Source: a virus. From it: DNA of 64,000 bases. Positions 1 to 64,000 of the stretch are shown here, one piece after another. The notes beneath the pieces are model-generated. The model ran no database searches. It worked only from the letters and a program-made list of their open reading frames with translations, and was not told the origin of the DNA. Location of the stretch: positions 1 to 64,000 of IMG/VR virus record IMGVR_UViG_3300037808_000992. One strand, written 5' to 3'. The stretch's first letter is position 1. The number at the start of each line of letters is the position of its first letter. Both the position numbers and the translations under genes were made by a program.

Positions 1-93
1 ACTAGATATATATCTGGTGGGGGTACCGGGGGTAATGTAGGGGCCAGAAATAAGTATTTGCGTGCGTATGAAGGGGCAAAGTAAGGTATAAAT

Positions 94-333
94 ATGTTGG
101 AGGACGCTGTGAGATCGAGAGATAAAGGTCGTTGGAACCCGTATATTGGCTTAGTAAAGAGTAAATCCGGTGAAGAAGATGAGGAACGAGATCGTTGGCA
201 AGCTTATGTCGAGGAACGAACTCAATCCAAAGACAAATCATTGAGCAAGTCGTGGAGCAACATCAACAGTCTGGTCAAGGGCATCAGTAGACGCCAAACT
301 AAGCGCGACACCTTCATTAAAATCGTAGATTAA
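94..333 (+). CDS. hypothetical protein, 79 aa
   Basis: ORF with AAGGT upstream, on the same strand as all other genes. Contains LVKS, LSKS and LVKG motifs like the downstream head-associated genes. Confidence 0.55.
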   Translation: MLEDAVRSRDKGRWNPYIGLVKSKSGEEDEERDRWQAYVEERTQSKDKSLSKSWSNINSLVKGISRRQTKRDTFIKIVD

Positions 334-413
334 TCTTCTTCACGGTCTGCTGTTTACTTTTTGAGTAAAGTTGTTTACTTTTCTAAATTAATTAATGTTA
401 GAGGTATTAAATA

Positions 414-686
414 ATGTCCGATCAAGCTAATCATTCCGACCAAGCTAATCATGTGGAGCCCTTATACAAAGCTCTATCTAATTTTATGGGTATAGAACCG
501 GATAATTCGAGTGGTCACTATATTACTACGGCTATTGGGGCTTTGGAGTATAGTTGTGCTGTTGCTCGTCAATGTGGTGTGTCAGAAGAGACTCTGCAGA
601 CCTCTTTGAGTAAAATTTGGAATCGTTTTGAGACAGAAAATGAGGAACAAGCAGATCAAGTTGCGCAGGGGTCCGTTCGGGAGTAA
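414..686 (+). CDS. hypothetical protein, 90 aa
   Basis: GAGGT Shine-Dalgarno (SD) upstream; N-terminal SDQANH duplication. Confidence 0.65.
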   Translation: MSDQANHSDQANHVEPLYKALSNFMGIEPDNSSGHYITTAIGALEYSCAVARQCGVSEETLQTSLSKIWNRFETENEEQADQVAQGSVRE

Positions 687-894
687 AGACAGGTTTAATT
701 TTCAAAAAGTTTCTCGTGATTTCGGGTGTTCTGAATACGACGACTGTTTGATGTTTGCTTGTCAGGAAAAGTGGAAAGTATTTACCTGCTCTGGATGTAC
801 TGAAGCCCTAGATTTAATCGAAGTATCCGATGATTGCGATACATCTATTGTATTTAGGCTTATCGAGGCAATCTCTCCTAGAAAGAGATGTTGA
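640..894 (+). CDS. small Cys-cluster (putative metal-binding) protein
   Basis: Motif CSEYDDCL...WKVFTCSGC. Start uncertain (TTG 628 or ATG 640); overlaps the upstream gene. Confidence 0.6.
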   Translation: MRNKQIKLRRGPFGSKDRFNFQKVSRDFGCSEYDDCLMFACQEKWKVFTCSGCTEALDLIEVSDDCDTSIVFRLIEAISPRKRC

Positions 895-983
895 GTGGGT
901 TAAAAACAGTCTTTTTATAGATGATTGACTTGTTTTTGATTTTGCACGAAACTTCAAATTGGACTTTTGTGCGGAGCTAAGCT

Positions 984-1109
984 TTGGGTTGATGCAAAAT
1001 CAGGTGTCCACGGTGTGGGCATTGGATGAAGAAGCTTTGGAATCCTAAAGATTCTAAAACAACCTGGGCCTGCTCTAATAGAACGTGTAAAGAACGTTTA
1101 GAGAGGTAA
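984..1109 (+). CDS. 41-aa zinc-ribbon protein with an in-frame TGA at codon 3 (candidate selenoprotein, or damaged 5' end); not in ORF track
   Basis: Reads MG*CKIRCPRCGHWMKKLWNPKDSKTTWACSNRTCKERLER. CPRCG...WACSxxxC is a topoisomerase-type Zn-ribbon pattern. GGAG (973-976) lies 7 nt before TTG 984; TAA at 1107-1109. Confidence 0.55.
999..1027 (+). promoter_or_regulatory. candidate bacterial SECIS-like hairpin after TGA 990-992
   Basis: ATCAGGTGTCCAC-GGT-GTGGGCATTGGAT: 12 of 13 positions pair (3 G-U). GGU loop begins 19 nt after the UGA. Confidence 0.4.
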
Positions 1110-1115
1110 AGAAGA

Positions 1116-1847
1116 ATGTCTATTGTAGCAGATCAAGCGGATAAGCGTATACGTCAGAAAGAATCACGACGATTTAAAGGTCGTAAGATTTCTCATTCCG
1201 AAATTGTACGGAGTAGAGGGGATCGTAATGCGCGTACTTTGTTAGCTTATGATCCTAAAAAGGTAGTAAGTGTAGACGGCGGTAAGGCGTCTGTTATTGC
1301 TGAGAATCCTGCATATCGTGTGTATGTGTTGTTTGTGGCTCCTCAATCTTCAACAGGTTTGAAGGAAACAACAGCAGGGCACCAGACGGTTATCGTTAAT
1401 TCAGGGATCTTGTTTTATCAACTTCGTGGAAAGAAGCGTTCAGCGAACGGTCAATTGTCTCCGGGTCAGTTTTTAGAGATTTCTAAAGGCGATGCTGTAG
1501 CGATTAGCTCAAACTCGAACAGTGTCGAGTGCATGATCATTGAAAGCTATGACCACAAAGATAAAAAGCTCTCCGAAGCCATCAGTAATGAGACTGGTAT
1601 GGAGCAGTTTATAGCTGCTCATAATCCCGGCACGGAAATTCGCAATTTAAAGAAGCGTCGTCGCAAGACAGCGGAAGAGCGTGAGGCTTACGGTAAGCAG
1701 TTGCAGCAAGCACAAGGCGTACTCCCTCCTGGAGACCGAACTGCGCTCCAGAAAAACATTGCCCGAGGTGTGCAAGACACTGTAAATATGGGTGCAGCCG
1801 TTATGGGTACTAACCCCCAACCTATTGGGGAAGATATCGGAGAGTAA
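1116..1847 (+). CDS. hypothetical protein with a probable degenerate cupin (double-stranded beta-helix) domain
   Basis: VYVLFVAPQSST...QTVIVNSGILFYQL...LSPGQFLEISKGDAVAISS...VECMIIE follows the cupin strand pattern, without clear His metal ligands. GAGG SD upstream. Confidence 0.6.
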   Translation: MSIVADQADKRIRQKESRRFKGRKISHSEIVRSRGDRNARTLLAYDPKKVVSVDGGKASVIAENPAYRVYVLFVAPQSSTGLKETTAGHQTVIVNSGILFYQLRGKKRSANGQLSPGQFLEISKGDAVAISSNSNSVECMIIESYDHKDKKLSEAISNETGMEQFIAAHNPGTEIRNLKKRRRKTAEEREAYGKQLQQAQGVLPPGDRTALQKNIARGVQDTVNMGAAVMGTNPQPIGEDIGE

Positions 1848-1850
1848 TTC

Positions 1851-3497
1851 ATGCCTTTACAAGAGGGCTCCAGCGACAAGGTAATTTCGGAAAATATCCG
1901 TCGTTGTGTGGATGAAGGGAAACGTTCCCATGATCAATGAATGGCTATCGCTTACTCAAAGGCTGGTCGTAGTCGAGTGGAGAAATCTATGTTTAAGTCA
2001 GTAGAAGAGTCTTTGAGTAAGGGACCACCCGTTGAGAAAATTAAGATGAAAAGAAGCGGAAAAGCCGCGCAGGTTATTGACAAACGGCAGGGAAAGGATC
2101 CGTGGGGTGGTAAGTTTGGTGTTGCTGTACAGGCGGTAGATGCTGCGGCAAAAAATCTAAAGACTCTCAAAACCCCTGTGTCAGTCAGAGAACCCACCCC
2201 CGTCGTTAGACGAGAGCGGCGTAAATTGGTGACCGGGCTAGAGGGTGCGCCGGTTTTGCCAAAAAGTGATCCAGCCAAGGTCTTACCCAAAAATATTTCA
2301 AAAACATCGTTGGAATCGGCATCGAAATTTAAAGCTACTCCTTTTGTTAATAAGCAGGCCGCGAAGACGTATAAAGGGCTAAGGGCTGATCCCAATAATA
2401 AGGTTCTGACTGATATGGAACTTAAAACAATAGCTAATGATGAATACGGGGTTAAGAAATCTATGTTTAAGTCAGTTGAAAATTCTATGTTTAAAGGTGT
2501 TCTCTCTACTGAAGATCGGGAAGACCTAAAAGAAAAGCAGTTTGCGCTTCCCAAGAAGGCCGAAGACAAAGAAGAGAAAGCGGAATCGGGCAACTACCCC
2601 ATCCCAGATCTATCTCACGCACGCAACGCATTGGCTATGGTAGCCCAACACGGCACTCCTGCTGAACAAGCTCAGGTTCGGGCTGCTGTGCATAAGAAAT
2701 ACCCTGAATTGGACAACCAAACAGACGAGGAGTCTAAAATGGACAAGTCATTACCTAGTACTGTAGACCCTGCGCGAGCCGCAGCGATTAATGAACCTAT
2801 TATCTCTCGCGGAAACACTACCCGCAGACAAGTCGCCGAGCACATGGCTAAGTCGTTTAATACGGGCGCACCTGTATTTGTAGAGGAACCATTTAATGGT
2901 CGATTACGTAAAGGTGTAGTTATTCCTAAAGGTCAGGGTGTAAAAGAGGCAGCAGCACAGGTTGCGAGCGAAAAAAAAGGGCGCGTTGATTCGAGTGGTA
3001 GTAAGGCCGACTTGAAGGCTGCTATACAAGCTTCTGGCCAACCCGCAACCAGTAAACAGGAGAATCTATTAACTAAGCTGAAGCCTGTACAATCAAGAAC
3101 GTTTAAGACGGTCGCCCCCCAACAACCTGGAGTCCAGGCACCTATAGTTGGGCAATCTTCTCCTGCGCGGGATGAAATGATTGCTTCTATGAAAGCCGCT
3201 CCTTCTAATACTCAAGTAGCTACCTTTATAAAGAAGATGGGCGGTTACGGGGGGCAGCTTAGTGGTGAGGCGGGTGCTAATCAAACGGTAAAGTTTGGAC
3301 GTAGCAGTGCGCAGAAGGAATTTAATAACTTTACTGATGCCCAGAAAAATCAAGTGTGGGCTGCGTTTAAGCGCGGCGTCAAAAGAACTCGCCCCTCCGC
3401 CACAGCTAAGAGCCCTGTAGTTCAGAAGTTGAGAGAGGGTTTGGGTTTGGGACAACCGAAACAAGTTGCTCCTGGTAAAGAAGTAAAACCTCGATAG
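1851..3497 (+). CDS. 548-aa basic head-associated protein with an in-frame TGA at codon 30 (candidate selenoprotein); includes a DUF6582-like module
   Basis: ATG 1851 has a GGAG SD and is in frame with the track ORF at 1941. The N-terminus MPLQEGSSDKVISENIRRCVDEGKRSHDQ*MAIAYSKAGRS is one continuous phage motif (MPL..G.S.K.IS.NI...Q..AIAYSKAG) spanning the TGA. 2499-2711 encodes LSTEDREDL...FALP...YPIPDLSHARNALAMV (DUF6582-like). Confidence 0.75.
1952..1980 (+). promoter_or_regulatory. candidate bacterial SECIS-like hairpin after TGA 1938-1940
   Basis: TTACTC-aaa-GGCT-[GGTCGT]-AGTC-GAGTGG. Stem starts 11 nt after the UGA; the G-first loop starts 24 nt after it. Confidence 0.4.
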
Positions 3498-3514
3498 GTA
3501 AGTCATGAGGTATT

Positions 3515-6500
3515 ATGGTTTACTTAAAAGACAGTTTATTTAAGGCGGTAGCCTCTGTTAAACCGCCAGTATCTATTCCACCACCTAAGGTTGAGGATGA
3601 TGAGGCTACCTCTGAAGTTGCCTCTCAAAAGACCCCTAATGTAGCTAAAAATCCTAAGGGTACGGATGGTCCTGCTGCGCGGGGCGGTCAAGTTGCAGGT
3701 ATTGCTAAACGTGGATTGGTTTATCAGTCAGAGAAGCAACGTCGTAATCCGACGTTTCCCACGGTTAATGTTCCTAAGCCTAAAAATACCCAAGTTTCTT
3801 TTAAGGTTAAAGATGTTAAGCCTGTAGCTCCTCTCAAACCCCCTCAACCACTTAAACCCCCTCAACCTTTTGAGTCACTCAAGGCGTCTATGCGCCATTA
3901 TTTGGATTTAGAAAAAGCGGAGAAGGGGTGGAATCCTACAGTTGTTACGCCAGGAAAAGAATTTACTGCAGGGGCTTCAGAAGTGGGCAATCAACCAAAG
4001 GGTCCTAACCCTAGTTTGAGCATGGGACCTACTCCTCAAGAGTTAGCGAGGAAAGAGGCTCAAGTAACTGCTACTCCAGAAGTAAAAACAGACTCTATTG
4101 AAGATGAAGGGCCTGTTGCCAAACCAATAGCGGTACAGCAAGGACCCACATCAACGCCTGAAGCAGGACCTACAGCGGCAGGACCTACAGCAGCAGGACC
4201 TACAGCAGCACCTGAAGCAGAACAGACACCACCAGCAACCAAACCAGTGTCAGCAGAGCAGACATCAGCACAGGCACCAGCAGAGCAGACATCAGCACAG
4301 GCACCAGCAGCGCCGCCAGTACCGAAGATGGTTGAGACGCCCACAGTACCAGGACAAGAGGTAAAGACGGTCAATCGTCCGTGTAGTCAAGGAACTACGG
4401 GCGGTACTTACGTTACAAAGACACCCACTGCGAATGGTTGTGCTTATATCTACAACCACCCCGAGAAGATGTCTCTTAGAGATTCAATGACGGGTAATGT
4501 TCTGCATGAGTGGGATCATAAAGATGTTCAAAATAACCAATTGGTTGTTCCCCCTAATATTGCTGAGCAACATGGGATTGACAAAGAAGCAGCTACATTG
4601 CCTCTTCGTCAAAATTGGAAAGAGCACCAACAAACAAATGTTAAATCTTCTGAGTTTGGTGAAAAGCATTTTGATAAAGATCACACTGAGGCTGTTAATC
4701 AGTGGAAGTCTGCTATAGCAAAGTTTAAAAGCAACCCTCATCACTATCACGAGGGTGGTGACGATCATGTAATTACGCAGGTGGGTCATCACGGAGCTTC
4801 TCTTTTAAATGAGCACCATGGTTCTAAATCGAAAGGGCTGGACGCATTACTTGCCGAGCATGAGCAGAAGCAAGCTAGAGTTAAAAAAGATGGGAACTTA
4901 GGTCCTGTTTACGAACAGATTAGATCTGGACAAGGGGCTGTTACTTTAGGCGGTTCCCATTCTGAGTTCCATCCTGATGCAATTAATCATATCCTCGCAC
5001 ATCCCCACGATCACTCCTTTGATGTAAGCAAGACGCCAGAGGGTCATATGACCGTCACCCTTCACGGGTACAGAGATCATGGAGATAAGCAGTGGCACGG
5101 TCGTTTAAACTCTCACGAAGCGGTTAGTCGGGTTGGGGGTCATGAGGCAGCAGCCGAACACCTCAGTAAGTATAACGATGCTCACCAAGCATTTTTTGAT
5201 GAGATTAAAGGTCGTCAAGAGCCTGTAGAGATCACCAACGAGAAGATTGTAAAACACATCACTAATAATGGTGATAAGTTTAATTTTGAGTTTATCCCCC
5301 ACGAGACGGACAAAGGGCAGGTTAAAGGGGTTCGTCTATTAGGTGTCAAACACCCCCATGCTTCGGATGAGGCGGGTGAGGGAGAGTGGGCTGGCGCTAA
5401 GCCTCCTAAAGGTGAGCGAACATTCTTACCTGCTAAAATTACTGAAGTAGAGACTAAGACAGATGTAACTGGCGCTGCGCCAGTACCGGGTGCTCCTATT
5501 AAGAAAACCCCTACACCTCCTGATTTAGGGGGTATAGAGAAGCTACCTCCAGATTTAAAAGAGGTGTTCAGGCCATTACCTCCTCAATCTACAGATCGGC
5601 AGAAGTTTGAGAAGTTAAAGCAGTGGGCTTTGGAGATGACGAAGCCAGAGCATCGACATGCTTCGGGCGGTTTGTTTAATGTGGGCGCTGCGTTAGCGTC
5701 TAAAGACATCGCAACAGCGGTTAGAGGTTTGTACAACACTGCGGCTCAAGGGATCCCCACAGTTGCGAATAACATACATGGCTCACTAGAGCGTGGTGAG
5801 AGGCGTGCGGCTCTTGAAGCCGAGCACAAGGTTTCTGAGAAAGACAAACATAAAACCAATCAATACCTTAGTGGTGAAAACTTTGGGCACTCAGATGTTC
5901 CAAAGACTGTAGGCACAACCAGTCACTGGTCTCCTAAACAACATACGCAATTTCATGCAGACTATGAAGCTCTCAGCAATGCGTATAAAGAGGACACTGA
6001 ACTCCCGAGTCATATAAAAGATCTGGTGTACGGTCACGTTTATGATCAGACCTTGCGTAAACATCGGATGACCGCTGATGTTGGAAGCGGTATCTACCAC
6101 AAGCAAACCACTCCTGCGCCTGAAGACATGGATGTGATGGATCACACCCTTAATGTAGTGGCTCACGATGCAGCACATCCTGATGAGGTAAAGAAGATAA
6201 AACAAAATATGCGTAAGTGGTCTAAAGAGACCCTTTATGAGTTTGGAGACGTACTAAGGCAGGCTCATGGGTTTGAAGACCCCCAAGACCGATACGACAT
6301 TATGATGTTGGCCCATCATAAAGGGAACACGCTGACGGGATTAGAGAATAAGACCCGTGCGATCTTTAATCGCACCCACGGCAAAGAAGTGGGTCAGATA
6401 AGCGCCAGAGATAAGTATACCGGTCCTAAGCTTTCCACCGCAGACCAACAGTGGAAGGACTACATGAAGGAAGTAGGTGCGGTAACCAAAGATTATGGGC

Positions 6501-9500
6501 GCACTCTCAAGGGCTATGAGAAGCAGATTGCGGCGTATGAAAAGAAGTACGAACACCATAAGAACAAATCGACGAAACATGATGCTGATGCTGCTGATAG
6601 GGGTAGGGAAACAGCAGTAGCCCCTGAATTACCTGCTAAAGCTCCCACAGAAGAAGCAGAAGCTACTCAAGCTGAAAAGTTATTAGGCGAGAAGAGAGAA
6701 GCTGCGGCTAAGAAGGAAACACCCTGGTGGCACAGCGAAGATGTTAACGAGAGTAGGACGTTTAAGCATGGAGTTCACCCTGATCAGAATGTAGGTAAGG
6801 TTATTGTTGATGATGTAACCGGCCAAAGGGGAGTCGTTGTCAGTGTTCACCCCGGTGATGATCAGACAAAGCCGCAGTACGGAATTAAGTTTATTAATGC
6901 CAATGCGCCCATACCGAAGACTAAAGAAGAGTTTCTTAAGTTAGAAGAGTCTGGAGATCACGTTACTACTGATCACCGTGATATTGATCGAGTTCATCTG
7001 AGTCACCAAGCGGGTACAGCAGCAACACCCTCTACAAATTCTGGAGTAGGTACCCATTGGAACTGGTCTAAGGTAGCGGCAGAGCATGTACCAGATGAGG
7101 CGAGATTTGCTAAGTATTCAGCAGAGTTAGGCAAGATTAAAAAAGAATTAAATATTGATCAGCCGCCTACTAAAGAGGAGATGGACCAGAAAGTTAAGGG
7201 TATGTCTTTGCATGAAAAGATAGAGGCGCGTAAGAGGGACGAGCTTAAAGGTGAACATAAAAAGAGTGTTGATAAACATTTTAAAGATAAGTCTGACAAA
7301 CAACTATCTGGCGAGTTCGAGGTTAAAGGTAATCCCAAATACAATGTAGGAACCGGGATTAGGCGTACAGACGGTACTTCGTTTATGATTAAACATTACG
7401 AAGGCCCAAACTCAGAACACCCCAATCGAAGTGAGTATATCACTGAAGAATTAGATGAAAATGGGAAGCTAGTTGAGGGTAAGATTTCTGCTTTAGAGCT
7501 TACTAAGCGTACTACTGGGGAGTCTAGGTGGAACGCTAGAAAACCAACGTGGCACCCTAGTTACTATGAAGATTTAAACACAAATCCAGATGCAAAATCT
7601 CGTTTTGAGAAAGATAGAGATTTAGAAGTTGCAGCACGGACTAGTAAGAAAGCTAAAGATGACACTCCGCTACCTACAAATCCTGAGGAATTAACCGAAG
7701 AGCATTTGACGCATCGTCCGAGAGCCCGTGTATCGTTTGATTTAGTAACTGAGGATTTACCCCACTCTAAAGAGATTGCGCACGGGATCTTTGGAGAGCA
7801 TGTACAGAATCTTAAAGATAAGGGAGTTCTCAAAGAAGAGTGGAGCATTCCTTTAGGCTACTCACATGGTGATGTAGATACGATGCCACAGCGATGGGCG
7901 CATTGGATTGCTCAAGTTGATGAGGCGGATAAAAATTATCTCGATGAAGAAGACCATGCGAGGTTCCACACAGCGCAGCAGGTATTTACAGAGCGTAAGA
8001 AAAAGTTACTAGATGAATACCGAGATACAATTAAGGCTGCGGCAGACTCTGGAGATGATAAGGCGTTAAAGAATAACCTCAATGCCTTTAGAGCCCGGTT
8101 GGTATTTGGAGAAGGTGGTTATCAAGATTTTGCAAATGTACTTAGAGGGTTAAAGACTAAAGTTAGAGACCGTAAGTACCAAGATAATCTTCCTTATAAT
8201 GATCCTTATGTAACTGCTGACGGCAGTGGTGCTGCTAAAGAGCTTACGAAGCTTAGACAGGATGCCCCTGAAGGTGTGGACACTAGCAAGCGCAGCATGA
8301 AAGCTAGTCTTGAGCTTGTGGAAGATTTGAAGGGCAAAGATGTAAGCATTACCGAAGATATTAAGGTTGAAGAGCCAGCAGACGTTGCCATGGCGGCAAA
8401 AGGACCTGGTAAAGAAAAAGCACCTACAGGTACAGAAGAAGCTCCTGTTGAGATGTCTAGATCTACTAAACGTAGGATTACGCAGGTTGGTAAGGATATA
8501 CAAACCCAATCTAGAGTTATTGAAAAGAAGCGAAAATCTTCTTTATACGACAACTTTAAAGCTGACATCGAAGCGCACCCCGATCACTTTAATGCTGAAG
8601 TAACAGATGACTCCATTACGATTCACGGTGTTAAAAACCATAAGACAGGTGAGTGGCATGGCCAGGAGTCTGTTGTTACCAAAGAGACGCCTGCTGCTGA
8701 AAGTGGGGATTTATCAGGCGGTATAAAAATTGAAGGCTCTGATAAAACCTATCGAATTACACCGGATGGCGTGGTTGAGTGGTTTACACCTAAGAACGAG
8801 TGGAGTTCGGTTAAAAATCTATCCATAAAAGATAAGGTTAAAGAGGCAGCAGGCGGCATTACGCCTAAGGTTAAGACCATCCCTTCTTCTGAACCAGAGT
8901 CTGAAGAATCTGACGATTATCGGGTGCAACATCAGCCAGCAGAAGATGGAGCGAGTGGTCACGAGATCGGAACCACAGATCATTTTCCAAAAGATATTCT
9001 TCAACACCCGGAGTTGTACACTACTCCGCTGGAACTTAGTGAAGTTAAAAAGTTTTGGCCTAAGATTGTAGCAGGGTCAGGTGATCCAGATGCAAAGATT
9101 ACTATTTATCGAGCAATGCCAAAGTCAGCGGGGAGTATCCTTGAAACTGGTAATTGGGTTACGCCGTCCAAGGCTTACGCTGAGCAACATGCCTACGGGG
9201 AAAAAGATTGGCATATCGTAGCCCACGAAGTTCCGCTTAAAGATATACGGTGGGATGGTAATAGCCTTATGGAGTGGGGCTACTTTGGCGCTGATAAAAC
9301 TAAGAAGGGTCCTGAATCTCAGTTTGCAAAGCATGGTAGGTATCTTTACCCAGTAGATGCTGAGGGGAATCCTGACACTGCAGAGAGTTCCGTACACAAG
9401 GTAGAGATTAATGGAGAACCTCGTTATATAACCCATGTCTTTGATGAACATTTAAATAGTAAGATATTTTATGAGTATAAAAAGGGTGCCGCTGACCCCC

Positions 9501-12500
9501 AGCGTGAAGGTCTTCCCAACGCTTATAAACTGAAAGATTTTATAGAGAAGTTAAGAGGCACTCCTGAATCTACTGCCAAACCTGAATCGCCACAGACGCA
9601 CGCTATAAATACTATTCCAATGTTTCGGGGTGCCCGAGTTGGAAAACCCCATGAGTTATCAGGGCCGTCCTTTTTCGCATCGAATGAATTGTTTGCCAAG
9701 ACGTATGGAAAGACTGCTGAATTTCAGTTGAGCGTTAAGAACCCTAAAGTAATCCCGTCTAATGAGTGGTCGGATACGCTGGGTATGTGGCAGGCAGTAT
9801 CCCCCGCTGACAAGAAGGCGTTTGATGCTGATCTGCGTGCGAAAGGCTACGATTCTGTAGTAAGTGAGTTTAATAACGGGGCTGTACACGTTGCCTATGT
9901 GCCTACACCGGAAGGTGTAGCGACTTTAAATAAACCAAAGAGTTCGCAGAAAGCTAAACCTGAACCTGCTCCCGAACCTGCTGCTAAACCTGCCCCGGAA
10001 CCTGCTGCTAAACCTGAACCCGCTACGAAACGCGGTTTCGCAGCAGAACCAATACAAGATCCCAACGGGGATTGGCGTGTTCAATTAGAAGTGGGGAATA
10101 AGCGATTTACTTCGCCTGATACTTACGAGTCTGAGGAAGCTGCTGATGATGCAGGCACTAGACACCTTAGTAAATTTGCTAATAAGTTTAAGACACCGCG
10201 AGATGCGCATGGCCCACTTCTAGCTCATGACGGTTGGCACTTATCTCACGTCCAACATGAGAAAGAGTGGAAGGGTATTCAGGAGGTGTCGCGAAAAGAC
10301 GTATTAGGAAAGAAGCATGGAATACCTGGGTCTGAGCAAGGGAGGCATATACAGCGTTTGGTGGATAGAGGTGTGTCTGTATCCCCTGAGACATTAAAGG
10401 AACATGGTATAGAACCTTCTAAGGAAGCAGCGCCCGTTGCTGAAGGTAAGCCATCGGAAGCCCCTAAAGGGGAAGACAAAAACCAATTAGCGTTAATGAG
10501 GAATGGTGATCCTGACGCTGCAGCCTATATCCAGAAGCGAGCCCAAGAATTAGTTCCGGGAGTTAGGATAGCAGAGTCACAGGATGTGGTTGCCCAACAT
10601 GTACACACCCCAGAAGGCATTACTGATGACTACGTAAATACTTTGAAAAAAGAGGGGCGTATTTCTAAGGAAGCAGCGACCGTTGCTGAAGGTAAGCCAC
10701 CGATCACTGGCAAAAGTGCAGAAGAAAACATGAAGGAAGTAGAAGAGCACTCAGCTAAGATTAAGTCGTTGGGTTTGGTGCCCAAAATAACAAGGGGTGT
10801 TTTAGGCGATGAGTTTAGGTGGGTTAAAGCTACTATCCCTGATGAATCTAAAATTGATGGTATTGAGCTTCACAGTGCTGGCGACCCTGATAAGAAAAAG
10901 TTGATTCATAGAAGTCCTGGTGAGAAGGGACGTTGGCAGGTGTCTAATTTTGATGAGGATGGTCCGATCTCACACAGTACCCACGATACTGCCCAAAAAG
11001 CATTAGATCATGCAATGGAGCCCAGTGATAGGGTCTCTGATGTAACTTATAAGAAAGCCAAAAAAGGTCACGTAGGAAAAGCAGATACGGTTTATATCCC
11101 TCCGTCTGGAGAGACTACGAAAGCCAGTGACCACCTCTTTAAGTATGAAGTTCTGGAAGCGGGCGATGTTACAGCTTCCCATCTTCCTAAGCGGAAAGGG
11201 AAGGCATTCTCTAGAGACCCTGACTACAAAGAGAGATTTCAACCGCGCTCTCAATACGATCAAGAGGGATCTGAAAAAGTAGCGAACATTAACGATGCCG
11301 TGGGTAATTTCCAACCTGAACGAGTCAACAATCTCACCAACAATCCATCAGGAGGTGCTCCTATAATCCATGATGTAGATGGTAGAAATATGGTGTTGAG
11401 CGGTAATGGCCGCACCTTAATTCAAAAAATTATCTACGATAAAAAACATGGGAGTGAAGGATCTGCTAATCGAATAAGAGAGCACTTGATTAAGAATGCT
11501 GCTGAGTTTGGTTTAAATCCTGCTGAAGTTGAAAAGTTTACTAATCCTATTCTAGTACGTCGTATCACTGACCATTCGCATGATGAGTTAGAGGATGTGG
11601 CGCGCCGATCAAACATTGACGAGGGTGTTGCCCAAACAAAATCTGAGAGAGCAGAAGATATTGCGAAAAAGCTCCCCCAAGCATTACATCAACTGACTGA
11701 GAACTATGACCATGAAGTGCATGGAGACAAATCTTTAAACGCCCTGCTTTCAAGCATTAAGAGTTTTAATAAAGAGGCTACTAATGCTTTAGGGCGAAGT
11801 AATACTAAAAATAATGAGGGATCGGAGCTTCATGATAGCGGCAGAAAGCTTTTAGCTAGCTCTATTCTAGGTCATGTGGGTGGGAAGAAAGGATCTCAAC
11901 TGCTTGGAACTATGACCAAGGAAGAGGGTAATTTACAAGGGCGATTAGAGTCTTTGGCAGTTCCGTTGTTTATTTTAAATAAAGAACGACCTCAGGTTGG
12001 GAAGGCGTTTACTAGAGCGTTAGAAGATTTAAATGTGATTTATAACCAACACGGGCAGAAAGGTAGTTTAAGTAGTTTAGTAGATTCTTATAACCAACAG
12101 CAAAATTTGTTCGGTACTGCTGAGGAAGTAGGTAAGCGAGAACTGCACCTTACTAAGGATCCTATGGTGCGTGCGTTAGCACAGCTAGCCCATGGAGGGA
12201 CCGTTACCAACAAAGAGGGTGAAGAGGTTAAGTTAGGCGCGTCTGAGGCGAAACAATTAATAAATAATCTGTATTCAGATTTAAAATCGCCCCAGAGAGA
12301 TTTATTTGCAGAAGAAGATGTTGACGCAAAAGAGAGGTCTGCGTTTAATAAATTAGGGAGTGCGTTAGGGATTGAAGGGTTAAAACCTTCAGGGAAAGCT
12401 CCCGAAGCCAAGACCAAAGAGCGGGTCCCAAAAAAATCATCTCAAGTGTCTATTGAAAGCCCGCACTCTCAAGCAGTTCACCCTAGCGAGATGGATACGG

Positions 12501-14890
12501 ATAGTCGATATACTCTGTGGCAGAGGGTAGGCGGTCATTGGGTCATTGAGCGTAGTTTGGGAGGGGCACATATTAAAGGCGATCCTACTTACGCTGATGC
12601 TATAGCAGAAAAAGCGGCGAGTAGTCGTCCAGTAGCTTTCTTTGAAGAGGGTGTCGATCCTAATTCAGAAAAATCCCCTACCACTAAACCTACTCCTGCT
12701 AAGGCTTCTGAAAAAACTAAAGAAACAACGCTTACTACCAGGGTTACGGAAGATTTTGATGCACACATAGGCATAGCTAGGGAGGAGGTTGCTAAAAAGA
12801 CTACTGATCGCCAGAAGGCAAGTGTATTAGGCTCCGTTGTGGCTGGGATTCATCCAGATGCAGGCGCACGAATTGTAAGGGACATGGTTAACGAGAACCC
12901 AGGGATTATGGAGCACTTACCTATCGCAGTGCGGAATCAACTCAAGGTGAAGTCGGAAGAAAAAGCCCCAACTAAACCTAAGGCTAAAGCAGCTGCTGGC
13001 AAAGCAGGTGTCCAACAACTTGCAGATAAGCTACGCAAGGAATATGGGGTAAAGCTACAATTAGGACATACCAATTCCTCGCATTCCTCCCATAGCGGTA
13101 TCACAACACTGGATAGCGTTGTGGTTCCCAAGGAAAAACGGGGGGAAGGTGTCGGAGATGCGGTCATGGACGCGATAAAGCAGCACGCAGATAAGCATGG
13201 GCACACGATTGTTCTTACTCCAGATCCAACGATTGGTGGCGGAAAGGGTAGCAAAGCGAAATTACGGCGGTGGTACAAACGTCACGGCTTTGTTGCGAAT
13301 AAAGGGCGCAATAAAGATTACGAATTTAGCGAGACAATGTATCGAAGTCCCCAAAAAGCAGATGTTGGCAAGAAGCCCGCTACTAAAACTAAAGCTGCAA
13401 CTCCAAAGAGTTTAGGTAAGCACTTAGATAAGCTTATGAAGGACCACCCCGATTGGCCCAGTAAGGCTCGTACACGTCGAGAGATTGAGGTAGCTGCGTA
13501 TTCTTCCCAGGCTCACCTAGACCACGTGTTGGAGCATGGCGATACGGCGGACAGTCTGTTTGGAGATAAGCTTCCCTTAGATAAGGTTAGGGACAGGCTG
13601 CGACCGGGTATGGTTATAGATGCTTATGTAAAGGCTACCCCGGCACATAAAGATGAAGCTGGTAAGTGGGCACACGATGAAGGTGACGAAAATACGCACA
13701 TGATAACGGTTACGTTGCCCGGTAAATATAAAGAAGATCCTAAAAAGAAAGATCCTGCATGGCCTGCTGTACGTCGTAGTAAATCAGGAGGTGTGTGGGC
13801 GAGCCCTGACGCCAAACCCATTGATAAATTTGGCAGCACAAATAATTACTATCGCAAGATGCAGGCTCATGAAAAAAATATTGAGAAACACTTGGGAAGT
13901 TCAGCGGCGTTACTCCCAGAGAAAATATCCAAGCTACAGAAAGAGGTAGATGACCCTAAGACAACAGATACCAAAAAAATATTGGATTTAAAGAAACAAA
14001 TTAGGCGTGCTGAGAAAGCTCTTGATACCCATAATATCTTTAAAGATGGCTTTGTAGAAAGGTGGAAAGCTCTTCACTCTGAGCACCCTGAAAAAGAATT
14101 TTTACCGGATCCTTTAAAGCAGAAGACTGAGAAGCGAAGTAGAGATGTTGCGGAGTTGGTTGAAGAGTATGGGGATATGGGGGGCGTATATAATAAGTTG
14201 ACGAAGACACCCTCATCTCAAACTCCTGACGATATAAAAGGTGCTCTGGGACAAGCAAGATCGGCATGGACGGAATTAGGAGATGCCCCTACCACCCAAC
14301 AGAAGCAAGCATTTATTGATGCGTTTAAGAAACTACCTTCCAAAGAAGAAACTCTTGCTTCGTTTGAGAAGAAGTTCCGCTCTAGTATTGGCGGGGCCTA
14401 TGACAATCTTGAGAAGCAACACGCATCCCTGACCAAGAAAGTCCGTAGTACACCCACAAAATCACCGGTTAAAGCTGTGGTACAACAATCGACTAGGAAA
14501 CGCGATCCGTTGCCCCTTGCGAATCAAAAAAAGTATGCTGATGAACTACGGACTGCTCTCACCAGTAGCATGGGTGTTGATGCCGCAGCACGCAATTTTG
14601 CAAGAGCCCTTGGGATGGACCCAGAGAGTCCTGAATTTGACGCAGCATTTGATCAAGCGGAAGCAGGTAAGCACCCTTCTCAAAAAACTAAGAAACGTAA
14701 ACCCCGTACAAAAGTTAAAAAATCTAAAGAGCCCGGTGGTGATTTTCAAGTAGCGGCGAAATACTTTGCTAGAGATCCTAAAACGAAAGAACTTGCGATA
14801 GGCCCTGATGGGAATTATGTACCTAAAGGGTCAGAGCATGATCCCAATAAAAAAGTTAAAAAGAGTCTGTGGTTATATGTTACGTGCTAA
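3515..14890 (+). CDS. 3791-aa polyvalent protein (probably virion-packaged) with two ART-like, one DdrB-ParB-like and one GNAT domain
   Basis: GAGG SD. 8918-9289: ITIYRAMP...GNWVTPSKAYAEQH...WDGNSLMEWGY. 9617-9904: MFRG...SFFASNELFAKTYG...LSVKNP...LRAKGYDSVV (ART-PolyVal pattern). 11087-11674: YEVLEAGDVTASH...FQPR...GGAPII...VLSGNGRT...NPILVR (DdrB-like ParB). 13100-13351: LDSVVVPKEKRGEGVG...LRRWYKRHGF (GNAT motifs A/B). Confidence 0.85.
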   Translation: MVYLKDSLFKAVASVKPPVSIPPPKVEDDEATSEVASQKTPNVAKNPKGTDGPAARGGQVAGIAKRGLVYQSEKQRRNPTFPTVNVPKPKNTQVSFKVKDVKPVAPLKPPQPLKPPQPFESLKASMRHYLDLEKAEKGWNPTVVTPGKEFTAGASEVGNQPKGPNPSLSMGPTPQELARKEAQVTATPEVKTDSIEDEGPVAKPIAVQQGPTSTPEAGPTAAGPTAAGPTAAPEAEQTPPATKPVSAEQTSAQAPAEQTSAQAPAAPPVPKMVETPTVPGQEVKTVNRPCSQGTTGGTYVTKTPTANGCAYIYNHPEKMSLRDSMTGNVLHEWDHKDVQNNQLVVPPNIAEQHGIDKEAATLPLRQNWKEHQQTNVKSSEFGEKHFDKDHTEAVNQWKSAIAKFKSNPHHYHEGGDDHVITQVGHHGASLLNEHHGSKSKGLDALLAEHEQKQARVKKDGNLGPVYEQIRSGQGAVTLGGSHSEFHPDAINHILAHPHDHSFDVSKTPEGHMTVTLHGYRDHGDKQWHGRLNSHEAVSRVGGHEAAAEHLSKYNDAHQAFFDEIKGRQEPVEITNEKIVKHITNNGDKFNFEFIPHETDKGQVKGVRLLGVKHPHASDEAGEGEWAGAKPPKGERTFLPAKITEVETKTDVTGAAPVPGAPIKKTPTPPDLGGIEKLPPDLKEVFRPLPPQSTDRQKFEKLKQWALEMTKPEHRHASGGLFNVGAALASKDIATAVRGLYNTAAQGIPTVANNIHGSLERGERRAALEAEHKVSEKDKHKTNQYLSGENFGHSDVPKTVGTTSHWSPKQHTQFHADYEALSNAYKEDTELPSHIKDLVYGHVYDQTLRKHRMTADVGSGIYHKQTTPAPEDMDVMDHTLNVVAHDAAHPDEVKKIKQNMRKWSKETLYEFGDVLRQAHGFEDPQDRYDIMMLAHHKGNTLTGLENKTRAIFNRTHGKEVGQISARDKYTGPKLSTADQQWKDYMKEVGAVTKDYGRTLKGYEKQIAAYEKKYEHHKNKSTKHDADAADRGRETAVAPELPAKAPTEEAEATQAEKLLGEKREAAAKKETPWWHSEDVNESRTFKHGVHPDQNVGKVIVDDVTGQRGVVVSVHPGDDQTKPQYGIKFINANAPIPKTKEEFLKLEESGDHVTTDHRDIDRVHLSHQAGTAATPSTNSGVGTHWNWSKVAAEHVPDEARFAKYSAELGKIKKELNIDQPPTKEEMDQKVKGMSLHEKIEARKRDELKGEHKKSVDKHFKDKSDKQLSGEFEVKGNPKYNVGTGIRRTDGTSFMIKHYEGPNSEHPNRSEYITEELDENGKLVEGKISALELTKRTTGESRWNARKPTWHPSYYEDLNTNPDAKSRFEKDRDLEVAARTSKKAKDDTPLPTNPEELTEEHLTHRPRARVSFDLVTEDLPHSKEIAHGIFGEHVQNLKDKGVLKEEWSIPLGYSHGDVDTMPQRWAHWIAQVDEADKNYLDEEDHARFHTAQQVFTERKKKLLDEYRDTIKAAADSGDDKALKNNLNAFRARLVFGEGGYQDFANVLRGLKTKVRDRKYQDNLPYNDPYVTADGSGAAKELTKLRQDAPEGVDTSKRSMKASLELVEDLKGKDVSITEDIKVEEPADVAMAAKGPGKEKAPTGTEEAPVEMSRSTKRRITQVGKDIQTQSRVIEKKRKSSLYDNFKADIEAHPDHFNAEVTDDSITIHGVKNHKTGEWHGQESVVTKETPAAESGDLSGGIKIEGSDKTYRITPDGVVEWFTPKNEWSSVKNLSIKDKVKEAAGGITPKVKTIPSSEPESEESDDYRVQHQPAEDGASGHEIGTTDHFPKDILQHPELYTTPLELSEVKKFWPKIVAGSGDPDAKITIYRAMPKSAGSILETGNWVTPSKAYAEQHAYGEKDWHIVAHEVPLKDIRWDGNSLMEWGYFGADKTKKGPESQFAKHGRYLYPVDAEGNPDTAESSVHKVEINGEPRYITHVFDEHLNSKIFYEYKKGAADPQREGLPNAYKLKDFIEKLRGTPESTAKPESPQTHAINTIPMFRGARVGKPHELSGPSFFASNELFAKTYGKTAEFQLSVKNPKVIPSNEWSDTLGMWQAVSPADKKAFDADLRAKGYDSVVSEFNNGAVHVAYVPTPEGVATLNKPKSSQKAKPEPAPEPAAKPAPEPAAKPEPATKRGFAAEPIQDPNGDWRVQLEVGNKRFTSPDTYESEEAADDAGTRHLSKFANKFKTPRDAHGPLLAHDGWHLSHVQHEKEWKGIQEVSRKDVLGKKHGIPGSEQGRHIQRLVDRGVSVSPETLKEHGIEPSKEAAPVAEGKPSEAPKGEDKNQLALMRNGDPDAAAYIQKRAQELVPGVRIAESQDVVAQHVHTPEGITDDYVNTLKKEGRISKEAATVAEGKPPITGKSAEENMKEVEEHSAKIKSLGLVPKITRGVLGDEFRWVKATIPDESKIDGIELHSAGDPDKKKLIHRSPGEKGRWQVSNFDEDGPISHSTHDTAQKALDHAMEPSDRVSDVTYKKAKKGHVGKADTVYIPPSGETTKASDHLFKYEVLEAGDVTASHLPKRKGKAFSRDPDYKERFQPRSQYDQEGSEKVANINDAVGNFQPERVNNLTNNPSGGAPIIHDVDGRNMVLSGNGRTLIQKIIYDKKHGSEGSANRIREHLIKNAAEFGLNPAEVEKFTNPILVRRITDHSHDELEDVARRSNIDEGVAQTKSERAEDIAKKLPQALHQLTENYDHEVHGDKSLNALLSSIKSFNKEATNALGRSNTKNNEGSELHDSGRKLLASSILGHVGGKKGSQLLGTMTKEEGNLQGRLESLAVPLFILNKERPQVGKAFTRALEDLNVIYNQHGQKGSLSSLVDSYNQQQNLFGTAEEVGKRELHLTKDPMVRALAQLAHGGTVTNKEGEEVKLGASEAKQLINNLYSDLKSPQRDLFAEEDVDAKERSAFNKLGSALGIEGLKPSGKAPEAKTKERVPKKSSQVSIESPHSQAVHPSEMDTDSRYTLWQRVGGHWVIERSLGGAHIKGDPTYADAIAEKAASSRPVAFFEEGVDPNSEKSPTTKPTPAKASEKTKETTLTTRVTEDFDAHIGIAREEVAKKTTDRQKASVLGSVVAGIHPDAGARIVRDMVNENPGIMEHLPIAVRNQLKVKSEEKAPTKPKAKAAAGKAGVQQLADKLRKEYGVKLQLGHTNSSHSSHSGITTLDSVVVPKEKRGEGVGDAVMDAIKQHADKHGHTIVLTPDPTIGGGKGSKAKLRRWYKRHGFVANKGRNKDYEFSETMYRSPQKADVGKKPATKTKAATPKSLGKHLDKLMKDHPDWPSKARTRREIEVAAYSSQAHLDHVLEHGDTADSLFGDKLPLDKVRDRLRPGMVIDAYVKATPAHKDEAGKWAHDEGDENTHMITVTLPGKYKEDPKKKDPAWPAVRRSKSGGVWASPDAKPIDKFGSTNNYYRKMQAHEKNIEKHLGSSAALLPEKISKLQKEVDDPKTTDTKKILDLKKQIRRAEKALDTHNIFKDGFVERWKALHSEHPEKEFLPDPLKQKTEKRSRDVAELVEEYGDMGGVYNKLTKTPSSQTPDDIKGALGQARSAWTELGDAPTTQQKQAFIDAFKKLPSKEETLASFEKKFRSSIGGAYDNLEKQHASLTKKVRSTPTKSPVKAVVQQSTRKRDPLPLANQKKYADELRTALTSSMGVDAAARNFARALGMDPESPEFDAAFDQAEAGKHPSQKTKKRKPRTKVKKSKEPGGDFQVAAKYFARDPKTKELAIGPDGNYVPKGSEHDPNKKVKKSLWLYVTC

Positions 14891-14951
14891 TTTGATGACG
14901 TGGTGATATTTTGTTTGTATTGTGCCAGTGGCTTATTTTGAGGTGCAAATA

Positions 14952-16106
14952 GTGGATCATTTACACATGTTTAATTTAGTAGCAGATTTGACGAAAGCGT
15001 ATGACGAACCGCTTTATCTTTCTGCTGATCTTTTTAAATCAGCTAAAGAGTCATATTCTGAAGATCGAGCAGCTTTTGCTTTTGATAATTCTTTTGGGAA
15101 AGATGTTCCTGGCGTTGCGGCAGGTGCTACTTATGACAAAGATGACAAAAAGAAGGCTCGTAAGAAGAAAGAGGACAAAGATTTAGATAAAGGCATTACG
15201 GGTTGGGATGTCGCTGAAGGGGCTTTATTGTTGTGGCCCCCCGCTAGGGGCGCAAAGGTTGCACATAAGATTGCAAGTGTGGGCTTTAAATCAAAACAGT
15301 TAATGGCTCCTATTCGTAAATTATATGGGGTTAAGATGGCGAAGGATTATTCCGCCGCTATAGCCAAAGGCACGCGCCACGTTGAAAAGTTTCTAGTGGG
15401 TTTAGCCAACACAAAACCTATGAAGCAGTTAGGTAACTTTACCGACGATGCCATAAAAACTATTGCGTCTCTTAATTCAGGAAAGCACGGATCGGCTGCT
15501 GTAAAAGCTGTGGGTGATTATTTTAAGTTTGCGAGTACGAAAGGCGCAGGCTCACATAGATTTTTGGGCCGTACTTCTGAAATGGCTCGACAGGGTGTAA
15601 AAATCACTCCTGCCCAGAGAGTAATTACCAATTTAGAGCTTTCTGCGGCGAAAGGCTCCCCGACTGCTCTGTTTAGAGGTACGCCACTTGCTCGTTATAT
15701 TAAAGGCGGTACTAAAGGCGGCACTAAAGGCGCACGCGCAGGAGGCAGCACGTCTTCTTTACGGCGTCACGAGTCATACCGAAAAGGGAAGAGGCTTAAG
15801 CCTAAACGGAAATTCCGTGGAGTCCGTGGCGTCCCAGGTGTTGCAGGTGGTAAAAAAGATACGCAATCTATAAGTCGCCAGATGGTATCCGAAGGTACAG
15901 AGAGCAGGAAGGGTCCCGCTTTGTATGTAAAAGCCGGTGGTTCTACGAAAGGGAGCACGAAGGGTAGTGTTAAAGGGAAAACAACTCAGGGAGCCGTTTC
16001 TTCTGCAAAATCAGGACGTGCTAAGCTAGGAGAGCGTTATCGTTACAGCGGTGACCGACCCGAAACCTGGAAAGAAGTTCGGGCTGAAGCTAAAGAGAGG
16101 GTTTAG
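14952..16106 (+). CDS. Lys/Gly-rich basic hypothetical protein (putative head cargo)
   Basis: GTG 14952 follows GAGGTG, preferred over the track start 14922. N-terminal LTKA, LFKS and LDKG motifs. Confidence 0.75.
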   Translation: MDHLHMFNLVADLTKAYDEPLYLSADLFKSAKESYSEDRAAFAFDNSFGKDVPGVAAGATYDKDDKKKARKKKEDKDLDKGITGWDVAEGALLLWPPARGAKVAHKIASVGFKSKQLMAPIRKLYGVKMAKDYSAAIAKGTRHVEKFLVGLANTKPMKQLGNFTDDAIKTIASLNSGKHGSAAVKAVGDYFKFASTKGAGSHRFLGRTSEMARQGVKITPAQRVITNLELSAAKGSPTALFRGTPLARYIKGGTKGGTKGARAGGSTSSLRRHESYRKGKRLKPKRKFRGVRGVPGVAGGKKDTQSISRQMVSEGTESRKGPALYVKAGGSTKGSTKGSVKGKTTQGAVSSAKSGRAKLGERYRYSGDRPETWKEVRAEAKERV

Positions 16107-16108
16107 TT

Positions 16109-16672
16109 GTGAAAGGTATTCCTTCCGTAAAACCTGTTGCGTCGTTAGCGAAAGAGAAGAAGTGCGTTGTTACAGTTAGTTCTCGCGGGACTAAAGAATA
16201 TCTGTGCGGTGAACGACGAGGTAAGTTGGGCGGATCTATGGCTCGCCTGGAAGATACGCCTCGCATTTTAAGGGAGCGTCAGAAGAGTTCAGGACCGTTG
16301 AGTATCTTGCAACCGAAGCGTCGTATAGAAGCTGAGTTAAAGCTAAAGCCTTCTAAGAAGGAATCTTTGTTTATTCCTGATATTCAAGAAGCTGATGAGC
16401 AGAAATTAAGCACGCCTTTCCCTACAAATATAAAGGAAGCCACAGCAAAGCTTCCCGACTCCATCCATTTAGAGAAAAAGGAAGAGGCTAAAGAGCGTAA
16501 ATTTGGTAAGTCGCTGCTTAAAAGCATGGCTTATTTACAGACCTACGGAGATAGGGTACTCCATAGAAAGATGTCCCTAAAGAGTGCTTTAGATAAAGTA
16601 CCTTGGTGGATGCAGGATGATCTCTTAGAGTATCTCCGGGATAAAAAGAGGCACGGTCGTAAATATGCATAA
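16109..16672 (+). CDS. basic hypothetical protein, 187 aa
   Basis: Tightly packed, with GAGG SD; FGKSLLKSM motif. Confidence 0.7.
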   Translation: MKGIPSVKPVASLAKEKKCVVTVSSRGTKEYLCGERRGKLGGSMARLEDTPRILRERQKSSGPLSILQPKRRIEAELKLKPSKKESLFIPDIQEADEQKLSTPFPTNIKEATAKLPDSIHLEKKEEAKERKFGKSLLKSMAYLQTYGDRVLHRKMSLKSALDKVPWWMQDDLLEYLRDKKRHGRKYA

Positions 16673-17747
16673 ACATTATTTACATAAAGGCTTATTGGAT
16701 TCTAAATCCGTTAGGGATGTTGTTGGGCCTGCGATTTCTAAAGTTAAAAATCTGTTTATCAAAGAAGCTCCCGCTCCTAAAAAAGAAGCTCCCGCTCCTA
16801 AAAAAGAAGCGCCCGCAGCAACGCCTAAATCGAACGATAGTGAGTCTTGGACACGTCTTGTTAAAAAGAAAGAATTGAGCATGTTTGGTGTTCCGTTCAA
16901 TGCAGCCGGGAATATGAAGATTAGTTATAAGTTGGCTAATCGTATGAAGTCGGCTTCTGAAGACTTTAAGCGTGCCCACCCTAAGGATTATGAGATCATA
17001 AAGAATAAGATTCAGGGTTCTTATAAACATGCGGATAAAGTTAAAGAGATCGGCAAGACCCAAGGAAAGGGCGCTCTTCGTAAATACATGAAGGCGAACC
17101 GATCAGAGATTGGTAGCGATGGTATTTGGCCTGCGGGAGGGTTTTGGGCAAGTGGCGCAGGTGGACGACACACTAACCCCTACATGGTAGATTTTGCCTA
17201 CCCGTGGAAGTGGGCTGCAGAGCCTGAGAAATACGGATTAAGTAAAGAGGGTGTTAAATACTTCTCAACCGCACTCAATAACCACGGGGTTCGGTTTTCT
17301 AGAAAAGATGCGAAGCACCTTGTTAACCACCTTGAGATATCTAAAAAAGAACTTAGAAAGGTTCAAGACCTTATTGTTAGGGATCGACCTAAGTTAAATA
17401 TTAAGATAGCGACTCCGACAACCACTGAAGAGAGGGAAGATGCGCCACAAGAAGCTACCTCCTCAGAGTCCTCGTTACCTAGAGCCGCAAGAGGATCTGC
17501 GAAAGATGCTTCAACCCCTAAGGGTGAGCGTTTAATTATTTCTGAAGCGCCGAAATCTAAAGAGTCTAAAACGGCTAAACCCCTTCCTAAACGAACGGTA
17601 AAGCCCTATAAGGCTCCTAAAGTACAAGCTAAACAACGCAGCGCAGGTGTGGTACAAGAAAAGAAACCACTACGGGGTCCCGGTAAGCAACGAACTCGCG
17701 TTGCTAGACCTCGTAGGTATCAAGCTGAATCATTTAGAGAAGCATAA
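16665..17747 (+). CDS. basic hypothetical protein, 360 aa
   Basis: Overlaps the upstream stop; KKEAPAP repeats; N-terminal LHKG motif. Confidence 0.75.
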   Translation: MHKHYLHKGLLDSKSVRDVVGPAISKVKNLFIKEAPAPKKEAPAPKKEAPAATPKSNDSESWTRLVKKKELSMFGVPFNAAGNMKISYKLANRMKSASEDFKRAHPKDYEIIKNKIQGSYKHADKVKEIGKTQGKGALRKYMKANRSEIGSDGIWPAGGFWASGAGGRHTNPYMVDFAYPWKWAAEPEKYGLSKEGVKYFSTALNNHGVRFSRKDAKHLVNHLEISKKELRKVQDLIVRDRPKLNIKIATPTTTEEREDAPQEATSSESSLPRAARGSAKDASTPKGERLIISEAPKSKESKTAKPLPKRTVKPYKAPKVQAKQRSAGVVQEKKPLRGPGKQRTRVARPRRYQAESFREA

Positions 17748-17752
17748 AGAAT

Positions 17753-19930
17753 ATGAGTTTATTAGAAAAAGCTTTCGGCAAAGTACTTATACCTTCTATG
17801 GAGGAGACCTACGCCATCAATAAGGCGGGTCCTATAGATGGGTCTCCTGTTAAGGGACCCCCGAAAGCGATGATGTGGGATCCAATGAGTTTAGTTTACT
17901 CGTTGGGTTATAAAGATCGTCGAAGTAACGTGACTTACGACACACTTCGGCTGATTTCCAATCAGTTAGGTGTCATCGCAGCAATCATTAATACTCGCGT
18001 TAACCAAGTGGCTACCTTTGCCGTACCTTATAGACGCAACCGAAATATTGGTTTTGAGATTAAGCATAAAGATAAAGACCATAAACTCACTGATTCAGAG
18101 AAAAAGTTTATTCTTGAGTTAGAGTTGTTTATGGCGAACTGCGGAAGTCCTAAAAAGAACAAATACGTTTCTCGCAAACGAGATGATTTTGAGCTTTTTA
18201 CTCGCAAGGTCATTCGAGATCGGATGATATTTGACCAGTTATGCTTTGAGGTTGTTCCTGATAGGCGAGGGGTTCCGTTCGAGTTTGTGGCTGTAGATGC
18301 TTCGACTATGCGTATTGCTGCTGCAATTGACGCTAAGTCTATGAAGTACTTTGACAAGCATAAGAGTAGCGGTGAAAAACAGTTTTTAGAGGAGTATGGG
18401 AGCGCAAACCTTACTCAGTTCCCGAGTATTCTAAAAGACAAACTGGGCGATGCTGCTTATTGCCAGATTTGGAACGGATCTATTGTTCGGGCCTTTACGC
18501 AGGACGAGTTGGCTTTCTGTATTTCTAATCCTCGTACCGATATCCGTGTTAACGGTTACGGTCTTTCAGAGTTAGAGCAGTTGGTTAATGTTATTACGTC
18601 TCAATTGTGGGCTGAGGAATACAACCGTAACTTCTTTAAGCAGGGCGCTGCCCCCAAAGGGTTACTGAATATTCGAGGGGATAACATCGCCCCTGAACAA
18701 CTTGAAGCGTTTCGTAGAGAGTGGGTTGCAAATGTGTCTGGCGCTGCTAATGCATGGCGCACTCCTATTTTGCAGAGTGAAGAAGTCCAATATCTTAATA
18801 TGCAGGGCTCCAACTTGGACATGGAGTTCAGTCGGTGGCTTGAATACTTAATCAAAGTAATTTGTGCTTGCTACTTAATTGCCCCGGAAGAGATTGGTTT
18901 TTATCTAACACCGGGCGGTATGCAACAGCCCATGTTCGATTCGAACAACGAGTGGAAACTTAAAGCTTCGAAAGATAGGGGTCTTCGTCCTTTACTACGT
19001 TTCTATGCATCGTCTCTTAATAAAAACGTAATTGATCATATAGATGACCACTTCTATCTAGACTTTGTTGGGTTGGATGAGCTTACGGAACGAGAGCGCA
19101 TTGAACTTCACCAAAGTCAGGTGCAGTTTTTCCGAACTATTAATGAGGTTCGTAAAGATGAGGATCTACCTCCGATAGATGATGGTGATATTGTTATGAA
19201 TCCTGTTTATCTGCAGAAACTTCAAATGGAGCACGCTTGGAAAGTTGAAGCTCAAACTCTTAAGGATCAGAAAAAGGCTCAAGAAGAGCAGATGAAGATT
19301 CAGAAAGAGCAGCACAAACAACAAATGATTGCTCAGAAACAGCAGATGGTTTCTCAGAAGAAACAAGAGAAGCAACAAGAGAAGCAAGTTAAGCAACAGG
19401 AAGAGGCTCAGAAACAGCAGATGGATATGCAGCAACAACAGGTTGCGATGCAACAACAGCAGTTAGGGGGAGAAGCACCACCTGAAGGAGCACCACCTGA
19501 AGGAGCACCACCTGAAGGAGCACCACCTGAAGGAGCACCACCTGAAGGAGCACCACCTGAAGGAGCACCACCTGAAGGAGAGGGTACCCCTTCAAATGAA
19601 GAGTTAGCTGCCGTTGCTCAACAAATGGGTGCAACACCTGAGGAAGTTAAGGGTGCGGCCAAAGAGACGGGAATACCCGCTGAAGCCGCTGAAAAGATCG
19701 AAGAGCAAGTAGAAACCCCTGAAGGAGAAGAGACTGCTGAAGTTAGTGAAGAGCAGGTAGAAACTCCCGAAGGTGAGGAAACCACAGAAGAGAGTGAGGC
19801 AGTTGGAGAAGACGTATCTCCTAAGGAATTACAGGAGTTTATTAATTCTTTGCCCCCCGAATCTTTTAGACGTAATGTAAGACCGGTGGAAAAGAGCATC
19901 GGGTACACTGAGGAAGATGACGATGAGTAA
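17753..19930 (+). CDS. phage portal protein with a long Q-rich/acidic C-terminal extension
   Basis: [50 protein letters not shown]...[22 protein letters not shown]...[25 protein letters not shown]: SPO1/Twort-like portal motifs. Confidence 0.95.
19475..19579 (+). repeat. perfect 15-bp tandem repeat x7 (GCACCACCTGAAGGA; APPEG) within the portal tail
   Basis: Seen directly; no spacers. Confidence 0.95.
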
Positions 19931-20345
19931 TTTATTTAAATCAGTTTATGGGACGTTGAATAAGTCTGATAAATCTGCAAAATCTATAAATCAAGATCCT
20001 GACGAACTAGAAGAAGGTAAGAATCCTCCTGCTGGTGTCGATGATGATGAGGATTCGGAGCCGTTATCTAAGATGGCTACGGGACCAAATTATCAAACCC
20101 AGGTAATCACAGGAAACAACCCTAACCCTAGCGCGATGGGCAAATCACAATCTCTTTTTCCAGTGATTACTCCGATTCAGAAGAGTCTAGCTCAGACTCA
20201 CGGTTATGGGGACTACACTGTAGACCACGTAGGTAAGTCATGTGGCGTATGTGGTCGTTTATCGAAAAGTTTAGAAGGTACCGTATGTGAGACTTGTGCT
20301 AAGTCTATGAACTCTGTTGCGTGGCACAAATCACACCTGGAGTAG
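19923..20345 (+). CDS. small protein with a C-terminal CxxC...CxxC zinc finger and many xxKS motifs
   Basis: KSCGVCGR...VCETCAKS; LFKS, LNKS, MGKS, IQKS, LSKS. Start 19917 or 19923. Confidence 0.75.
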   Translation: MSNLFKSVYGTLNKSDKSAKSINQDPDELEEGKNPPAGVDDDEDSEPLSKMATGPNYQTQVITGNNPNPSAMGKSQSLFPVITPIQKSLAQTHGYGDYTVDHVGKSCGVCGRLSKSLEGTVCETCAKSMNSVAWHKSHLE

Positions 20346-20348
20346 ATT

Positions 20349-22343
20349 ATGTCTTGGTCAGATGCACAATTAAGCTTCGAAGAGTTAAGTAAGGCCGAAC
20401 CGAAGAAGGGCGGCCATATTCGCGCTAAGCTAAATAGGATCTCTAGCAAAGTATTTCCGAAGAAAGAGGTTAAGGTAGCGCCTGCTACGCTAAAGACCGT
20501 GAAGGGCGCACCTGCTGCGGTAGATTCAGTTGGCAGCGTTACCCCCAGGTCTCCAGAGGTGGAAAAGAGAGAACTTAAAGCGTTCGAAACGGAATCTAAA
20601 AAGACTGCGCCTAAGGTAGTGGCTAAACCTAAACGTGAAATAACTAAGTGGACAACGGCTAAAAGAACTATGCCTAAACCTGCTCCTACCGCTGTTCCTA
20701 AACCTCCTGCCAGATCTAAGGGAAAATGGGTGTTTGTGCCGAGGAAGCAGAGGACTCATTTGAGTTGGGGTGAGGCTAACCCGATGAAACGGGGCGGCAA
20801 AATGGTGGCGGGTGATCCGAAGAACTTCGTCTCGGGCGAGGGCGTAGACCAGCATAAAATGAATGCTGCTGCTAGATCAGCAACCTTCCACGGAAGGTTA
20901 ACGACGGCTCAAAAAGCTCAATTTAAAAAGTTAGTAGATGAGGGTAAAATTGGTGGGGAGTCTGGGATTAAGTCTCGTTGGGTAGATAGTCTACAACGTG
21001 ATGAGAATTTACGTCCAGGATCTATCAGTGCGAGAACAGGAAGCGCGTGGGCGAATTTAGTAAAGCCTGGTGCTCGTGTTAAACCCGTTGCCCCTGTTAA
21101 AGAAGCTACCTCTCAACCCCCTACACCTGTTGTTAAACAAACTCCTCCTGTTACACAAGCTCCAGTTTCCGGCCTATGGGCAAGCAATCCTCCTGCGGCC
21201 ACACGCAAAGTTAGCGACGTTTGGAATGCTCTTTCTAAGGATTCGCAGAAGCTATTTAGGACCTCTAGAATTTTTAAACAGGCTTGGGCAGCAGCAAAAA
21301 AAGATCTGGGTATTAAACCGGGAACCCGTAAACCAGGCCAAGCGTGGGGCACTGTTCCTCCAGCGGATTACGGCAAGGTTGCTGCGAGAGCTTTGGAGAT
21401 GTGGAAAAAGAGGCCCGGTTTTAAGGCTGAGGGTAAAAGAGTACTTACAAAGGTTAGTAGAAAGGGCCGTCCCGTTAAAAAGACCCCAGCTAAGGCTAAA
21501 CCTAAAAGCGGCACACCTTTTAGTAGTACTGTACCGCCTAAAGTAGCCAAAGCTGGGGCGTCTTCTACGGGTTGGAAGATCGGAAATAAAGTGACGACGA
21601 TTAATGGCAAAAAGTACAGATTGTACACTAAAGGCAAGGAGACAAAGTACTTTCCTTTAAAGCAGGCCACACCTAAACCTGAAGGCGACACACCTTTTAG
21701 TAGTAGTGGTCGCCCATCCGCGCCAAAAATTGATCGTACACCGCCTCCCGTAGTACGCCCTAAACTAATCACCCATAATGGCAGGCAGGCTATGAAAATG
21801 CCTGATGGATCGATTCGTAGTACGGACGGAAAAACGGAGTTGGAAGCTGCTCCCGCAAAGAAATCAATAGGAGAAAGTGACTTGAAGAAATCAATGGGCG
21901 TCCCGTTTGCACGGGCTAATACTAAAATTCCGTTAAACTCTCCTATGTCGAAGTACCGTAATCCTTCGTTTAGGTCGCAGAAGCAACGAGAGTCTAATTA
22001 TAAGGTCCATCCTGAACCATGGATGCCTCCGAATGCCATTTTCCGTCGTTACGCAAACGGTCAGTTAGATTTTGATTATGCGCGTAGCAAAGTAATTGAG
22101 AATCTCATGCGTCTTAAGAATGGCGTTCACCTAAATCAGGTGGAGACAGCTACTTTAGCAGCGATTATTCCTGGCATGAGTAATTTAATGCCTAAGGAAA
22201 TGGCAGGCACTCTTGTGCGTCTTGCCCCTGAAGAGGTTTTAAAGCTTCAATTGTTGGTCGGCGCAAAGACTAAAGAGATGTTGAACTGGAATGCTGGATT
22301 AGGTGGAGGCTCCGTACCTATGCGGTCGGTGACTTTATCTTAG
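20349..22343 (+). CDS. Lys/Pro-rich basic hypothetical protein, 664 aa (putative head cargo)
   Basis: GGAG SD; LSKA near the N-terminus; LKKS before a globular-looking C-terminal region. Confidence 0.8.
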   Translation: MSWSDAQLSFEELSKAEPKKGGHIRAKLNRISSKVFPKKEVKVAPATLKTVKGAPAAVDSVGSVTPRSPEVEKRELKAFETESKKTAPKVVAKPKREITKWTTAKRTMPKPAPTAVPKPPARSKGKWVFVPRKQRTHLSWGEANPMKRGGKMVAGDPKNFVSGEGVDQHKMNAAARSATFHGRLTTAQKAQFKKLVDEGKIGGESGIKSRWVDSLQRDENLRPGSISARTGSAWANLVKPGARVKPVAPVKEATSQPPTPVVKQTPPVTQAPVSGLWASNPPAATRKVSDVWNALSKDSQKLFRTSRIFKQAWAAAKKDLGIKPGTRKPGQAWGTVPPADYGKVAARALEMWKKRPGFKAEGKRVLTKVSRKGRPVKKTPAKAKPKSGTPFSSTVPPKVAKAGASSTGWKIGNKVTTINGKKYRLYTKGKETKYFPLKQATPKPEGDTPFSSSGRPSAPKIDRTPPPVVRPKLITHNGRQAMKMPDGSIRSTDGKTELEAAPAKKSIGESDLKKSMGVPFARANTKIPLNSPMSKYRNPSFRSQKQRESNYKVHPEPWMPPNAIFRRYANGQLDFDYARSKVIENLMRLKNGVHLNQVETATLAAIIPGMSNLMPKEMAGTLVRLAPEEVLKLQLLVGAKTKEMLNWNAGLGGGSVPMRSVTLS

Positions 22344-23006
22344 ATGCATCATTTTGTTCTAGAGGATATTTTTAAAGGTATCCGAAGTACCGGAGAAGGG
22401 GCAGGTGCGCCTTTCTTCCAAGGTAAAAAAGGACAAGCCAAAGGGCAGTTTGGTGGTCAGTTTACAGGATCCACAGGTAAAGAATGGGGGCCTCGTGGAG
22501 GTCACATTAAAGAGATTAGCGCGTCCACTGGTAAGCCTATTTATTATAAGCAGTGGGAAGGCGGGGCTCATAAGCCTGTAGTTACACAACCCCATGAAGG
22601 TGGTTCTTCTGAGGGTTATTCTGTTTACAGCCCTTCATCGGATCATGTAATTGGCCGGACATCGAGTGGTAAACCTATCCACGCTATGTCGGGGACGAAC
22701 AATACTCGCAAGTATCAATGGGACGATCATCGGGACGCAAGCCACGCTCACTTTTCATTGATGCACTATCTAATGAATTTAATAAATGAACGACGCAAAC
22801 ACGGTCATAGCATAAAGGGTTTGTTTAATTTAATAGACGCCCACTCTAAATTCGCTAGACACCACAAGGAACAGGCGCTTAAAGATCTTCTGCACGGAAA
22901 ACAGAAAGGTTTATCTGAAGAAGATTTAAGTGCGCGGAAGAAAGAGAGCGGCTTGTTTGGTCACGGAACTAAAAAGAAGAGCAGCAAAGGAAAATCTGAT
23001 GAGTAA
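22344..23006 (+). CDS. His/Gly-rich hypothetical protein, 220 aa
   Basis: IFKG motif; GPRGGHI...TGKPIY and HVIGRTSSGKPIH internal duplication; DDHRDASHAH. Confidence 0.75.
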   Translation: MHHFVLEDIFKGIRSTGEGAGAPFFQGKKGQAKGQFGGQFTGSTGKEWGPRGGHIKEISASTGKPIYYKQWEGGAHKPVVTQPHEGGSSEGYSVYSPSSDHVIGRTSSGKPIHAMSGTNNTRKYQWDDHRDASHAHFSLMHYLMNLINERRKHGHSIKGLFNLIDAHSKFARHHKEQALKDLLHGKQKGLSEEDLSARKKESGLFGHGTKKKSSKGKSDE

Positions 23007-24738
23007 CTGGTACAGCACACTAGATGTCTTAGATGAGTTACAAGGGTTAGAGTTGCCCCCCTCAAACGACTCGGAGTGGTTTAAGTCATTAGATGTTTTG
23101 GATAACTTTGACTTATATAAAGCTGATAAAAAGACTGAGGAATTCCGTAAGAGGGCCTTGTCAAGAGCCAGCAAGGAGCAAACTGCTGGGGCTGCTAGAA
23201 AGGGATTTTATAGCGCAAGCGGCCCGTTTAAAGCTATAACAGGAGAGCAGTTAACCCGTTCCCACTGGAACAGCATCAGCGGCGCTGATCGGATGAAATG
23301 GGGGGATGTATCAAGGGGTTATCGACGTTTCCACAAGACATCTGCCGGTCAATCTACAACTCGCGGTATGCGTCCCAAAGATTGGAAAAATATTAAAGAA
23401 GCTAATGTTGGTGCCGCCGGTATGCCTGAGTGGATGATGCTTATACCGGCGTTGCTGTCGGGAGGGGCACGGGGTCGCCAAACACCATCGCAGAAAGTCA
23501 GGTATCACGATAAGTCATCGGGCACCTCGTTACGTATGAAAGCAACGGGTAAAGAAACAGTAAAAGTAAATCCCCAAAGACAGCTTGAGGCACCTAAAGG
23601 GCGTGCGACTAAAACAAAACCAGGGGGTAGGCAAAAAGCAGATATTAAGATCCCATCTAAGCAAAATCCGGGGGAGGGTCTGCGTGAGTTTTGGCAAAGA
23701 AGATCAGCCGCCAAGCAGCGCCAGTCAGTGGAAGCAGGTAAGCGTGGGCGACGAGTTCCGGGGGAGAGTGTAGACGCATCTACAGTATCCCAAAAAGGAC
23801 CCGGATGGGCGGAGAGAATGTATGCTAGGGGTAAAGAAGGTGTTGCAAAATGGCGTGCGAAGGGCAAAACAGCACCTTTAAAACCTGGGTCTGCGCTAAG
23901 AGGGGCTACAACAGGAACTCTGGCGGAAGCTATGCGGTCAGCGACGAGTCTTACCCCTGAAAAAGGTTTTGTGTGGGATAAAAAAAGTGGGAAGTATGTC
24001 AAGTACGAACCATCCTTTGCGAGGCGCTTGCTTGGAGGACCCACTGCAGGTACGCCTGGAGTAATTCCAGAGTCTGAACTCGGCCCCCGTAAGCATTTAA
24101 AACGCATAGGTTATTTACCAGGAACCAAAGAGCCTGTTTATTTAAATGAAAAAACAGGGAAGGTGTGGAGTTCACAACCGAAAGGGGGAGCAATTGGTTG
24201 GTCTTCTCTTAAGGAGTATAAAGAGCAGTACGGTTTAGATCCAAAAAGTCAGAAAGGTTTGAAAAAATGGGCGAAGCACGGAGAGCCCAAAGAAACCACG
24301 ATCTCTCCGGGGCATAAAGCCCCTGCTGTTTCAGATTCTAATCTAGTTTCTATTAAGGTACCTCACCACCTTTGGAAACAGCAGGCTGGTTCTCAACACG
24401 CAACGCTTCCAAAAATGGTACCCGGTCATTTTGATGAAGCGCAGGGCAAGTATGTGACACGCGGAAAAGGAACCACTAAGAGGTTTGATACAAAAACTAG
24501 TACGTGGAGTACGATTAAACCTACATGGAAAACTGGGAGCAAAGCAGCGGAAGTTACGGATCCAAGGTCCTCGCATGTTCGTGGTAAGGGTGGCGGAAAG
24601 CAGAGAGTTATGATGCCCATGACTTATAATATTAGCTCTGGAAAATTAACTTATTCAGGGGGCCAGTACGACGGTAAAACAAGTAAGCAAGTAATGAGTA
24701 CTGTTTATAAACCTAAGCAACCGAAGAAGACTGAGTAA
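22999..24738 (+). CDS. Lys/Gly/Arg-rich basic hypothetical protein (putative head cargo)
   Basis: ATG 22999 follows AAGGA, preferred over the track start 22930. Acidic leader with duplicated W(Y/F).(T/S)LDVLD, then WFKS and LYKA. Confidence 0.8.
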   Translation: MSNWYSTLDVLDELQGLELPPSNDSEWFKSLDVLDNFDLYKADKKTEEFRKRALSRASKEQTAGAARKGFYSASGPFKAITGEQLTRSHWNSISGADRMKWGDVSRGYRRFHKTSAGQSTTRGMRPKDWKNIKEANVGAAGMPEWMMLIPALLSGGARGRQTPSQKVRYHDKSSGTSLRMKATGKETVKVNPQRQLEAPKGRATKTKPGGRQKADIKIPSKQNPGEGLREFWQRRSAAKQRQSVEAGKRGRRVPGESVDASTVSQKGPGWAERMYARGKEGVAKWRAKGKTAPLKPGSALRGATTGTLAEAMRSATSLTPEKGFVWDKKSGKYVKYEPSFARRLLGGPTAGTPGVIPESELGPRKHLKRIGYLPGTKEPVYLNEKTGKVWSSQPKGGAIGWSSLKEYKEQYGLDPKSQKGLKKWAKHGEPKETTISPGHKAPAVSDSNLVSIKVPHHLWKQQAGSQHATLPKMVPGHFDEAQGKYVTRGKGTTKRFDTKTSTWSTIKPTWKTGSKAAEVTDPRSSHVRGKGGGKQRVMMPMTYNISSGKLTYSGGQYDGKTSKQVMSTVYKPKQPKKTE

Positions 24739-24902
24739 TGAAGCACGAATCTAAATTAGGAGATCTCTCGGAGCTTAGAAAGTCTGCTCGAAGAGAACCG
24801 AACCTAACCCCTGTCCAAACAGCAGTTAAGATCCTTCTTCTAAAAAACTTACTCCCCAAAGAAGGAGTAAGTAAGCGATTGAAAAAATTAAGCAGTGAAT
24901 AG
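24738..24902 (+). CDS. 54-aa basic hypothetical protein (below ORF-track cutoff)
   Basis: MKHESKLGDLSELRKSARREPNLTPVQTAVKILLLKNLLPKEGVSKRLKKLSSE. TAATG coupling to the upstream gene; fills the gap exactly; LRKS motif. Confidence 0.6.
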   Translation: MKHESKLGDLSELRKSARREPNLTPVQTAVKILLLKNLLPKEGVSKRLKKLSSE

Positions 24903-25347
24903 CCATCTCAAAGAGAGAATTCCTCAGCATATTGAGGAACTCAAAAAATCGCAGCCAATAGAAGATTACTGCACTAACTGTGGTGCATGTTGCCACGCTG
25001 GAGTCGATATTAATAAAGGGCTCCAACAGTTTAGAGTCTTAGTTAATGAACTTCCTTGTAAGCATTTAGTGTGGAAGGGAATGAAAAGTACATGCGCTGT
25101 GTATGGGGAACGACACCATAAAGCGAAATGGTGTGCAGACCTCCCTGAGATGTTAGAGAAAGGCTTAGTCCCTAGAGATTGTCCGTATGTAGAGAACTTG
25201 GAAGGGTACCGTCCAACTTTAATTTTAGAAGACGATATCTACAAAAGTATTGTCCCAGCGTTAAAAATGGCAATTTCGGATTCTACAAGTCAGCACGGAT
25301 CTGATCCTTTTAATAATTTTGATCTTAGAGATTTTTTAAAGTCTTAA
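24895..25347 (+). CDS. YkgJ/CxxCxxCC-family cysteine-cluster protein
   Basis: CTNCGACCH...LPCKHL...CAVYGERH...WC...CPY pattern. Confidence 0.8.
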   Translation: MNSHLKERIPQHIEELKKSQPIEDYCTNCGACCHAGVDINKGLQQFRVLVNELPCKHLVWKGMKSTCAVYGERHHKAKWCADLPEMLEKGLVPRDCPYVENLEGYRPTLILEDDIYKSIVPALKMAISDSTSQHGSDPFNNFDLRDFLKS

Positions 25348-25366
25348 AGGGGAGCACGTGTTGTGT

Positions 25367-25394
25367 TTGACTTCAGTTACTATAAATGTATAAG
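25367..25394 (+). promoter_or_regulatory. possible sigma70-like promoter upstream of the protease-capsid genes
   Basis: TTGACT-16 nt-TATAAG in a 169-nt AT-rich intergenic gap. Confidence 0.3.
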
Positions 25395-25516
25395 TGGTTG
25401 CCGGGTGGTTGTTACTTTGCAGTTTTTAATTTGTTTGCTAACAATCGCGATATAGGATAATTTTTGAAAATTGTTATGTCGCAATTTAAAAGTAAGTTGC
25501 TAAGATAGTAGGCTAG

Positions 25517-26287
25517 ATGGTCGAAGAAAATACATTTGATTTCTGGGTTCCTATCAGCAAGTCCAAGGCTGCTGACGACGGGAAGTCTCGTGTTATAGAG
25601 GGAATCGCCTCTACGGCTGATATGGATCTTCAAAACGAACGTGTAGAGCCTAACGGAATCGACTTTGATTATTTTTTAAAGCACGGCTACTTTAATTGGG
25701 ACCACAAACCCGGAGCCCAGAATAAAGTGGGTGAGCCTTTAGAGTGTAAAATTACTCCTAAGGGACTCTACGTTAAGGGTATCGTTTACAAGGGTAAGCA
25801 AGTGGCTGACGCTGTGTGGGAGCACATCAAAGCGTTAGGTAACAACCCCGACTCTCAACGGAAAATGGGATTTTCTTTACAGGGAAAAACCACTCGTCGA
25901 AACGGAAAAAACATCCTTCGGTGCTGGGTGCAGGACATCGCAATTACGACCGCCCCTATTAATTACAATACATATTTAGACATCGTTAAGTCATTAGGCG
26001 AGGTTAATTGGTGCGAGACACCTGACGCAAATGACTGCGTTTGTTGTAAATCATTTAATATGGCGCAGGGTGGCAAAGTTACCACCCCCGAGTCTCTTCA
26101 TGACGACACCACAGTCGTAACTTACAATCTTAGTGATAAGGATGAAGAAGAGAAAGAAGAAGAAAAGAAGCGAGAGAAAAAGAAAATTACTAAGAAAAGT
26201 CTTGCAACCTCAATTTCAAATAAATTAGGTTACTCAAGTCAAAGTTCAGAACTTTTGGCCGATGTGCTATTTGCACTTTCTTATTAG
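25517..26287 (+). CDS. prohead (capsid maturation) protease
   Basis: IEGIASTADMDLQNE...GIDFDYFLKHGYFNWDH...GEP...GLYVKG...MGFSLQG...IAITTAPIN: HK97-fold protease of the SPO1/Twort type, with the His and Ser motifs present. Confidence 0.93.
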   Translation: MVEENTFDFWVPISKSKAADDGKSRVIEGIASTADMDLQNERVEPNGIDFDYFLKHGYFNWDHKPGAQNKVGEPLECKITPKGLYVKGIVYKGKQVADAVWEHIKALGNNPDSQRKMGFSLQGKTTRRNGKNILRCWVQDIAITTAPINYNTYLDIVKSLGEVNWCETPDANDCVCCKSFNMAQGGKVTTPESLHDDTTVVTYNLSDKDEEEKEEEKKREKKKITKKSLATSISNKLGYSSQSSELLADVLFALSY

Positions 26288-26298
26288 GAGATATTTAG

Positions 26299-27027
26299 AT
26301 GAGTCAGATTATTAAACCACTTCCTGGGAAACATGAAGATGGAGTCTTTTGGGCCGATGGTGACATGGATACCTACGATGACATGGCCGAAGGCGAACTC
26401 CATGTTGATGAAGACGGTAATTATGTACCCAAGTCGGTGAAGAAAAGCGTTCGTCTTTATAGTGGCCTTATTCACAATGACGATCTTCTCAAAGCAATGA
26501 GTGATGAGAACGAAGACGAAGACGACCAAGGCGAAGAAGAAGAGGTTGAAGCAGACCTGGAAGAGAAGGTAACTAAATCCTTCTTTAGCTTTGTCGAAGA
26601 TAACCCGGTTATCGTTGAGGGAATTAATAACTCCCCATTCTTATACGAAATGGTTAAGTCACTTGGTTTAACCTTCTTAAGTTTAGAAGATCGAGTTGGC
26701 GCATCCTTGCACCAGGTAGACTCAGACTTTACTGAGTTTGCTAAAAGCTTAGATTTTGTATTTGATGATCTTGGTAAGAGCATCAGCACAATCAATGGAA
26801 CTGCAGGTCAAATGGACATGCATAAGTCTATTGACGGCGCTGACACTGACGAAGTTCAGTACCTTGAAAAGAGTGGCTTTGAGCCAGAGCAAACTATGTC
26901 CCGCGAAGATGTGCTTTCTCGCCTCGTTAAGGGTGTAGAAGAGGGTAAGATTCCTCCTCTAGCCGTAATGAAGTATGAGCACACTGGCTTCCTGGGTCCT
27001 GATATCCAAAAAAGCATTGGGCTGTAG
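26299..27027 (+). CDS. acidic scaffold-like protein 1
   Basis: Between protease and capsid genes; acidic and helical; about 10 xxK(S/A/G) motifs; GGAG SD. Confidence 0.75.
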   Translation: MSQIIKPLPGKHEDGVFWADGDMDTYDDMAEGELHVDEDGNYVPKSVKKSVRLYSGLIHNDDLLKAMSDENEDEDDQGEEEEVEADLEEKVTKSFFSFVEDNPVIVEGINNSPFLYEMVKSLGLTFLSLEDRVGASLHQVDSDFTEFAKSLDFVFDDLGKSISTINGTAGQMDMHKSIDGADTDEVQYLEKSGFEPEQTMSREDVLSRLVKGVEEGKIPPLAVMKYEHTGFLGPDIQKSIGL

Positions 27028-27039
27028 GGAGTACTAAAA

Positions 27040-27777
27040 ATGTCTGAAACTAGATTTGAATCGGATTTAGTAAAGTCTCTTGAGAAACTTGACGAGATTT
27101 TAACTAAATCACAAATAGGCATCACAGGTCATACCGGTGACGAGCCTGAGGAGTGGGAAGGCGGCGACGTTACCCACTATGACACTGACAAAGACGCAAA
27201 GTGGGTCGATAAAGATTACATCACCGAGGGTGGCGATTATGAGCCCAAGAAGGTGAAGAAAGCTTACGACGACGATGATGAAAGCGCCGAAGATAAGCGA
27301 ATTGGTGCGGACGAAGAAGATGAGTGGGAAGCTGGGAAGAAAGCGGGCGAAGACGTTAAGAAAGGCGTTGAAGTCAGTGAGTTCCTTTCTGAGCTTACCA
27401 AGTCTATCGCTCTGTACTCCAACTACCTTGAGGGGTATATGGAAAAATCCATTCTTCAACTTCATGAAGAGCATGGCGGAATGGCAAAAGCAATTGCCGA
27501 GAATCTTGTTACTTTGAGTGACATGATTCAGAAATCCGAAGGAAACATCTCTGACTTCGCTGAAGAGCCTACGCGGGCTCCTAAGAGTATGATGAGTTTG
27601 GAAAAATCGATTGAAGGTGGGGATGAAGTTCCTCAGATGTCAAGCGATGATATTTTAAATAGATTGGTTAAGGGCGTCGAGGACGGCATCGTGTCACCTC
27701 TTGAGGTCATCAAGTTCGAGCAACTTGGTCCTCAAGCACTAAATCAAGACGTGGTTAAGAGCCTTTTAGCTTCTTAG
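27040..27777 (+). CDS. acidic scaffold-like protein 2 (paralogue of the preceding gene)
   Basis: Shares the C-terminal MS..D.L.RLVKGVE.G...PL.V.K(Y/F)E..G motif; many xxKS motifs. Confidence 0.75.
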   Translation: MSETRFESDLVKSLEKLDEILTKSQIGITGHTGDEPEEWEGGDVTHYDTDKDAKWVDKDYITEGGDYEPKKVKKAYDDDDESAEDKRIGADEEDEWEAGKKAGEDVKKGVEVSEFLSELTKSIALYSNYLEGYMEKSILQLHEEHGGMAKAIAENLVTLSDMIQKSEGNISDFAEEPTRAPKSMMSLEKSIEGGDEVPQMSSDDILNRLVKGVEDGIVSPLEVIKFEQLGPQALNQDVVKSLLAS

Positions 27778-27787
27778 GAGAAAATAA

Positions 27788-29257
27788 ATGTTACCCCAGA
27801 TTAGCTTGAAAGATTATGATGGGCTGAATGGCTTCGGATCGTCTACTATTGGTGACGTAAACGAGCTTACTAAAGCCCTTTCTGCCGGTTATCAGACTGC
27901 TGGTCAAACAGGCGGTTCAGCACTTCGTGTTGAGAGCCTTGAAGCCAGCCTGAAAGTCGTCACTTTTACAAACAGGCATATTAAACTTTGGAAGAAAATT
28001 CCGAAGAGCCCTGCCTACTCAACCGTTGAAGAGTTCAACGTACTCAGTGCCTATGGCAATACTGGGGCGTTTGGCTTTACCCGTGAGGGTGAGCTTCCGC
28101 AGACTCAAGACTCGACCTACACCCGTCAGACGGCACTGGTCAAGTTCATGGGTACAACTCGTTCAGTAACTCACCCCGCTACGTTGGTTAACCCCGCGCA
28201 CGGCGATGTGATTGCCCTGGAGAACCAAAATGGTATCTCTTGGCTGCTTGAGCGTGTTGAGGACAGCCTTTTCCACGGTAACTCTGGCCTTGCCTTTGAT
28301 GGTGAAGCAGAGCAGTGGGATGGTCTAGACGGCTTAATCGCTGCTGGTAACGTTGTTGACCTCGAAGGTCAGCCCTTACAAGAGGCAGACATTGAAGAGG
28401 CTTCTAACTTGGTAGTTGAGAGCTTCGGTTATCCCACGGATATGTTCCTGGGTACCCGCGCAATGAGCGACCTCGTGAAGACTTTCTATCCTCGTGAGCG
28501 TGTACACTTACCCGCTCCTTCGGATGGTAAGGTAGGTATGTCCATTACTTCGATGTCCACCCAAGCTGGCGACATTGAGTTCAACCCGGATGTATTCCTT
28601 CGCCAAGGTAAGCAACCGCCTGCTGCAGGCACGAGTGCAAACGCACCCGCTGCTCCAGCACAGGCTTTGACTGCCGTTGGTGCTACAACCGCTGCTGAGT
28701 GGGCTAAGTCTATTGGCGCGGCTCCTGCTGCTAACAATTTCTTTTGTTACGGAGTAACTGCTTGTAACCGATTTGGTGAGTCAGCACCTCGTTTGAGTGT
28801 GATTGCTGGTCCTTTGTCTAACGGTATCCAGCTTTCTCCAGCACAGGCTATTGCTGGTAACCCGATTACGGTTACTACCACTAACCCTGCTATTGTTGGT
28901 GCTAATCCCCCTGAGTATTTCATTATCTATCGTACTCGCCCTCAAGCGACTAATGCGATGGTTACTGACATGTCTCAGTACAGTGAGATTGCTCGTGTCC
29001 GGTGTACTACCCAAGCTGGTGGTGGTGTCAACGCAGTCTTTACTGATAACAACGCTATAATGCCTTTCACAGAGACTGCATACCTGGGCCAGTTGACACC
29101 TTCCGTGTTGACTTTCCGTCAGCTTGCTCCTCTGATGAAGATGGATCTTGCGGTGTTAGCTCCTGCGTATCGATGGATGGTGATGCTCTATGGCACGCCA
29201 ATCCTGTTTGCGCCTGCTAAGTGGATTCGATTAACTAATATCGGACGACTTGGTTAG
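27788..29257 (+). CDS. major capsid protein
   Basis: ELTKALSAGY...GGSALRVESLEASLK...KSPAYSTVEEF...REGELP, and C-terminal QLAPLMKMDLA...MLYGTPILFAPAKW..LTNIG: SPO1/Twort-like MCP motifs. AGGAG SD. Confidence 0.95.
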   Translation: MLPQISLKDYDGLNGFGSSTIGDVNELTKALSAGYQTAGQTGGSALRVESLEASLKVVTFTNRHIKLWKKIPKSPAYSTVEEFNVLSAYGNTGAFGFTREGELPQTQDSTYTRQTALVKFMGTTRSVTHPATLVNPAHGDVIALENQNGISWLLERVEDSLFHGNSGLAFDGEAEQWDGLDGLIAAGNVVDLEGQPLQEADIEEASNLVVESFGYPTDMFLGTRAMSDLVKTFYPRERVHLPAPSDGKVGMSITSMSTQAGDIEFNPDVFLRQGKQPPAAGTSANAPAAPAQALTAVGATTAAEWAKSIGAAPAANNFFCYGVTACNRFGESAPRLSVIAGPLSNGIQLSPAQAIAGNPITVTTTNPAIVGANPPEYFIIYRTRPQATNAMVTDMSQYSEIARVRCTTQAGGGVNAVFTDNNAIMPFTETAYLGQLTPSVLTFRQLAPLMKMDLAVLAPAYRWMVMLYGTPILFAPAKWIRLTNIGRLG

Positions 29258-29272
29258 AGCTAAGTGTACTTG

Positions 29273-29325
29273 GGATTACGTAAGTCTCTACAATTCTTTG
29301 AAGACGTAGAGACTTACGTGTATCC
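29273..29325 (+). terminator. strong stem-loop after the capsid gene (terminator or mRNA stabiliser/processing site)
   Basis: Perfect 14-bp inverted repeat ACGTAAGTCTCTAC (29278-29291) / GTAGAGACTTACGT (29306-29319), 14-nt loop, only a short T run after it. Confidence 0.6.
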
Positions 29326-29358
29326 TTTATCTGAAACGGTATATCAAAGGAGAATCTT

Positions 29359-29598
29359 ATGCCGGTTATGACCAAAGCCCAATATGCAGAGTGGGTAAAG
29401 CGCGTTAATGCTGGAAATAAGATCATTAAAGCAGAGGCTCCCGTTAAAAAAGAAGCCCCTAAAGTAAAGAAACCTGAAGTAGAGAAACCTGAAGAAGTAG
29501 CAACTCCGGTTGCTGAGCCCGAACTCAAGGAGAAGCCAAAAGCTGCTCCTAAAAAGGCTTCTACAAAGAAGTCTTCCTTTAAAAAGTCGAAGAAATAG
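29359..29598 (+). CDS. small Lys/Glu/Pro-rich protein, 79 aa
   Basis: AAGGAG SD; typical position after the MCP; IIKA motif. Confidence 0.75.
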   Translation: MPVMTKAQYAEWVKRVNAGNKIIKAEAPVKKEAPKVKKPEVEKPEEVATPVAEPELKEKPKAAPKKASTKKSSFKKSKK

Positions 29599-29607
29599 GA
29601 GAATACC

Positions 29608-30105
29608 ATGGCTTTACAGTCTAAAACTCTACTCAATGATCTAGGATCAGCCGTAGTTGCTGAAACTGTTTCCCAATTAAACCGCGCTTCGGGCATCGCT
29701 TCTTTAGCCCGAGAAACATTGGCCGCAGGGCCTAATAATCTAGATGGTTTTATTGCTGCTGAAGATATGTTTGTTACCAGTGTCACTGTGATGGCGGGTG
29801 GTGCTTGGATTGCTGCGGACACTTTAAGTGCTGTAAATGATACTGATGCAGATGGTACAGGCGGTGTAGTGGTAGCTACTGTTACTGGTCTTACGACTGC
29901 GGCAGATGAGGCAGTAACCTTGGCTGTTAATAGAACTATTGTGGCCGGTACGGCATTTACGGTTCGTATAGGTGTGGATGCCCTAAGTACTCTTGCGACG
30001 ACTGAAGCAATTGGCAGTGTAGATTACCGTCCTGTAAAAGATTCTCTTTCTTTGGAGCCCTCTTTTACACAAGCGATGTCGAACTTTAAATCGACTGCAC
30101 GATAG
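29608..30105 (+). CDS. putative capsid decoration/structural protein, 165 aa
   Basis: AGGAG SD; Ala/Thr/Val-rich beta pattern; position after the MCP. Confidence 0.65.
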   Translation: MALQSKTLLNDLGSAVVAETVSQLNRASGIASLARETLAAGPNNLDGFIAAEDMFVTSVTVMAGGAWIAADTLSAVNDTDADGTGGVVVATVTGLTTAADEAVTLAVNRTIVAGTAFTVRIGVDALSTLATTEAIGSVDYRPVKDSLSLEPSFTQAMSNFKSTAR

Positions 30106-30238
30106 AAATTGATGAAATCCTCTTTGAAATCCTCTTGTATCCTCTTGAAGCCTCAGTACAGACTTCTCTTTTAGTTTTCTCTTGATTCAGGGCTGCAATG
30201 GCCCGGTGAAATTACTGGTTTTTAAAAAGGTGGGATTT

Positions 30239-30691
30239 ATGCGTCCGGGTAGACCTATACAATTAACTCTAAGCATCGCTCATAATGCTGCTGCTGCAGA
30301 TCGTGTAGTATCGCTTGTTGATGCTAACAACACCGTTTTGGCTGATTTACATAACGGGGTGGTTAACATTCCTAAACATAAATTGGTGACCAATGCCCTT
30401 CCAGCCGCGCAAGCTCAGAATTTAGCCGGTCCTAATTGGAATGGTAATCCGATGCTTACGGGTCGTACTTACGACAGTCCACGCTCAGGGGGACGCACTA
30501 GAAGCATTTCTATTCGAAATATGCACACCGCTGATGATCTTCAAGTTAGTTTTGATAGAGGGGTCAACTTTTTTACTTTAGCGTTCGGTGAATCTTTTTC
30601 AGATGAGGTTTCTTTACAGTTTTTTCAAGTGAGAAGATCTACTTCGACCGCCGATCCCATGCTTGTCGAAATTCTGGCGATATTGGTATAG
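30239..30691 (+). CDS. putative structural protein
   Basis: ATG 30239 follows AAGGTGG, preferred over TTG 30182. C-terminal ISIRN...LQVSFDRG beta-sandwich pattern. Confidence 0.6.
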   Translation: MRPGRPIQLTLSIAHNAAAADRVVSLVDANNTVLADLHNGVVNIPKHKLVTNALPAAQAQNLAGPNWNGNPMLTGRTYDSPRSGGRTRSISIRNMHTADDLQVSFDRGVNFFTLAFGESFSDEVSLQFFQVRRSTSTADPMLVEILAILV

Positions 30692-30694
30692 CTC

Positions 30695-31624
30695 ATGGGA
30701 TTACCTAACGGCGTATTTGGAGCTACAGGATGGGTTGCTAGAGGCAGCGGCACCACCACTACTACAGTAGCAGATCCATTCCTAACCTTATTATCTCCTC
30801 CTAAATTAGGAGATATTGGAACTCAGACAGACTTCAAGTCATTTCTAGGTATTGAGGCAGCAAATGCCTTTGCTATAAATGTTGATGGGGTAAATGAATC
30901 TCTGACCACTCCCACTAATGCTGCATACGACTTCAATTATAACTCGACCTTCAGCATTTCTGCTTGGGTGAAGACGGGCAGTGCAGGTTGGAAAGGTATT
31001 CTGAAAAAAGCGCCTACGAGTGGTGTGGGCGGAACTTTTAAGGGGTATACCCTTGGCATCTACAATGGTCAGCTATTTTGCCAGCTAAACAGTAACTGGG
31101 GCGGTGGCATAGCCATGGCTGCATACACTTCTGGAGTCACTATACATGACAATACGTGGCACCAGGTAGCAGTGACGTTCGACGGCACAGGCACTTTCGC
31201 TGGTACTACTATGTACATCGACGGCGTGGATACTGCGATAGCTACATGGTCTTACGATACGCTAGGTACTAATTCAATACAGAACACTGAACCTCTACAG
31301 ATTGGGGTGTGGGCCATCAATGGTGTTGGAGATGCTTATTGGACTGGCGGACTCGACGAGGTTTCGATTTGGAACAAAGAGCTTGATACAGATGACATAG
31401 ACGAGATTTATGGCATTGGTAATCCAATACCGCTAAATGTACATGGATCTGCCGCTAACCTCGTTGGCTGGTGGCGTATGGGTGATGGTGATGATGGCGC
31501 AGGAGTAATGGATAGCTCTGACAGTAGTGACGCTTCAGCCAGAGTGTATGACATGAGTACTAATAGTAACAATCTTACCCCAGTAAACACTGAATACGAT
31601 GACATCGGTCCCGATGTACCTTAA
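30695..31624 (+). CDS. LamG/concanavalin A-like domain virion protein
   Basis: FSISAWVK...DNTWHQVAVTFDG...MYIDG...LQIG...WTGGLDEVSIWNKEL...LVGWWRMGD. Confidence 0.88.
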   Translation: MGLPNGVFGATGWVARGSGTTTTTVADPFLTLLSPPKLGDIGTQTDFKSFLGIEAANAFAINVDGVNESLTTPTNAAYDFNYNSTFSISAWVKTGSAGWKGILKKAPTSGVGGTFKGYTLGIYNGQLFCQLNSNWGGGIAMAAYTSGVTIHDNTWHQVAVTFDGTGTFAGTTMYIDGVDTAIATWSYDTLGTNSIQNTEPLQIGVWAINGVGDAYWTGGLDEVSIWNKELDTDDIDEIYGIGNPIPLNVHGSAANLVGWWRMGDGDDGAGVMDSSDSSDASARVYDMSTNSNNLTPVNTEYDDIGPDVP

Positions 31625-31638
31625 TAGGAGAATTTGAA

Positions 31639-32586
31639 ATGGCTGAAAAGCACAAGATTTATAGTGCAGGATCTGGTTACTGGCGAGATTTTCTCTGGTC
31701 CGTTTATGACTTCGTAGCCAATCAGCAAACAGGAATTGTCCGCTTTGTAAATAATGGTGGTACAGATGCGATCAACAGCGGAAGTGGTTTCATTACACCA
31801 ACTGCTGCAACCGATTTCGGGGCTGGCTCTTATATTGTCATTGAGCCTGTAACCGCTTCACAAGGTGGGACTCGTTGGCAAGTCAAGTTTTTGGCTGAGA
31901 CGAATGCAGCAAGTGGTAATGTAAATTACGGTAAAGTCCAAATGAGTTTTAGTGGGGGTTGGGATAATGCTATGGAGACTTTTAATGTCTCAACAGCAGT
32001 AACCGATGCAGAGTTAATTGCGTCTTGGTCGATTACGGCAGCAGACAGTTTCTATCTCTCATGTTCAAATAGTGACACGTTCACAAATGGTGCTGGGTCA
32101 CAAAGTTATAGCTATTTTCGAGCTTTAATTTGGGATCAAGATGCTGCTGAAAATTCAAAGCTTATGGGTAGTTATGCCGGTGGCTATATTCCGGTTGATA
32201 GTGATTCCAACACTAAACCTGCAGTTTTGATGTGTCGTTATGCTCAAGTATTGGATGCTGGAGCAAGTTGGGGAGATAGAACAACTACCGAAGATTACTG
32301 CTTACTTCCTGGTGATTACGAACATAGTGGGGCGGCTGGAGTAAATGCGGGGTTTGCTGGTACAGGTGATACAACGGGCGCTATCTACTTCTCATCGAGT
32401 CCCGATGGTTCGTGGGCAAACGCACCAATGATATTAAGTGACAATACTGCGAATCGAACTGTAGGGGCCTTTGGTAAGTTTTCCATGTTTCATGGCCATT
32501 CAGATCGTGCAGACGGTGCTACAGATGCAAATTTAGAGTACATGGTTTCACAAGCTATTATGCTTCGCTGGAAGCCCAGTGCTTAG
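31639..32586 (+). CDS. hypothetical (probably virion) protein, 315 aa
   Basis: AGGAG SD; Gly/Ser/Ala/Thr-rich. Confidence 0.7.
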   Translation: MAEKHKIYSAGSGYWRDFLWSVYDFVANQQTGIVRFVNNGGTDAINSGSGFITPTAATDFGAGSYIVIEPVTASQGGTRWQVKFLAETNAASGNVNYGKVQMSFSGGWDNAMETFNVSTAVTDAELIASWSITAADSFYLSCSNSDTFTNGAGSQSYSYFRALIWDQDAAENSKLMGSYAGGYIPVDSDSNTKPAVLMCRYAQVLDAGASWGDRTTTEDYCLLPGDYEHSGAAGVNAGFAGTGDTTGAIYFSSSPDGSWANAPMILSDNTANRTVGAFGKFSMFHGHSDRADGATDANLEYMVSQAIMLRWKPSA

Positions 32587-32661
32587 GTGTTGAGTTTTTA
32601 ACGATGGTGTCTTTTTTGGGCATCGGTGGTAATTTAGAGTTGCAGAAGAGGGTAATATATC

Positions 32662-33009
32662 GTGTCTGAGCCAGTAACATTTTGGGCCAAGGTGAAGGAT
32701 AATTGGGGTGTTATAGTTAGTTTATCAGCCCTCTTTGCTGGGATCATTAGTCAGATTATTATTGTAGCTAATGCTGTCGCCGTTACGAACATAGCTATTG
32801 AAGACAACAAACAACGTCTCCAAGAGGTTAAAATAACAGCAAAAGAGCATATGACCTCTGAAACGGGGCATACTAAAGTAGCTGAGCGCCTTATTAAGGT
32901 CGAAACAGAAGTGAAGCACATTAATACAACTCAAACTGTGAATTTTAGCGAGATCAAAGATCAGCTTAAAATAATTCAACAGGATGTGAAGGTGATGCGG
33001 GGTAGATAG
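32662..33009 (+). CDS. single-TM coiled-coil membrane protein (holin/XhlA-like candidate)
   Basis: Hydrophobic WGVIVSLSALFAGIISQIIIVANAV followed by a heptad-rich region. Confidence 0.55.
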   Translation: MSEPVTFWAKVKDNWGVIVSLSALFAGIISQIIIVANAVAVTNIAIEDNKQRLQEVKITAKEHMTSETGHTKVAERLIKVETEVKHINTTQTVNFSEIKDQLKIIQQDVKVMRGR

Positions 33010-34091
33010 TGGGAACCACTGTACAGGTTGAGCAAGGTCGTTGGAGTTTTTTAGACGCTAGACTTTTAAATGCGGGCTCTCCGGTCAACAACGTACTAGA
33101 CCGCCAAATTAAAGTTGCCTATAAAAAGTATGGTGCCTATTCCTTCCTTGTGAAGCCCATTAATGACGCACAAACCCTTTTAAAAGGCGGTGGTGCAGCC
33201 ATCGGCGCGACGACGATTACCGTAGAGGACTCATCCATTTTCCCGCGCACCACAGGCACTCTTGTTATAGATGCCGGGGGCGCACCTGAGATGATTGATT
33301 TCACATCAAACAATTCAGCTACACCAGGAACCCTTACTGTACCTTCGGGAATAACGGCGACTCATGTAGCCGATGTTACCGTTGACTTTTCTTACACAAC
33401 AGAACTCACCTCAGATGCACTTACCGGCGCTACTAAACTTTATGTCGAGGATACGTCTTTATTCCCGCCCGATTTTGGGATGATTAAAATCTTTAATGTA
33501 AGTTCGTCAGAAGTGATAGAGATCTCTTCAGTTCTTACAGCTACTAAAGAAATTACATTGGCAACACCCCTTACGGCAGTGGCAGGATTTTCTGCAGGGG
33601 ATAAAGTGGCATTAGTGGAGTGGTACGAAGTAGATACTAATAGTCCCGGTGGTTACTATTCATTACTTTTGTCGCCTACAGAGCTTAGTGCTTTAGACAG
33701 TTTTCTTTATACGATTGATGTATATTCCCTCGCAGCCGTCCCTGCTGTATTTGGTGAGTTTGATCGGACGGTAGATGTAATTAAGGCTACCTCAGCGGAG
33801 ACAGAGAGTCCTCCAACGTTAAGTACCTGCATACTGAAAGATAACATAGTGGATCTGGCTGGGAATCCGGTTCAAAATATTTCTGTTTCAGCACGCATGT
33901 TATCGGTACCCAGGATTGCTCAAGGGGCTGGAGTAGAAGACTTAGTGGTTACGTCAACCACTGATGCAAATGGATTTTTTCAACTAACAGTGTTGCAAGG
34001 GGCTACCGTTGATATTGTTATACCTAAGGTTGGTTATAGACGAACCTTAGTGGTGCCCGGTACTACGTCTGCAAACTTGTTTGAGGTGTAA
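33009..34091 (+). CDS. structural protein with two repeated beta-modules and a C-terminal prealbumin/carboxypeptidase-regulatory-like domain
   Basis: GATTITVEDSSIFP / GATKLYVEDTSLFP repeats; IVDLAGNPVQN...TTDANGFFQLTVLQG. Confidence 0.65.
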   Translation: MGTTVQVEQGRWSFLDARLLNAGSPVNNVLDRQIKVAYKKYGAYSFLVKPINDAQTLLKGGGAAIGATTITVEDSSIFPRTTGTLVIDAGGAPEMIDFTSNNSATPGTLTVPSGITATHVADVTVDFSYTTELTSDALTGATKLYVEDTSLFPPDFGMIKIFNVSSSEVIEISSVLTATKEITLATPLTAVAGFSAGDKVALVEWYEVDTNSPGGYYSLLLSPTELSALDSFLYTIDVYSLAAVPAVFGEFDRTVDVIKATSAETESPPTLSTCILKDNIVDLAGNPVQNISVSARMLSVPRIAQGAGVEDLVVTSTTDANGFFQLTVLQGATVDIVIPKVGYRRTLVVPGTTSANLFEV

Positions 34092-34093
34092 TT

Positions 34094-35572
34094 ATGGCGA
34101 TTACTGCTGTAAACACTGCTGTCGCTGATAAAGATGAGTACAGCAAGTTTGAAGTTAATAACGCAATAATCCGCGTTGAAGTATCTGCTACAGGTGTTCG
34201 TTTAGGCGGGGATACTGCCGGTACGATGTCTTTGACGGCTGAGTTGGTTAAGGGGCGTCGCAATAGAGATGTCGTTGTTGCAACGACTACAGTAGATTTA
34301 AACGCTTATTTTAATTTATCGATAAACGATCCTATACCCCCTACTCCCAGTATTTATATGTATATAGATACCAGGGATGCTTTGTCGGCTGATCTAATTA
34401 ATTTAATTCGTCGTGGGGAATACTACGTCAAAGTTTACCAAACTGCTGATGACAAAGTTACGCCAGCTTTAGTTGCTGACACAGATGATTTTTATATAAG
34501 TGTTATTACGGTCAATAGAATGCGCACTGACTGGGTGTTCGGTATTGATTTACAAGCTTCAGATATACGCGCTACAAAGCAGAACCCTCGTCAAATAACC
34601 GGCGTCTCTATTAAAGAGGTGAGTAGGAACCATAGGTTGGCGTGGTTTCCTATGAAATACGGGGTGGAGTCTTCGGGATTAAGATTTTTATCCTGGGATA
34701 ACGGTCGTTTAATCCCTTTGAGTCCGATGTATTCTGAGTACATGCTTCCTGCTAGTGGTCCGGGGGCTGAGTACGTTGTTGTTAAAATTGACTACAATGC
34801 ACTTCCTGCAAGCTCCGTTGCTGAAGAACTCTTTATCGAAGAAGATCGAATTACGGATGTTACTCTTCGTCGCTACATTAATGATTCTATAGATCATGTA
34901 GAAAATACACTTCTTCAAGTGTACGTAGAGCCCACTCAAATCGTTACAGATATTGACCCTTCCCAACTTACCTTCTCTGGGAACGGCGGCGCTCTAGTTA
35001 TTAACTCAGACTATGATTTTATTAAAAATCCAATATCGTTCTATCCTAGAAATGCAGGTCAGTGGATAGATATCCACTTCCCGTATCCTAGTTTATTGCG
35101 GGTAGATCAACTCTACGGTGCGGTTGCCAACACTAGAGTGGTCCAGATCAACAACGAGTGGATTGAGATTGCGTCCCAAAGTGGTTATGCCCAGCTTGTA
35201 CCTTTTAATACACAGGTGGCTTTTGACTTCATGGGGTTGATTTGGGTTGAGGCATTACGAAGCGCAACCCCCATTCCTAACTTCTGGCATTATAACTTGT
35301 TAGCCGGTCTTAGGGATTGCCCTGGCGATATTTTAGAGCTTACAGGTCGTCATGCTGCCATTCCTATTTTAACGTCTGCTGGTGCTGCCTTTAGGGGTGG
35401 TTATAGTTCTCAATCTATTTCCAGAGATGGTGTGTCTGAAAGTGTGAGCTACACGTCTTCGGCTATTTACGGTGTCTACAGTGCGAGTATTGAAGATTAC
35501 CGTAATTGGATACGAGAAAACTTACCTGCGATTCGTAATAGGTATCGCGGCCCTCAGATGCTTGCGCTATGA
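34094..35572 (+). CDS. head-tail adaptor/neck protein
   Basis: C-terminal GGYSSQSISRDGVSESVSYTSSAIYGVYSASI resembles the Twort/SPO1-like neck protein motif; position fits. Confidence 0.75.
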   Translation: MAITAVNTAVADKDEYSKFEVNNAIIRVEVSATGVRLGGDTAGTMSLTAELVKGRRNRDVVVATTTVDLNAYFNLSINDPIPPTPSIYMYIDTRDALSADLINLIRRGEYYVKVYQTADDKVTPALVADTDDFYISVITVNRMRTDWVFGIDLQASDIRATKQNPRQITGVSIKEVSRNHRLAWFPMKYGVESSGLRFLSWDNGRLIPLSPMYSEYMLPASGPGAEYVVVKIDYNALPASSVAEELFIEEDRITDVTLRRYINDSIDHVENTLLQVYVEPTQIVTDIDPSQLTFSGNGGALVINSDYDFIKNPISFYPRNAGQWIDIHFPYPSLLRVDQLYGAVANTRVVQINNEWIEIASQSGYAQLVPFNTQVAFDFMGLIWVEALRSATPIPNFWHYNLLAGLRDCPGDILELTGRHAAIPILTSAGAAFRGGYSSQSISRDGVSESVSYTSSAIYGVYSASIEDYRNWIRENLPAIRNRYRGPQMLAL

Positions 35573-36357
35573 GTGATAAAAGTCTCGGCTTAGTCTCTCG
35601 CAGGCTCAATATACAGACAGGCTTGGGCGTTGATTACTCAGATAATCACAAGTTCCAAGATGGGTTAATCAATAACCGTGGTCAGGTCGTTATCCATGAG
35701 ATTGGTGTAGCGTGTACTTGTAGGGGCGGTGATCGCTCTGATCCTGTTGTAGGCGCAAGTGGAAAGCTTAATTGTAGACGTTGTGAAAATGGCATTTTGT
35801 TCCGCCAACCCAGACAGATCATGGGACTTATTGTAGGTATTGGCTACGGACGGCAGTTGTCTGAGGTTGGGTTTTTAAGTCCTGGTGATTGCTTGCTTTC
35901 AGTTTCTCCTAACTTAGCAGAACCTCCTGCTGATTTTGATAAGATTACCTTTACATGGCCCGAGAACATTAACGACGGGCAAGTAATTGTGCGCGGTGTG
36001 GAGTCCGTTAACAACGACTCACTAGGACCCAATGAGGATCGCCTTCACTATGTCGCGGCAAAAGCCCTTCATGTAGAGGATGAGGATGGGGTGGTCTACG
36101 ACGAAGGCGCGGACTTTTATTTTGACGCCCGTAAAATCATTTGGACGAATCCTCCTGAGACAGAGAAGCGATATAGTATTAAGTACATGGCTTATTTGGA
36201 GTGGATTGTTTTTACCTCTCCGACATCACGCAGGGACAAAGATGGCTCTTTAGGGTATCGGATTGGCTTGCGTAAGAAACATGCTGTTAATTTAAGAAAT
36301 CCCATTGATGAAAGTATCGAAGAGAAATTAGAGTTTAATTCGAGGGTTAGCGCGTAA
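35569..36357 (+). CDS. head closure/neck protein
   Basis: ACTC...CRRCENG motif and RYSIKY; ATGA coupling; same order as Twort-like necks. Confidence 0.7.
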   Translation: MSDKSLGLVSRRLNIQTGLGVDYSDNHKFQDGLINNRGQVVIHEIGVACTCRGGDRSDPVVGASGKLNCRRCENGILFRQPRQIMGLIVGIGYGRQLSEVGFLSPGDCLLSVSPNLAEPPADFDKITFTWPENINDGQVIVRGVESVNNDSLGPNEDRLHYVAAKALHVEDEDGVVYDEGADFYFDARKIIWTNPPETEKRYSIKYMAYLEWIVFTSPTSRRDKDGSLGYRIGLRKKHAVNLRNPIDESIEEKLEFNSRVSA

Positions 36358-36524
36358 TGGTACAAGTCGTTAAACCATTTGAATTGACGTGCAAGGTATG
36401 CGGGGAGAAGAGCGTTAAGCGTTGGCGTGTGTCGTTTTGCAGTAAGGAATGTAAATTACAGTGGCACAGAACATTTCTTATGCCTCCAGAAGATCAATCA
36501 CCCGTGTTTGTGTTTAATAAATAA
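36357..36524 (+). CDS. 55-aa treble-clef-type zinc-finger protein (below ORF-track cutoff)
   Basis: MVQVVKPFELTCKVCGEKSVKRWRVSFCSKECKLQWHRTFL...; CxxC...FCSxxC; TAATG coupling at both ends. Confidence 0.75.
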   Translation: MVQVVKPFELTCKVCGEKSVKRWRVSFCSKECKLQWHRTFLMPPEDQSPVFVFNK

Positions 36525-37270
36525 TGTCAGAACTCATACAACTCATACCTCCTGATAAGCTGAAAGAATACACTGTATTTGATAAGCCCTATTTTGAGAT
36601 GCAGGTTAAGGCCCGAAGCATGGCGCTCATTGCTGCCGCTATGGACTACTGGGTTACCTTAGTAAAGAGTGAGTTTAGTAATTCTACACAAGAGCGTTAT
36701 TTAGAAAGTGCGTATTGGTCTGAGCACGGTGACAGGGTTGAATTAGGTGTAATGCCTGACACGTTGGCCGATCTTTTAGAATTTGGTCAAGACAGTTGGG
36801 ACATGACTCGTACCCTCTTGCGCGGAAAAGCTAAGGCGGTTATTCCCCTAGATGTCTTTAAAGGTCAAAAGCGTGGGGAAAGAGGAACTACTCACGACGG
36901 TGAGCGCCCCGCCGACGTTACCACCACTTCCCACAGAACAGCCTTTAATGCGTCCATAGCATCCTTAAAAGGCGTTATTGACGATATGCCCCCTGACGAA
37001 GCCTATACCGAGATCCAATCAGGGGTTTTGGGCATGTTTTCTCGAACATCAGCTAATACAACAATGCGACCTAAGAATGTAGATAAGGTTTATTACAAAG
37101 GGACTGGGGCTTCAGCAGCCACCCTTACCCCCGCATCTACCTGGAGACATCCTGGTATTCGAGCCCGCTTATTGGGTAACGCTGTAACTGAGTTTATTAA
37201 ACTGAATAGAGATTCATTTATTGAGGATTTATTCAGTGATAACGGACAAACCCAGGTGGATTTAAAATGA
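36524..37270 (+). CDS. neck/tail completion protein
   Basis: LLEFGQDSWDM and WRHPGIRAR motifs; position between head closure and tail terminator. Confidence 0.65.
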   Translation: MSELIQLIPPDKLKEYTVFDKPYFEMQVKARSMALIAAAMDYWVTLVKSEFSNSTQERYLESAYWSEHGDRVELGVMPDTLADLLEFGQDSWDMTRTLLRGKAKAVIPLDVFKGQKRGERGTTHDGERPADVTTTSHRTAFNASIASLKGVIDDMPPDEAYTEIQSGVLGMFSRTSANTTMRPKNVDKVYYKGTGASAATLTPASTWRHPGIRARLLGNAVTEFIKLNRDSFIEDLFSDNGQTQVDLK

Positions 37271-38082
37271 GCTTGATTCCTGAAATACTTATTCAGCAAG
37301 CTCTTGTACAAGGGATCCGTGATTTACGTCAGAATCCTTGGAAAGCAGATCAGTTATTTAAGAGTGTTCCGCAATCATATGCGCAGCAGTTTAGTGAGTT
37401 ACTTGCCGACACTCCCGTGGATATCACCTTAAACTATCCCCGAGAAGATAGTCAGTTCCCTTGTGTTGCTATTTTACTTCGGGCAGAGGATGAGTCCCTT
37501 ACAGTGCTGGGAGATCTCTTAGGAGCAGGCACAGATTACGACAACGGTTTAGTGGGCTCCCGTGAATTCTTTTATGAGCCAGGGGTGGAGGCTACAGACG
37601 TAGATTACACTGGTAATTTATCAGGGGAACCTCGACGGCTGTTTGATAAATCTAAACCGGTTTACAAAGAACATAAAGGATCGGGGTTTTCTTGCAGTTA
37701 CATGCTGCAGATAATGACAGATAATCAGGACTTCACTATTCTGCTCTACCACGCCATCCGATTTATCATTTTACGGAATATTGCTAAGTTCGATATGAAT
37801 GGCATGTTCCAAATGAAATTAAGTGGGACGGACTTTTTGCCCCAACCAGGACAACAACCTACGTTTATCTTTATGCGAGGGTTGTCTTTAAGCTTTATGT
37901 ACTTTGCTGACTATTTCTTGGTTTACGACGGAAAAGAGCCTGATTTAGAGGCTTTAGCAACGTCGTTTGTACTTGATATTGAACGAGCAGATAAAAAAGA
38001 GGTGGGGATTCTGGCTTTAGGGCAAAAGCCTCACATTGAGAGTATAGAAGAGCTTCCTGCTGGGTTCGGGGGAGGTCCTTGA
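37267..38082 (+). CDS. putative tail terminator/completion protein
   Basis: NYPREDSQFPCVAILL...E.E...LGD; position before the sheath gene. Confidence 0.6.
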   Translation: MSLIPEILIQQALVQGIRDLRQNPWKADQLFKSVPQSYAQQFSELLADTPVDITLNYPREDSQFPCVAILLRAEDESLTVLGDLLGAGTDYDNGLVGSREFFYEPGVEATDVDYTGNLSGEPRRLFDKSKPVYKEHKGSGFSCSYMLQIMTDNQDFTILLYHAIRFIILRNIAKFDMNGMFQMKLSGTDFLPQPGQQPTFIFMRGLSLSFMYFADYFLVYDGKEPDLEALATSFVLDIERADKKEVGILALGQKPHIESIEELPAGFGGGP

Positions 38083-38621
38083 TGTCACTTACTGATGTAA
38101 TAGGGACCTTGAAGATTAGTAAGTTTTTAATTAAGGGCTTTAATTTCCAGTACGGTTTGTCTGTGTCGGTTTATGATCCCGATCTTCCAGGATCTTCGGA
38201 CAACTACGACGTTTCTGATATTCAATTTTTAGACGAGAGCGTAGATACCGTTTTTACCTCAACTTTCCTTGGACAAGCGGACTCTACCTCTTTAAAATAT
38301 CATGCGGATAGCCCTCAGGTGGTACCCACAAATTTGTCCGAGGGTATGTTTATGCAAGTCGCAGGTCCCAAAACTCATGATTCTTATGCAGAACGACGAA
38401 GAATAATTAGTTCCACACCGGGTAATGCGGGTACAATAACCGTGGCAAACCCGTTTTCGTCATCTTTGAGTGGGGCATCAGTATCTGTGTTTAAAAGATC
38501 GAGCCAAGTCCAGTTTACTTTACGCGTAGATAGTGACGCTACTGCAGGCTTAAAAAGCGTAAAAATAACAAACCCAGACTCTCAAATAACTGTTTTAGAT
38601 AACGCAATTTTGATTTCATAG
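38082..38621 (+). CDS. Ig/IPT-like structural protein
   Basis: GGAGG SD with TGATG coupling; IKGFNFQYG...ATAGLKSVKITNPD. Confidence 0.6.
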   Translation: MSLTDVIGTLKISKFLIKGFNFQYGLSVSVYDPDLPGSSDNYDVSDIQFLDESVDTVFTSTFLGQADSTSLKYHADSPQVVPTNLSEGMFMQVAGPKTHDSYAERRRIISSTPGNAGTITVANPFSSSLSGASVSVFKRSSQVQFTLRVDSDATAGLKSVKITNPDSQITVLDNAILIS

Positions 38622-38628
38622 TATAAGG

Positions 38629-38916
38629 ATGGCTGTGATGGTTAAGAAAACTAAAAAAACGACTAAAAAGAAATCTTTCAGCGAGAAAAAACCTGAGGTT
38701 TCTAAAAAGGTCGAAAAAGTAGAAAAAGTTGAAAAGGTTGAATCACCTAAGCCTGCTGTAGTATTCAAGTCTAAGCCAGTTATTGGAGTGGAAAAATATT
38801 TGAAAAGTGTGGGTACGAAACCAAGGCACTTAAAGCCTTTAGTAGTTTTGGCTACTAGTCAGGGCTACACACAAGAAACAGCAGATCGGTGGAAAGAAAT
38901 TTTTGCTAATCTCTAG
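38629..38916 (+). CDS. small Lys-rich protein, 95 aa
   Basis: ORF immediately before the sheath gene; C-terminal WKEIF. Confidence 0.65.
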   Translation: MAVMVKKTKKTTKKKSFSEKKPEVSKKVEKVEKVEKVESPKPAVVFKSKPVIGVEKYLKSVGTKPRHLKPLVVLATSQGYTQETADRWKEIFANL

Positions 38917-38926
38917 GAGATGACTC

Positions 38927-41740
38927 GTGGCACGGTTTATTACATTTAACGGCGTAACCATTTTCCACCCCGGTGGTTTAACAAAAATTGACGCAAGTGA
39001 TCTTGCCCAAGTCTCTGGCGGTACCAGTGGTATTGTGGGGCTGATTGGCGAAGCTGATTCAGGAGAACCAAATTCTGCTCTGAGCCCTAAAGTGCATGAG
39101 TTCATTAATCCGAACTCTGCAGTTCAGATGTTTAAGAGCGGTCCTTTGGCGGATGCAATCGACTTTGTATTCCGACCATCTACTGATCCACGGATCCCTG
39201 GCGGCGCACAGAAAATACTGGCTGTAAAAACAAATCAAAGTACTGCTTCGTCTGTTACTTTATCTGATCAGCCCACTGCTAATGATGCAATGACCGTCAC
39301 GTCGCGCACCTTCGGTAAAGCGGCTGAGCAGTTAAGTATTGAAGTGAATCAAACGGCTGCAGCAGCCGACCCATTTCAGAATAAAATGGATGTAACGCTT
39401 ATAGACGCAGGGAGCGGCACTACAGAGACGTTTACGAGTATTGGTGGCACTCCCCTGATGAATGTCCAATACCGTGGTCCTAGCGCCCCTACAGTGCGTG
39501 AGACGGATGCTGGCGCAAGTGTACACACCGTGGTGTCCTCTGCAGCCCCTGATGAACTTGTTATAACAGGAAATATTACGACCGGTGCTGCGGTCGGTAA
39601 CTTTGTTCGTATGAAGGCGGGTGGAACTGCTACCGCTGAGTTTGTTACCGGTCAGATGTCTCGAATTAGAACGATTGCGTTTGGTGGCGTAAATACAGTA
39701 ATTGAGCTTGATGCGGACTTCAGCGAGAATGACGGCTCTCAAATTACTGCTGCAAACTTAGCCACAGCTACATTTGAGGTTGTTCGTGAAGTTGTAGGCC
39801 CTTTCCGAGCAGTTTCAGGCACTGCTAACACGGTAGTGATGAATGGTGCCCGAGATACCAGTGGTTCAGTTGCGGGTGATCCTTTATTAAATTTAGCTGC
39901 TGGTAATTGGGCTGCTAACTACGCTTTGGTTACTGAAGGCTGGTGCTATTTAAAGATTGTAGCAGGTACCGGAGCGGGTCAAATTCGTCGTATTAACAAC
40001 GCCGGGTCATCAGGCGCAGTCGCTCCAGGTGTTGGGGCCGATAACTTAGAAATTGAGTTAGAAGTACATGATGATTGGGACACGCAGCCCGATGGTACGT
40101 CTCAAATCATGCTTATTAACGCTGCTGCGCAAGCAGCGCACAGCGCGACAGACAGCGATAATGATTGTGGTGCTCAAGCGCGTATTCAAGGTGGTGCAAC
40201 TACAGCTACTCGCGGCGCTGCTGATAAACTCTTTTTAGAGGTTATGCCCGGTACTGGTGAGGATGATGGCGGTGGTACGGTAATTGTTCCTGGAGGTGGC
40301 GCAGGCGGTGCTGGAATTGCCGGTGTAGGTTATGTTGAGTATTATGAGTTTCCTTTAGGCGGGAGCATTTCAGTCTCTACCTTAGTAAACCGAATCAAAC
40401 TTGGTATTAATGCTTCTTCCACCAATACTGAGGTTGCCTCAGGTAATATTGATCCTACAAAAACTGCATGGAACGCTAGAGTTGGATTAGGTCGTAGTGG
40501 TGATCTTACTACTGACCGATTCGATTTTATGTTGGCGACAGGTACTCGATTAACGACGGATGTTACTAACGGCACTAATACTGTTGCGGCTCCTACAGCA
40601 ACTTCTCCTTCTGTAGACGCTCTTGTTGACTTTAACCAAGTGTTTAATAACACCTGGGATTCAGCAGGCAACAGTCTTAAACGGCATCGTTTACTAGATA
40701 ATTTAGCAATTTTAATCGACACGATTAATGCTCAAAGTTTGTTGATGAGTGCTGAGCGAGACGCAAGTGGTGTAGCGCCAGTGTCCAACGGAGATGGTGT
40801 TCCCGTATTTGGTGTCATAAACAATTTAGCTGGTGCGACCGTAGGCGCTTCCACCTTCCAAACTATTTCTAATGCCTTTGATCAGCTAATTAAGCATCGT
40901 CACGATACTGCTGTGGCGTTGTTTAGTACAGGCGTTGGTGGCGTTACTATTGATAGTATCCACGCTCTATTAGAGCAACACACTATTAATGGTGCTGGAG
41001 CGTTTAAAAACGAAGTTGATGGAATTGCAGCGTTTGACCCACCTGTTGCAGCGACGGCATTAGCTGATGTAGTCACGCAAGCCAACGCTATCGCTAACCG
41101 AAATATGGCTTTGGTGTACCAAAAGCCCACTCGTATTAATGCTCAGGGTGTAAGAACAGAATTTGGTTCTCACATGCTGGCAGCGGCTATTGCAGGTATG
41201 CAGGCTGGATCTCCGGTAGGTACTCCACTGACGTTTAAGTTTGTACGGGCTATAGATATTACGAGTCCTGCAAGTGCCGATCCCCTCGACGTAGATGACG
41301 CTACGATGATGTTGAAGAATGGAGTGTTGTTCTCTGAGAAGGTAAGCAACGGATTCCGTATTGTTCGGAACCTGAGCACCTTTATCCAGAATGACAATCT
41401 TGCATTCACAGATCGAAATGTTAACTATGAGTTGAATTACATTGCTTATGACCTTCGTACTTTTATTGAAAATACGTTTGTTGGTACAAAAGCAATTCCC
41501 GCAACAGCCGTTAATATGAAAGACGCTGTAATTTCGAAATTAACAATTTACCGTGATGATTTAGAGATTATCACTAAAAGTAATGATCCGGTTACCGGGC
41601 AAGAAATCGATGCTTTCAGAGATTTAAAAGTTACAATCTCTGGTGATATTGCAACAATTCGTTTTGAGATTTTCCCAACTATGGGTATAAACTTTATGAC
41701 GTTCGAGATCTTTGCGCAACTACCGGTTATCAGTGCATAG
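38927..41740 (+). CDS. contractile tail sheath protein with large inserted domains, 937 aa
   Basis: HPGG.TKID...GIVGLIGEADSGEP...FKSGPLADAI at the N-terminus; AAAIAGMQAG...PLTFK...GFRIVRNLST...FVG...I.F....F at the C-terminus. Confidence 0.92.
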   Translation: MARFITFNGVTIFHPGGLTKIDASDLAQVSGGTSGIVGLIGEADSGEPNSALSPKVHEFINPNSAVQMFKSGPLADAIDFVFRPSTDPRIPGGAQKILAVKTNQSTASSVTLSDQPTANDAMTVTSRTFGKAAEQLSIEVNQTAAAADPFQNKMDVTLIDAGSGTTETFTSIGGTPLMNVQYRGPSAPTVRETDAGASVHTVVSSAAPDELVITGNITTGAAVGNFVRMKAGGTATAEFVTGQMSRIRTIAFGGVNTVIELDADFSENDGSQITAANLATATFEVVREVVGPFRAVSGTANTVVMNGARDTSGSVAGDPLLNLAAGNWAANYALVTEGWCYLKIVAGTGAGQIRRINNAGSSGAVAPGVGADNLEIELEVHDDWDTQPDGTSQIMLINAAAQAAHSATDSDNDCGAQARIQGGATTATRGAADKLFLEVMPGTGEDDGGGTVIVPGGGAGGAGIAGVGYVEYYEFPLGGSISVSTLVNRIKLGINASSTNTEVASGNIDPTKTAWNARVGLGRSGDLTTDRFDFMLATGTRLTTDVTNGTNTVAAPTATSPSVDALVDFNQVFNNTWDSAGNSLKRHRLLDNLAILIDTINAQSLLMSAERDASGVAPVSNGDGVPVFGVINNLAGATVGASTFQTISNAFDQLIKHRHDTAVALFSTGVGGVTIDSIHALLEQHTINGAGAFKNEVDGIAAFDPPVAATALADVVTQANAIANRNMALVYQKPTRINAQGVRTEFGSHMLAAAIAGMQAGSPVGTPLTFKFVRAIDITSPASADPLDVDDATMMLKNGVLFSEKVSNGFRIVRNLSTFIQNDNLAFTDRNVNYELNYIAYDLRTFIENTFVGTKAIPATAVNMKDAVISKLTIYRDDLEIITKSNDPVTGQEIDAFRDLKVTISGDIATIRFEIFPTMGINFMTFEIFAQLPVISA

Positions 41741-41752
41741 GAGAGATTAGAC

Positions 41753-43174
41753 ATGCCAGCAATTAACGGTGCGAATAGAGAATTTTTCCTGACCATGCGT
41801 CAGAAGTACATGAATGGTAGCGGCCATACGCTACAGGGTGAGAGTGGTCTTTTGACTACTGGAGGAGCATGGCCCCTCATGACTAACTCCCCTGGGTGGT
41901 CCGTTACAGGTAATTTGGGGGCTTCGGCTCTAGCAGGCGAACAAGAGATTACGCTAGGAAGTGCTTCTGAAGCAGCGCCATTTCGCCCAGGTACTACGAT
42001 TACTTTGTTTGACGCTACTGACAATACGGTAACTGAGTCAATTGTCGTTCTGTCGTCTAAAAACCAAAAGTTAATACTTGCTGCGGGTCTCGCTAACGCT
42101 TATGACCAAGGCTCTATCGTGGCTGTTCCGTTTGGCGTAGGTCCCGATGGTATTTCCACGAGTATGGACGTTACTGCAGGCGGTTGGACTCCTACTGGCG
42201 CAGGTGATGTAGCTACGTTAGTAGATCTCTACCAACGTGTTTGTACCAACCCGGCTGCGTTTGCAATTACAACTGCTGCTGCTCCACTTTTTACATTGGA
42301 TATTGGGTCAACTGCTAATGTAAATACTTTGGTTGGCGACACGGTTACTTTTGTAGGCGATGTCACAGCAGGTCTTGCTGGAGTTACTGCACGTATTAGT
42401 TCAAACACAGCGGGCGCTAATGTAGTGATCGGTTTAGAGCAGATTATCGCAGTTAATGCTGCTGGCGAGACAGTGACTAGTCCACTGTTTCCTATTGTTG
42501 TTGATGGAGTTTCTTTAACGCCGTCAGCCGCTGGTGCTGGTGACACTCTAAATATCGCTTGCACCTTCGTCCAAGAGAAGATTAATGCTGTAGCGGTACC
42601 TAACAACGTAGATGCTGCAGGTAATTCTACCTCTAATCCTCTAACAGGTGCGTCTCAGGAAGGTTTGGGTGACCAAGGTCCTGTTATGGTTGCTGCTTGT
42701 CTCGGGGTTATTGACCAGTTGGGCGGAACCGCTCGCTTATCTTTAACCCAAGAAGAGAAGTTAATGGGTAGCTTTGGCTCTATCGGTAAACGACTTCTTT
42801 TAGCTCAGGATGAAGCAATTGCTGCTACTACAATCACCTTAGAGTGGGATGAGGCTGCTGGAGACGTTCCGTTTCCTTTAGCAGGCATAATTGAAATTCT
42901 AGATGCCGAGACAGGTGTTGACAGTACTGCCTTTGCCCAACCGTTACTGGTCCACACGAGTACTTTCACTCGGGCACGTGGTAGCCGTACTTTAACCTTA
43001 GCGGTTGCTCTTCCGGCTGGTGGTGCAACCACTGGTATGATTGTACAGCTTTCCCCAGGGCAAAGTGGTCCAATCTTCTTACCGTATGCCTCTGCCATTG
43101 ATTCTAAAGATATGGCTCAGTTGCTTACATTGACTGAGATTGCAGTGACCGCACACACTAATCCTGCTCCGTAG
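41753..43174 (+). CDS. structural protein, 473 aa, between sheath and tube
   Basis: AGGAG SD; Ala/Gly/Thr-rich; carries the shared beta-module repeats. Confidence 0.7.
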   Translation: MPAINGANREFFLTMRQKYMNGSGHTLQGESGLLTTGGAWPLMTNSPGWSVTGNLGASALAGEQEITLGSASEAAPFRPGTTITLFDATDNTVTESIVVLSSKNQKLILAAGLANAYDQGSIVAVPFGVGPDGISTSMDVTAGGWTPTGAGDVATLVDLYQRVCTNPAAFAITTAAAPLFTLDIGSTANVNTLVGDTVTFVGDVTAGLAGVTARISSNTAGANVVIGLEQIIAVNAAGETVTSPLFPIVVDGVSLTPSAAGAGDTLNIACTFVQEKINAVAVPNNVDAAGNSTSNPLTGASQEGLGDQGPVMVAACLGVIDQLGGTARLSLTQEEKLMGSFGSIGKRLLLAQDEAIAATTITLEWDEAAGDVPFPLAGIIEILDAETGVDSTAFAQPLLVHTSTFTRARGSRTLTLAVALPAGGATTGMIVQLSPGQSGPIFLPYASAIDSKDMAQLLTLTEIAVTAHTNPAP

Positions 43175-43187
43175 AGCAGGAAGAACT

Positions 43188-43315
43188 AGGGTCGGGGGTT
43201 ATCCTCCTCCTATCGTGTCAGGGAATAGCTCAGTTCCTACGAGTCTATTCCCTGGTATGTAACCTTGACCTTATCTAAAATTAACACGAAACTATTCTTA
43301 ACCTTGTCGTAGGAG
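43188..43315 (+). promoter_or_regulatory. structured RNA leader of the tail tube gene
   Basis: Outer stem AGGGTCGGGGGTTA/TAACCTTGACCTT; inner stem TCAGGGAATAG/CTATTCCCTGG; loop region TTCCTACGA complementary to TCGTAGGAG, which contains the SD. Confidence 0.5.
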
Positions 43316-43321
43316 TCTGTT

Positions 43322-43795
43322 ATGGCTATCGAAATTTTTAGTGGTGCAAGAGCCAAATTTTTTCTCAACAACCGAGCAATTGGTTTTTGTGCTGGTGTCA
43401 GCGGTGAAGAGGCAGTTGATTACTCACCTGTAGACACCTTGGACTTTCTTGAAGTTCGAGAGCATGTGCCTGTTGCCTATCGTACTTCCTTAAGTGCGGC
43501 ATTCTTCCGTTTAATTGGGTCTCCCCTTAAAGATTATACGGGTAAGGGTGATACGGACGCAGAGAGCATCTCCATCTTTCCTAAGTTTGAAAATATTCTT
43601 ACGGATGGGTCGATGTCAGCATCTATTCAGTTAGCCCCCGGCAAAGGTGTAGATCAGTTCCCACAAGGGACGATCATGGCTAAGTTTTACAAGGTACGCG
43701 CCGCAAGTAAGACGTTTGATGTTTCTGCGCGTGGTGTAGTGACGGAGAACTGTTCGTTTGTTGCGATACGGCAAGCTGACGAATCTACGTTGTAG
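43322..43795 (+). CDS. tail tube protein
   Basis: FSGARAKF...IGF...VSGEE...Y.PVDTL...EVREHVPVAY...SARGVVTENCSFVAI; size and position after the sheath. Confidence 0.85.
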   Translation: MAIEIFSGARAKFFLNNRAIGFCAGVSGEEAVDYSPVDTLDFLEVREHVPVAYRTSLSAAFFRLIGSPLKDYTGKGDTDAESISIFPKFENILTDGSMSASIQLAPGKGVDQFPQGTIMAKFYKVRAASKTFDVSARGVVTENCSFVAIRQADESTL

Positions 43796-43838
43796 ATAGT
43801 TATTTTTAAATAAAACGTATTAAATTAAGAGGTTTATA

Positions 43839-44312
43839 ATGCAGCTAACTAAAAGTTTTAGTATCAACTTTTATTCTAAAATTCTTAAAGAGACCTTTGC
43901 AGGGACTTTTACTACTAAGAAATTAACGGTGGGAGATCTCTCTAAGATTGGACTTGTTAAAGCTCAATTGTCAGGGGGATACGTCTATGATGAGGTTCAA
44001 GGTCGTGGGGTAGATGCCACCACCAACCTACTCAATGAGATGGTAGCCCATTGTCAAGTATCCCTTATTCAATCTCCTGACTGGTTTAACCCAAGCGACG
44101 TTTCAGATTTAGAACTGTTGCGAGTGGTTTATGAGGAGGTGGCTTCTTTTGAGGCCGACTTTCACCTCCCACAGCAAGCATCTCAAGAAGAAGGACCTGC
44201 TGGAAGCAGCAAAGATTCAAGCAGCGATGAATCTACAGGGGGAGGGAGATCCGTTAGCACTCTTGAGGATCTGGTGGACAAAAAAGTACCAAAGATCGAG
44301 AAATTCGGATGA
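43839..44312 (+). CDS. tail assembly chaperone (upstream frame)
   Basis: Follows the tube gene; GTFTTKKLT...PDWF...DLELLRVVYEEV..FE..F pattern; GAGG SD. Confidence 0.7.
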   Translation: MQLTKSFSINFYSKILKETFAGTFTTKKLTVGDLSKIGLVKAQLSGGYVYDEVQGRGVDATTNLLNEMVAHCQVSLIQSPDWFNPSDVSDLELLRVVYEEVASFEADFHLPQQASQEEGPAGSSKDSSSDESTGGGRSVSTLEDLVDKKVPKIEKFG

Positions 44313-44634
44313 GTTTAAAGCGTATACGCTCTTTGACTTGCTGACTGAGTTTTTTGAGGACTTTTATAGCGACAATAAAAGTGCTCTACGTGATTTAGAT
44401 CTGCCGTTTAGTGCAGGAACTGGTGATCCGATGGTCGATAAGTGGGAGCGTGAAATCTCTCAAGGGCTTATGCCGAACTTGTTAGAGGACTTATCGGAAG
44501 ATGCCGCGAAGGAGATTTTAGAGTGGAGTCAGCGAGTCTATAAACAGAAAGTTGAACGCGGAGAGATTATGAGCCCTGAAGAACTGGAATTGGCAAAGAA
44601 CGTAGACATAGAAACGTTTTCGGATAACTACTAA
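44164..44634 (+). CDS. second tail assembly chaperone frame, probably reached by +1 frameshift
   Basis: The +1 frame is open from 44131 and overlaps the upstream ORF by about 180 nt; LRIWWTKKY...YT..DLL.EFFED...TGDP.VDKWE. Ends at the start of the tape-measure gene. Confidence 0.65.
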   Translation, partial: TSHSKHLKKKDLLEAAKIQAAMNLQGEGDPLALLRIWWTKKYQRSRNSDEFKAYTLFDLLTEFFEDFYSDNKSALRDLDLPFSAGTGDPMVDKWEREISQGLMPNLLEDLSEDAAKEILEWSQRVYKQKVERGEIMSPEELELAKNVDIETFSDNY

Positions 44635-46475
44635 TGGCTAGTGGAAAACCGACCGTCGTAGCGGAACTTAGCCGTACCATTGAAGGGGTTAAGAGTGGTT
44701 TAGAAGAGTTACAGCAATCTTTAAACAATCTACAGAAATCCTCCACGGGTTGGGCTACAAGCTTCACCGGAAATTTACGCACTGCGCTTACCCAGATAAA
44801 CGAGACTAAAAGAGGCTTCGACAAGCTTTCAAGTACTATCCAACGCGCAAGCTCTGTCCCAGGGGTAGTTAGCGGCGCTCGCATTAGTCAAGCGTTAGGA
44901 GCATCAACAGGACAAGCTGGCGGTGGTGGCGGAGGTGGTGGTGCTCAACCCTTTGGCTCCCAGTTTGCTCGAACTGCAATGTCCCCTCTACGTTATGGTC
45001 TTCCTATGTTGGCAGGCTCTCTCGCCCAACTTCCTTTTTCCGCAGCAGGCGGTTTAACCGGGGGCGCGGGTTCCGTACTTAAGAAGCTACCCATTGCTTC
45101 ACGACTTATGAAAGGATTGGGTGGTGCGGTAAGCGGTCTTGGTTCTAATGTTGTTCGTCCTATGGTTGAGGGCGCGGTGCATATGGGGTTGGGCTTCGGT
45201 ACCCAGTACATCCAACAATCCATGGCCATGCAAGAGCAGTTAGAACGAGGGGGTCGTTTTATAGGGCGCAACAGGGGTCAAGTCAGGGGAATGGCTAACA
45301 CTGGTTTAAAGCACGGCTACGACGTGATGCAAACCATGTCCCACAGAGAATCTGTAGCGCGAGCTATCGGGGGTGGTGGTCCACAAGAGGGCATGATTCA
45401 AGCGATGAGTAACCGCTTACGTCAGCCGATGGGAAATGTCATAGGCGCTGCAGGAGCTTTGCGAAGCGGCGGCATGGGTGCCGATGCAATCGCTGGGGTG
45501 CTCCAACGTATCGAAAGTGGTGTAGGAAATGCAGGTTTTGGGAGAGAAACGCCAGCATTCATACATAGGATAGAATCTCTACTCCAAGCTATCTCTGGGT
45601 TTACGCAGCAGCAGGTAGCCATTACTGGTAGTGCCAATACGGGTCAGACAACTTCCTTTCAAAATTTAGTTCAAACCCTTTCAAATAAAGCTTTTTCTCC
45701 CACAGCAGCAGCGCAAACAGCACAGCAACTTGTTGGTATAGCTGCGAATCCGGGGGGAGGAGAGTCAGGGGAAATCTTTGTACAAAGGGCGTTGGGTTTA
45801 GGAAATCCAAATTTAGCAGCTACTAGAGCGATGGCGGAGAAGATGGGCGTTAATCCTAATCTTGTACGTCGTCGTAGTTATGCAGATTATTTGAAGTTTA
45901 AAGAGAATAACCGCACGGAGGCTGCACAATTACTGGGTGTCCAAACAGCCGTTGAGTTCCCAGGCAGCGACATGCAGTCCATAATACTAGGAAAAGCTTT
46001 AAGTAATATGGGAATAACGAAGGCTGGCACCGTTATGCAATCTTTATTCAGCGGAGGCAGTATAGCTCAGCCGGGAGGTACTCAACAAACTGCTGCTCAG
46101 GTAGGGGCTGCGAGCACTAAAGCAATGATGGGTATCGACCCTAAGATGATTACCGTCCTCAACGAGTACCACAGAAGTTTAGCTACCTTGGCTAACATCC
46201 CTGGCGGAACGGAAGGTATTAAAAATCTTGCTGAGCTTATCAGGACTTTCCAAGTGTTAGGAGGTACTGCGGTTGCGACTGGTTTTAAAGAACTCTTCGG
46301 TGATCTAATGAAGGAGTTAAAGAAGGCGATGGATGGGGTTCCTCTGGAAACTATTATACAAAGAGAGATACAGGGCGTTTCTGGAATTGTGAAAGAACTT
46401 ATTAGAAAGTTATTAGGTAAGCCGCAGGCTTCTTTGGGAGACCACCAACGGCCTCCTCGAAGAATGATAAGCTAG
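44634..46475 (+). CDS. tape-measure-like protein, 613 aa
   Basis: Follows the chaperones; N-terminal coiled coil; Gly/Ala/Gln/Met-rich helical sequence. Confidence 0.7.
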   Translation: MASGKPTVVAELSRTIEGVKSGLEELQQSLNNLQKSSTGWATSFTGNLRTALTQINETKRGFDKLSSTIQRASSVPGVVSGARISQALGASTGQAGGGGGGGGAQPFGSQFARTAMSPLRYGLPMLAGSLAQLPFSAAGGLTGGAGSVLKKLPIASRLMKGLGGAVSGLGSNVVRPMVEGAVHMGLGFGTQYIQQSMAMQEQLERGGRFIGRNRGQVRGMANTGLKHGYDVMQTMSHRESVARAIGGGGPQEGMIQAMSNRLRQPMGNVIGAAGALRSGGMGADAIAGVLQRIESGVGNAGFGRETPAFIHRIESLLQAISGFTQQQVAITGSANTGQTTSFQNLVQTLSNKAFSPTAAAQTAQQLVGIAANPGGGESGEIFVQRALGLGNPNLAATRAMAEKMGVNPNLVRRRSYADYLKFKENNRTEAAQLLGVQTAVEFPGSDMQSIILGKALSNMGITKAGTVMQSLFSGGSIAQPGGTQQTAAQVGAASTKAMMGIDPKMITVLNEYHRSLATLANIPGGTEGIKNLAELIRTFQVLGGTAVATGFKELFGDLMKELKKAMDGVPLETIIQREIQGVSGIVKELIRKLLGKPQASLGDHQRPPRRMIS

Positions 46476-46494
46476 ATGACGGTGAGAAGTATAA

Positions 46495-49400
46495 ATGACT
46501 GCTAACGGTCCAGACGTAAACACCAAAGGGTCAAGCAGGACCACCTGCATGGTTATCGTTGATACCCATGATCGAGGGCAGCGATTGAAGGGTCAGCGTA
46601 TTGATCTTTCCCCTTATATTACACAGGTCAGCGTAGACACCCATCTAACCGGAGGGGGTCAAGCGAGTATCAGCCTTCCGGCTGTACAGCACATTGAAGA
46701 TATTGTTGCTGCTGGGGACTTGGTAAACGTATATTTCAATCTTCATCGAAACGATGTCGATAGATATAACAAGGGGAATGTTCGTGTTTTCTTCGGTTAT
46801 ATCGACACAGTTAATAAATCGGTAACTGTAGACGGATCAGGCGGTAAATTAACGTCTTACACGCTTACTTGTTCAGCCTTTGATAAGGCGATTAAGCAGA
46901 CTCAGATTTATAACAATCCGCACCTCGTAGCTACCCAAGCGGGAACCAAAAAAGATGTTGTTAGGAAAGATTTTCAAAATAATCTCGGGGGGATGTCTTT
47001 ATTCTCAAAAGGTATTGCCACACGAGGGACACCGCGAGATCTGGTTCTAAGGAATTTAATGCGCTTATTGGGCTTTGGGGGACAATTTATCCTACCGGCC
47101 CATTACCAGGAGGTCTTACCCGACGCAACTCACTCTGTAACACTGGAAAAAAATACTACAGATTTAGACAGTAAGCTTATTTTTAGTGCGAGTGCTATGT
47201 CCGCGATCACAATAGGTGAGCAGGCGACAATCCTCGCAGCCGTAAAAGGTTTTAAAGGTAAAATAAAGCCTACGGGTCTCGAATTAGACACTACACAACT
47301 TTTTCTGGAGGGGAACATCAGTCGAGACTCTTGGATTGCCGCAATTAACCAGACAAAATTTCAAGAATTTCAGACGGCATTCCTAGCCGCCATTAGTACA
47401 GTGTCTCCGAAAGCCAAGGCGCGTATGTCAATATCCCTCCCAAAATTTAAAAGTGGGGACGTAAAGTGGGCTGAGACGTTTGTTTCTAATACTTATTTTA
47501 AAATAAGTACTGGGCTCAAAGGACTATCCTACATGGGAGTTTCTTCAAGTCTTCCGGTTGAGACGGGTGTTAAAGGCGTTTTAATGACTCAGTTACAAGA
47601 GTCCATAGCTGAAATACGGGGGGTGAAGGATGATTTCAACGATCCAGATCTCTTCCCGTCTGTAAATATGTGGGCGGATGCGGGTGGCGAGGTGGCTCCT
47701 GCGAAGACTATCTTTAATATTTTAAGTTTAGATTATTTAGAAGACGTAGACGGGTATTACGGAAACTTTAATTACATCTACTTTAGTGGCTCTTTGTGGG
47801 GAGCCTGCTATCAGAATGCAAACACAGACATTAACGAGTTGTTTTTTGATCTACGACCCGCTGCTAATTTTGAAGATACTTCCGCGAGTGGGACGGATGG
47901 ACTGGGTATTCCGCTCGATGGAGCCATACCGATGGTCCCGGCAGTCGTGCTGAGAGAGAAACCGTTTACTAATTACCGACAACCTAAGAACTTAATTTCG
48001 TCACCAGATAACATATCCACTATAAAAATAGGCGCTCTTGCAAAGGAATTTGTGTCGAGCAAGTTACCTTTTAATTCACAGGGTGCGAAGATCCCTGCAG
48101 GCGACCAACTTTATATGGCCATACTCTCCCCTACAGGCGCAACTCAAGGGTTTAGAGGATTAAGAGCAACAGCAGAAAATTTAAATAAAGTTAAGGGCGC
48201 GTTAAGCAAGGTAGGTAGTGGATCTTTTCAACCCTTAAAACAATCAACGACTCTTTCGGAGCTAAATCTAATAACAGGTGGGTTTTTTGATATTGCTGTA
48301 GAAGGCTACACCCTTGTGGGTGCGCCTATACAAGGTTTACTATCTGGTCTTCCAGGAGTCGCGCCTGCTCTGGTAGGACCACTTCTTAATATAAAAACGA
48401 CGCCCAGTACTAAGTCGAAGGTTGAAACGGTTAAGAAACAAGCCGCTGATCAGGCTGTATTTATTGAAAAACTTGAGAATTCTCCAGGTTTAAACCTGGA
48501 TAAGTCGCAAGTTGTAATGAGCGGCGGAAGTGAGAAACAGATAAACATTTTGGGATTATCACCTACCAAAGATAAAACTGGCAAGGAGGTACCTTTAGAG
48601 ATTGGGGAACGTGCTTTTTCAACCATATTTGCGTTACCAAAACCTGTTTTTAGATCACCGGACGGGGGACGTGTCACGGTGGAGAATAAACAGGGCGGAG
48701 TGCAGCGAATATTAGGCGTAATACAACCCACCAACAATCCTAAAGCCGGAGAACCGTATAAAGCATCGTTCAAGGCATTTTCTACAGACGACGCGAGTGC
48801 CAGTGGAGTGAGGAACGTAGCAGGGGAATCGATATATGAAAGTACGGGCAGCGGCACGAATATGAGTACGGCTGCTCATTTAGTTTTAGGCGCTGATTCA
48901 AATTTAACGTCGATGAGTAACAATATACTGGGCGGTAAAAAAACAAGGGCGCATATTCTAGACTTCGTAAAAGTTAAATCTCAGGATGTGATGAACGAGT
49001 CATTTTCACGAGGTGACCACGGGCTCGTTAATATAGCAGAACTTTTTCCTAAATTAGCGGGTTCAGACGCCCAAAAACTTTACTTTGTTGATCAGCTACC
49101 CATCGTAACTCCTATTAGTATTCATCGTTTTGGGGTTAGAGCATCTAAGATAACTACTGATTTTGTTAACCCTGCTTTTCTAGGCATTTCAAATGATTTT
49201 TGGAATCAAAAATCCATGATTATGAAATGGAACGTTATGTTAGATATGTGGAACCAGCATAACCATGAGTATTTGACAGGATCTATAAGCGTGCGAGGTT
49301 TGCCGGGGATACGTCCAGGGTATCGTTTGGACAGGCCGGAATTAAATCTATCGTTTTACGTGGAACAAGTAGGACACACGTGGACTTATCCAGGTCACTT

Positions 49401-49656
49401 GGCAACACAGGTTAGTGTAAGTCGTGGACAGCCTATGTCTGCGGAGACCGCTTTAGATTATATCCCGCCCACCCCTAATGTGAAGGCTAATGATTCTCCG
49501 CGCCAACATTTAGGGCAAGTATTTGAGACAGGAAAGGATGAGGACGGTAAGGCTTACCCTTACGCAGGAACATTTACAGGTGAAGTGATAAAACCTAAAT
49601 CTAGAAGTAAATCAGTAAGAGTTCTTATGAACGATTTTCTAAAGAAGGTTTTTTAA
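46495..49656 (+). CDS. baseplate hub protein with large insertions, 1053 aa
   Basis: N-terminal IDLSPYITQVSV...VFFGYIDTV; middle NELFFD...VVLREKPF; C-terminal GSISVRGLPGIRPGYRL...FYVEQVGHTW...VSRG. Confidence 0.75.
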   Translation: MTANGPDVNTKGSSRTTCMVIVDTHDRGQRLKGQRIDLSPYITQVSVDTHLTGGGQASISLPAVQHIEDIVAAGDLVNVYFNLHRNDVDRYNKGNVRVFFGYIDTVNKSVTVDGSGGKLTSYTLTCSAFDKAIKQTQIYNNPHLVATQAGTKKDVVRKDFQNNLGGMSLFSKGIATRGTPRDLVLRNLMRLLGFGGQFILPAHYQEVLPDATHSVTLEKNTTDLDSKLIFSASAMSAITIGEQATILAAVKGFKGKIKPTGLELDTTQLFLEGNISRDSWIAAINQTKFQEFQTAFLAAISTVSPKAKARMSISLPKFKSGDVKWAETFVSNTYFKISTGLKGLSYMGVSSSLPVETGVKGVLMTQLQESIAEIRGVKDDFNDPDLFPSVNMWADAGGEVAPAKTIFNILSLDYLEDVDGYYGNFNYIYFSGSLWGACYQNANTDINELFFDLRPAANFEDTSASGTDGLGIPLDGAIPMVPAVVLREKPFTNYRQPKNLISSPDNISTIKIGALAKEFVSSKLPFNSQGAKIPAGDQLYMAILSPTGATQGFRGLRATAENLNKVKGALSKVGSGSFQPLKQSTTLSELNLITGGFFDIAVEGYTLVGAPIQGLLSGLPGVAPALVGPLLNIKTTPSTKSKVETVKKQAADQAVFIEKLENSPGLNLDKSQVVMSGGSEKQINILGLSPTKDKTGKEVPLEIGERAFSTIFALPKPVFRSPDGGRVTVENKQGGVQRILGVIQPTNNPKAGEPYKASFKAFSTDDASASGVRNVAGESIYESTGSGTNMSTAAHLVLGADSNLTSMSNNILGGKKTRAHILDFVKVKSQDVMNESFSRGDHGLVNIAELFPKLAGSDAQKLYFVDQLPIVTPISIHRFGVRASKITTDFVNPAFLGISNDFWNQKSMIMKWNVMLDMWNQHNHEYLTGSISVRGLPGIRPGYRLDRPELNLSFYVEQVGHTWTYPGHLATQVSVSRGQPMSAETALDYIPPTPNVKANDSPRQHLGQVFETGKDEDGKAYPYAGTFTGEVIKPKSRSKSVRVLMNDFLKKVF

Positions 49657-49658
49657 AA

Positions 49659-51677
49659 ATGCCTACTCGTATACGTAGGGGGCAAGATTCTGCGCCAGGA
49701 GGCTTTGTAGACTCAGCGGGGCTAATTATTCCTTCAGATCAGGTAGGGTCTGAAGTGGATGCAGAAGATTATATGCCCTATGCCATATTGGGCATAGTTC
49801 AGCGCGTTTATTATGCAGATGACGAAGATAATATATCTCGTCTAAACAAGACTAGTGCGGATTCAGGTTTAAGCACTGACAAAGAGCCAGCAGCTGGCGG
49901 TCCTGCGTTAACGGATCTTTGGAGAGCTACTCTAAAAGCTTTTAAAGAGAAAGGTGACCATTTATATTGTGACGTTCGCTCTATAACTGTCCCTAGAGGC
50001 AATAAATCTGCTCAGGCTATTTATAGAAATTGTTTAATCCTCCCATCAATAAGTGGTCCTTTGGATTATGGGATCACCGTCCCAACTCCTGAGAATAATT
50101 CTTCGACCGACAGCCAAACAAGTGACGGAAGTTGGTGTCTTATTAGTTTTATTAATGGAGATCCTACTGCTCCTTACGTTGTGAAATTCTTTAATAGTCC
50201 GATAGGTGGAAAAACCCCGACCCGACGAGAGGGGAAGGTTACGAAACATCATTACAACGGCTGCCATGTAGACATACACGACAATGGGGACTTAGTTGTT
50301 GATTGCAAATCAGCAGGTGCGACCCCTGTAGTTAATAGTCATACGGGTCATGTGGGACAAATTCGGGGTAGTTCTTTAGCCGGTAAAATTACTGTAAGTA
50401 CTAAGTCTGATATTCAGTTGGTTGCTGGAGATGGGGGTCGTGGGCCGAATACCTTTAACCAAGATGAGTTGGCGGGGGGAAGTCTTACTCTGGCAGCGCA
50501 TAAACAAGTTGTACTAACCTCTAAATCGGAGACGGTAGAGATATTCACTGATCGGGATCCGATTACGTGTGATGTGGTACACCCTGTTAATATTCAAGCG
50601 GCACATGGCGGCAAAATGCGAGCCGCTAGAGAGGGGGACTCGGTAAAGATATACCCGTCCAATACCGGCGGGGATATTTTTGAGTACTTAAGCACGATAA
50701 AAATGTATTTGGGAACCGCTGCAAGTGTAATGGCTGGTCAGGCCCCTGAGGGGGCAGTCCAAACCGCTGCGCTTGCATTTAGTTTAGTAGACGCTTTGCC
50801 TCTCCCTACTTTTGCTAAGGGGGTTATTACAAGCGGGACAGATTATGTGTATTTGGGTGGCCCAACCACTGCCGATAGTGTCTTATCGCCTGACGCAGAT
50901 ACGTTTTTATTAGATGAGCTAGGGGTGTTTCCTGGACCTATTGAAGTTGCACTTTGTATTGCGGAAGCTGTAGGGACTTACATGGGGCTGTTGTCTGCAG
51001 ATATGCTAAAAAGTGCTCTTGCCACCCCAATTATAGGAGCGTTAAAAGAGTCAGAAGGTTATATTGCGGCTAATGAGGCTCCCAGAGGGACGGCGTTGTT
51101 CCCGCCCGGTACTACTAAAGCGTTAAGTAAAGTGAACAACGCAGTGATCCATTTACTTCTCACGGGAGATATTGAAAAAATTATTAATAGCGACGAGTGG
51201 TCAGAGGCAGGGGTTAAAGCCGCCATAGAAGACCTAGAGGCTGTTAATGAGCAATTAGACGGTGTGGAGGGGGACGAGGAGTCTCCCGGATATTATAAGC
51301 TATATGAAGAGGCTTTAGCTGAGTATGCTGCGGATCCGACTGCAGATAATTTGGTTAAAGTTGCTCTTGCAGAAGGGAAAATAGATAAAGCGGAAGCTAA
51401 GAAGAAAACCTTAATGGAGAAGGTGGGGGACAGTGTAAAAGAGTACGGCGATAAAGTAGGAGCTATTTTAGAAGACCCCAACGTGAAGATTTTGGCTAAG
51501 ATTTTACCTGATATTTTAAACAAAGAGCCTAAAGAGGCTCTCGAAACACTGCGCGAAGAAACGGGTTTGTCTGGTGAGTATGTGATTAGCCTTATACGAG
51601 AGTGTTTAGAGCCAAAGATTTATGCGTCTATCAATGATGCGTTAAATAAATTTTGTGGAGGCACGGATTACGAATGA
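49659..51677 (+). CDS. baseplate central spike-like protein with a C-terminal helical extension
   Basis: OB-fold-like GSWCLISFINGDPTAPYVV; short beta repeats; AAREGDSV...GVITSGTDYVYLG tip motif; then about 270 acidic helical residues. Confidence 0.65.
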   Translation: MPTRIRRGQDSAPGGFVDSAGLIIPSDQVGSEVDAEDYMPYAILGIVQRVYYADDEDNISRLNKTSADSGLSTDKEPAAGGPALTDLWRATLKAFKEKGDHLYCDVRSITVPRGNKSAQAIYRNCLILPSISGPLDYGITVPTPENNSSTDSQTSDGSWCLISFINGDPTAPYVVKFFNSPIGGKTPTRREGKVTKHHYNGCHVDIHDNGDLVVDCKSAGATPVVNSHTGHVGQIRGSSLAGKITVSTKSDIQLVAGDGGRGPNTFNQDELAGGSLTLAAHKQVVLTSKSETVEIFTDRDPITCDVVHPVNIQAAHGGKMRAAREGDSVKIYPSNTGGDIFEYLSTIKMYLGTAASVMAGQAPEGAVQTAALAFSLVDALPLPTFAKGVITSGTDYVYLGGPTTADSVLSPDADTFLLDELGVFPGPIEVALCIAEAVGTYMGLLSADMLKSALATPIIGALKESEGYIAANEAPRGTALFPPGTTKALSKVNNAVIHLLLTGDIEKIINSDEWSEAGVKAAIEDLEAVNEQLDGVEGDEESPGYYKLYEEALAEYAADPTADNLVKVALAEGKIDKAEAKKKTLMEKVGDSVKEYGDKVGAILEDPNVKILAKILPDILNKEPKEALETLREETGLSGEYVISLIRECLEPKIYASINDALNKFCGGTDYE

Positions 51678-53689
51678 TACCTACAAAAGACGGTATTCTT
51701 ACTAGTATTTCTTCTGTTGTGGAGAAGGGGTTAGCAGGGTCAGCTTTTGGTGGGTTTTTAGAGTTTTTTAAACCTAAAGCCATTGATATTTTTGACACTC
51801 GAACCGCTACGCGCATCTCTAGAGATCATCAATCTATTGCTGTTACTAATATTGGCGGCGGCAACACTACTAATTTTGGAGAGAACGAAAACCTGTACGG
51901 GTTTTCACTTTTGAAGTTTAGAAACAGTTTGTTATTTGGCGGTTGGGTGGATGTAAACATAGGAAGTTTACTCGGTTTTGATTTAACTAATTCTTTAACC
52001 GGGGGTGACGAGATCGCTAACGTCTCTAGTTACTTCTTCAATATAAACCCACGATCTATTTCTCTGTCAGAGCCTTTTGCTACGCATATTGTCCCCACTC
52101 AAGCTTCAGGAATTTATGCTGAATCTCAAGGTGTTGTGCTCCGCACCCTTTCAATATCAGGAACAACAGGGTATCGACCCGGACTCCCTTCATCAACCAG
52201 CGGAGGGGACCATACGATCCCTCATGAAATTGGAGAGCCCACTGGATTTCTAAATTTCATTAAATTACGTAATTTATTTAGGAATTATAGTGATCTAAAG
52301 AAAGACGCGGGACAGGCGTATAATACTTATTTGGTTTGGTATAACGGCAAAGAGCAGGAGACATGGTTTTGTGAACCTACTGATTTTTCCTTGTCTCGGG
52401 ATGCGGGTTCTCCGTTTACTTTTAATTACAGTATTAGCCTCACCCTTACTCAGAAGGTTCACTTCTCCTCTATTACCAATACGATTAATCCTCGCTTTGA
52501 CAGCCCAAACTTCTTCATTTCCGCACTGCGCACAGCCCAAATTCTTTTTGAAAGACTCCCTTTTATCAAAACGATTAGTACGAATTTAGGTCTTAAAAAT
52601 GGCGTACTCAATGCTTATACAAAAAACGTGGCTGAGCTAAGTGAGTTTATGACAGACACGACGCAGGGCTTTATGAAGATGTCTTCAGCCGCTACGGGTG
52701 CTGCGGGTATGCTCTTTCTTCCCTTGGTGGGGGTGATTACAACAGCACAAAAATTAATACGTGCTGGAAAACAAGTTGAAGACGAGTTTCCAGCAATGTT
52801 TGGTGAGGATGCGAATTCTGACCTTACCAAATTCTTCTCAGATAATTTGTTTAGTGCAGAAAGCATTCTTAGAAATGCCATTAGAGATAGCCAGGAGGCG
52901 CTGAGGGTAATCTCAGAGAAGATGGCAGCGCCCACCACAAATAAACTTGCATCCAATAAAACGTACTACTCTTCGTCTAGTGATTTTAACGCTGGGGGGA
53001 CTTACGGGGATGCGCCTGCAGCCACTCAAAATGCTATCATCCCTGGAAATAAGACAACAAATGTTCCTACTCTAGAGGATGTTCTAACCTTGAATGGGGT
53101 TCCTTTGGCGTGGAAGGATTGGGTTATTGCTTATAACAACTTAAAGCCGCCCTATATAACCGCTGTTCCCTCAAAGAAGTCCAAATTTATCAAAGGTCCT
53201 GGTGATTCTCTTATTTTACCGATGGATCCTAAGCCAATCCCAAAAGATATTTATACAAAGCTTCCTTACAAGCCTAATTTAAATGTCTACGAAGAGCTTT
53301 TAGGGAGAGATCTTAAATTAAATAATAAGGGAGGATTCAACGGAACTCCTAAATTCAATTTTTCAATTTCTCCTACGGGTGATTTAGAGGTTGTAGACGG
53401 AAAAGACAATATGCTCCAGGCGTTAGATATTAAACTTAACGTACCTCGGGGATCGTTGTTCCTACATCCTAATTTTGGGATCGTTTCAGTAGTAGGGGAA
53501 AAAGCTACACGCTCACTAAAATATAATCTATACCTATCCATTAACGATACGATGTTGAGTGATGGTCGGGTAGAGGATTTGAGCGATTTAACTATAACTT
53601 TAGACGGTGATCGAGCTAATATCGCTTGCCACGTAAATATCATTGGGTCGCTGCCTAACGTGCCTGTTGAATTTAATATGAGGGTGTAA
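51674..53689 (+). CDS. baseplate protein: tube-initiator-like N-terminus, LysM-like middle, gp25/GpW-like C-terminus
   Basis: ATGA-coupled start at 51674. FFNINPRSISLSEP...LSISGTTG...FNYSISL; W..VIAYNNLKPPYI...PGDSLILP; GDLEVVDGKDNMLQAL...RGSLFLHPNFG...DGRV. Confidence 0.75.
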   Translation: MIPTKDGILTSISSVVEKGLAGSAFGGFLEFFKPKAIDIFDTRTATRISRDHQSIAVTNIGGGNTTNFGENENLYGFSLLKFRNSLLFGGWVDVNIGSLLGFDLTNSLTGGDEIANVSSYFFNINPRSISLSEPFATHIVPTQASGIYAESQGVVLRTLSISGTTGYRPGLPSSTSGGDHTIPHEIGEPTGFLNFIKLRNLFRNYSDLKKDAGQAYNTYLVWYNGKEQETWFCEPTDFSLSRDAGSPFTFNYSISLTLTQKVHFSSITNTINPRFDSPNFFISALRTAQILFERLPFIKTISTNLGLKNGVLNAYTKNVAELSEFMTDTTQGFMKMSSAATGAAGMLFLPLVGVITTAQKLIRAGKQVEDEFPAMFGEDANSDLTKFFSDNLFSAESILRNAIRDSQEALRVISEKMAAPTTNKLASNKTYYSSSSDFNAGGTYGDAPAATQNAIIPGNKTTNVPTLEDVLTLNGVPLAWKDWVIAYNNLKPPYITAVPSKKSKFIKGPGDSLILPMDPKPIPKDIYTKLPYKPNLNVYEELLGRDLKLNNKGGFNGTPKFNFSISPTGDLEVVDGKDNMLQALDIKLNVPRGSLFLHPNFGIVSVVGEKATRSLKYNLYLSINDTMLSDGRVEDLSDLTITLDGDRANIACHVNIIGSLPNVPVEFNMRV

Positions 53690-53693
53690 GTAG

Positions 53694-55589
53694 ATGCCGT
53701 TATTTAAGCCGAGAACAACAGAAGAGATTCTAAATGACGCAGTTAACTACGTACATTTCAATACGAATCTAACTGATTTTAATGTGGGTAGTGTTATTCG
53801 CACTATTCTTGAGGCATTGGCTTATGAGGATGCTGAGCAGTATTCTCAAATGCTTGCCGTATTAAACTCGTTTTTTATAAAAAACGCTTCCGGTGGAGAT
53901 CTCGATGAGCGAGCGGCTGCTTATAATTTAGTACGCCTGCCTCCTTTTGCGTCAGCGGGTGACGTGGTATTTTTAGACACAGAACTCCCCAGATCGTTTA
54001 TTGTTTCTTATGTACAGGCGGGAGACACCTCCATCCCTATTAATGATGCGGGTGCCATGGATTTTGCAACTCCGTTTGTTGTTCGTTTGGGGGAAGGTTC
54101 TAGTTCTCAAGAAGATGTGTCTATCGATTTGGTGGATTTAACTAATAACACGCTTAGGGTGAACGCTGCCGCAGTCCCTCCATTTAACACTTTAGACTTT
54201 GATCATGTAGCAGCGGCTGCTGAGGTAGAAGAAGTAGATAATCGAACTAATTTGGTGTGTCTTGTAACAGGAGATCCAGATCGTATTATTCCTGCCGGTG
54301 TTACACTTCGTTCTAAACCCACCAATACCATTCTTCCCGTTAACGCTATCACCACAGAACCTATGACTCAGGTAAATGGTAACTTTCTCAGTAATCCTGT
54401 CTCTGTGATTACTACAGATTTAGGTGCGGCAACGGTTATCGGGGATCGTCGTTTAAATCAAGTGGTTGGTTCGGCTGTTTACAATGGCGCTCTTCCTATA
54501 AACCTAGAAGCTATTTCCGGTGGTCAAGATGCTGAGGGCGATGCTTCTTTTAGAGATAGGATAGGACTTCATATCGGGGGCTTATCAGCGGGTACGGTAT
54601 CCGCTATCGTCTCTAAGTTATTACAACTCTCCGATCCAGTTACGTTTCAAAAAGTTCAACGGGTGTCTGTTCGAGAGTCGTTTGGGGAAAAGACTGTCTA
54701 TGTTTACGTCGATGACGGGACAGTGGATTTTGTAGGTGATGTAGAGAATTTCCCAACGGATACTTTATCCCACGCGGCTGCGTTGGGTGATAATTCAATT
54801 CAAGTAATTGCAAGTACTGATTTTCCAGAAGCTACCTATGCTTCTCGTCAGTATATTATTGTGGATCCCTCTGGGTTAGACGGAGACCCTATCGCTCTCC
54901 AGTATTTTGAAAACGTGAGCAATAGTTTAAAAATATCGCCGTCCGTACCCCATAACGTATCAGCGGGGCGCGCACTCGCCGTGGCTGAGGCAGTTGCTGA
55001 AAGTACTGAGCTTGATAAGAAGTATTATTTTTTGCAGAAGTATCCGCTCACTGAGGATAATCTTTTGTTATATCTAGCATCTCCCACTTTAGGAGACGCC
55101 GTGCGGTTAACTGAAAACGTAGATTTTGTTTTAAATAAGTCCAATGGGCAGATTGAGTTTTTGTTCGGTTTTATTCCTGCCCCTGGGATGATTTTGCTGG
55201 CTGTGTATGAAGTCTTTGTCAATTTAATAAAGACTGTTCAGGATGCTATCGACGGAGACCTTAATAACACCTTGGCGTTCCCAGGTATCCGGTCAGCAGG
55301 TGTTAAAGTTTTAGCCCGTCCTGCTCATAAGACACCTATCGATATTGTGCTTGAGATTAGTATTAATTCTGATCTTACAGATCAGGCAAGTGCTTCCTTC
55401 TTGGTGAAGCAATTGATTATTGCTTATATAAACGGGTTAGATATCGGTGAATCAGTAATTTTAGCTGAGATCATAGACCGCGCTATGAGTGTTTCAGGTG
55501 TTATAAACGCCAATGTAGCGTCCCCTGCTGGGGACATAGTAATCTTAGACGATCATGCTCCGTTCGCGGATGACATCATAATTACGTAG
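53694..55589 (+). CDS. baseplate J / gp6-like wedge protein
   Basis: TDFNVGSVIRTILEA...ASGGDLDERAA; GGQDAEGDASFRDRI...GTVSAI; RSAGVKV...YINGLDIGESV. Confidence 0.92.
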   Translation: MPLFKPRTTEEILNDAVNYVHFNTNLTDFNVGSVIRTILEALAYEDAEQYSQMLAVLNSFFIKNASGGDLDERAAAYNLVRLPPFASAGDVVFLDTELPRSFIVSYVQAGDTSIPINDAGAMDFATPFVVRLGEGSSSQEDVSIDLVDLTNNTLRVNAAAVPPFNTLDFDHVAAAAEVEEVDNRTNLVCLVTGDPDRIIPAGVTLRSKPTNTILPVNAITTEPMTQVNGNFLSNPVSVITTDLGAATVIGDRRLNQVVGSAVYNGALPINLEAISGGQDAEGDASFRDRIGLHIGGLSAGTVSAIVSKLLQLSDPVTFQKVQRVSVRESFGEKTVYVYVDDGTVDFVGDVENFPTDTLSHAAALGDNSIQVIASTDFPEATYASRQYIIVDPSGLDGDPIALQYFENVSNSLKISPSVPHNVSAGRALAVAEAVAESTELDKKYYFLQKYPLTEDNLLLYLASPTLGDAVRLTENVDFVLNKSNGQIEFLFGFIPAPGMILLAVYEVFVNLIKTVQDAIDGDLNNTLAFPGIRSAGVKVLARPAHKTPIDIVLEISINSDLTDQASASFLVKQLIIAYINGLDIGESVILAEIIDRAMSVSGVINANVASPAGDIVILDDHAPFADDIIIT

Positions 55590-55598
55590 AGGTATTCG

Positions 55599-58500
55599 AT
55601 GGCCACTTTTATTGCCATAAATGGAGTTGACGGTAGTAACGTCACGTTTGATTTTGACGGAAGTACTACAATCACGCTTACAGCCCATTCCGCTGCTGGT
55701 CCTGGACCTCTTATTGCAGCGGCAGATTGTACTTGGAGTCTTTTAGATGCACCCGCAGGGAGTGGTTTTGATTCAGCTTGGTGGGGTCCTGCTAACATAC
55801 CAGGATGGCCCAACGTTAATACTATTCCGGCTGCTGTTCCTTCTTTTATCCCTGATAAAGAAGGTACTTGGTTATTTCGATGCGCCAATGCAGACGGAAC
55901 CGCTGATCAAGTCGTCGTAGGTGTTCGTAGTAATCGCTCAGATATTCGTATTCCTGCTGCTGGAGAGACCAACGAAGCAGATGCTAATAGAGGTTGGGCT
56001 GTAGATCGAGATGAGGGACTCTATACTTTCGATGAATTGATTACAGCAGGTGGTATTCAGGTTTGTAAGTTAGCACCAGCCATGGCTGCAGTAGATGCCG
56101 GTGCGCTTCTTTCGTATACCGGTATTGATGACGTTAATCCTATTACGGGCGAATCAATACCTCGGGTAGATTTAGCCAGCACTAATACGAATCCCAATTA
56201 TGCCGGTGTTCTTAAAGGCGATATTGATGGCTCAACCGCAGGAATTGCTGCCGAGAGTTATGTTTGGGTATCTCGTTCAGGCATTGTAACCGGTGGGGCT
56301 GTCGGAACCTTAGACCTGAGTACATTTACCGTAGGTGACATTGTTTACTTAGATACGGCAGCTAATGCAGGTGATCCCTTCCGAGACACTGATTCCTTTG
56401 CTTCTGCAGTTGCTGCCTTCCCGGATGTAATGATTCCCGCAGGTATTGTCGTAGACAACGCTAATCCCGGTAAGATCCTTGTTGCTCCAGGTTTAAAATA
56501 CACAGGTGCAGCCGCTGTAAACGCTACCTTTAGATACAAAGGTATCGGTGACTTCTCCTCTTTGCGTGTAGGACGATCTGACGGACTCACTATTGCGGGT
56601 GAAGAAGACGGTACAATTGAAACTATTGCTACAGCGCAAGAGAATATCGCACAAGGTAATGTTGTTTGTATCAGTTCACTGGGCGCTTATATAGCTGACT
56701 CTAGTCGTAGTATGCGAACCGCACCTTTTCAACTTTACAGGCAGGATGGTATTTTTGGTATTGCTGTCGAAGCGGTATTAAGTGGGCAACTGGGCCATTT
56801 TACAATCTTTGGTCCGGTACCGAACGCGCTTATAACAGGCACCTTAGTTCAAGGGGATGTTTATTATGTAGGTAGCAGCACGGCCAGTAGTGCATCCGCT
56901 GGAACTTTAGTTAAAAAGGGGATTTTAGAAGATCCTACTAACTCACTAAACGCACAATATCCTATCTCCGTGCATTCCGCGCCGAACACAATGGTTCCTG
57001 TGGGGGTCTATGAAAATGGGGACATCCAAATGGGTACCATTAAAGACGACGGGCTCATTAACAAAGTTCAATCTACACAATATTATCAAGATGGGGAAAA
57101 TGTAACTTGGAACGCGAATATCTTATCTGTAGACAATGCCAATGTTTACCACCCCGCAGATGTTACTGTAAGTAACGGGTTAGCCAATGTAAATCTTCCC
57201 GATACCATTACTGATGTTTCTGCTGATCCAAGCTCATTATACGAAGCGCCTATAATGGCGGACTCTTTGTATGACATCGCTAACGATCAACTCGGCGGTA
57301 ACTCTTTTCCAGGCGGCATGGACACACCCGGCGCTCCCTTAGAGAAAGCTGTAGGTACGGGTTGGGATCCCAGTGCGTTAGCTAATACTGTTGAGTTGTT
57401 TGGATCTTTTGCCGTAGATAATAGATATAGAAACGGTACTAACCCTGTAAAAATAGTAGTTTACGGATACACAAATAATTCTGCCGTGGGTAACATTGAA
57501 GTAGATTTAATGGTTCGATTTAATGCTTGCGGACAAGCAATAGACGCCGCAACTACCACCTTATACGCACCAACGCACTTCTCCACAGCCGCCGGAACAC
57601 AAACTGCTGTCTGTTTAGAATACCCTCTCTATGAGGAGAGCGGTGGTAATCCGGCTAATTTTATAGGGGTTTTAAATCAAATATCTGGCGCGGATATTTC
57701 TTCTGTTGATTTTAGTATGGAGCGACAGGACGTAATAGACACCGGGTTTATTGTTACAAAAGTTGTTCTTGTCTCTACCTACTCCAGTATTAGTCGGTTT
57801 GAGAGTGAGCCGTATGGAGAATACGAGCATCAGGTTCCTGGTCCCGCTCTATACGACAGTTTTACAAATGCCCCTCGGGTCTCTAATCAAGCTATAGGTA
57901 CCGACAACGCTGTTGGTTTTTCCATGAGCGATGCCGTTGCTTCTGGTACGGGATTCGCGACAGGCTTTGTGCCTCTAGATGATCGGGCTTCCGTTTTTGA
58001 TATGAATGTTCGTGTAACTGGGCAATACAAAGGTAATATCCCCGCAGCCACCATCGATCTTGAATTATCCGTGCGGTTGGAATACTGCGGCAACAATTAT
58101 CCGGTATTGTTGGGCGCAGGTGATTTCCAAAGCTCAGTTAGTCTTACCCCGGCACATAATACATTATTCCCTGCAACAACGTATGATGAGCTATGTTTTG
58201 ACTTTACTATTCCGCAGGCGGTTTTTGCATTCTCTGGGATTTATGGCCCTGCTGGGATGCCCGTTTTACACTACACGCTGATTCGTCGCGGTGTTAACCC
58301 AGATCCCGTAGAGTTATTTTTTCACATTACCAATATTCAGTTTACGCAGAGCAATTCTGGTGAGGATAACGATGAAACTTATGAAAATCACTTACCCTCT
58401 GTTTTTTCAATAAACGGGGTATCTGGCAATTATAATTACACAACTGCTGGGGATGCATTAGATGATTATGGCGGCTTTAGAATGCCTTCTGGAGGTACTG

Positions 58501-59552
58501 AAACTCTTCTTGCGGCTGTAAATTTTGATGCTCGTTATAATGAACGCGATTCTATAGAAGTAACAGTTATCGGCGGTATCTCTAGCGCAGGCGCTGATGT
58601 AACTCTCGATTTTTCGTGGGAAAGTCTTTATTGCTCCGGTAGCGTTCCGGCTTTAGCTAGTTATCAGCCTCGCAAAAGAGGGGAAGTCGATACAGCAGCG
58701 TATGCCGCTGATGTACATATAACGTGCCATACCTTTTATTTAAGTGCGCATGAGGTTTGGGGGGACAACGGGATCCCTTCAGGGGCTCCTATAGACCACA
58801 ACACTTTAATGTTAAAGGTTAGCCGCGCTGATGCTTCCGGTAACCTGTACACAGTTTTAGCTATCTCCGCCCGATCTGATTCGTCAAAACGGTTTAAACC
58901 GTTTGATGGGTTTATTAATATTTCGGAAGATCGAACTACTCCCGACCGCAGTCGTTTATTAATACCTGGAGGATCGCGTCACGATCTTACAAAAGATATT
59001 CTTCTTTCGACACAACGGTATACATGGACTTATGGATTAGATGGTTCCGTGGAAGTACTTCCTGCCGCGAGTACCGCACTACAACCTGCCGGGATACCCA
59101 GTGGTTCTGCCACCACTTCAAATGACAAACCGGGGTACTTAATACCTTATAATGTGGCTATTGTGGGTGTTTTTGGGTGGCTAGAAAACGAGATTGCGGC
59201 GGGGGACGCGCTTACTGACGCTACTATTAAACTAAGTCTTTATGATGTTCCCAATAAAAATGCCGGTGTGGTTTCTAGAGACAATGAGGAAGGGGTCTAC
59301 CACTTCCCGCTTACTGTTACTATCGATGATTCGGATAATTCTTTTAGATGGACCGGTAACGAATTAAACCTTGAGGCTACAGATACCCATAATTTACCTT
59401 TGGTTTACCTACCTTCTGACTACAGTGGAGGGGTTGGTGCTTTTGTGCGTTGGTTATTGACGGTTGAATTTCATAATGACCACGCCGGAAATACTTATTG
59501 GCCACTAGGCAACGTGATGGTGGAGGTAGCCCTCCTCCCAACGGCTGAGTAA
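55599..59552 (+). CDS. large tail fibre/baseplate-attached protein, 1317 aa
   Basis: GAGG SD; PKD-like WSLLDAPAGS; RIPAAGETNE...GW; three related segments (FAVDNRY / VPLDDRA / VNFDARY). Confidence 0.65.
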   Translation: MATFIAINGVDGSNVTFDFDGSTTITLTAHSAAGPGPLIAAADCTWSLLDAPAGSGFDSAWWGPANIPGWPNVNTIPAAVPSFIPDKEGTWLFRCANADGTADQVVVGVRSNRSDIRIPAAGETNEADANRGWAVDRDEGLYTFDELITAGGIQVCKLAPAMAAVDAGALLSYTGIDDVNPITGESIPRVDLASTNTNPNYAGVLKGDIDGSTAGIAAESYVWVSRSGIVTGGAVGTLDLSTFTVGDIVYLDTAANAGDPFRDTDSFASAVAAFPDVMIPAGIVVDNANPGKILVAPGLKYTGAAAVNATFRYKGIGDFSSLRVGRSDGLTIAGEEDGTIETIATAQENIAQGNVVCISSLGAYIADSSRSMRTAPFQLYRQDGIFGIAVEAVLSGQLGHFTIFGPVPNALITGTLVQGDVYYVGSSTASSASAGTLVKKGILEDPTNSLNAQYPISVHSAPNTMVPVGVYENGDIQMGTIKDDGLINKVQSTQYYQDGENVTWNANILSVDNANVYHPADVTVSNGLANVNLPDTITDVSADPSSLYEAPIMADSLYDIANDQLGGNSFPGGMDTPGAPLEKAVGTGWDPSALANTVELFGSFAVDNRYRNGTNPVKIVVYGYTNNSAVGNIEVDLMVRFNACGQAIDAATTTLYAPTHFSTAAGTQTAVCLEYPLYEESGGNPANFIGVLNQISGADISSVDFSMERQDVIDTGFIVTKVVLVSTYSSISRFESEPYGEYEHQVPGPALYDSFTNAPRVSNQAIGTDNAVGFSMSDAVASGTGFATGFVPLDDRASVFDMNVRVTGQYKGNIPAATIDLELSVRLEYCGNNYPVLLGAGDFQSSVSLTPAHNTLFPATTYDELCFDFTIPQAVFAFSGIYGPAGMPVLHYTLIRRGVNPDPVELFFHITNIQFTQSNSGEDNDETYENHLPSVFSINGVSGNYNYTTAGDALDDYGGFRMPSGGTETLLAAVNFDARYNERDSIEVTVIGGISSAGADVTLDFSWESLYCSGSVPALASYQPRKRGEVDTAAYAADVHITCHTFYLSAHEVWGDNGIPSGAPIDHNTLMLKVSRADASGNLYTVLAISARSDSSKRFKPFDGFINISEDRTTPDRSRLLIPGGSRHDLTKDILLSTQRYTWTYGLDGSVEVLPAASTALQPAGIPSGSATTSNDKPGYLIPYNVAIVGVFGWLENEIAAGDALTDATIKLSLYDVPNKNAGVVSRDNEEGVYHFPLTVTIDDSDNSFRWTGNELNLEATDTHNLPLVYLPSDYSGGVGAFVRWLLTVEFHNDHAGNTYWPLGNVMVEVALLPTAE

Positions 59553-59555
59553 CAG

Positions 59556-60503
59556 ATGCCATCTAATTGCGCCGGTTGGGGGTTAGAGTTTTGGGGAGGG
59601 GGACCGTGGGGTTCCGCTGACTTAACTGCACCACAGATTATTAGTATAAATCCTTCTTGCGGATCTATAAATGTCGATCCTTGCCGGGTGTTTACAATTA
59701 AAGTGGCTGATATTGGGTGTGCAGGATTAGATATAAGCTGCGCGACCATTAGCATCAGCGGGCTTTTAATATTTGACGGTTCCTTAGTCCCTCCCGGCAC
59801 ACCTCCTGGCGCAGGGTTTGATGTAGGGTTTCGAGCGCCATGCGCTGGAACCAGTGCGTTTACAACAGAACTAGATCCTGTTTACGGAACGGTGTGGGTG
59901 TTTACTTTTAGCTGCGGGTGTTTTGAGTGCGGCAGTGCGCTTTTACTAGAAGCATCTTTTTGCGACCTCAACGGACATGTCACTGAACTTAAAAACTGCG
60001 GGTGGCGAACTGTAGACTGTTTCTTTATTGAAAACGTTGAAATCTTAGACAACAAGCACTTTCAATTAAATTTCTCGAACCCTGTTACAGTGGGAGAGAG
60101 ATTAAATCCGGCACTCTATGACATCAATAGCTATCGAATCACTGCTGCGGATGGCGGTTTGGTAGCCGGAACGGATGTTATTGTTAATAGTATTTTCGTA
60201 GGAAAGTCTATTACAGCTAATTACGTTATTTTAGAATTGAAGAATGCAGTTACTCCAGGAGCCATGTATGAGTTTACAGCGGCTTCCACAATTATAGATA
60301 TGCACAAACAAAATTTACGGAATATCGGTAATAATGTAGGTTTGGTGCGTCGTACTAAAGTGGATAAAGTGATTTCAAATTTACCGGAAATGTATAGTAA
60401 TTCATTTACGTCTGTGTTTGACGAGAGCTTACACTTTGTATCGCCGTACCACATTATTGCAGCCACTGCGGTTGAAGACGAAAAGATTGGGGGAGACTTC
60501 TAA
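59556..60503 (+). CDS. Cys-rich baseplate/fibre-associated protein, 315 aa
   Basis: GWG..FWGGGPWG N-terminus; Ig-like segments (FQLNFSNPV). Confidence 0.65.
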   Translation: MPSNCAGWGLEFWGGGPWGSADLTAPQIISINPSCGSINVDPCRVFTIKVADIGCAGLDISCATISISGLLIFDGSLVPPGTPPGAGFDVGFRAPCAGTSAFTTELDPVYGTVWVFTFSCGCFECGSALLLEASFCDLNGHVTELKNCGWRTVDCFFIENVEILDNKHFQLNFSNPVTVGERLNPALYDINSYRITAADGGLVAGTDVIVNSIFVGKSITANYVILELKNAVTPGAMYEFTAASTIIDMHKQNLRNIGNNVGLVRRTKVDKVISNLPEMYSNSFTSVFDESLHFVSPYHIIAATAVEDEKIGGDF

Positions 60504-63500
60504 TGGTAGACATATACCCCCCAGGAATCTCCCCTCTTCACTTGAGTTCTTTGACGCAAGATGAAGAGAGTTCGTTACGCTTTATTTATGAAAACACTCT
60601 TGTAAATTACGCACAGGATTTATACCTCGGTTTCATTAGTGCTGACGAGGGGTTAGATCGCCCTCCTGTATTCTTCGGTAACGATGACCAGTGGAGAGCT
60701 ATTCTTAGGGCCTTAGGATTTAACACGCGCCATACCCGATTGGCGCTCAAAGAAGCTTTTGAGCCCATCTTAGGCCCGATGAAAACTCAGGTGGCGGTGT
60801 TAGATAGAACAACTTACGCCGATATTAATCCGGGTGATCAATTAGTTATAACTTCTGGTGTGAATGCGGGTAGTTATGCAAGTTTTAGCATGGAGGTTCT
60901 CACCAACCAATTGCTTTTCCCCGCTGGTACTTTTGGTACAGCACCTGATCCTACTCCGTTTTCTTATAATATTGCCGGTACCCAGGGTGTTCTGTCAGCA
61001 ACGATCATTATTGATGAATTTGGTCGAGAAGTATTAATTGATGGCAGTGTAATGTTTATTAATACCCACGATAGAGATTACCTAACAAAGGTTAATGAGC
61101 GATTCGTTCAATTTGGGAAAATCCAAATTGACAAAGCTTCACCTAATACATTTCAAATGTTGGACCCTCAGCTTATCGGGGTGCTCAATACATTTCCTAT
61201 TGAAAAGTCCTTTGATATGAATTTTTATGATCGCCTAGACACCGGCATCATGAAGCTTTCTAAGCGCCCTACGGCAACTAGGCATAAATACATGCCTGTG
61301 AGCAGTACAAATTTGTCAGAGACTAGTCTTAGCGGAGCACTGACACTGACTGTAAAGGATGGGAGTGTGTTTCCGGCAGCGGCTGTTCCGGCTCCTGTGA
61401 TTAATGCCGGTGTTACTAATTTAATTATTACAACGGGTGCTGCTGCAGGCACCTATTTAATAAATGCAACATCCTCCAACACGCTAACTATTGACCCCGG
61501 TACGCCTCTTCCGCTTGGTGGTCCTTTAGATGGACTCCATTACTTTATCAATACAGGTGCCTCAGGCTCATTCGTAAGTTTTTCAGGGCGCATTACGAAC
61601 ACGACTACTTTCTTTGATCCGGCTCAGAATTTTGATGCAGTGTCGGACGCACAAAGGTTCAGTGTTTTAATTAATCGTGGTGAGCTTAATGAAGAGGTGT
61701 TGGAGGTGGAGTCTAGAGCCGCCAACGTACTCACTCTAGTAACAGATCCTAATTCCGATCCTTCTAATTTAAGATCCCTGCTTCAATTTGATCACCTAAG
61801 GCATGAAAGTATCGAACTGGCGAATTTAAACTATTCGTCTACAGGCTCTTACTTCATTTTAGATGCAGGTGGAAATACGGTTGGGACTGCAGATGTTGGG
61901 TCAACTACAACTGTTTTAGACGATGTGGGTGCAACGTTTTTAAACACCCTCACTCCTGTGTTAGACGGTCTTAACCCTGCCGATGGTTTGGCTGATGATG
62001 TAGAAATTGTTACAGATCCCTTAGGATTAAATACAGGACTTAAACGCTCTATTGTAGCTTTTGGTGGTGCAACTCAAATTACAGTAGATCCTCCGTTTCC
62101 ATCTCCTATGGCAGGTTGTACCTATCGAATAATTAAACGGTATCGAGCCACTGCTACTCCCGACAACATTCTTTATCTTGAAGACACGTCAGGATTTCCG
62201 TTGGCTAACTTCCCGGTTATCTTAGACAGGGGTGAAGAGAGCGAAGAAGTAGTCTATATCAGTGCTAACAATGTAAACCTGAATACGCTTACTATTTCAA
62301 ATAATGAGACTGGCACCGTCCTGGTCCCAGTCCCACAGGTTGCAACCACCCATGATTTTGGCATGACTGTAGAGGCTGCTCAAGTTCTATTGCCTGGTTG
62401 TGAGTGGCACATTATTGAAACTCAAGCGACGGGCGAGTTTACGATAGCCAGCAAAGAAGAGTGCGTACCTCCTGTAAACACTGCGTGGAAACTCCACCAA
62501 GACTTTCCTATTGAAAAGTCTCAATACGCTGCTGCGAGCGTAGCCGTAAACATATTGACGGGTAACGACACTATTACGCTAAGTAATATATTAACCGATT
62601 TCCATAACCCACTTGGAAACCCCTCGTACCCAGGGACAGTATTCAGCCCTATCACTATTACGGACAGTGCGGTTGGTGGAAACACGGAAACAGTATTTGC
62701 CACAGAGTTGTTTGGGTACACAACCTTAGCAGAGCAAGTTCAGGTCGATCCCCTGGTCCCTCCCACCCAAGATATAATAGTTTACGACGCCTCTGAGTTT
62801 TCTCCGGGTGATGTACTTTCTATAGAGCATTTAACGGGCGCAGCAGAAACAAGAACAATAGCAGTGGGGGGTATTGTTCAAAACGCGAATAGGACCTACA
62901 CAGTTACCTTAGCTTTGGCGCTGTTGAACGAGCATAATGTCGGGGCGACGGTTCAGTTAGGAACTCCTATTTTAAAACTCGCGCACCCTATTTTATCGAC
63001 AGGCACTCCTGCGTTTGCCGCAGCCACCACAACCGTTTTATTAACCTATCTAGATTCTGATTACAGGCACTCAAGTGCAATGCTTCCTGAGACTGCTTAC
63101 TCAGCTACAGTAGGTACAACTGTAGATACAGTGTTTCAAGACGGACATAACCTCTACCCTTCTCTTGTAGGTCAGGAAATTGAAGACACTAACGTTGGCG
63201 TCGTTCACCCCAATAAACAACGACCAATCATTAATATTAAAGGACTTACCTCAGGACTCACCGCAGGTCACCACAAAGCAGATGTAACGCCTGCATTTGC
63301 TAATCCAATCACCGGTTATAAAGTAAATTCAAGATTACAAATTGGTGATCCTTCTGAGGTAATAGGCAATCCTAAAGCAACCATCCCTGGACCCGCTATT
63401 CCGGCTAAAGACTTATTTACTGGTTCTTATATTTATCAAAAAGTAGATGACTTTCTCACTTCAGTGGATCAACCAAAAACTACCAAAACTACTTTAGCCT

Positions 63501-64000
63501 CTAGTATCGACCCTGCGTATCCCACAGCGGTGTATCGGATTCCAGCACCACAAAAGATGATTAAGTTTCCGCTTATCCCTTACTCGCCTGTCTCAGGTGG
63601 TACGACAAGCATGTTAGTAGACTTAGCGATACCTGACTTTACAAATATTTTTAATAGCCCCATACCTGCTGATGCAGTTTCAGCGGTGGGACAGACTTTA
63701 GAGATAATGGGACCTTCCAGTAGTTTAAATTATAAAAAGAAGGTTACTGTTACTTTTGCGGCAGGAAACGTTGTGTTGCTTTCCCCTCCTTTACCGGTGT
63801 CAGTAGACGCAACCCAAACCTACCGTTTGCATAGTAATTCTAATCCAGCCCTCGCGTTTGGGGCTACGGAATTTTATATTGATGATGCAAGCTTGTTCCC
63901 TATTTCTGCGCAGAATCCTTTCTCGATTGTCATTGATGATCCGAACAAACCCACCATTAAGGATGTTGTTGAGGTTGTCGGCATAGATAACATCACAGGA
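60503..64000 (+). CDS. large baseplate wedge/tail protein, more than 1166 aa, truncated by the window end (absent from ORF track)
   Basis: GGAG SD and TAATG coupling. MVDIYPPG...GLDRPPVFFGNDDQWRAILRAL resembles the gpI/gp7-type wedge N-terminus. The frame was open wherever I translated it, and the track lists no terminated ORF here. Confidence 0.8.
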   Translation, partial: MVDIYPPGISPLHLSSLTQDEESSLRFIYENTLVNYAQDLYLGFISADEGLDRPPVFFGNDDQWRAILRALGFNTRHTRLALKEAFEPILGPMKTQVAVLDRTTYADINPGDQLVITSGVNAGSYASFSMEVLTNQLLFPAGTFGTAPDPTPFSYNIAGTQGVLSATIIIDEFGREVLIDGSVMFINTHDRDYLTKVNERFVQFGKIQIDKASPNTFQMLDPQLIGVLNTFPIEKSFDMNFYDRLDTGIMKLSKRPTATRHKYMPVSSTNLSETSLSGALTLTVKDGSVFPAAAVPAPVINAGVTNLIITTGAAAGTYLINATSSNTLTIDPGTPLPLGGPLDGLHYFINTGASGSFVSFSGRITNTTTFFDPAQNFDAVSDAQRFSVLINRGELNEEVLEVESRAANVLTLVTDPNSDPSNLRSLLQFDHLRHESIELANLNYSSTGSYFILDAGGNTVGTADVGSTTTVLDDVGATFLNTLTPVLDGLNPADGLADDVEIVTDPLGLNTGLKRSIVAFGGATQITVDPPFPSPMAGCTYRIIKRYRATATPDNILYLEDTSGFPLANFPVILDRGEESEEVVYISANNVNLNTLTISNNETGTVLVPVPQVATTHDFGMTVEAAQVLLPGCEWHIIETQATGEFTIASKEECVPPVNTAWKLHQDFPIEKSQYAAASVAVNILTGNDTITLSNILTDFHNPLGNPSYPGTVFSPITITDSAVGGNTETVFATELFGYTTLAEQVQVDPLVPPTQDIIVYDASEFSPGDVLSIEHLTGAAETRTIAVGGIVQNANRTYTVTLALALLNEHNVGATVQLGTPILKLAHPILSTGTPAFAAATTTVLLTYLDSDYRHSSAMLPETAYSATVGTTVDTVFQDGHNLYPSLVGQEIEDTNVGVVHPNKQRPIINIKGLTSGLTAGHHKADVTPAFANPITGYKVNSRLQIGDPSEVIGNPKATIPGPAIPAKDLFTGSYIYQKVDDFLTSVDQPKTTKTTLASSIDPAYPTAVYRIPAPQKMIKFPLIPYSPVSGGTTSMLVDLAIPDFTNIFNSPIPADAVSAVGQTLEIMGPSSSLNYKKKVTVTFAAGNVVLLSPPLPVSVDATQTYRLHSNSNPALAFGATEFYIDDASLFPISAQNPFSIVIDDPNKPTIKDVVEVVGIDNITG

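Follow-up and report, generated by a model that had tools for sequence, protein, structure and literature searches.

A probable Lys-type prohead protease motif in the head block of an uncultured SPO1/Twort-type phage and its candidate role on accessory proteins

Gene content of the head block

The window, i.e. the whole stretch of 64,000 nt analysed here (positions 1 to 64,000 of IMG/VR record IMGVR_UViG_3300037808_000992), carries on its + strand genes for a portal protein (17753..19930; phrog_12, E 2.5e-53; PF04860), a prohead (capsid maturation) protease (25517..26287; phrog_1028, E 3e-44), two acidic scaffolds, A (26299..27027; pI 4.2; weak match to phrog_15087 scaffolding) and B (27040..27777; pI 4.4), and a major capsid protein of the SPO1/Twort type (27788..29257; phrog_752, E 1.5e-98). 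The same block holds accessory genes amounting to about 7000 codons, the figure given by an earlier sequence-only reading. That reading took the motif hydrophobic-x-Lys-[Ser/Ala/Gly] for a tag directing disordered, mostly basic proteins to the prohead, where they would be cut and either ejected or used to organise the DNA, and all the motif instances it listed are present in the genes concerned. The proteins are indeed mostly basic (pI about 10 for 9 of 12); disorder applies to part of the set, but not to the enzyme domains of the giant protein or to the blocks of strong conservation in the 22344 family.

The protease comprises a catalytic domain (residues 10–146) and a C-terminal helical hairpin (222–256). 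Its AF2 model matched T4 gp21 (5jbl, E 3.7e-5) and then herpesvirus assemblins in Foldseek, and hhalign aligned it with HK97 gp4 (E 1.3e-4), with the invariant H63 opposite HK97 H65. On this model the protease adopts the fold shared by T4 gp21 and the herpesvirus assemblins; it is of the SPO1/HK97 type. The other invariant residue, Ser120, aligns with HK97 Ser118, while Ser114, which we take to be the reported catalytic Ser of HK97, is set opposite a Lys; the assignment of the catalytic Ser by alignment is therefore unsettled. The motif occurs at residues 13–16 (I-S-K|S), a position conserved in all relatives, and at 156–159 (I-V-K|S) in a disordered linker.

The giant polyvalent protein (3515..14890; 3,791 residues, 420 kDa; PF18763; phrog_10691/5143/2299) begins with the leader MVYLKDSLFK|A (nt 3515–3547). 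It has a DdrB-like ParB domain at about 2540–2685 (PF18763, 52 bits, above its cut-off) and a GNAT-like region at about 3190–3260, where the GNAT matches fall below the cut-off. Further motifs lie at residue 132 and, three of them, within the last 60 residues, whereas the core is depleted (5 sites versus 17–18 expected, P<=0.001 by local shuffles). Control patterns inside the core were not depleted, nor was the motif in homologous polyvalent proteins from elsewhere. The head-protease motif thus brackets the protein at its ends and is avoided within.

Three accessory proteins are rich in sites and form a multi-cut class. The first (1941..3497; 518 residues, pI 10.1) has 11 motifs versus 3.9 expected from shuffles (z 4), three of them in its first 28 residues, and V-K-K-S-M-F-K-S is repeated. 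A start at 1851, as proposed earlier for VEKSMFKS, needs read-through of a TGA, but with the ATG at 1941 the motif still falls at residues 13–20. The second (19917..20345; 142 residues, with a C-terminal zinc-ribbon-like CxxC...CxxC) has 7 motifs versus 0.6 (z 8.4), and the third (24895..25347; 150 residues, a YcgN/YkgJ-like CxxCxxCC cysteine-cluster protein) has 6 versus 0.56 (z 7.2), its N-terminal site being conserved in 9 of 11 relatives.

The remaining accessory proteins carry fewer sites. Directly upstream of the portal, a basic protein of 360 residues with KKEAPAP repeats (16665..17747) has a single site, in its leader MHKHYLHK|G; relatives' genes at this position begin MKLYIDLNK|A, MKLYLDNTISK|A and MRLYLDIDLYK|A. 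A conserved protein of 220 residues (22344..23006) starts with MHHFVLEDIFK|G (nt 22344–22379), and F10 and K11 are invariant across its 28 homologues. Basic proteins are encoded at 14922..16106 (394 residues; L-T-K|A and L-F-K|S near the N-terminus) and 22930..24738 (about 580–600 residues from a probable start at 22999; its leader region holds W-F-K|S and L-Y-K|A, and no site lies further in); start codons are uncertain for these two genes and for 1941. The basic 54-residue product of 24738..24902 has L-R-K|S at 13, and that of the corresponding gene in relative G001 has it at 17. In the basic 664-residue protein (20349..22343), L-S-K|A lies at 13 and L-K-K|S at 512, just before a C-terminal module (522–664) that is a separate gene of about 150 residues in relatives. 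The basic 187-residue protein (16109..16672) has internal sites only (FGKSLLKS, 132–139), and its C-terminal part matches a region within a 1,058-residue protein of G001. After the capsid gene, a Lys-rich protein of 79 residues (29359..29598) has three motifs, and its counterpart in G001, the nearest relative, has no site; its membership in the set is doubtful. Two accessory families have a positionally conserved N-terminal site.

Distribution and conservation of the motif

Using [LIVMFW]-x-K-[SAG] and composition-preserving shuffles, we found the motif within the N-terminal 45 residues of 16 of the 17 head-block proteins (4.5–5.0 expected). The accessory proteins alone gave 11 of 12 versus 3.4–3.9 (exact Poisson-binomial P 7e-6 to 2e-5), the 16109 product being the exception. 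In contrast, tail proteins matched expectation (5 of 26 versus 3.8–4.6, not significant), and replication proteins likewise had no excess.

Both scaffolds contain 11 motifs, close to the ten or so noted earlier, versus 1.0 expected in A (z 10) and 1.3 in B (z 9); their relatives average 12 versus 1.6 in each case (n=42 for A, n=54 for B). Predicted cut fragments would not exceed 45 residues for A and 51 for B. Across 58 scaffold sequences the motif is enriched 7.6-fold, whereas hydrophobic-x-R-[SAG] is depleted (0.39x), as are hydrophobic-x-K followed by other residues and non-hydrophobic-x-K-[SAG] (0.57x each). Positions P3 and P2' around the motif are hydrophobic.

In the capsid protein, a propeptide of 29 residues is predicted, with cleavage at L-T-K29|A30 (nt 27866–27877). 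L-x-K-A-L is invariant among 71 relatives while residues 1–25 vary, and in the alignment with the capsid protein of Staphylococcus phi812 type (PDB 5lii) the site falls on V-V-K24|S25; the deposited 439-residue chain of this type, 9row_B, begins at S25. SPO1 Gp6.1 (9vel) carries LNKAL at the corresponding site. The Twort-like cut site is taken here from the deposited chain length, and that of the window protein would follow by homology. The four-residue motif is short and by itself insufficient, as exemplified by a conserved I-P-K-S at capsid residue 71, which lies in a folded region and is probably uncut. In the portal, the two N-terminal sites (L-E-K|A, 4–7; I-N-K|A, 22–25) are conserved in the nearest relatives; the C-terminal site (V-E-K|S, 712–715), although present as claimed, is absent from them and was seen only in more distant ones. 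The invariant capsid position, its alignment with the deposited chain start and the saturation of scaffolds in all relatives argue well for cleavage at the motif by the head protease.

Five large relatives provided 61 accessory proteins, mostly unrelated to those of the window (BLAST relates only 9 of them to a protein of the window). An N-terminal site is present in 43 (11.2 expected, P 8e-20) and missing in 18. Several Lys-rich leader-bearing proteins have no internal site (0 versus 4.9; 0 versus 2.9), but internal avoidance is not general, the relatives' long head-block proteins having 77 sites versus 65.5 expected; one of 786 residues has 11 internal sites versus 3.8. Some of these probably end up as fragments, unless the signal is a mixed one. 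Across the clade the accessory block measures 7–25 kb, and its genes turn over rapidly. Among 1,158 N-termini, 24 distinct ones have a longer leader, M-x-L-Y-L-x-x-D-hydrophobic-x-K|A/G/S, where 0.5 would be expected; the proteins that carry it are unrelated and range in length from 135 to 3,791 residues, which fits the idea of a portable tag. Leader length varies between 4 and 50 residues, and the M-x-L-Y-L consensus fits no more than about one leader in four.

Comparison with known head-processing systems

The capsid-targeting sequence (CTS) of T4, present on IPI–III and Alt, is removed by prohead protease gp21 (PMC9026906). As in T4, unrelated and often basic proteins begin with a leader of about 10 residues, and the leader closes with what would be the cleavage site for the phage's own protease, an assemblin-fold enzyme. 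This site is also dense in the scaffold core and would serve to trim the capsid protein, the proteins near the portal and the protease itself; as in T4, too, cargo genes differ between relatives. Here, however, P1 is Lys and P1' Ser/Ala/Gly instead of the Glu type (L/I-x-E), the leader M-x-L-Y-L-x-x-D-hydrophobic-x-K is unrelated to MKTYQEFIAE, the capsid and protease lineages are of SPO1/HK97 type, the cargo genes, including that of the 420-kDa protein, are contiguous between portal and protease, and the system is known from sequence alone. In phiKZ-like giants (SPN3US gp245, phiKZ gp175), N-terminal propeptides are cut at A/S/G-x-E; many head-internal or ejection proteins have propeptides of 20–250 residues with repeated cut motifs, and the protease processes itself (PMC10052503). 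Propeptides on many head proteins and protease self-processing would thus be shared with the window phage, whereas the Glu-type motif and the lineage differ, and about 80% of SPN3US head proteins are uncut while nearly all head-block proteins of the window have a site.

The Lys-type cutting rule is not new, since SPO1, CP-51 and HK97 have the same signature. The SPO1-type scaffold has 11 motifs versus 1.2 expected, that of CP-51 13 versus 1.4, and the HK97 delta domain 4 versus 0.84, including F-N-K103|S104; hydrophobic-x-K|S/A occurs at the capsid site and in the scaffold or delta domain of HK97 (protease gp4) and Herelleviridae (SPO1, Twort/phi812, CP-51), which share the gene order portal-protease-scaffold-capsid with the window. 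In cultured members, however, the portal adjoins the protease and small candidate substrates number no more than one or a few (in SPO1L1, a Lys-rich 144-residue protein upstream of the portal), whereas the window clade has 7–25 kb of tagged accessory genes inserted.

Phage P1 likewise has very large multi-enzyme Dar proteins among its late genes, with head loading via an N-terminal signal, of about 30 residues in DarB; the available text of PMC9024508 and PMC5512222 does not link this signal to a protease motif, whereas the motif brackets the window giant. In the available text of PMC5512222, polyvalent proteins are proposed to be processed by their own zincin-like peptidase domains and not by the head protease, and P1 DdrB, the namesake of the ParB-type domain PF18763 shared with the giant, is incorporated into the head. 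By homology, we count this domain as a capsid link.

Possible roles of the leaders

We consider it likely that the Lys motif is the prohead protease site and that the leaders mark proteins inside the prohead. The protease would recognize and cut hydrophobic-x-Lys|Ser/Ala/Gly (more fully, acidic-acidic-hydrophobic-x-K|S-hydrophobic). In the new prohead it would chop both scaffolds into peptides of up to 51 residues, able to exit the shell, strip 29 residues off the capsid protein, trim both the portal and its own chain, and remove short leaders from a dozen accessory proteins of the block. Since the leaders carry a site that would be removed inside the prohead, they would mark accessory proteins present there at maturation. 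Any targeting information more likely lies upstream of the four-residue motif; the longer leader is the likely counterpart of the T4 CTS and would bind the scaffold core until freed by the cut. Proteins with only an N-terminal site fit trimmed, retained cargo: the basic trim-only class without internal sites (the DdrB-ParB/GNAT-like giant and the 16665, 22344 and 22999 products) would remain beside the DNA inside the head and probably exit together with it at infection. The accessory set is heterogeneous, however, the multi-cut proteins (1941, 19917, 24895) being more likely assembly factors degraded like scaffolds or proteins cut into pieces. The sequence-only reading is thus partly supported; the cutting of accessory proteins, leader targeting, retention and ejection are what the sequence suggests.

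A less probable reading keeps the motif as a cut site but gives the leaders no addressing role, the cut merely releasing or activating proteins, as in a zymogen propeptide, that enter the prohead otherwise, e.g. by binding portal, scaffold or DNA. The low information of four residues, the variable leaders and the other internal determinants used by P1 DarB and N4 vRNAP (available text of PMC9024508 and PMC5512222) favour it, but the leader consensus recurs across unrelated proteins about 50 times as often as expected, and a T4 propeptide of this kind, 10 residues long, suffices for targeting (PMC9026906). It is somewhat less probable still that most accessory proteins are extra scaffold, core or assembly factors that the protease would destroy and that would be missing from mature virions, so that the block would be an elaborate assembly core instead of a delivered payload. 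The site-rich proteins, including some in relatives such as that of 786 residues, resemble scaffolds in this respect and all lie between portal and protease; yet avoidance of internal motifs in trim-only proteins makes sense only if survival of the protease is needed, the giant's enzyme domains are typical of injected polyvalent proteins, and structural assembly factors do not turn over so rapidly. It is very improbable that the pattern is no protease signal and stems instead from a high Lys content, or from an amphipathic or coiled-coil periodicity of head proteins. The proteins are Lys-rich, and hydrophobic P3 and P2' recall amphipathic helices, but the controls already contradict this reading: whole-protein or local composition shuffles give 3–5 where 11–16 are observed, Arg does not substitute for Lys, other P1' and P3 classes are depleted, the site position is conserved though its flanks diverge, and tail and replication proteins have no excess.

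What is new, under the preferred reading of a protease site whose leaders mark prohead proteins, is the large, fast-changing block of basic proteins across the clade, the longer shared leader M-x-L-Y-L-x-x-D-hydrophobic-x-K|A/G/S, and the motif depletion within the DdrB-ParB polyvalent protein. Nearly every protein of the head block, the giant included, carries the motif and would probably enter the capsid to be trimmed inside it, in the manner of the Glu-tagged proteins of T4.

Head genes and the distribution of the motif

All genes in the window, which is the first 64 kb of an IMG/VR contig of 100,984 bp (estimated completeness ~60%), lie on the + strand. PHROGs/Pfam assigned the portal (17753–19930, +), and the PHROGs/Pfam screen also assigned the head maturation protease (25517–26287, +), two acidic, weakly scaffold-like proteins (26299–27027 and 27040–27777, both +) and the major capsid protein (27788–29257, +). 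The protease gene thus follows the portal and precedes the scaffold and capsid genes, as expected for assemblin-fold prohead proteases. The capsid protein shares 42–46% identity with the major capsid proteins of Bacillus SPO1-like phages and, among solved structures, matches PDB 9vel (SPO1 Gp6.1; E 7e-105) and PDB 5lii (the phi812-type capsid protein; E 3e-33). Related loci in IMG/VR numbered 71, with capsid identities of 47–78%; among their contigs, those of 166 and 171 kb are near-complete. In two large relatives, G004 and G005, the portal ORFs (G004:C1:118063-120750 and G005:C1:125672-128344; loci L079 and L078) have ~994 residues, with the portal similarity split by ~1.2 kb, and the G005 protease ORF has 568 residues versus the usual 256; these essential head genes thus have large in-frame insertions, possibly inteins.

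The sequence-only reading had proposed that the core head proteins and the accessory proteins encoded among them (12 in the window, named here by start coordinate) share a motif, hydrophobic-x-K-[SAG], counted here as [LIVMFW]-x-K↓[SAG], in which the arrow marks the cut predicted for the prohead protease of the phage. Every instance it named was found in the sequence, and the enrichment test that it called for, using shuffles that keep the composition of each protein, confirmed the observation: a site within the first 45 residues was present in 16 of 17 head-block proteins (4.5–5.0 expected) and in 5 of 26 tail proteins (3.8–4.6 expected). For the accessory proteins alone the count was 11/12 (3.4–3.9 expected; exact P 7e-6 to 2e-5). 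The scaffolds contain 11 motifs each (1.0 and 1.3 expected), and high counts were also obtained for the 19917 (7 vs 0.6 expected), 24895 (6 vs 0.56) and 1941 (11 vs 3.9) proteins. In the part of the contig devoted to replication and lysis, the motif showed nothing unusual. The short 1851 ORF (1851–1943) comprises 29 codons from ATG 1851, and its TGA (1938–1940) abuts ATG 1941 of a 518-residue gene, to which it is either coupled as a small upstream ORF or joined by read-through of the TGA; counted from ATG 1941, VEKSMFKS occupies residues 13–20.

The same pattern was found when five large relatives (G001 to G005) were examined over 40–60 kb surrounding their head genes; the portal-to-capsid distance in these is 10–27 kb and is occupied by accessory genes. 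BLAST showed similarity to a window protein for only 9 of the 61 accessory genes of these relatives, and 43 of the 61 products carry the motif in the first 45 residues (11.2 expected, P 8e-20); with the core proteins included the count is 62/82 (14.7 expected). Outside the head block it is 38/196 (24.8 expected), a small excess that is due to genes immediately upstream of the portals. G002 to G005 also encode, immediately upstream of the protease (e.g. in the L081/L084 region), zinc-ribbon proteins of 51–81 residues, three of which share C-x-C-G-E-x-hydrophobic-hydrophobic-K↓S, conserved near residue 13; judged from their sequences, these appear to be another conserved small protease substrate, one absent from the window at that position.

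The prohead protease and its predicted cutting rule

An AF2 model of the protease, built from 25 relatives, was confident over residues 10–146 (pLDDT ~90). A Foldseek search with it gave T4 gp21 (5jbl) as the best match (E 3.7e-5, prob 1.0), followed by the HSV, KSHV, HCMV and EBV proteases, and the catalytic domain is accordingly modelled with the assemblin fold of T4 gp21, HK97 gp4 and herpesvirus assemblin. A Pfam search with the protease gave no match; profile comparison with HK97 gp4 (E 1.3e-4) placed His63 opposite HK97 His65. H63 and S120 are unchanged in the 25 relatives, and the invariant Ser120 is probably the catalytic serine, although in an ambiguous part of the alignment it pairs with HK97 S118 and not with S114, the catalytic Ser reported for the HK97 protease. 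The enzyme itself carries an N-terminal site, I-S-K↓S, whose position is kept in every relative while its flanks differ, and a second one, I-V-K↓S (residues 156–159), in a disordered linker between the catalytic domain and a C-terminal helical hairpin that, in the model, could anchor the enzyme in the prohead.

Around each Lys of 58 distinct scaffolds, P5/P4 were acidic, P3 was M/L/V/I/F, P1' was Ser>Gly>Ala and P2' was I/F/L, and 48% of the scaffold lysines lay inside the motif. A pure effect of composition, or a generic preference for basic residues, Arg as well as Lys, is ruled out by the counts of motif variants in these scaffolds: the motif is enriched 7.6-fold, whereas depletion is seen when Arg replaces Lys (0.39x) or when P1' or P3 is of another class (0.57x), and hydrophobic-x-E-[SAG] shows no enrichment (0.6x). 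Such Lys-specific enrichment with depleted variants fits a sequence-specific endopeptidase, and helix periodicity would not predict it. Cuts at all sites would leave peptides of at most 51 residues from both scaffolds.

The capsid proteins point to the same site. L-x-K-A-L is unchanged in those of 71/71 relatives, the preceding 25 residues being freely variable, and the window L-T-K29↓A30 aligns (HMMER) with V-V-K24↓S25 of the phi812-type protein in its full-length form of 463 residues (5lii). Since the 439-residue deposited chain of the same protein, 9row_B, has S25 as its first residue, S25 was read as the mature N-terminus, in agreement with the ~23 residues that the capsid proteins of Twort, K and A511 reportedly lose. 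SPO1 Gp6.1 has L-N-K-A-L at the equivalent position. Both the capsid homology and the predicted maturation cut after a Lys ~20–30 residues in thus fit a head module of the SPO1/Twort type. The scaffolds of CP-51 and of an SPO1-type phage contain 13 (1.4 expected) and 11 (1.2 expected) motifs, respectively, and their portals and proteases have the same N-terminal sites. The delta domain of HK97 gp5 has 4 copies (0.84 expected), including F-N-K103↓S104 at the boundary known to be cut by the HK97 protease. Removal of ~104 residues is mentioned for HK97 in PMC9024508. The occurrence of one signature in SPO1-type phages, CP-51 and HK97 makes the cutting rule a property of the whole protease lineage, and in itself it is not new. 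A literature search for an explicit cleavage rule in Herelleviridae, HK97 or T5 found no such statement, so the Lys rule rests on the sequences, the length of one PDB chain and the loss of ~23 residues mentioned above for the capsid proteins of Twort-like phages, K and A511. We regard the identification of the motif as a protease site as well supported and very probably correct.

Leaders, putative cargo and the giant protein

Alignment at the first site revealed a longer recurring N-terminus, M-x-(L/H)-(Y/F)-(L/I/V)-x(1-5)-hydrophobic-x-K↓(A/G/S), usually with Asp/Glu ahead of the hydrophobic residue. Examples are MVYLKDSLFK↓A of the giant protein (3515–14890, +; 3,791 residues), MHHFVLEDIFK↓G of 22344, MNRLYISTDLVK↓A on a 1,016-residue protein, MKLYLDNTISK↓A and MRLYLDIDLYK↓A. 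As a regular expression, this leader matched 24 distinct N-termini among 1,158 ORFs (0.5 expected from local shuffling), on unrelated proteins of 135 to 3,791 residues, and it ends in the motif that the scaffolds repeat and at which the capsid protein would be matured. It is the nearest counterpart here of a T4-style capsid-targeting sequence. The cultured Bacillus phage SPO1L1 encodes, directly upstream of its portal (L091:4805-5239), a protein of 144 residues (24% Lys) that begins with MDKDVLLVVMVDDLIK↓G and is a possible minimal version of such leader-tagged basic cargo.

Sites are conserved in position within families. F10 and K11 are invariant in the 28 sequences of the 22344 family, and site position is also conserved among homologues in the 24895 family and the portal (two N-terminal sites); a conserved cut at the portal C-terminus was rejected for the nearest relatives, which lack the site. 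In the 20349 protein, L-K-K↓S at residue 512 immediately precedes a C-terminal module that relatives encode as a gene of its own, which in the more distant ones carries an N-terminal site as well. Most accessory proteins had no match in Pfam, PHROGs or NCBIfam, and 9 of the 12 have a pI of ~10; besides the giant, a recognisable family was found only for the 24895 protein (24895–25347), which lies inside the head module, is conserved in relatives and has a YcgN/YkgJ-like CxxCxxCC cysteine cluster and six protease motifs. The AF2 model of the 22344 family (28 sequences) had an overall pLDDT of 48.8, with a confident helical hairpin at residues 126–183 and low confidence elsewhere. This family (22344–23006) has an invariant His-rich block, W-D-D-H-R-D-A-x-x-A-H-F, without a family match, and by its sequence the product could be a metal-binding enzyme. 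Short tandem peptide repeats occur in Lys-rich proteins, e.g. KKEAPAP (16665–17747) and, in the tail module, VEKVEKVEK (38629–38916).

The giant, encoded upstream of the portal with three small accessory genes between, has a DdrB-like ParB domain (PF18763, 52.1 bits vs cut-off 27.6) and a sub-threshold GNAT region (23 bits vs Pfam cut-off 27). No ART domain match was found in the giant itself; its distant homologues P0029 and P0030 carry PF18760 (ART-PolyVal) and PF18763. No relatives were found in IMG/VR, a search of a large protein database gave two distant polyvalent homologues only, and matches were obtained to PHROGs built from other giant phage proteins. Its size, multidomain sequence, DdrB-ParB domain and position among virion genes fit the polyvalent proteins of phages. 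After the leader region, residues ~200–400 (window 4100–4700) form a Pro/Ala/Thr-rich repeat tract (AAGPTAAGPTAAGPT...) that is likely a flexible spacer.

Sites in the giant lie at residues 8 and 132 and, three of them, within the final 60 residues, whereas the 3,650-residue core has 5 motifs vs 17–18 expected (P<=0.001 when shuffled locally over 30, 50 or 100 residues); the control patterns there are at or above expectation. Two distant polyvalent homologues from other sources show no depletion (13 vs 12.2 and 23 vs 13.8). Such avoidance is expected of proteins that must survive in the prohead beside an active protease, and several Lys-rich leader-bearing proteins of relatives, selected post hoc, likewise have zero internal sites (0 vs 4.9, 0 vs 2.9, and others). 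As a general law it was rejected: the pooled long proteins of relatives, with 77 sites vs 65.5 expected, show no net avoidance. The 1941 and 19917 proteins, 24895 and some proteins of relatives have a site density like that of scaffolds, and degradation or cleavage into fragments is the more likely fate for them. All the functional steps are ones that we infer. The accessory proteins are likely to be prohead residents trimmed by the head protease; that those which would be trimmed only, the giant among them, are retained and ejected as cargo is plausible, with about even chances, and for the multiply cut ones it is unlikely.

Comparison with known systems and implications

T4 equips Alt and its variable basic internal proteins with a 10-residue capsid-targeting sequence that ends in the gp21 motif (PMC9026906). 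The clade of the window phage likewise has a short N-terminal leader common to unrelated proteins and ending in the predicted cut motif of its own prohead protease, but P1 is Lys, not the gp21-type L/I-x-E, no MKTYQEFIAE-like leader is present, and the capsid/protease lineage, scale and layout also differ. With Lys at P1 and hydrophobic-x-E-[SAG] not enriched, the system is like that of T4 in its working and not a member of it; functionally, the arrangement would be that of T4. A similar propeptide arrangement occurs in phiKZ/SPN3US, where propeptides are cut at A-x-E (PMC10052503), the site chemistry being Glu there and Lys here. P1 DarB shows that a giant protein is loadable via an N-terminal signal (PMC9024508). 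The namesake of PF18763, phage P1 DdrB, undergoes processing and becomes part of the P1 head, and phage polyvalent proteins have been predicted to be capsid-packaged, with self-processing by zincin-like peptidases proposed (PMC5512222); the giant, in contrast, is bracketed by the head-protease motif.

A broader reading, to which we give slightly less than an even chance as a whole, is that i) uncultured SPO1-like myoviruses of ~130–170 kb use the Lys-type leader throughout a whole clade, ii) this leader, M-x-L-Y-L-x-x-D-hydrophobic-x-K↓A/G/S, is a portable capsid-loading tag behind which 7–25 kb of genes for unrelated basic proteins and for giant polyvalent enzymes are swapped, iii) the prohead takes up the tagged proteins, the head protease trims them, and they are delivered along with the DNA, and iv) a minimal version is present in cultured Herelleviridae, where it would have gone unnoticed since trypsin-based virion proteomics is blind to a cut after Lys. 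Herelleviridae-like phages include therapeutic phages of Staphylococcus, Listeria and Enterococcus, and virion-delivered effectors could be predicted in such phages from sequence by this rule. The leader would also be a candidate tag with which SPO1-like capsids could be loaded with foreign proteins, and for giant polyvalent proteins the reading offers a testable account of how they enter the capsid and, by avoiding sites, survive the maturation protease. If true, this would be a second cargo-addressing system, chemically distinct from that of T4 (Lys-type, of the SPO1/HK97 lineage), and would suggest that protease-removed loading tags are a general solution of tailed phages and not a peculiarity of T4.
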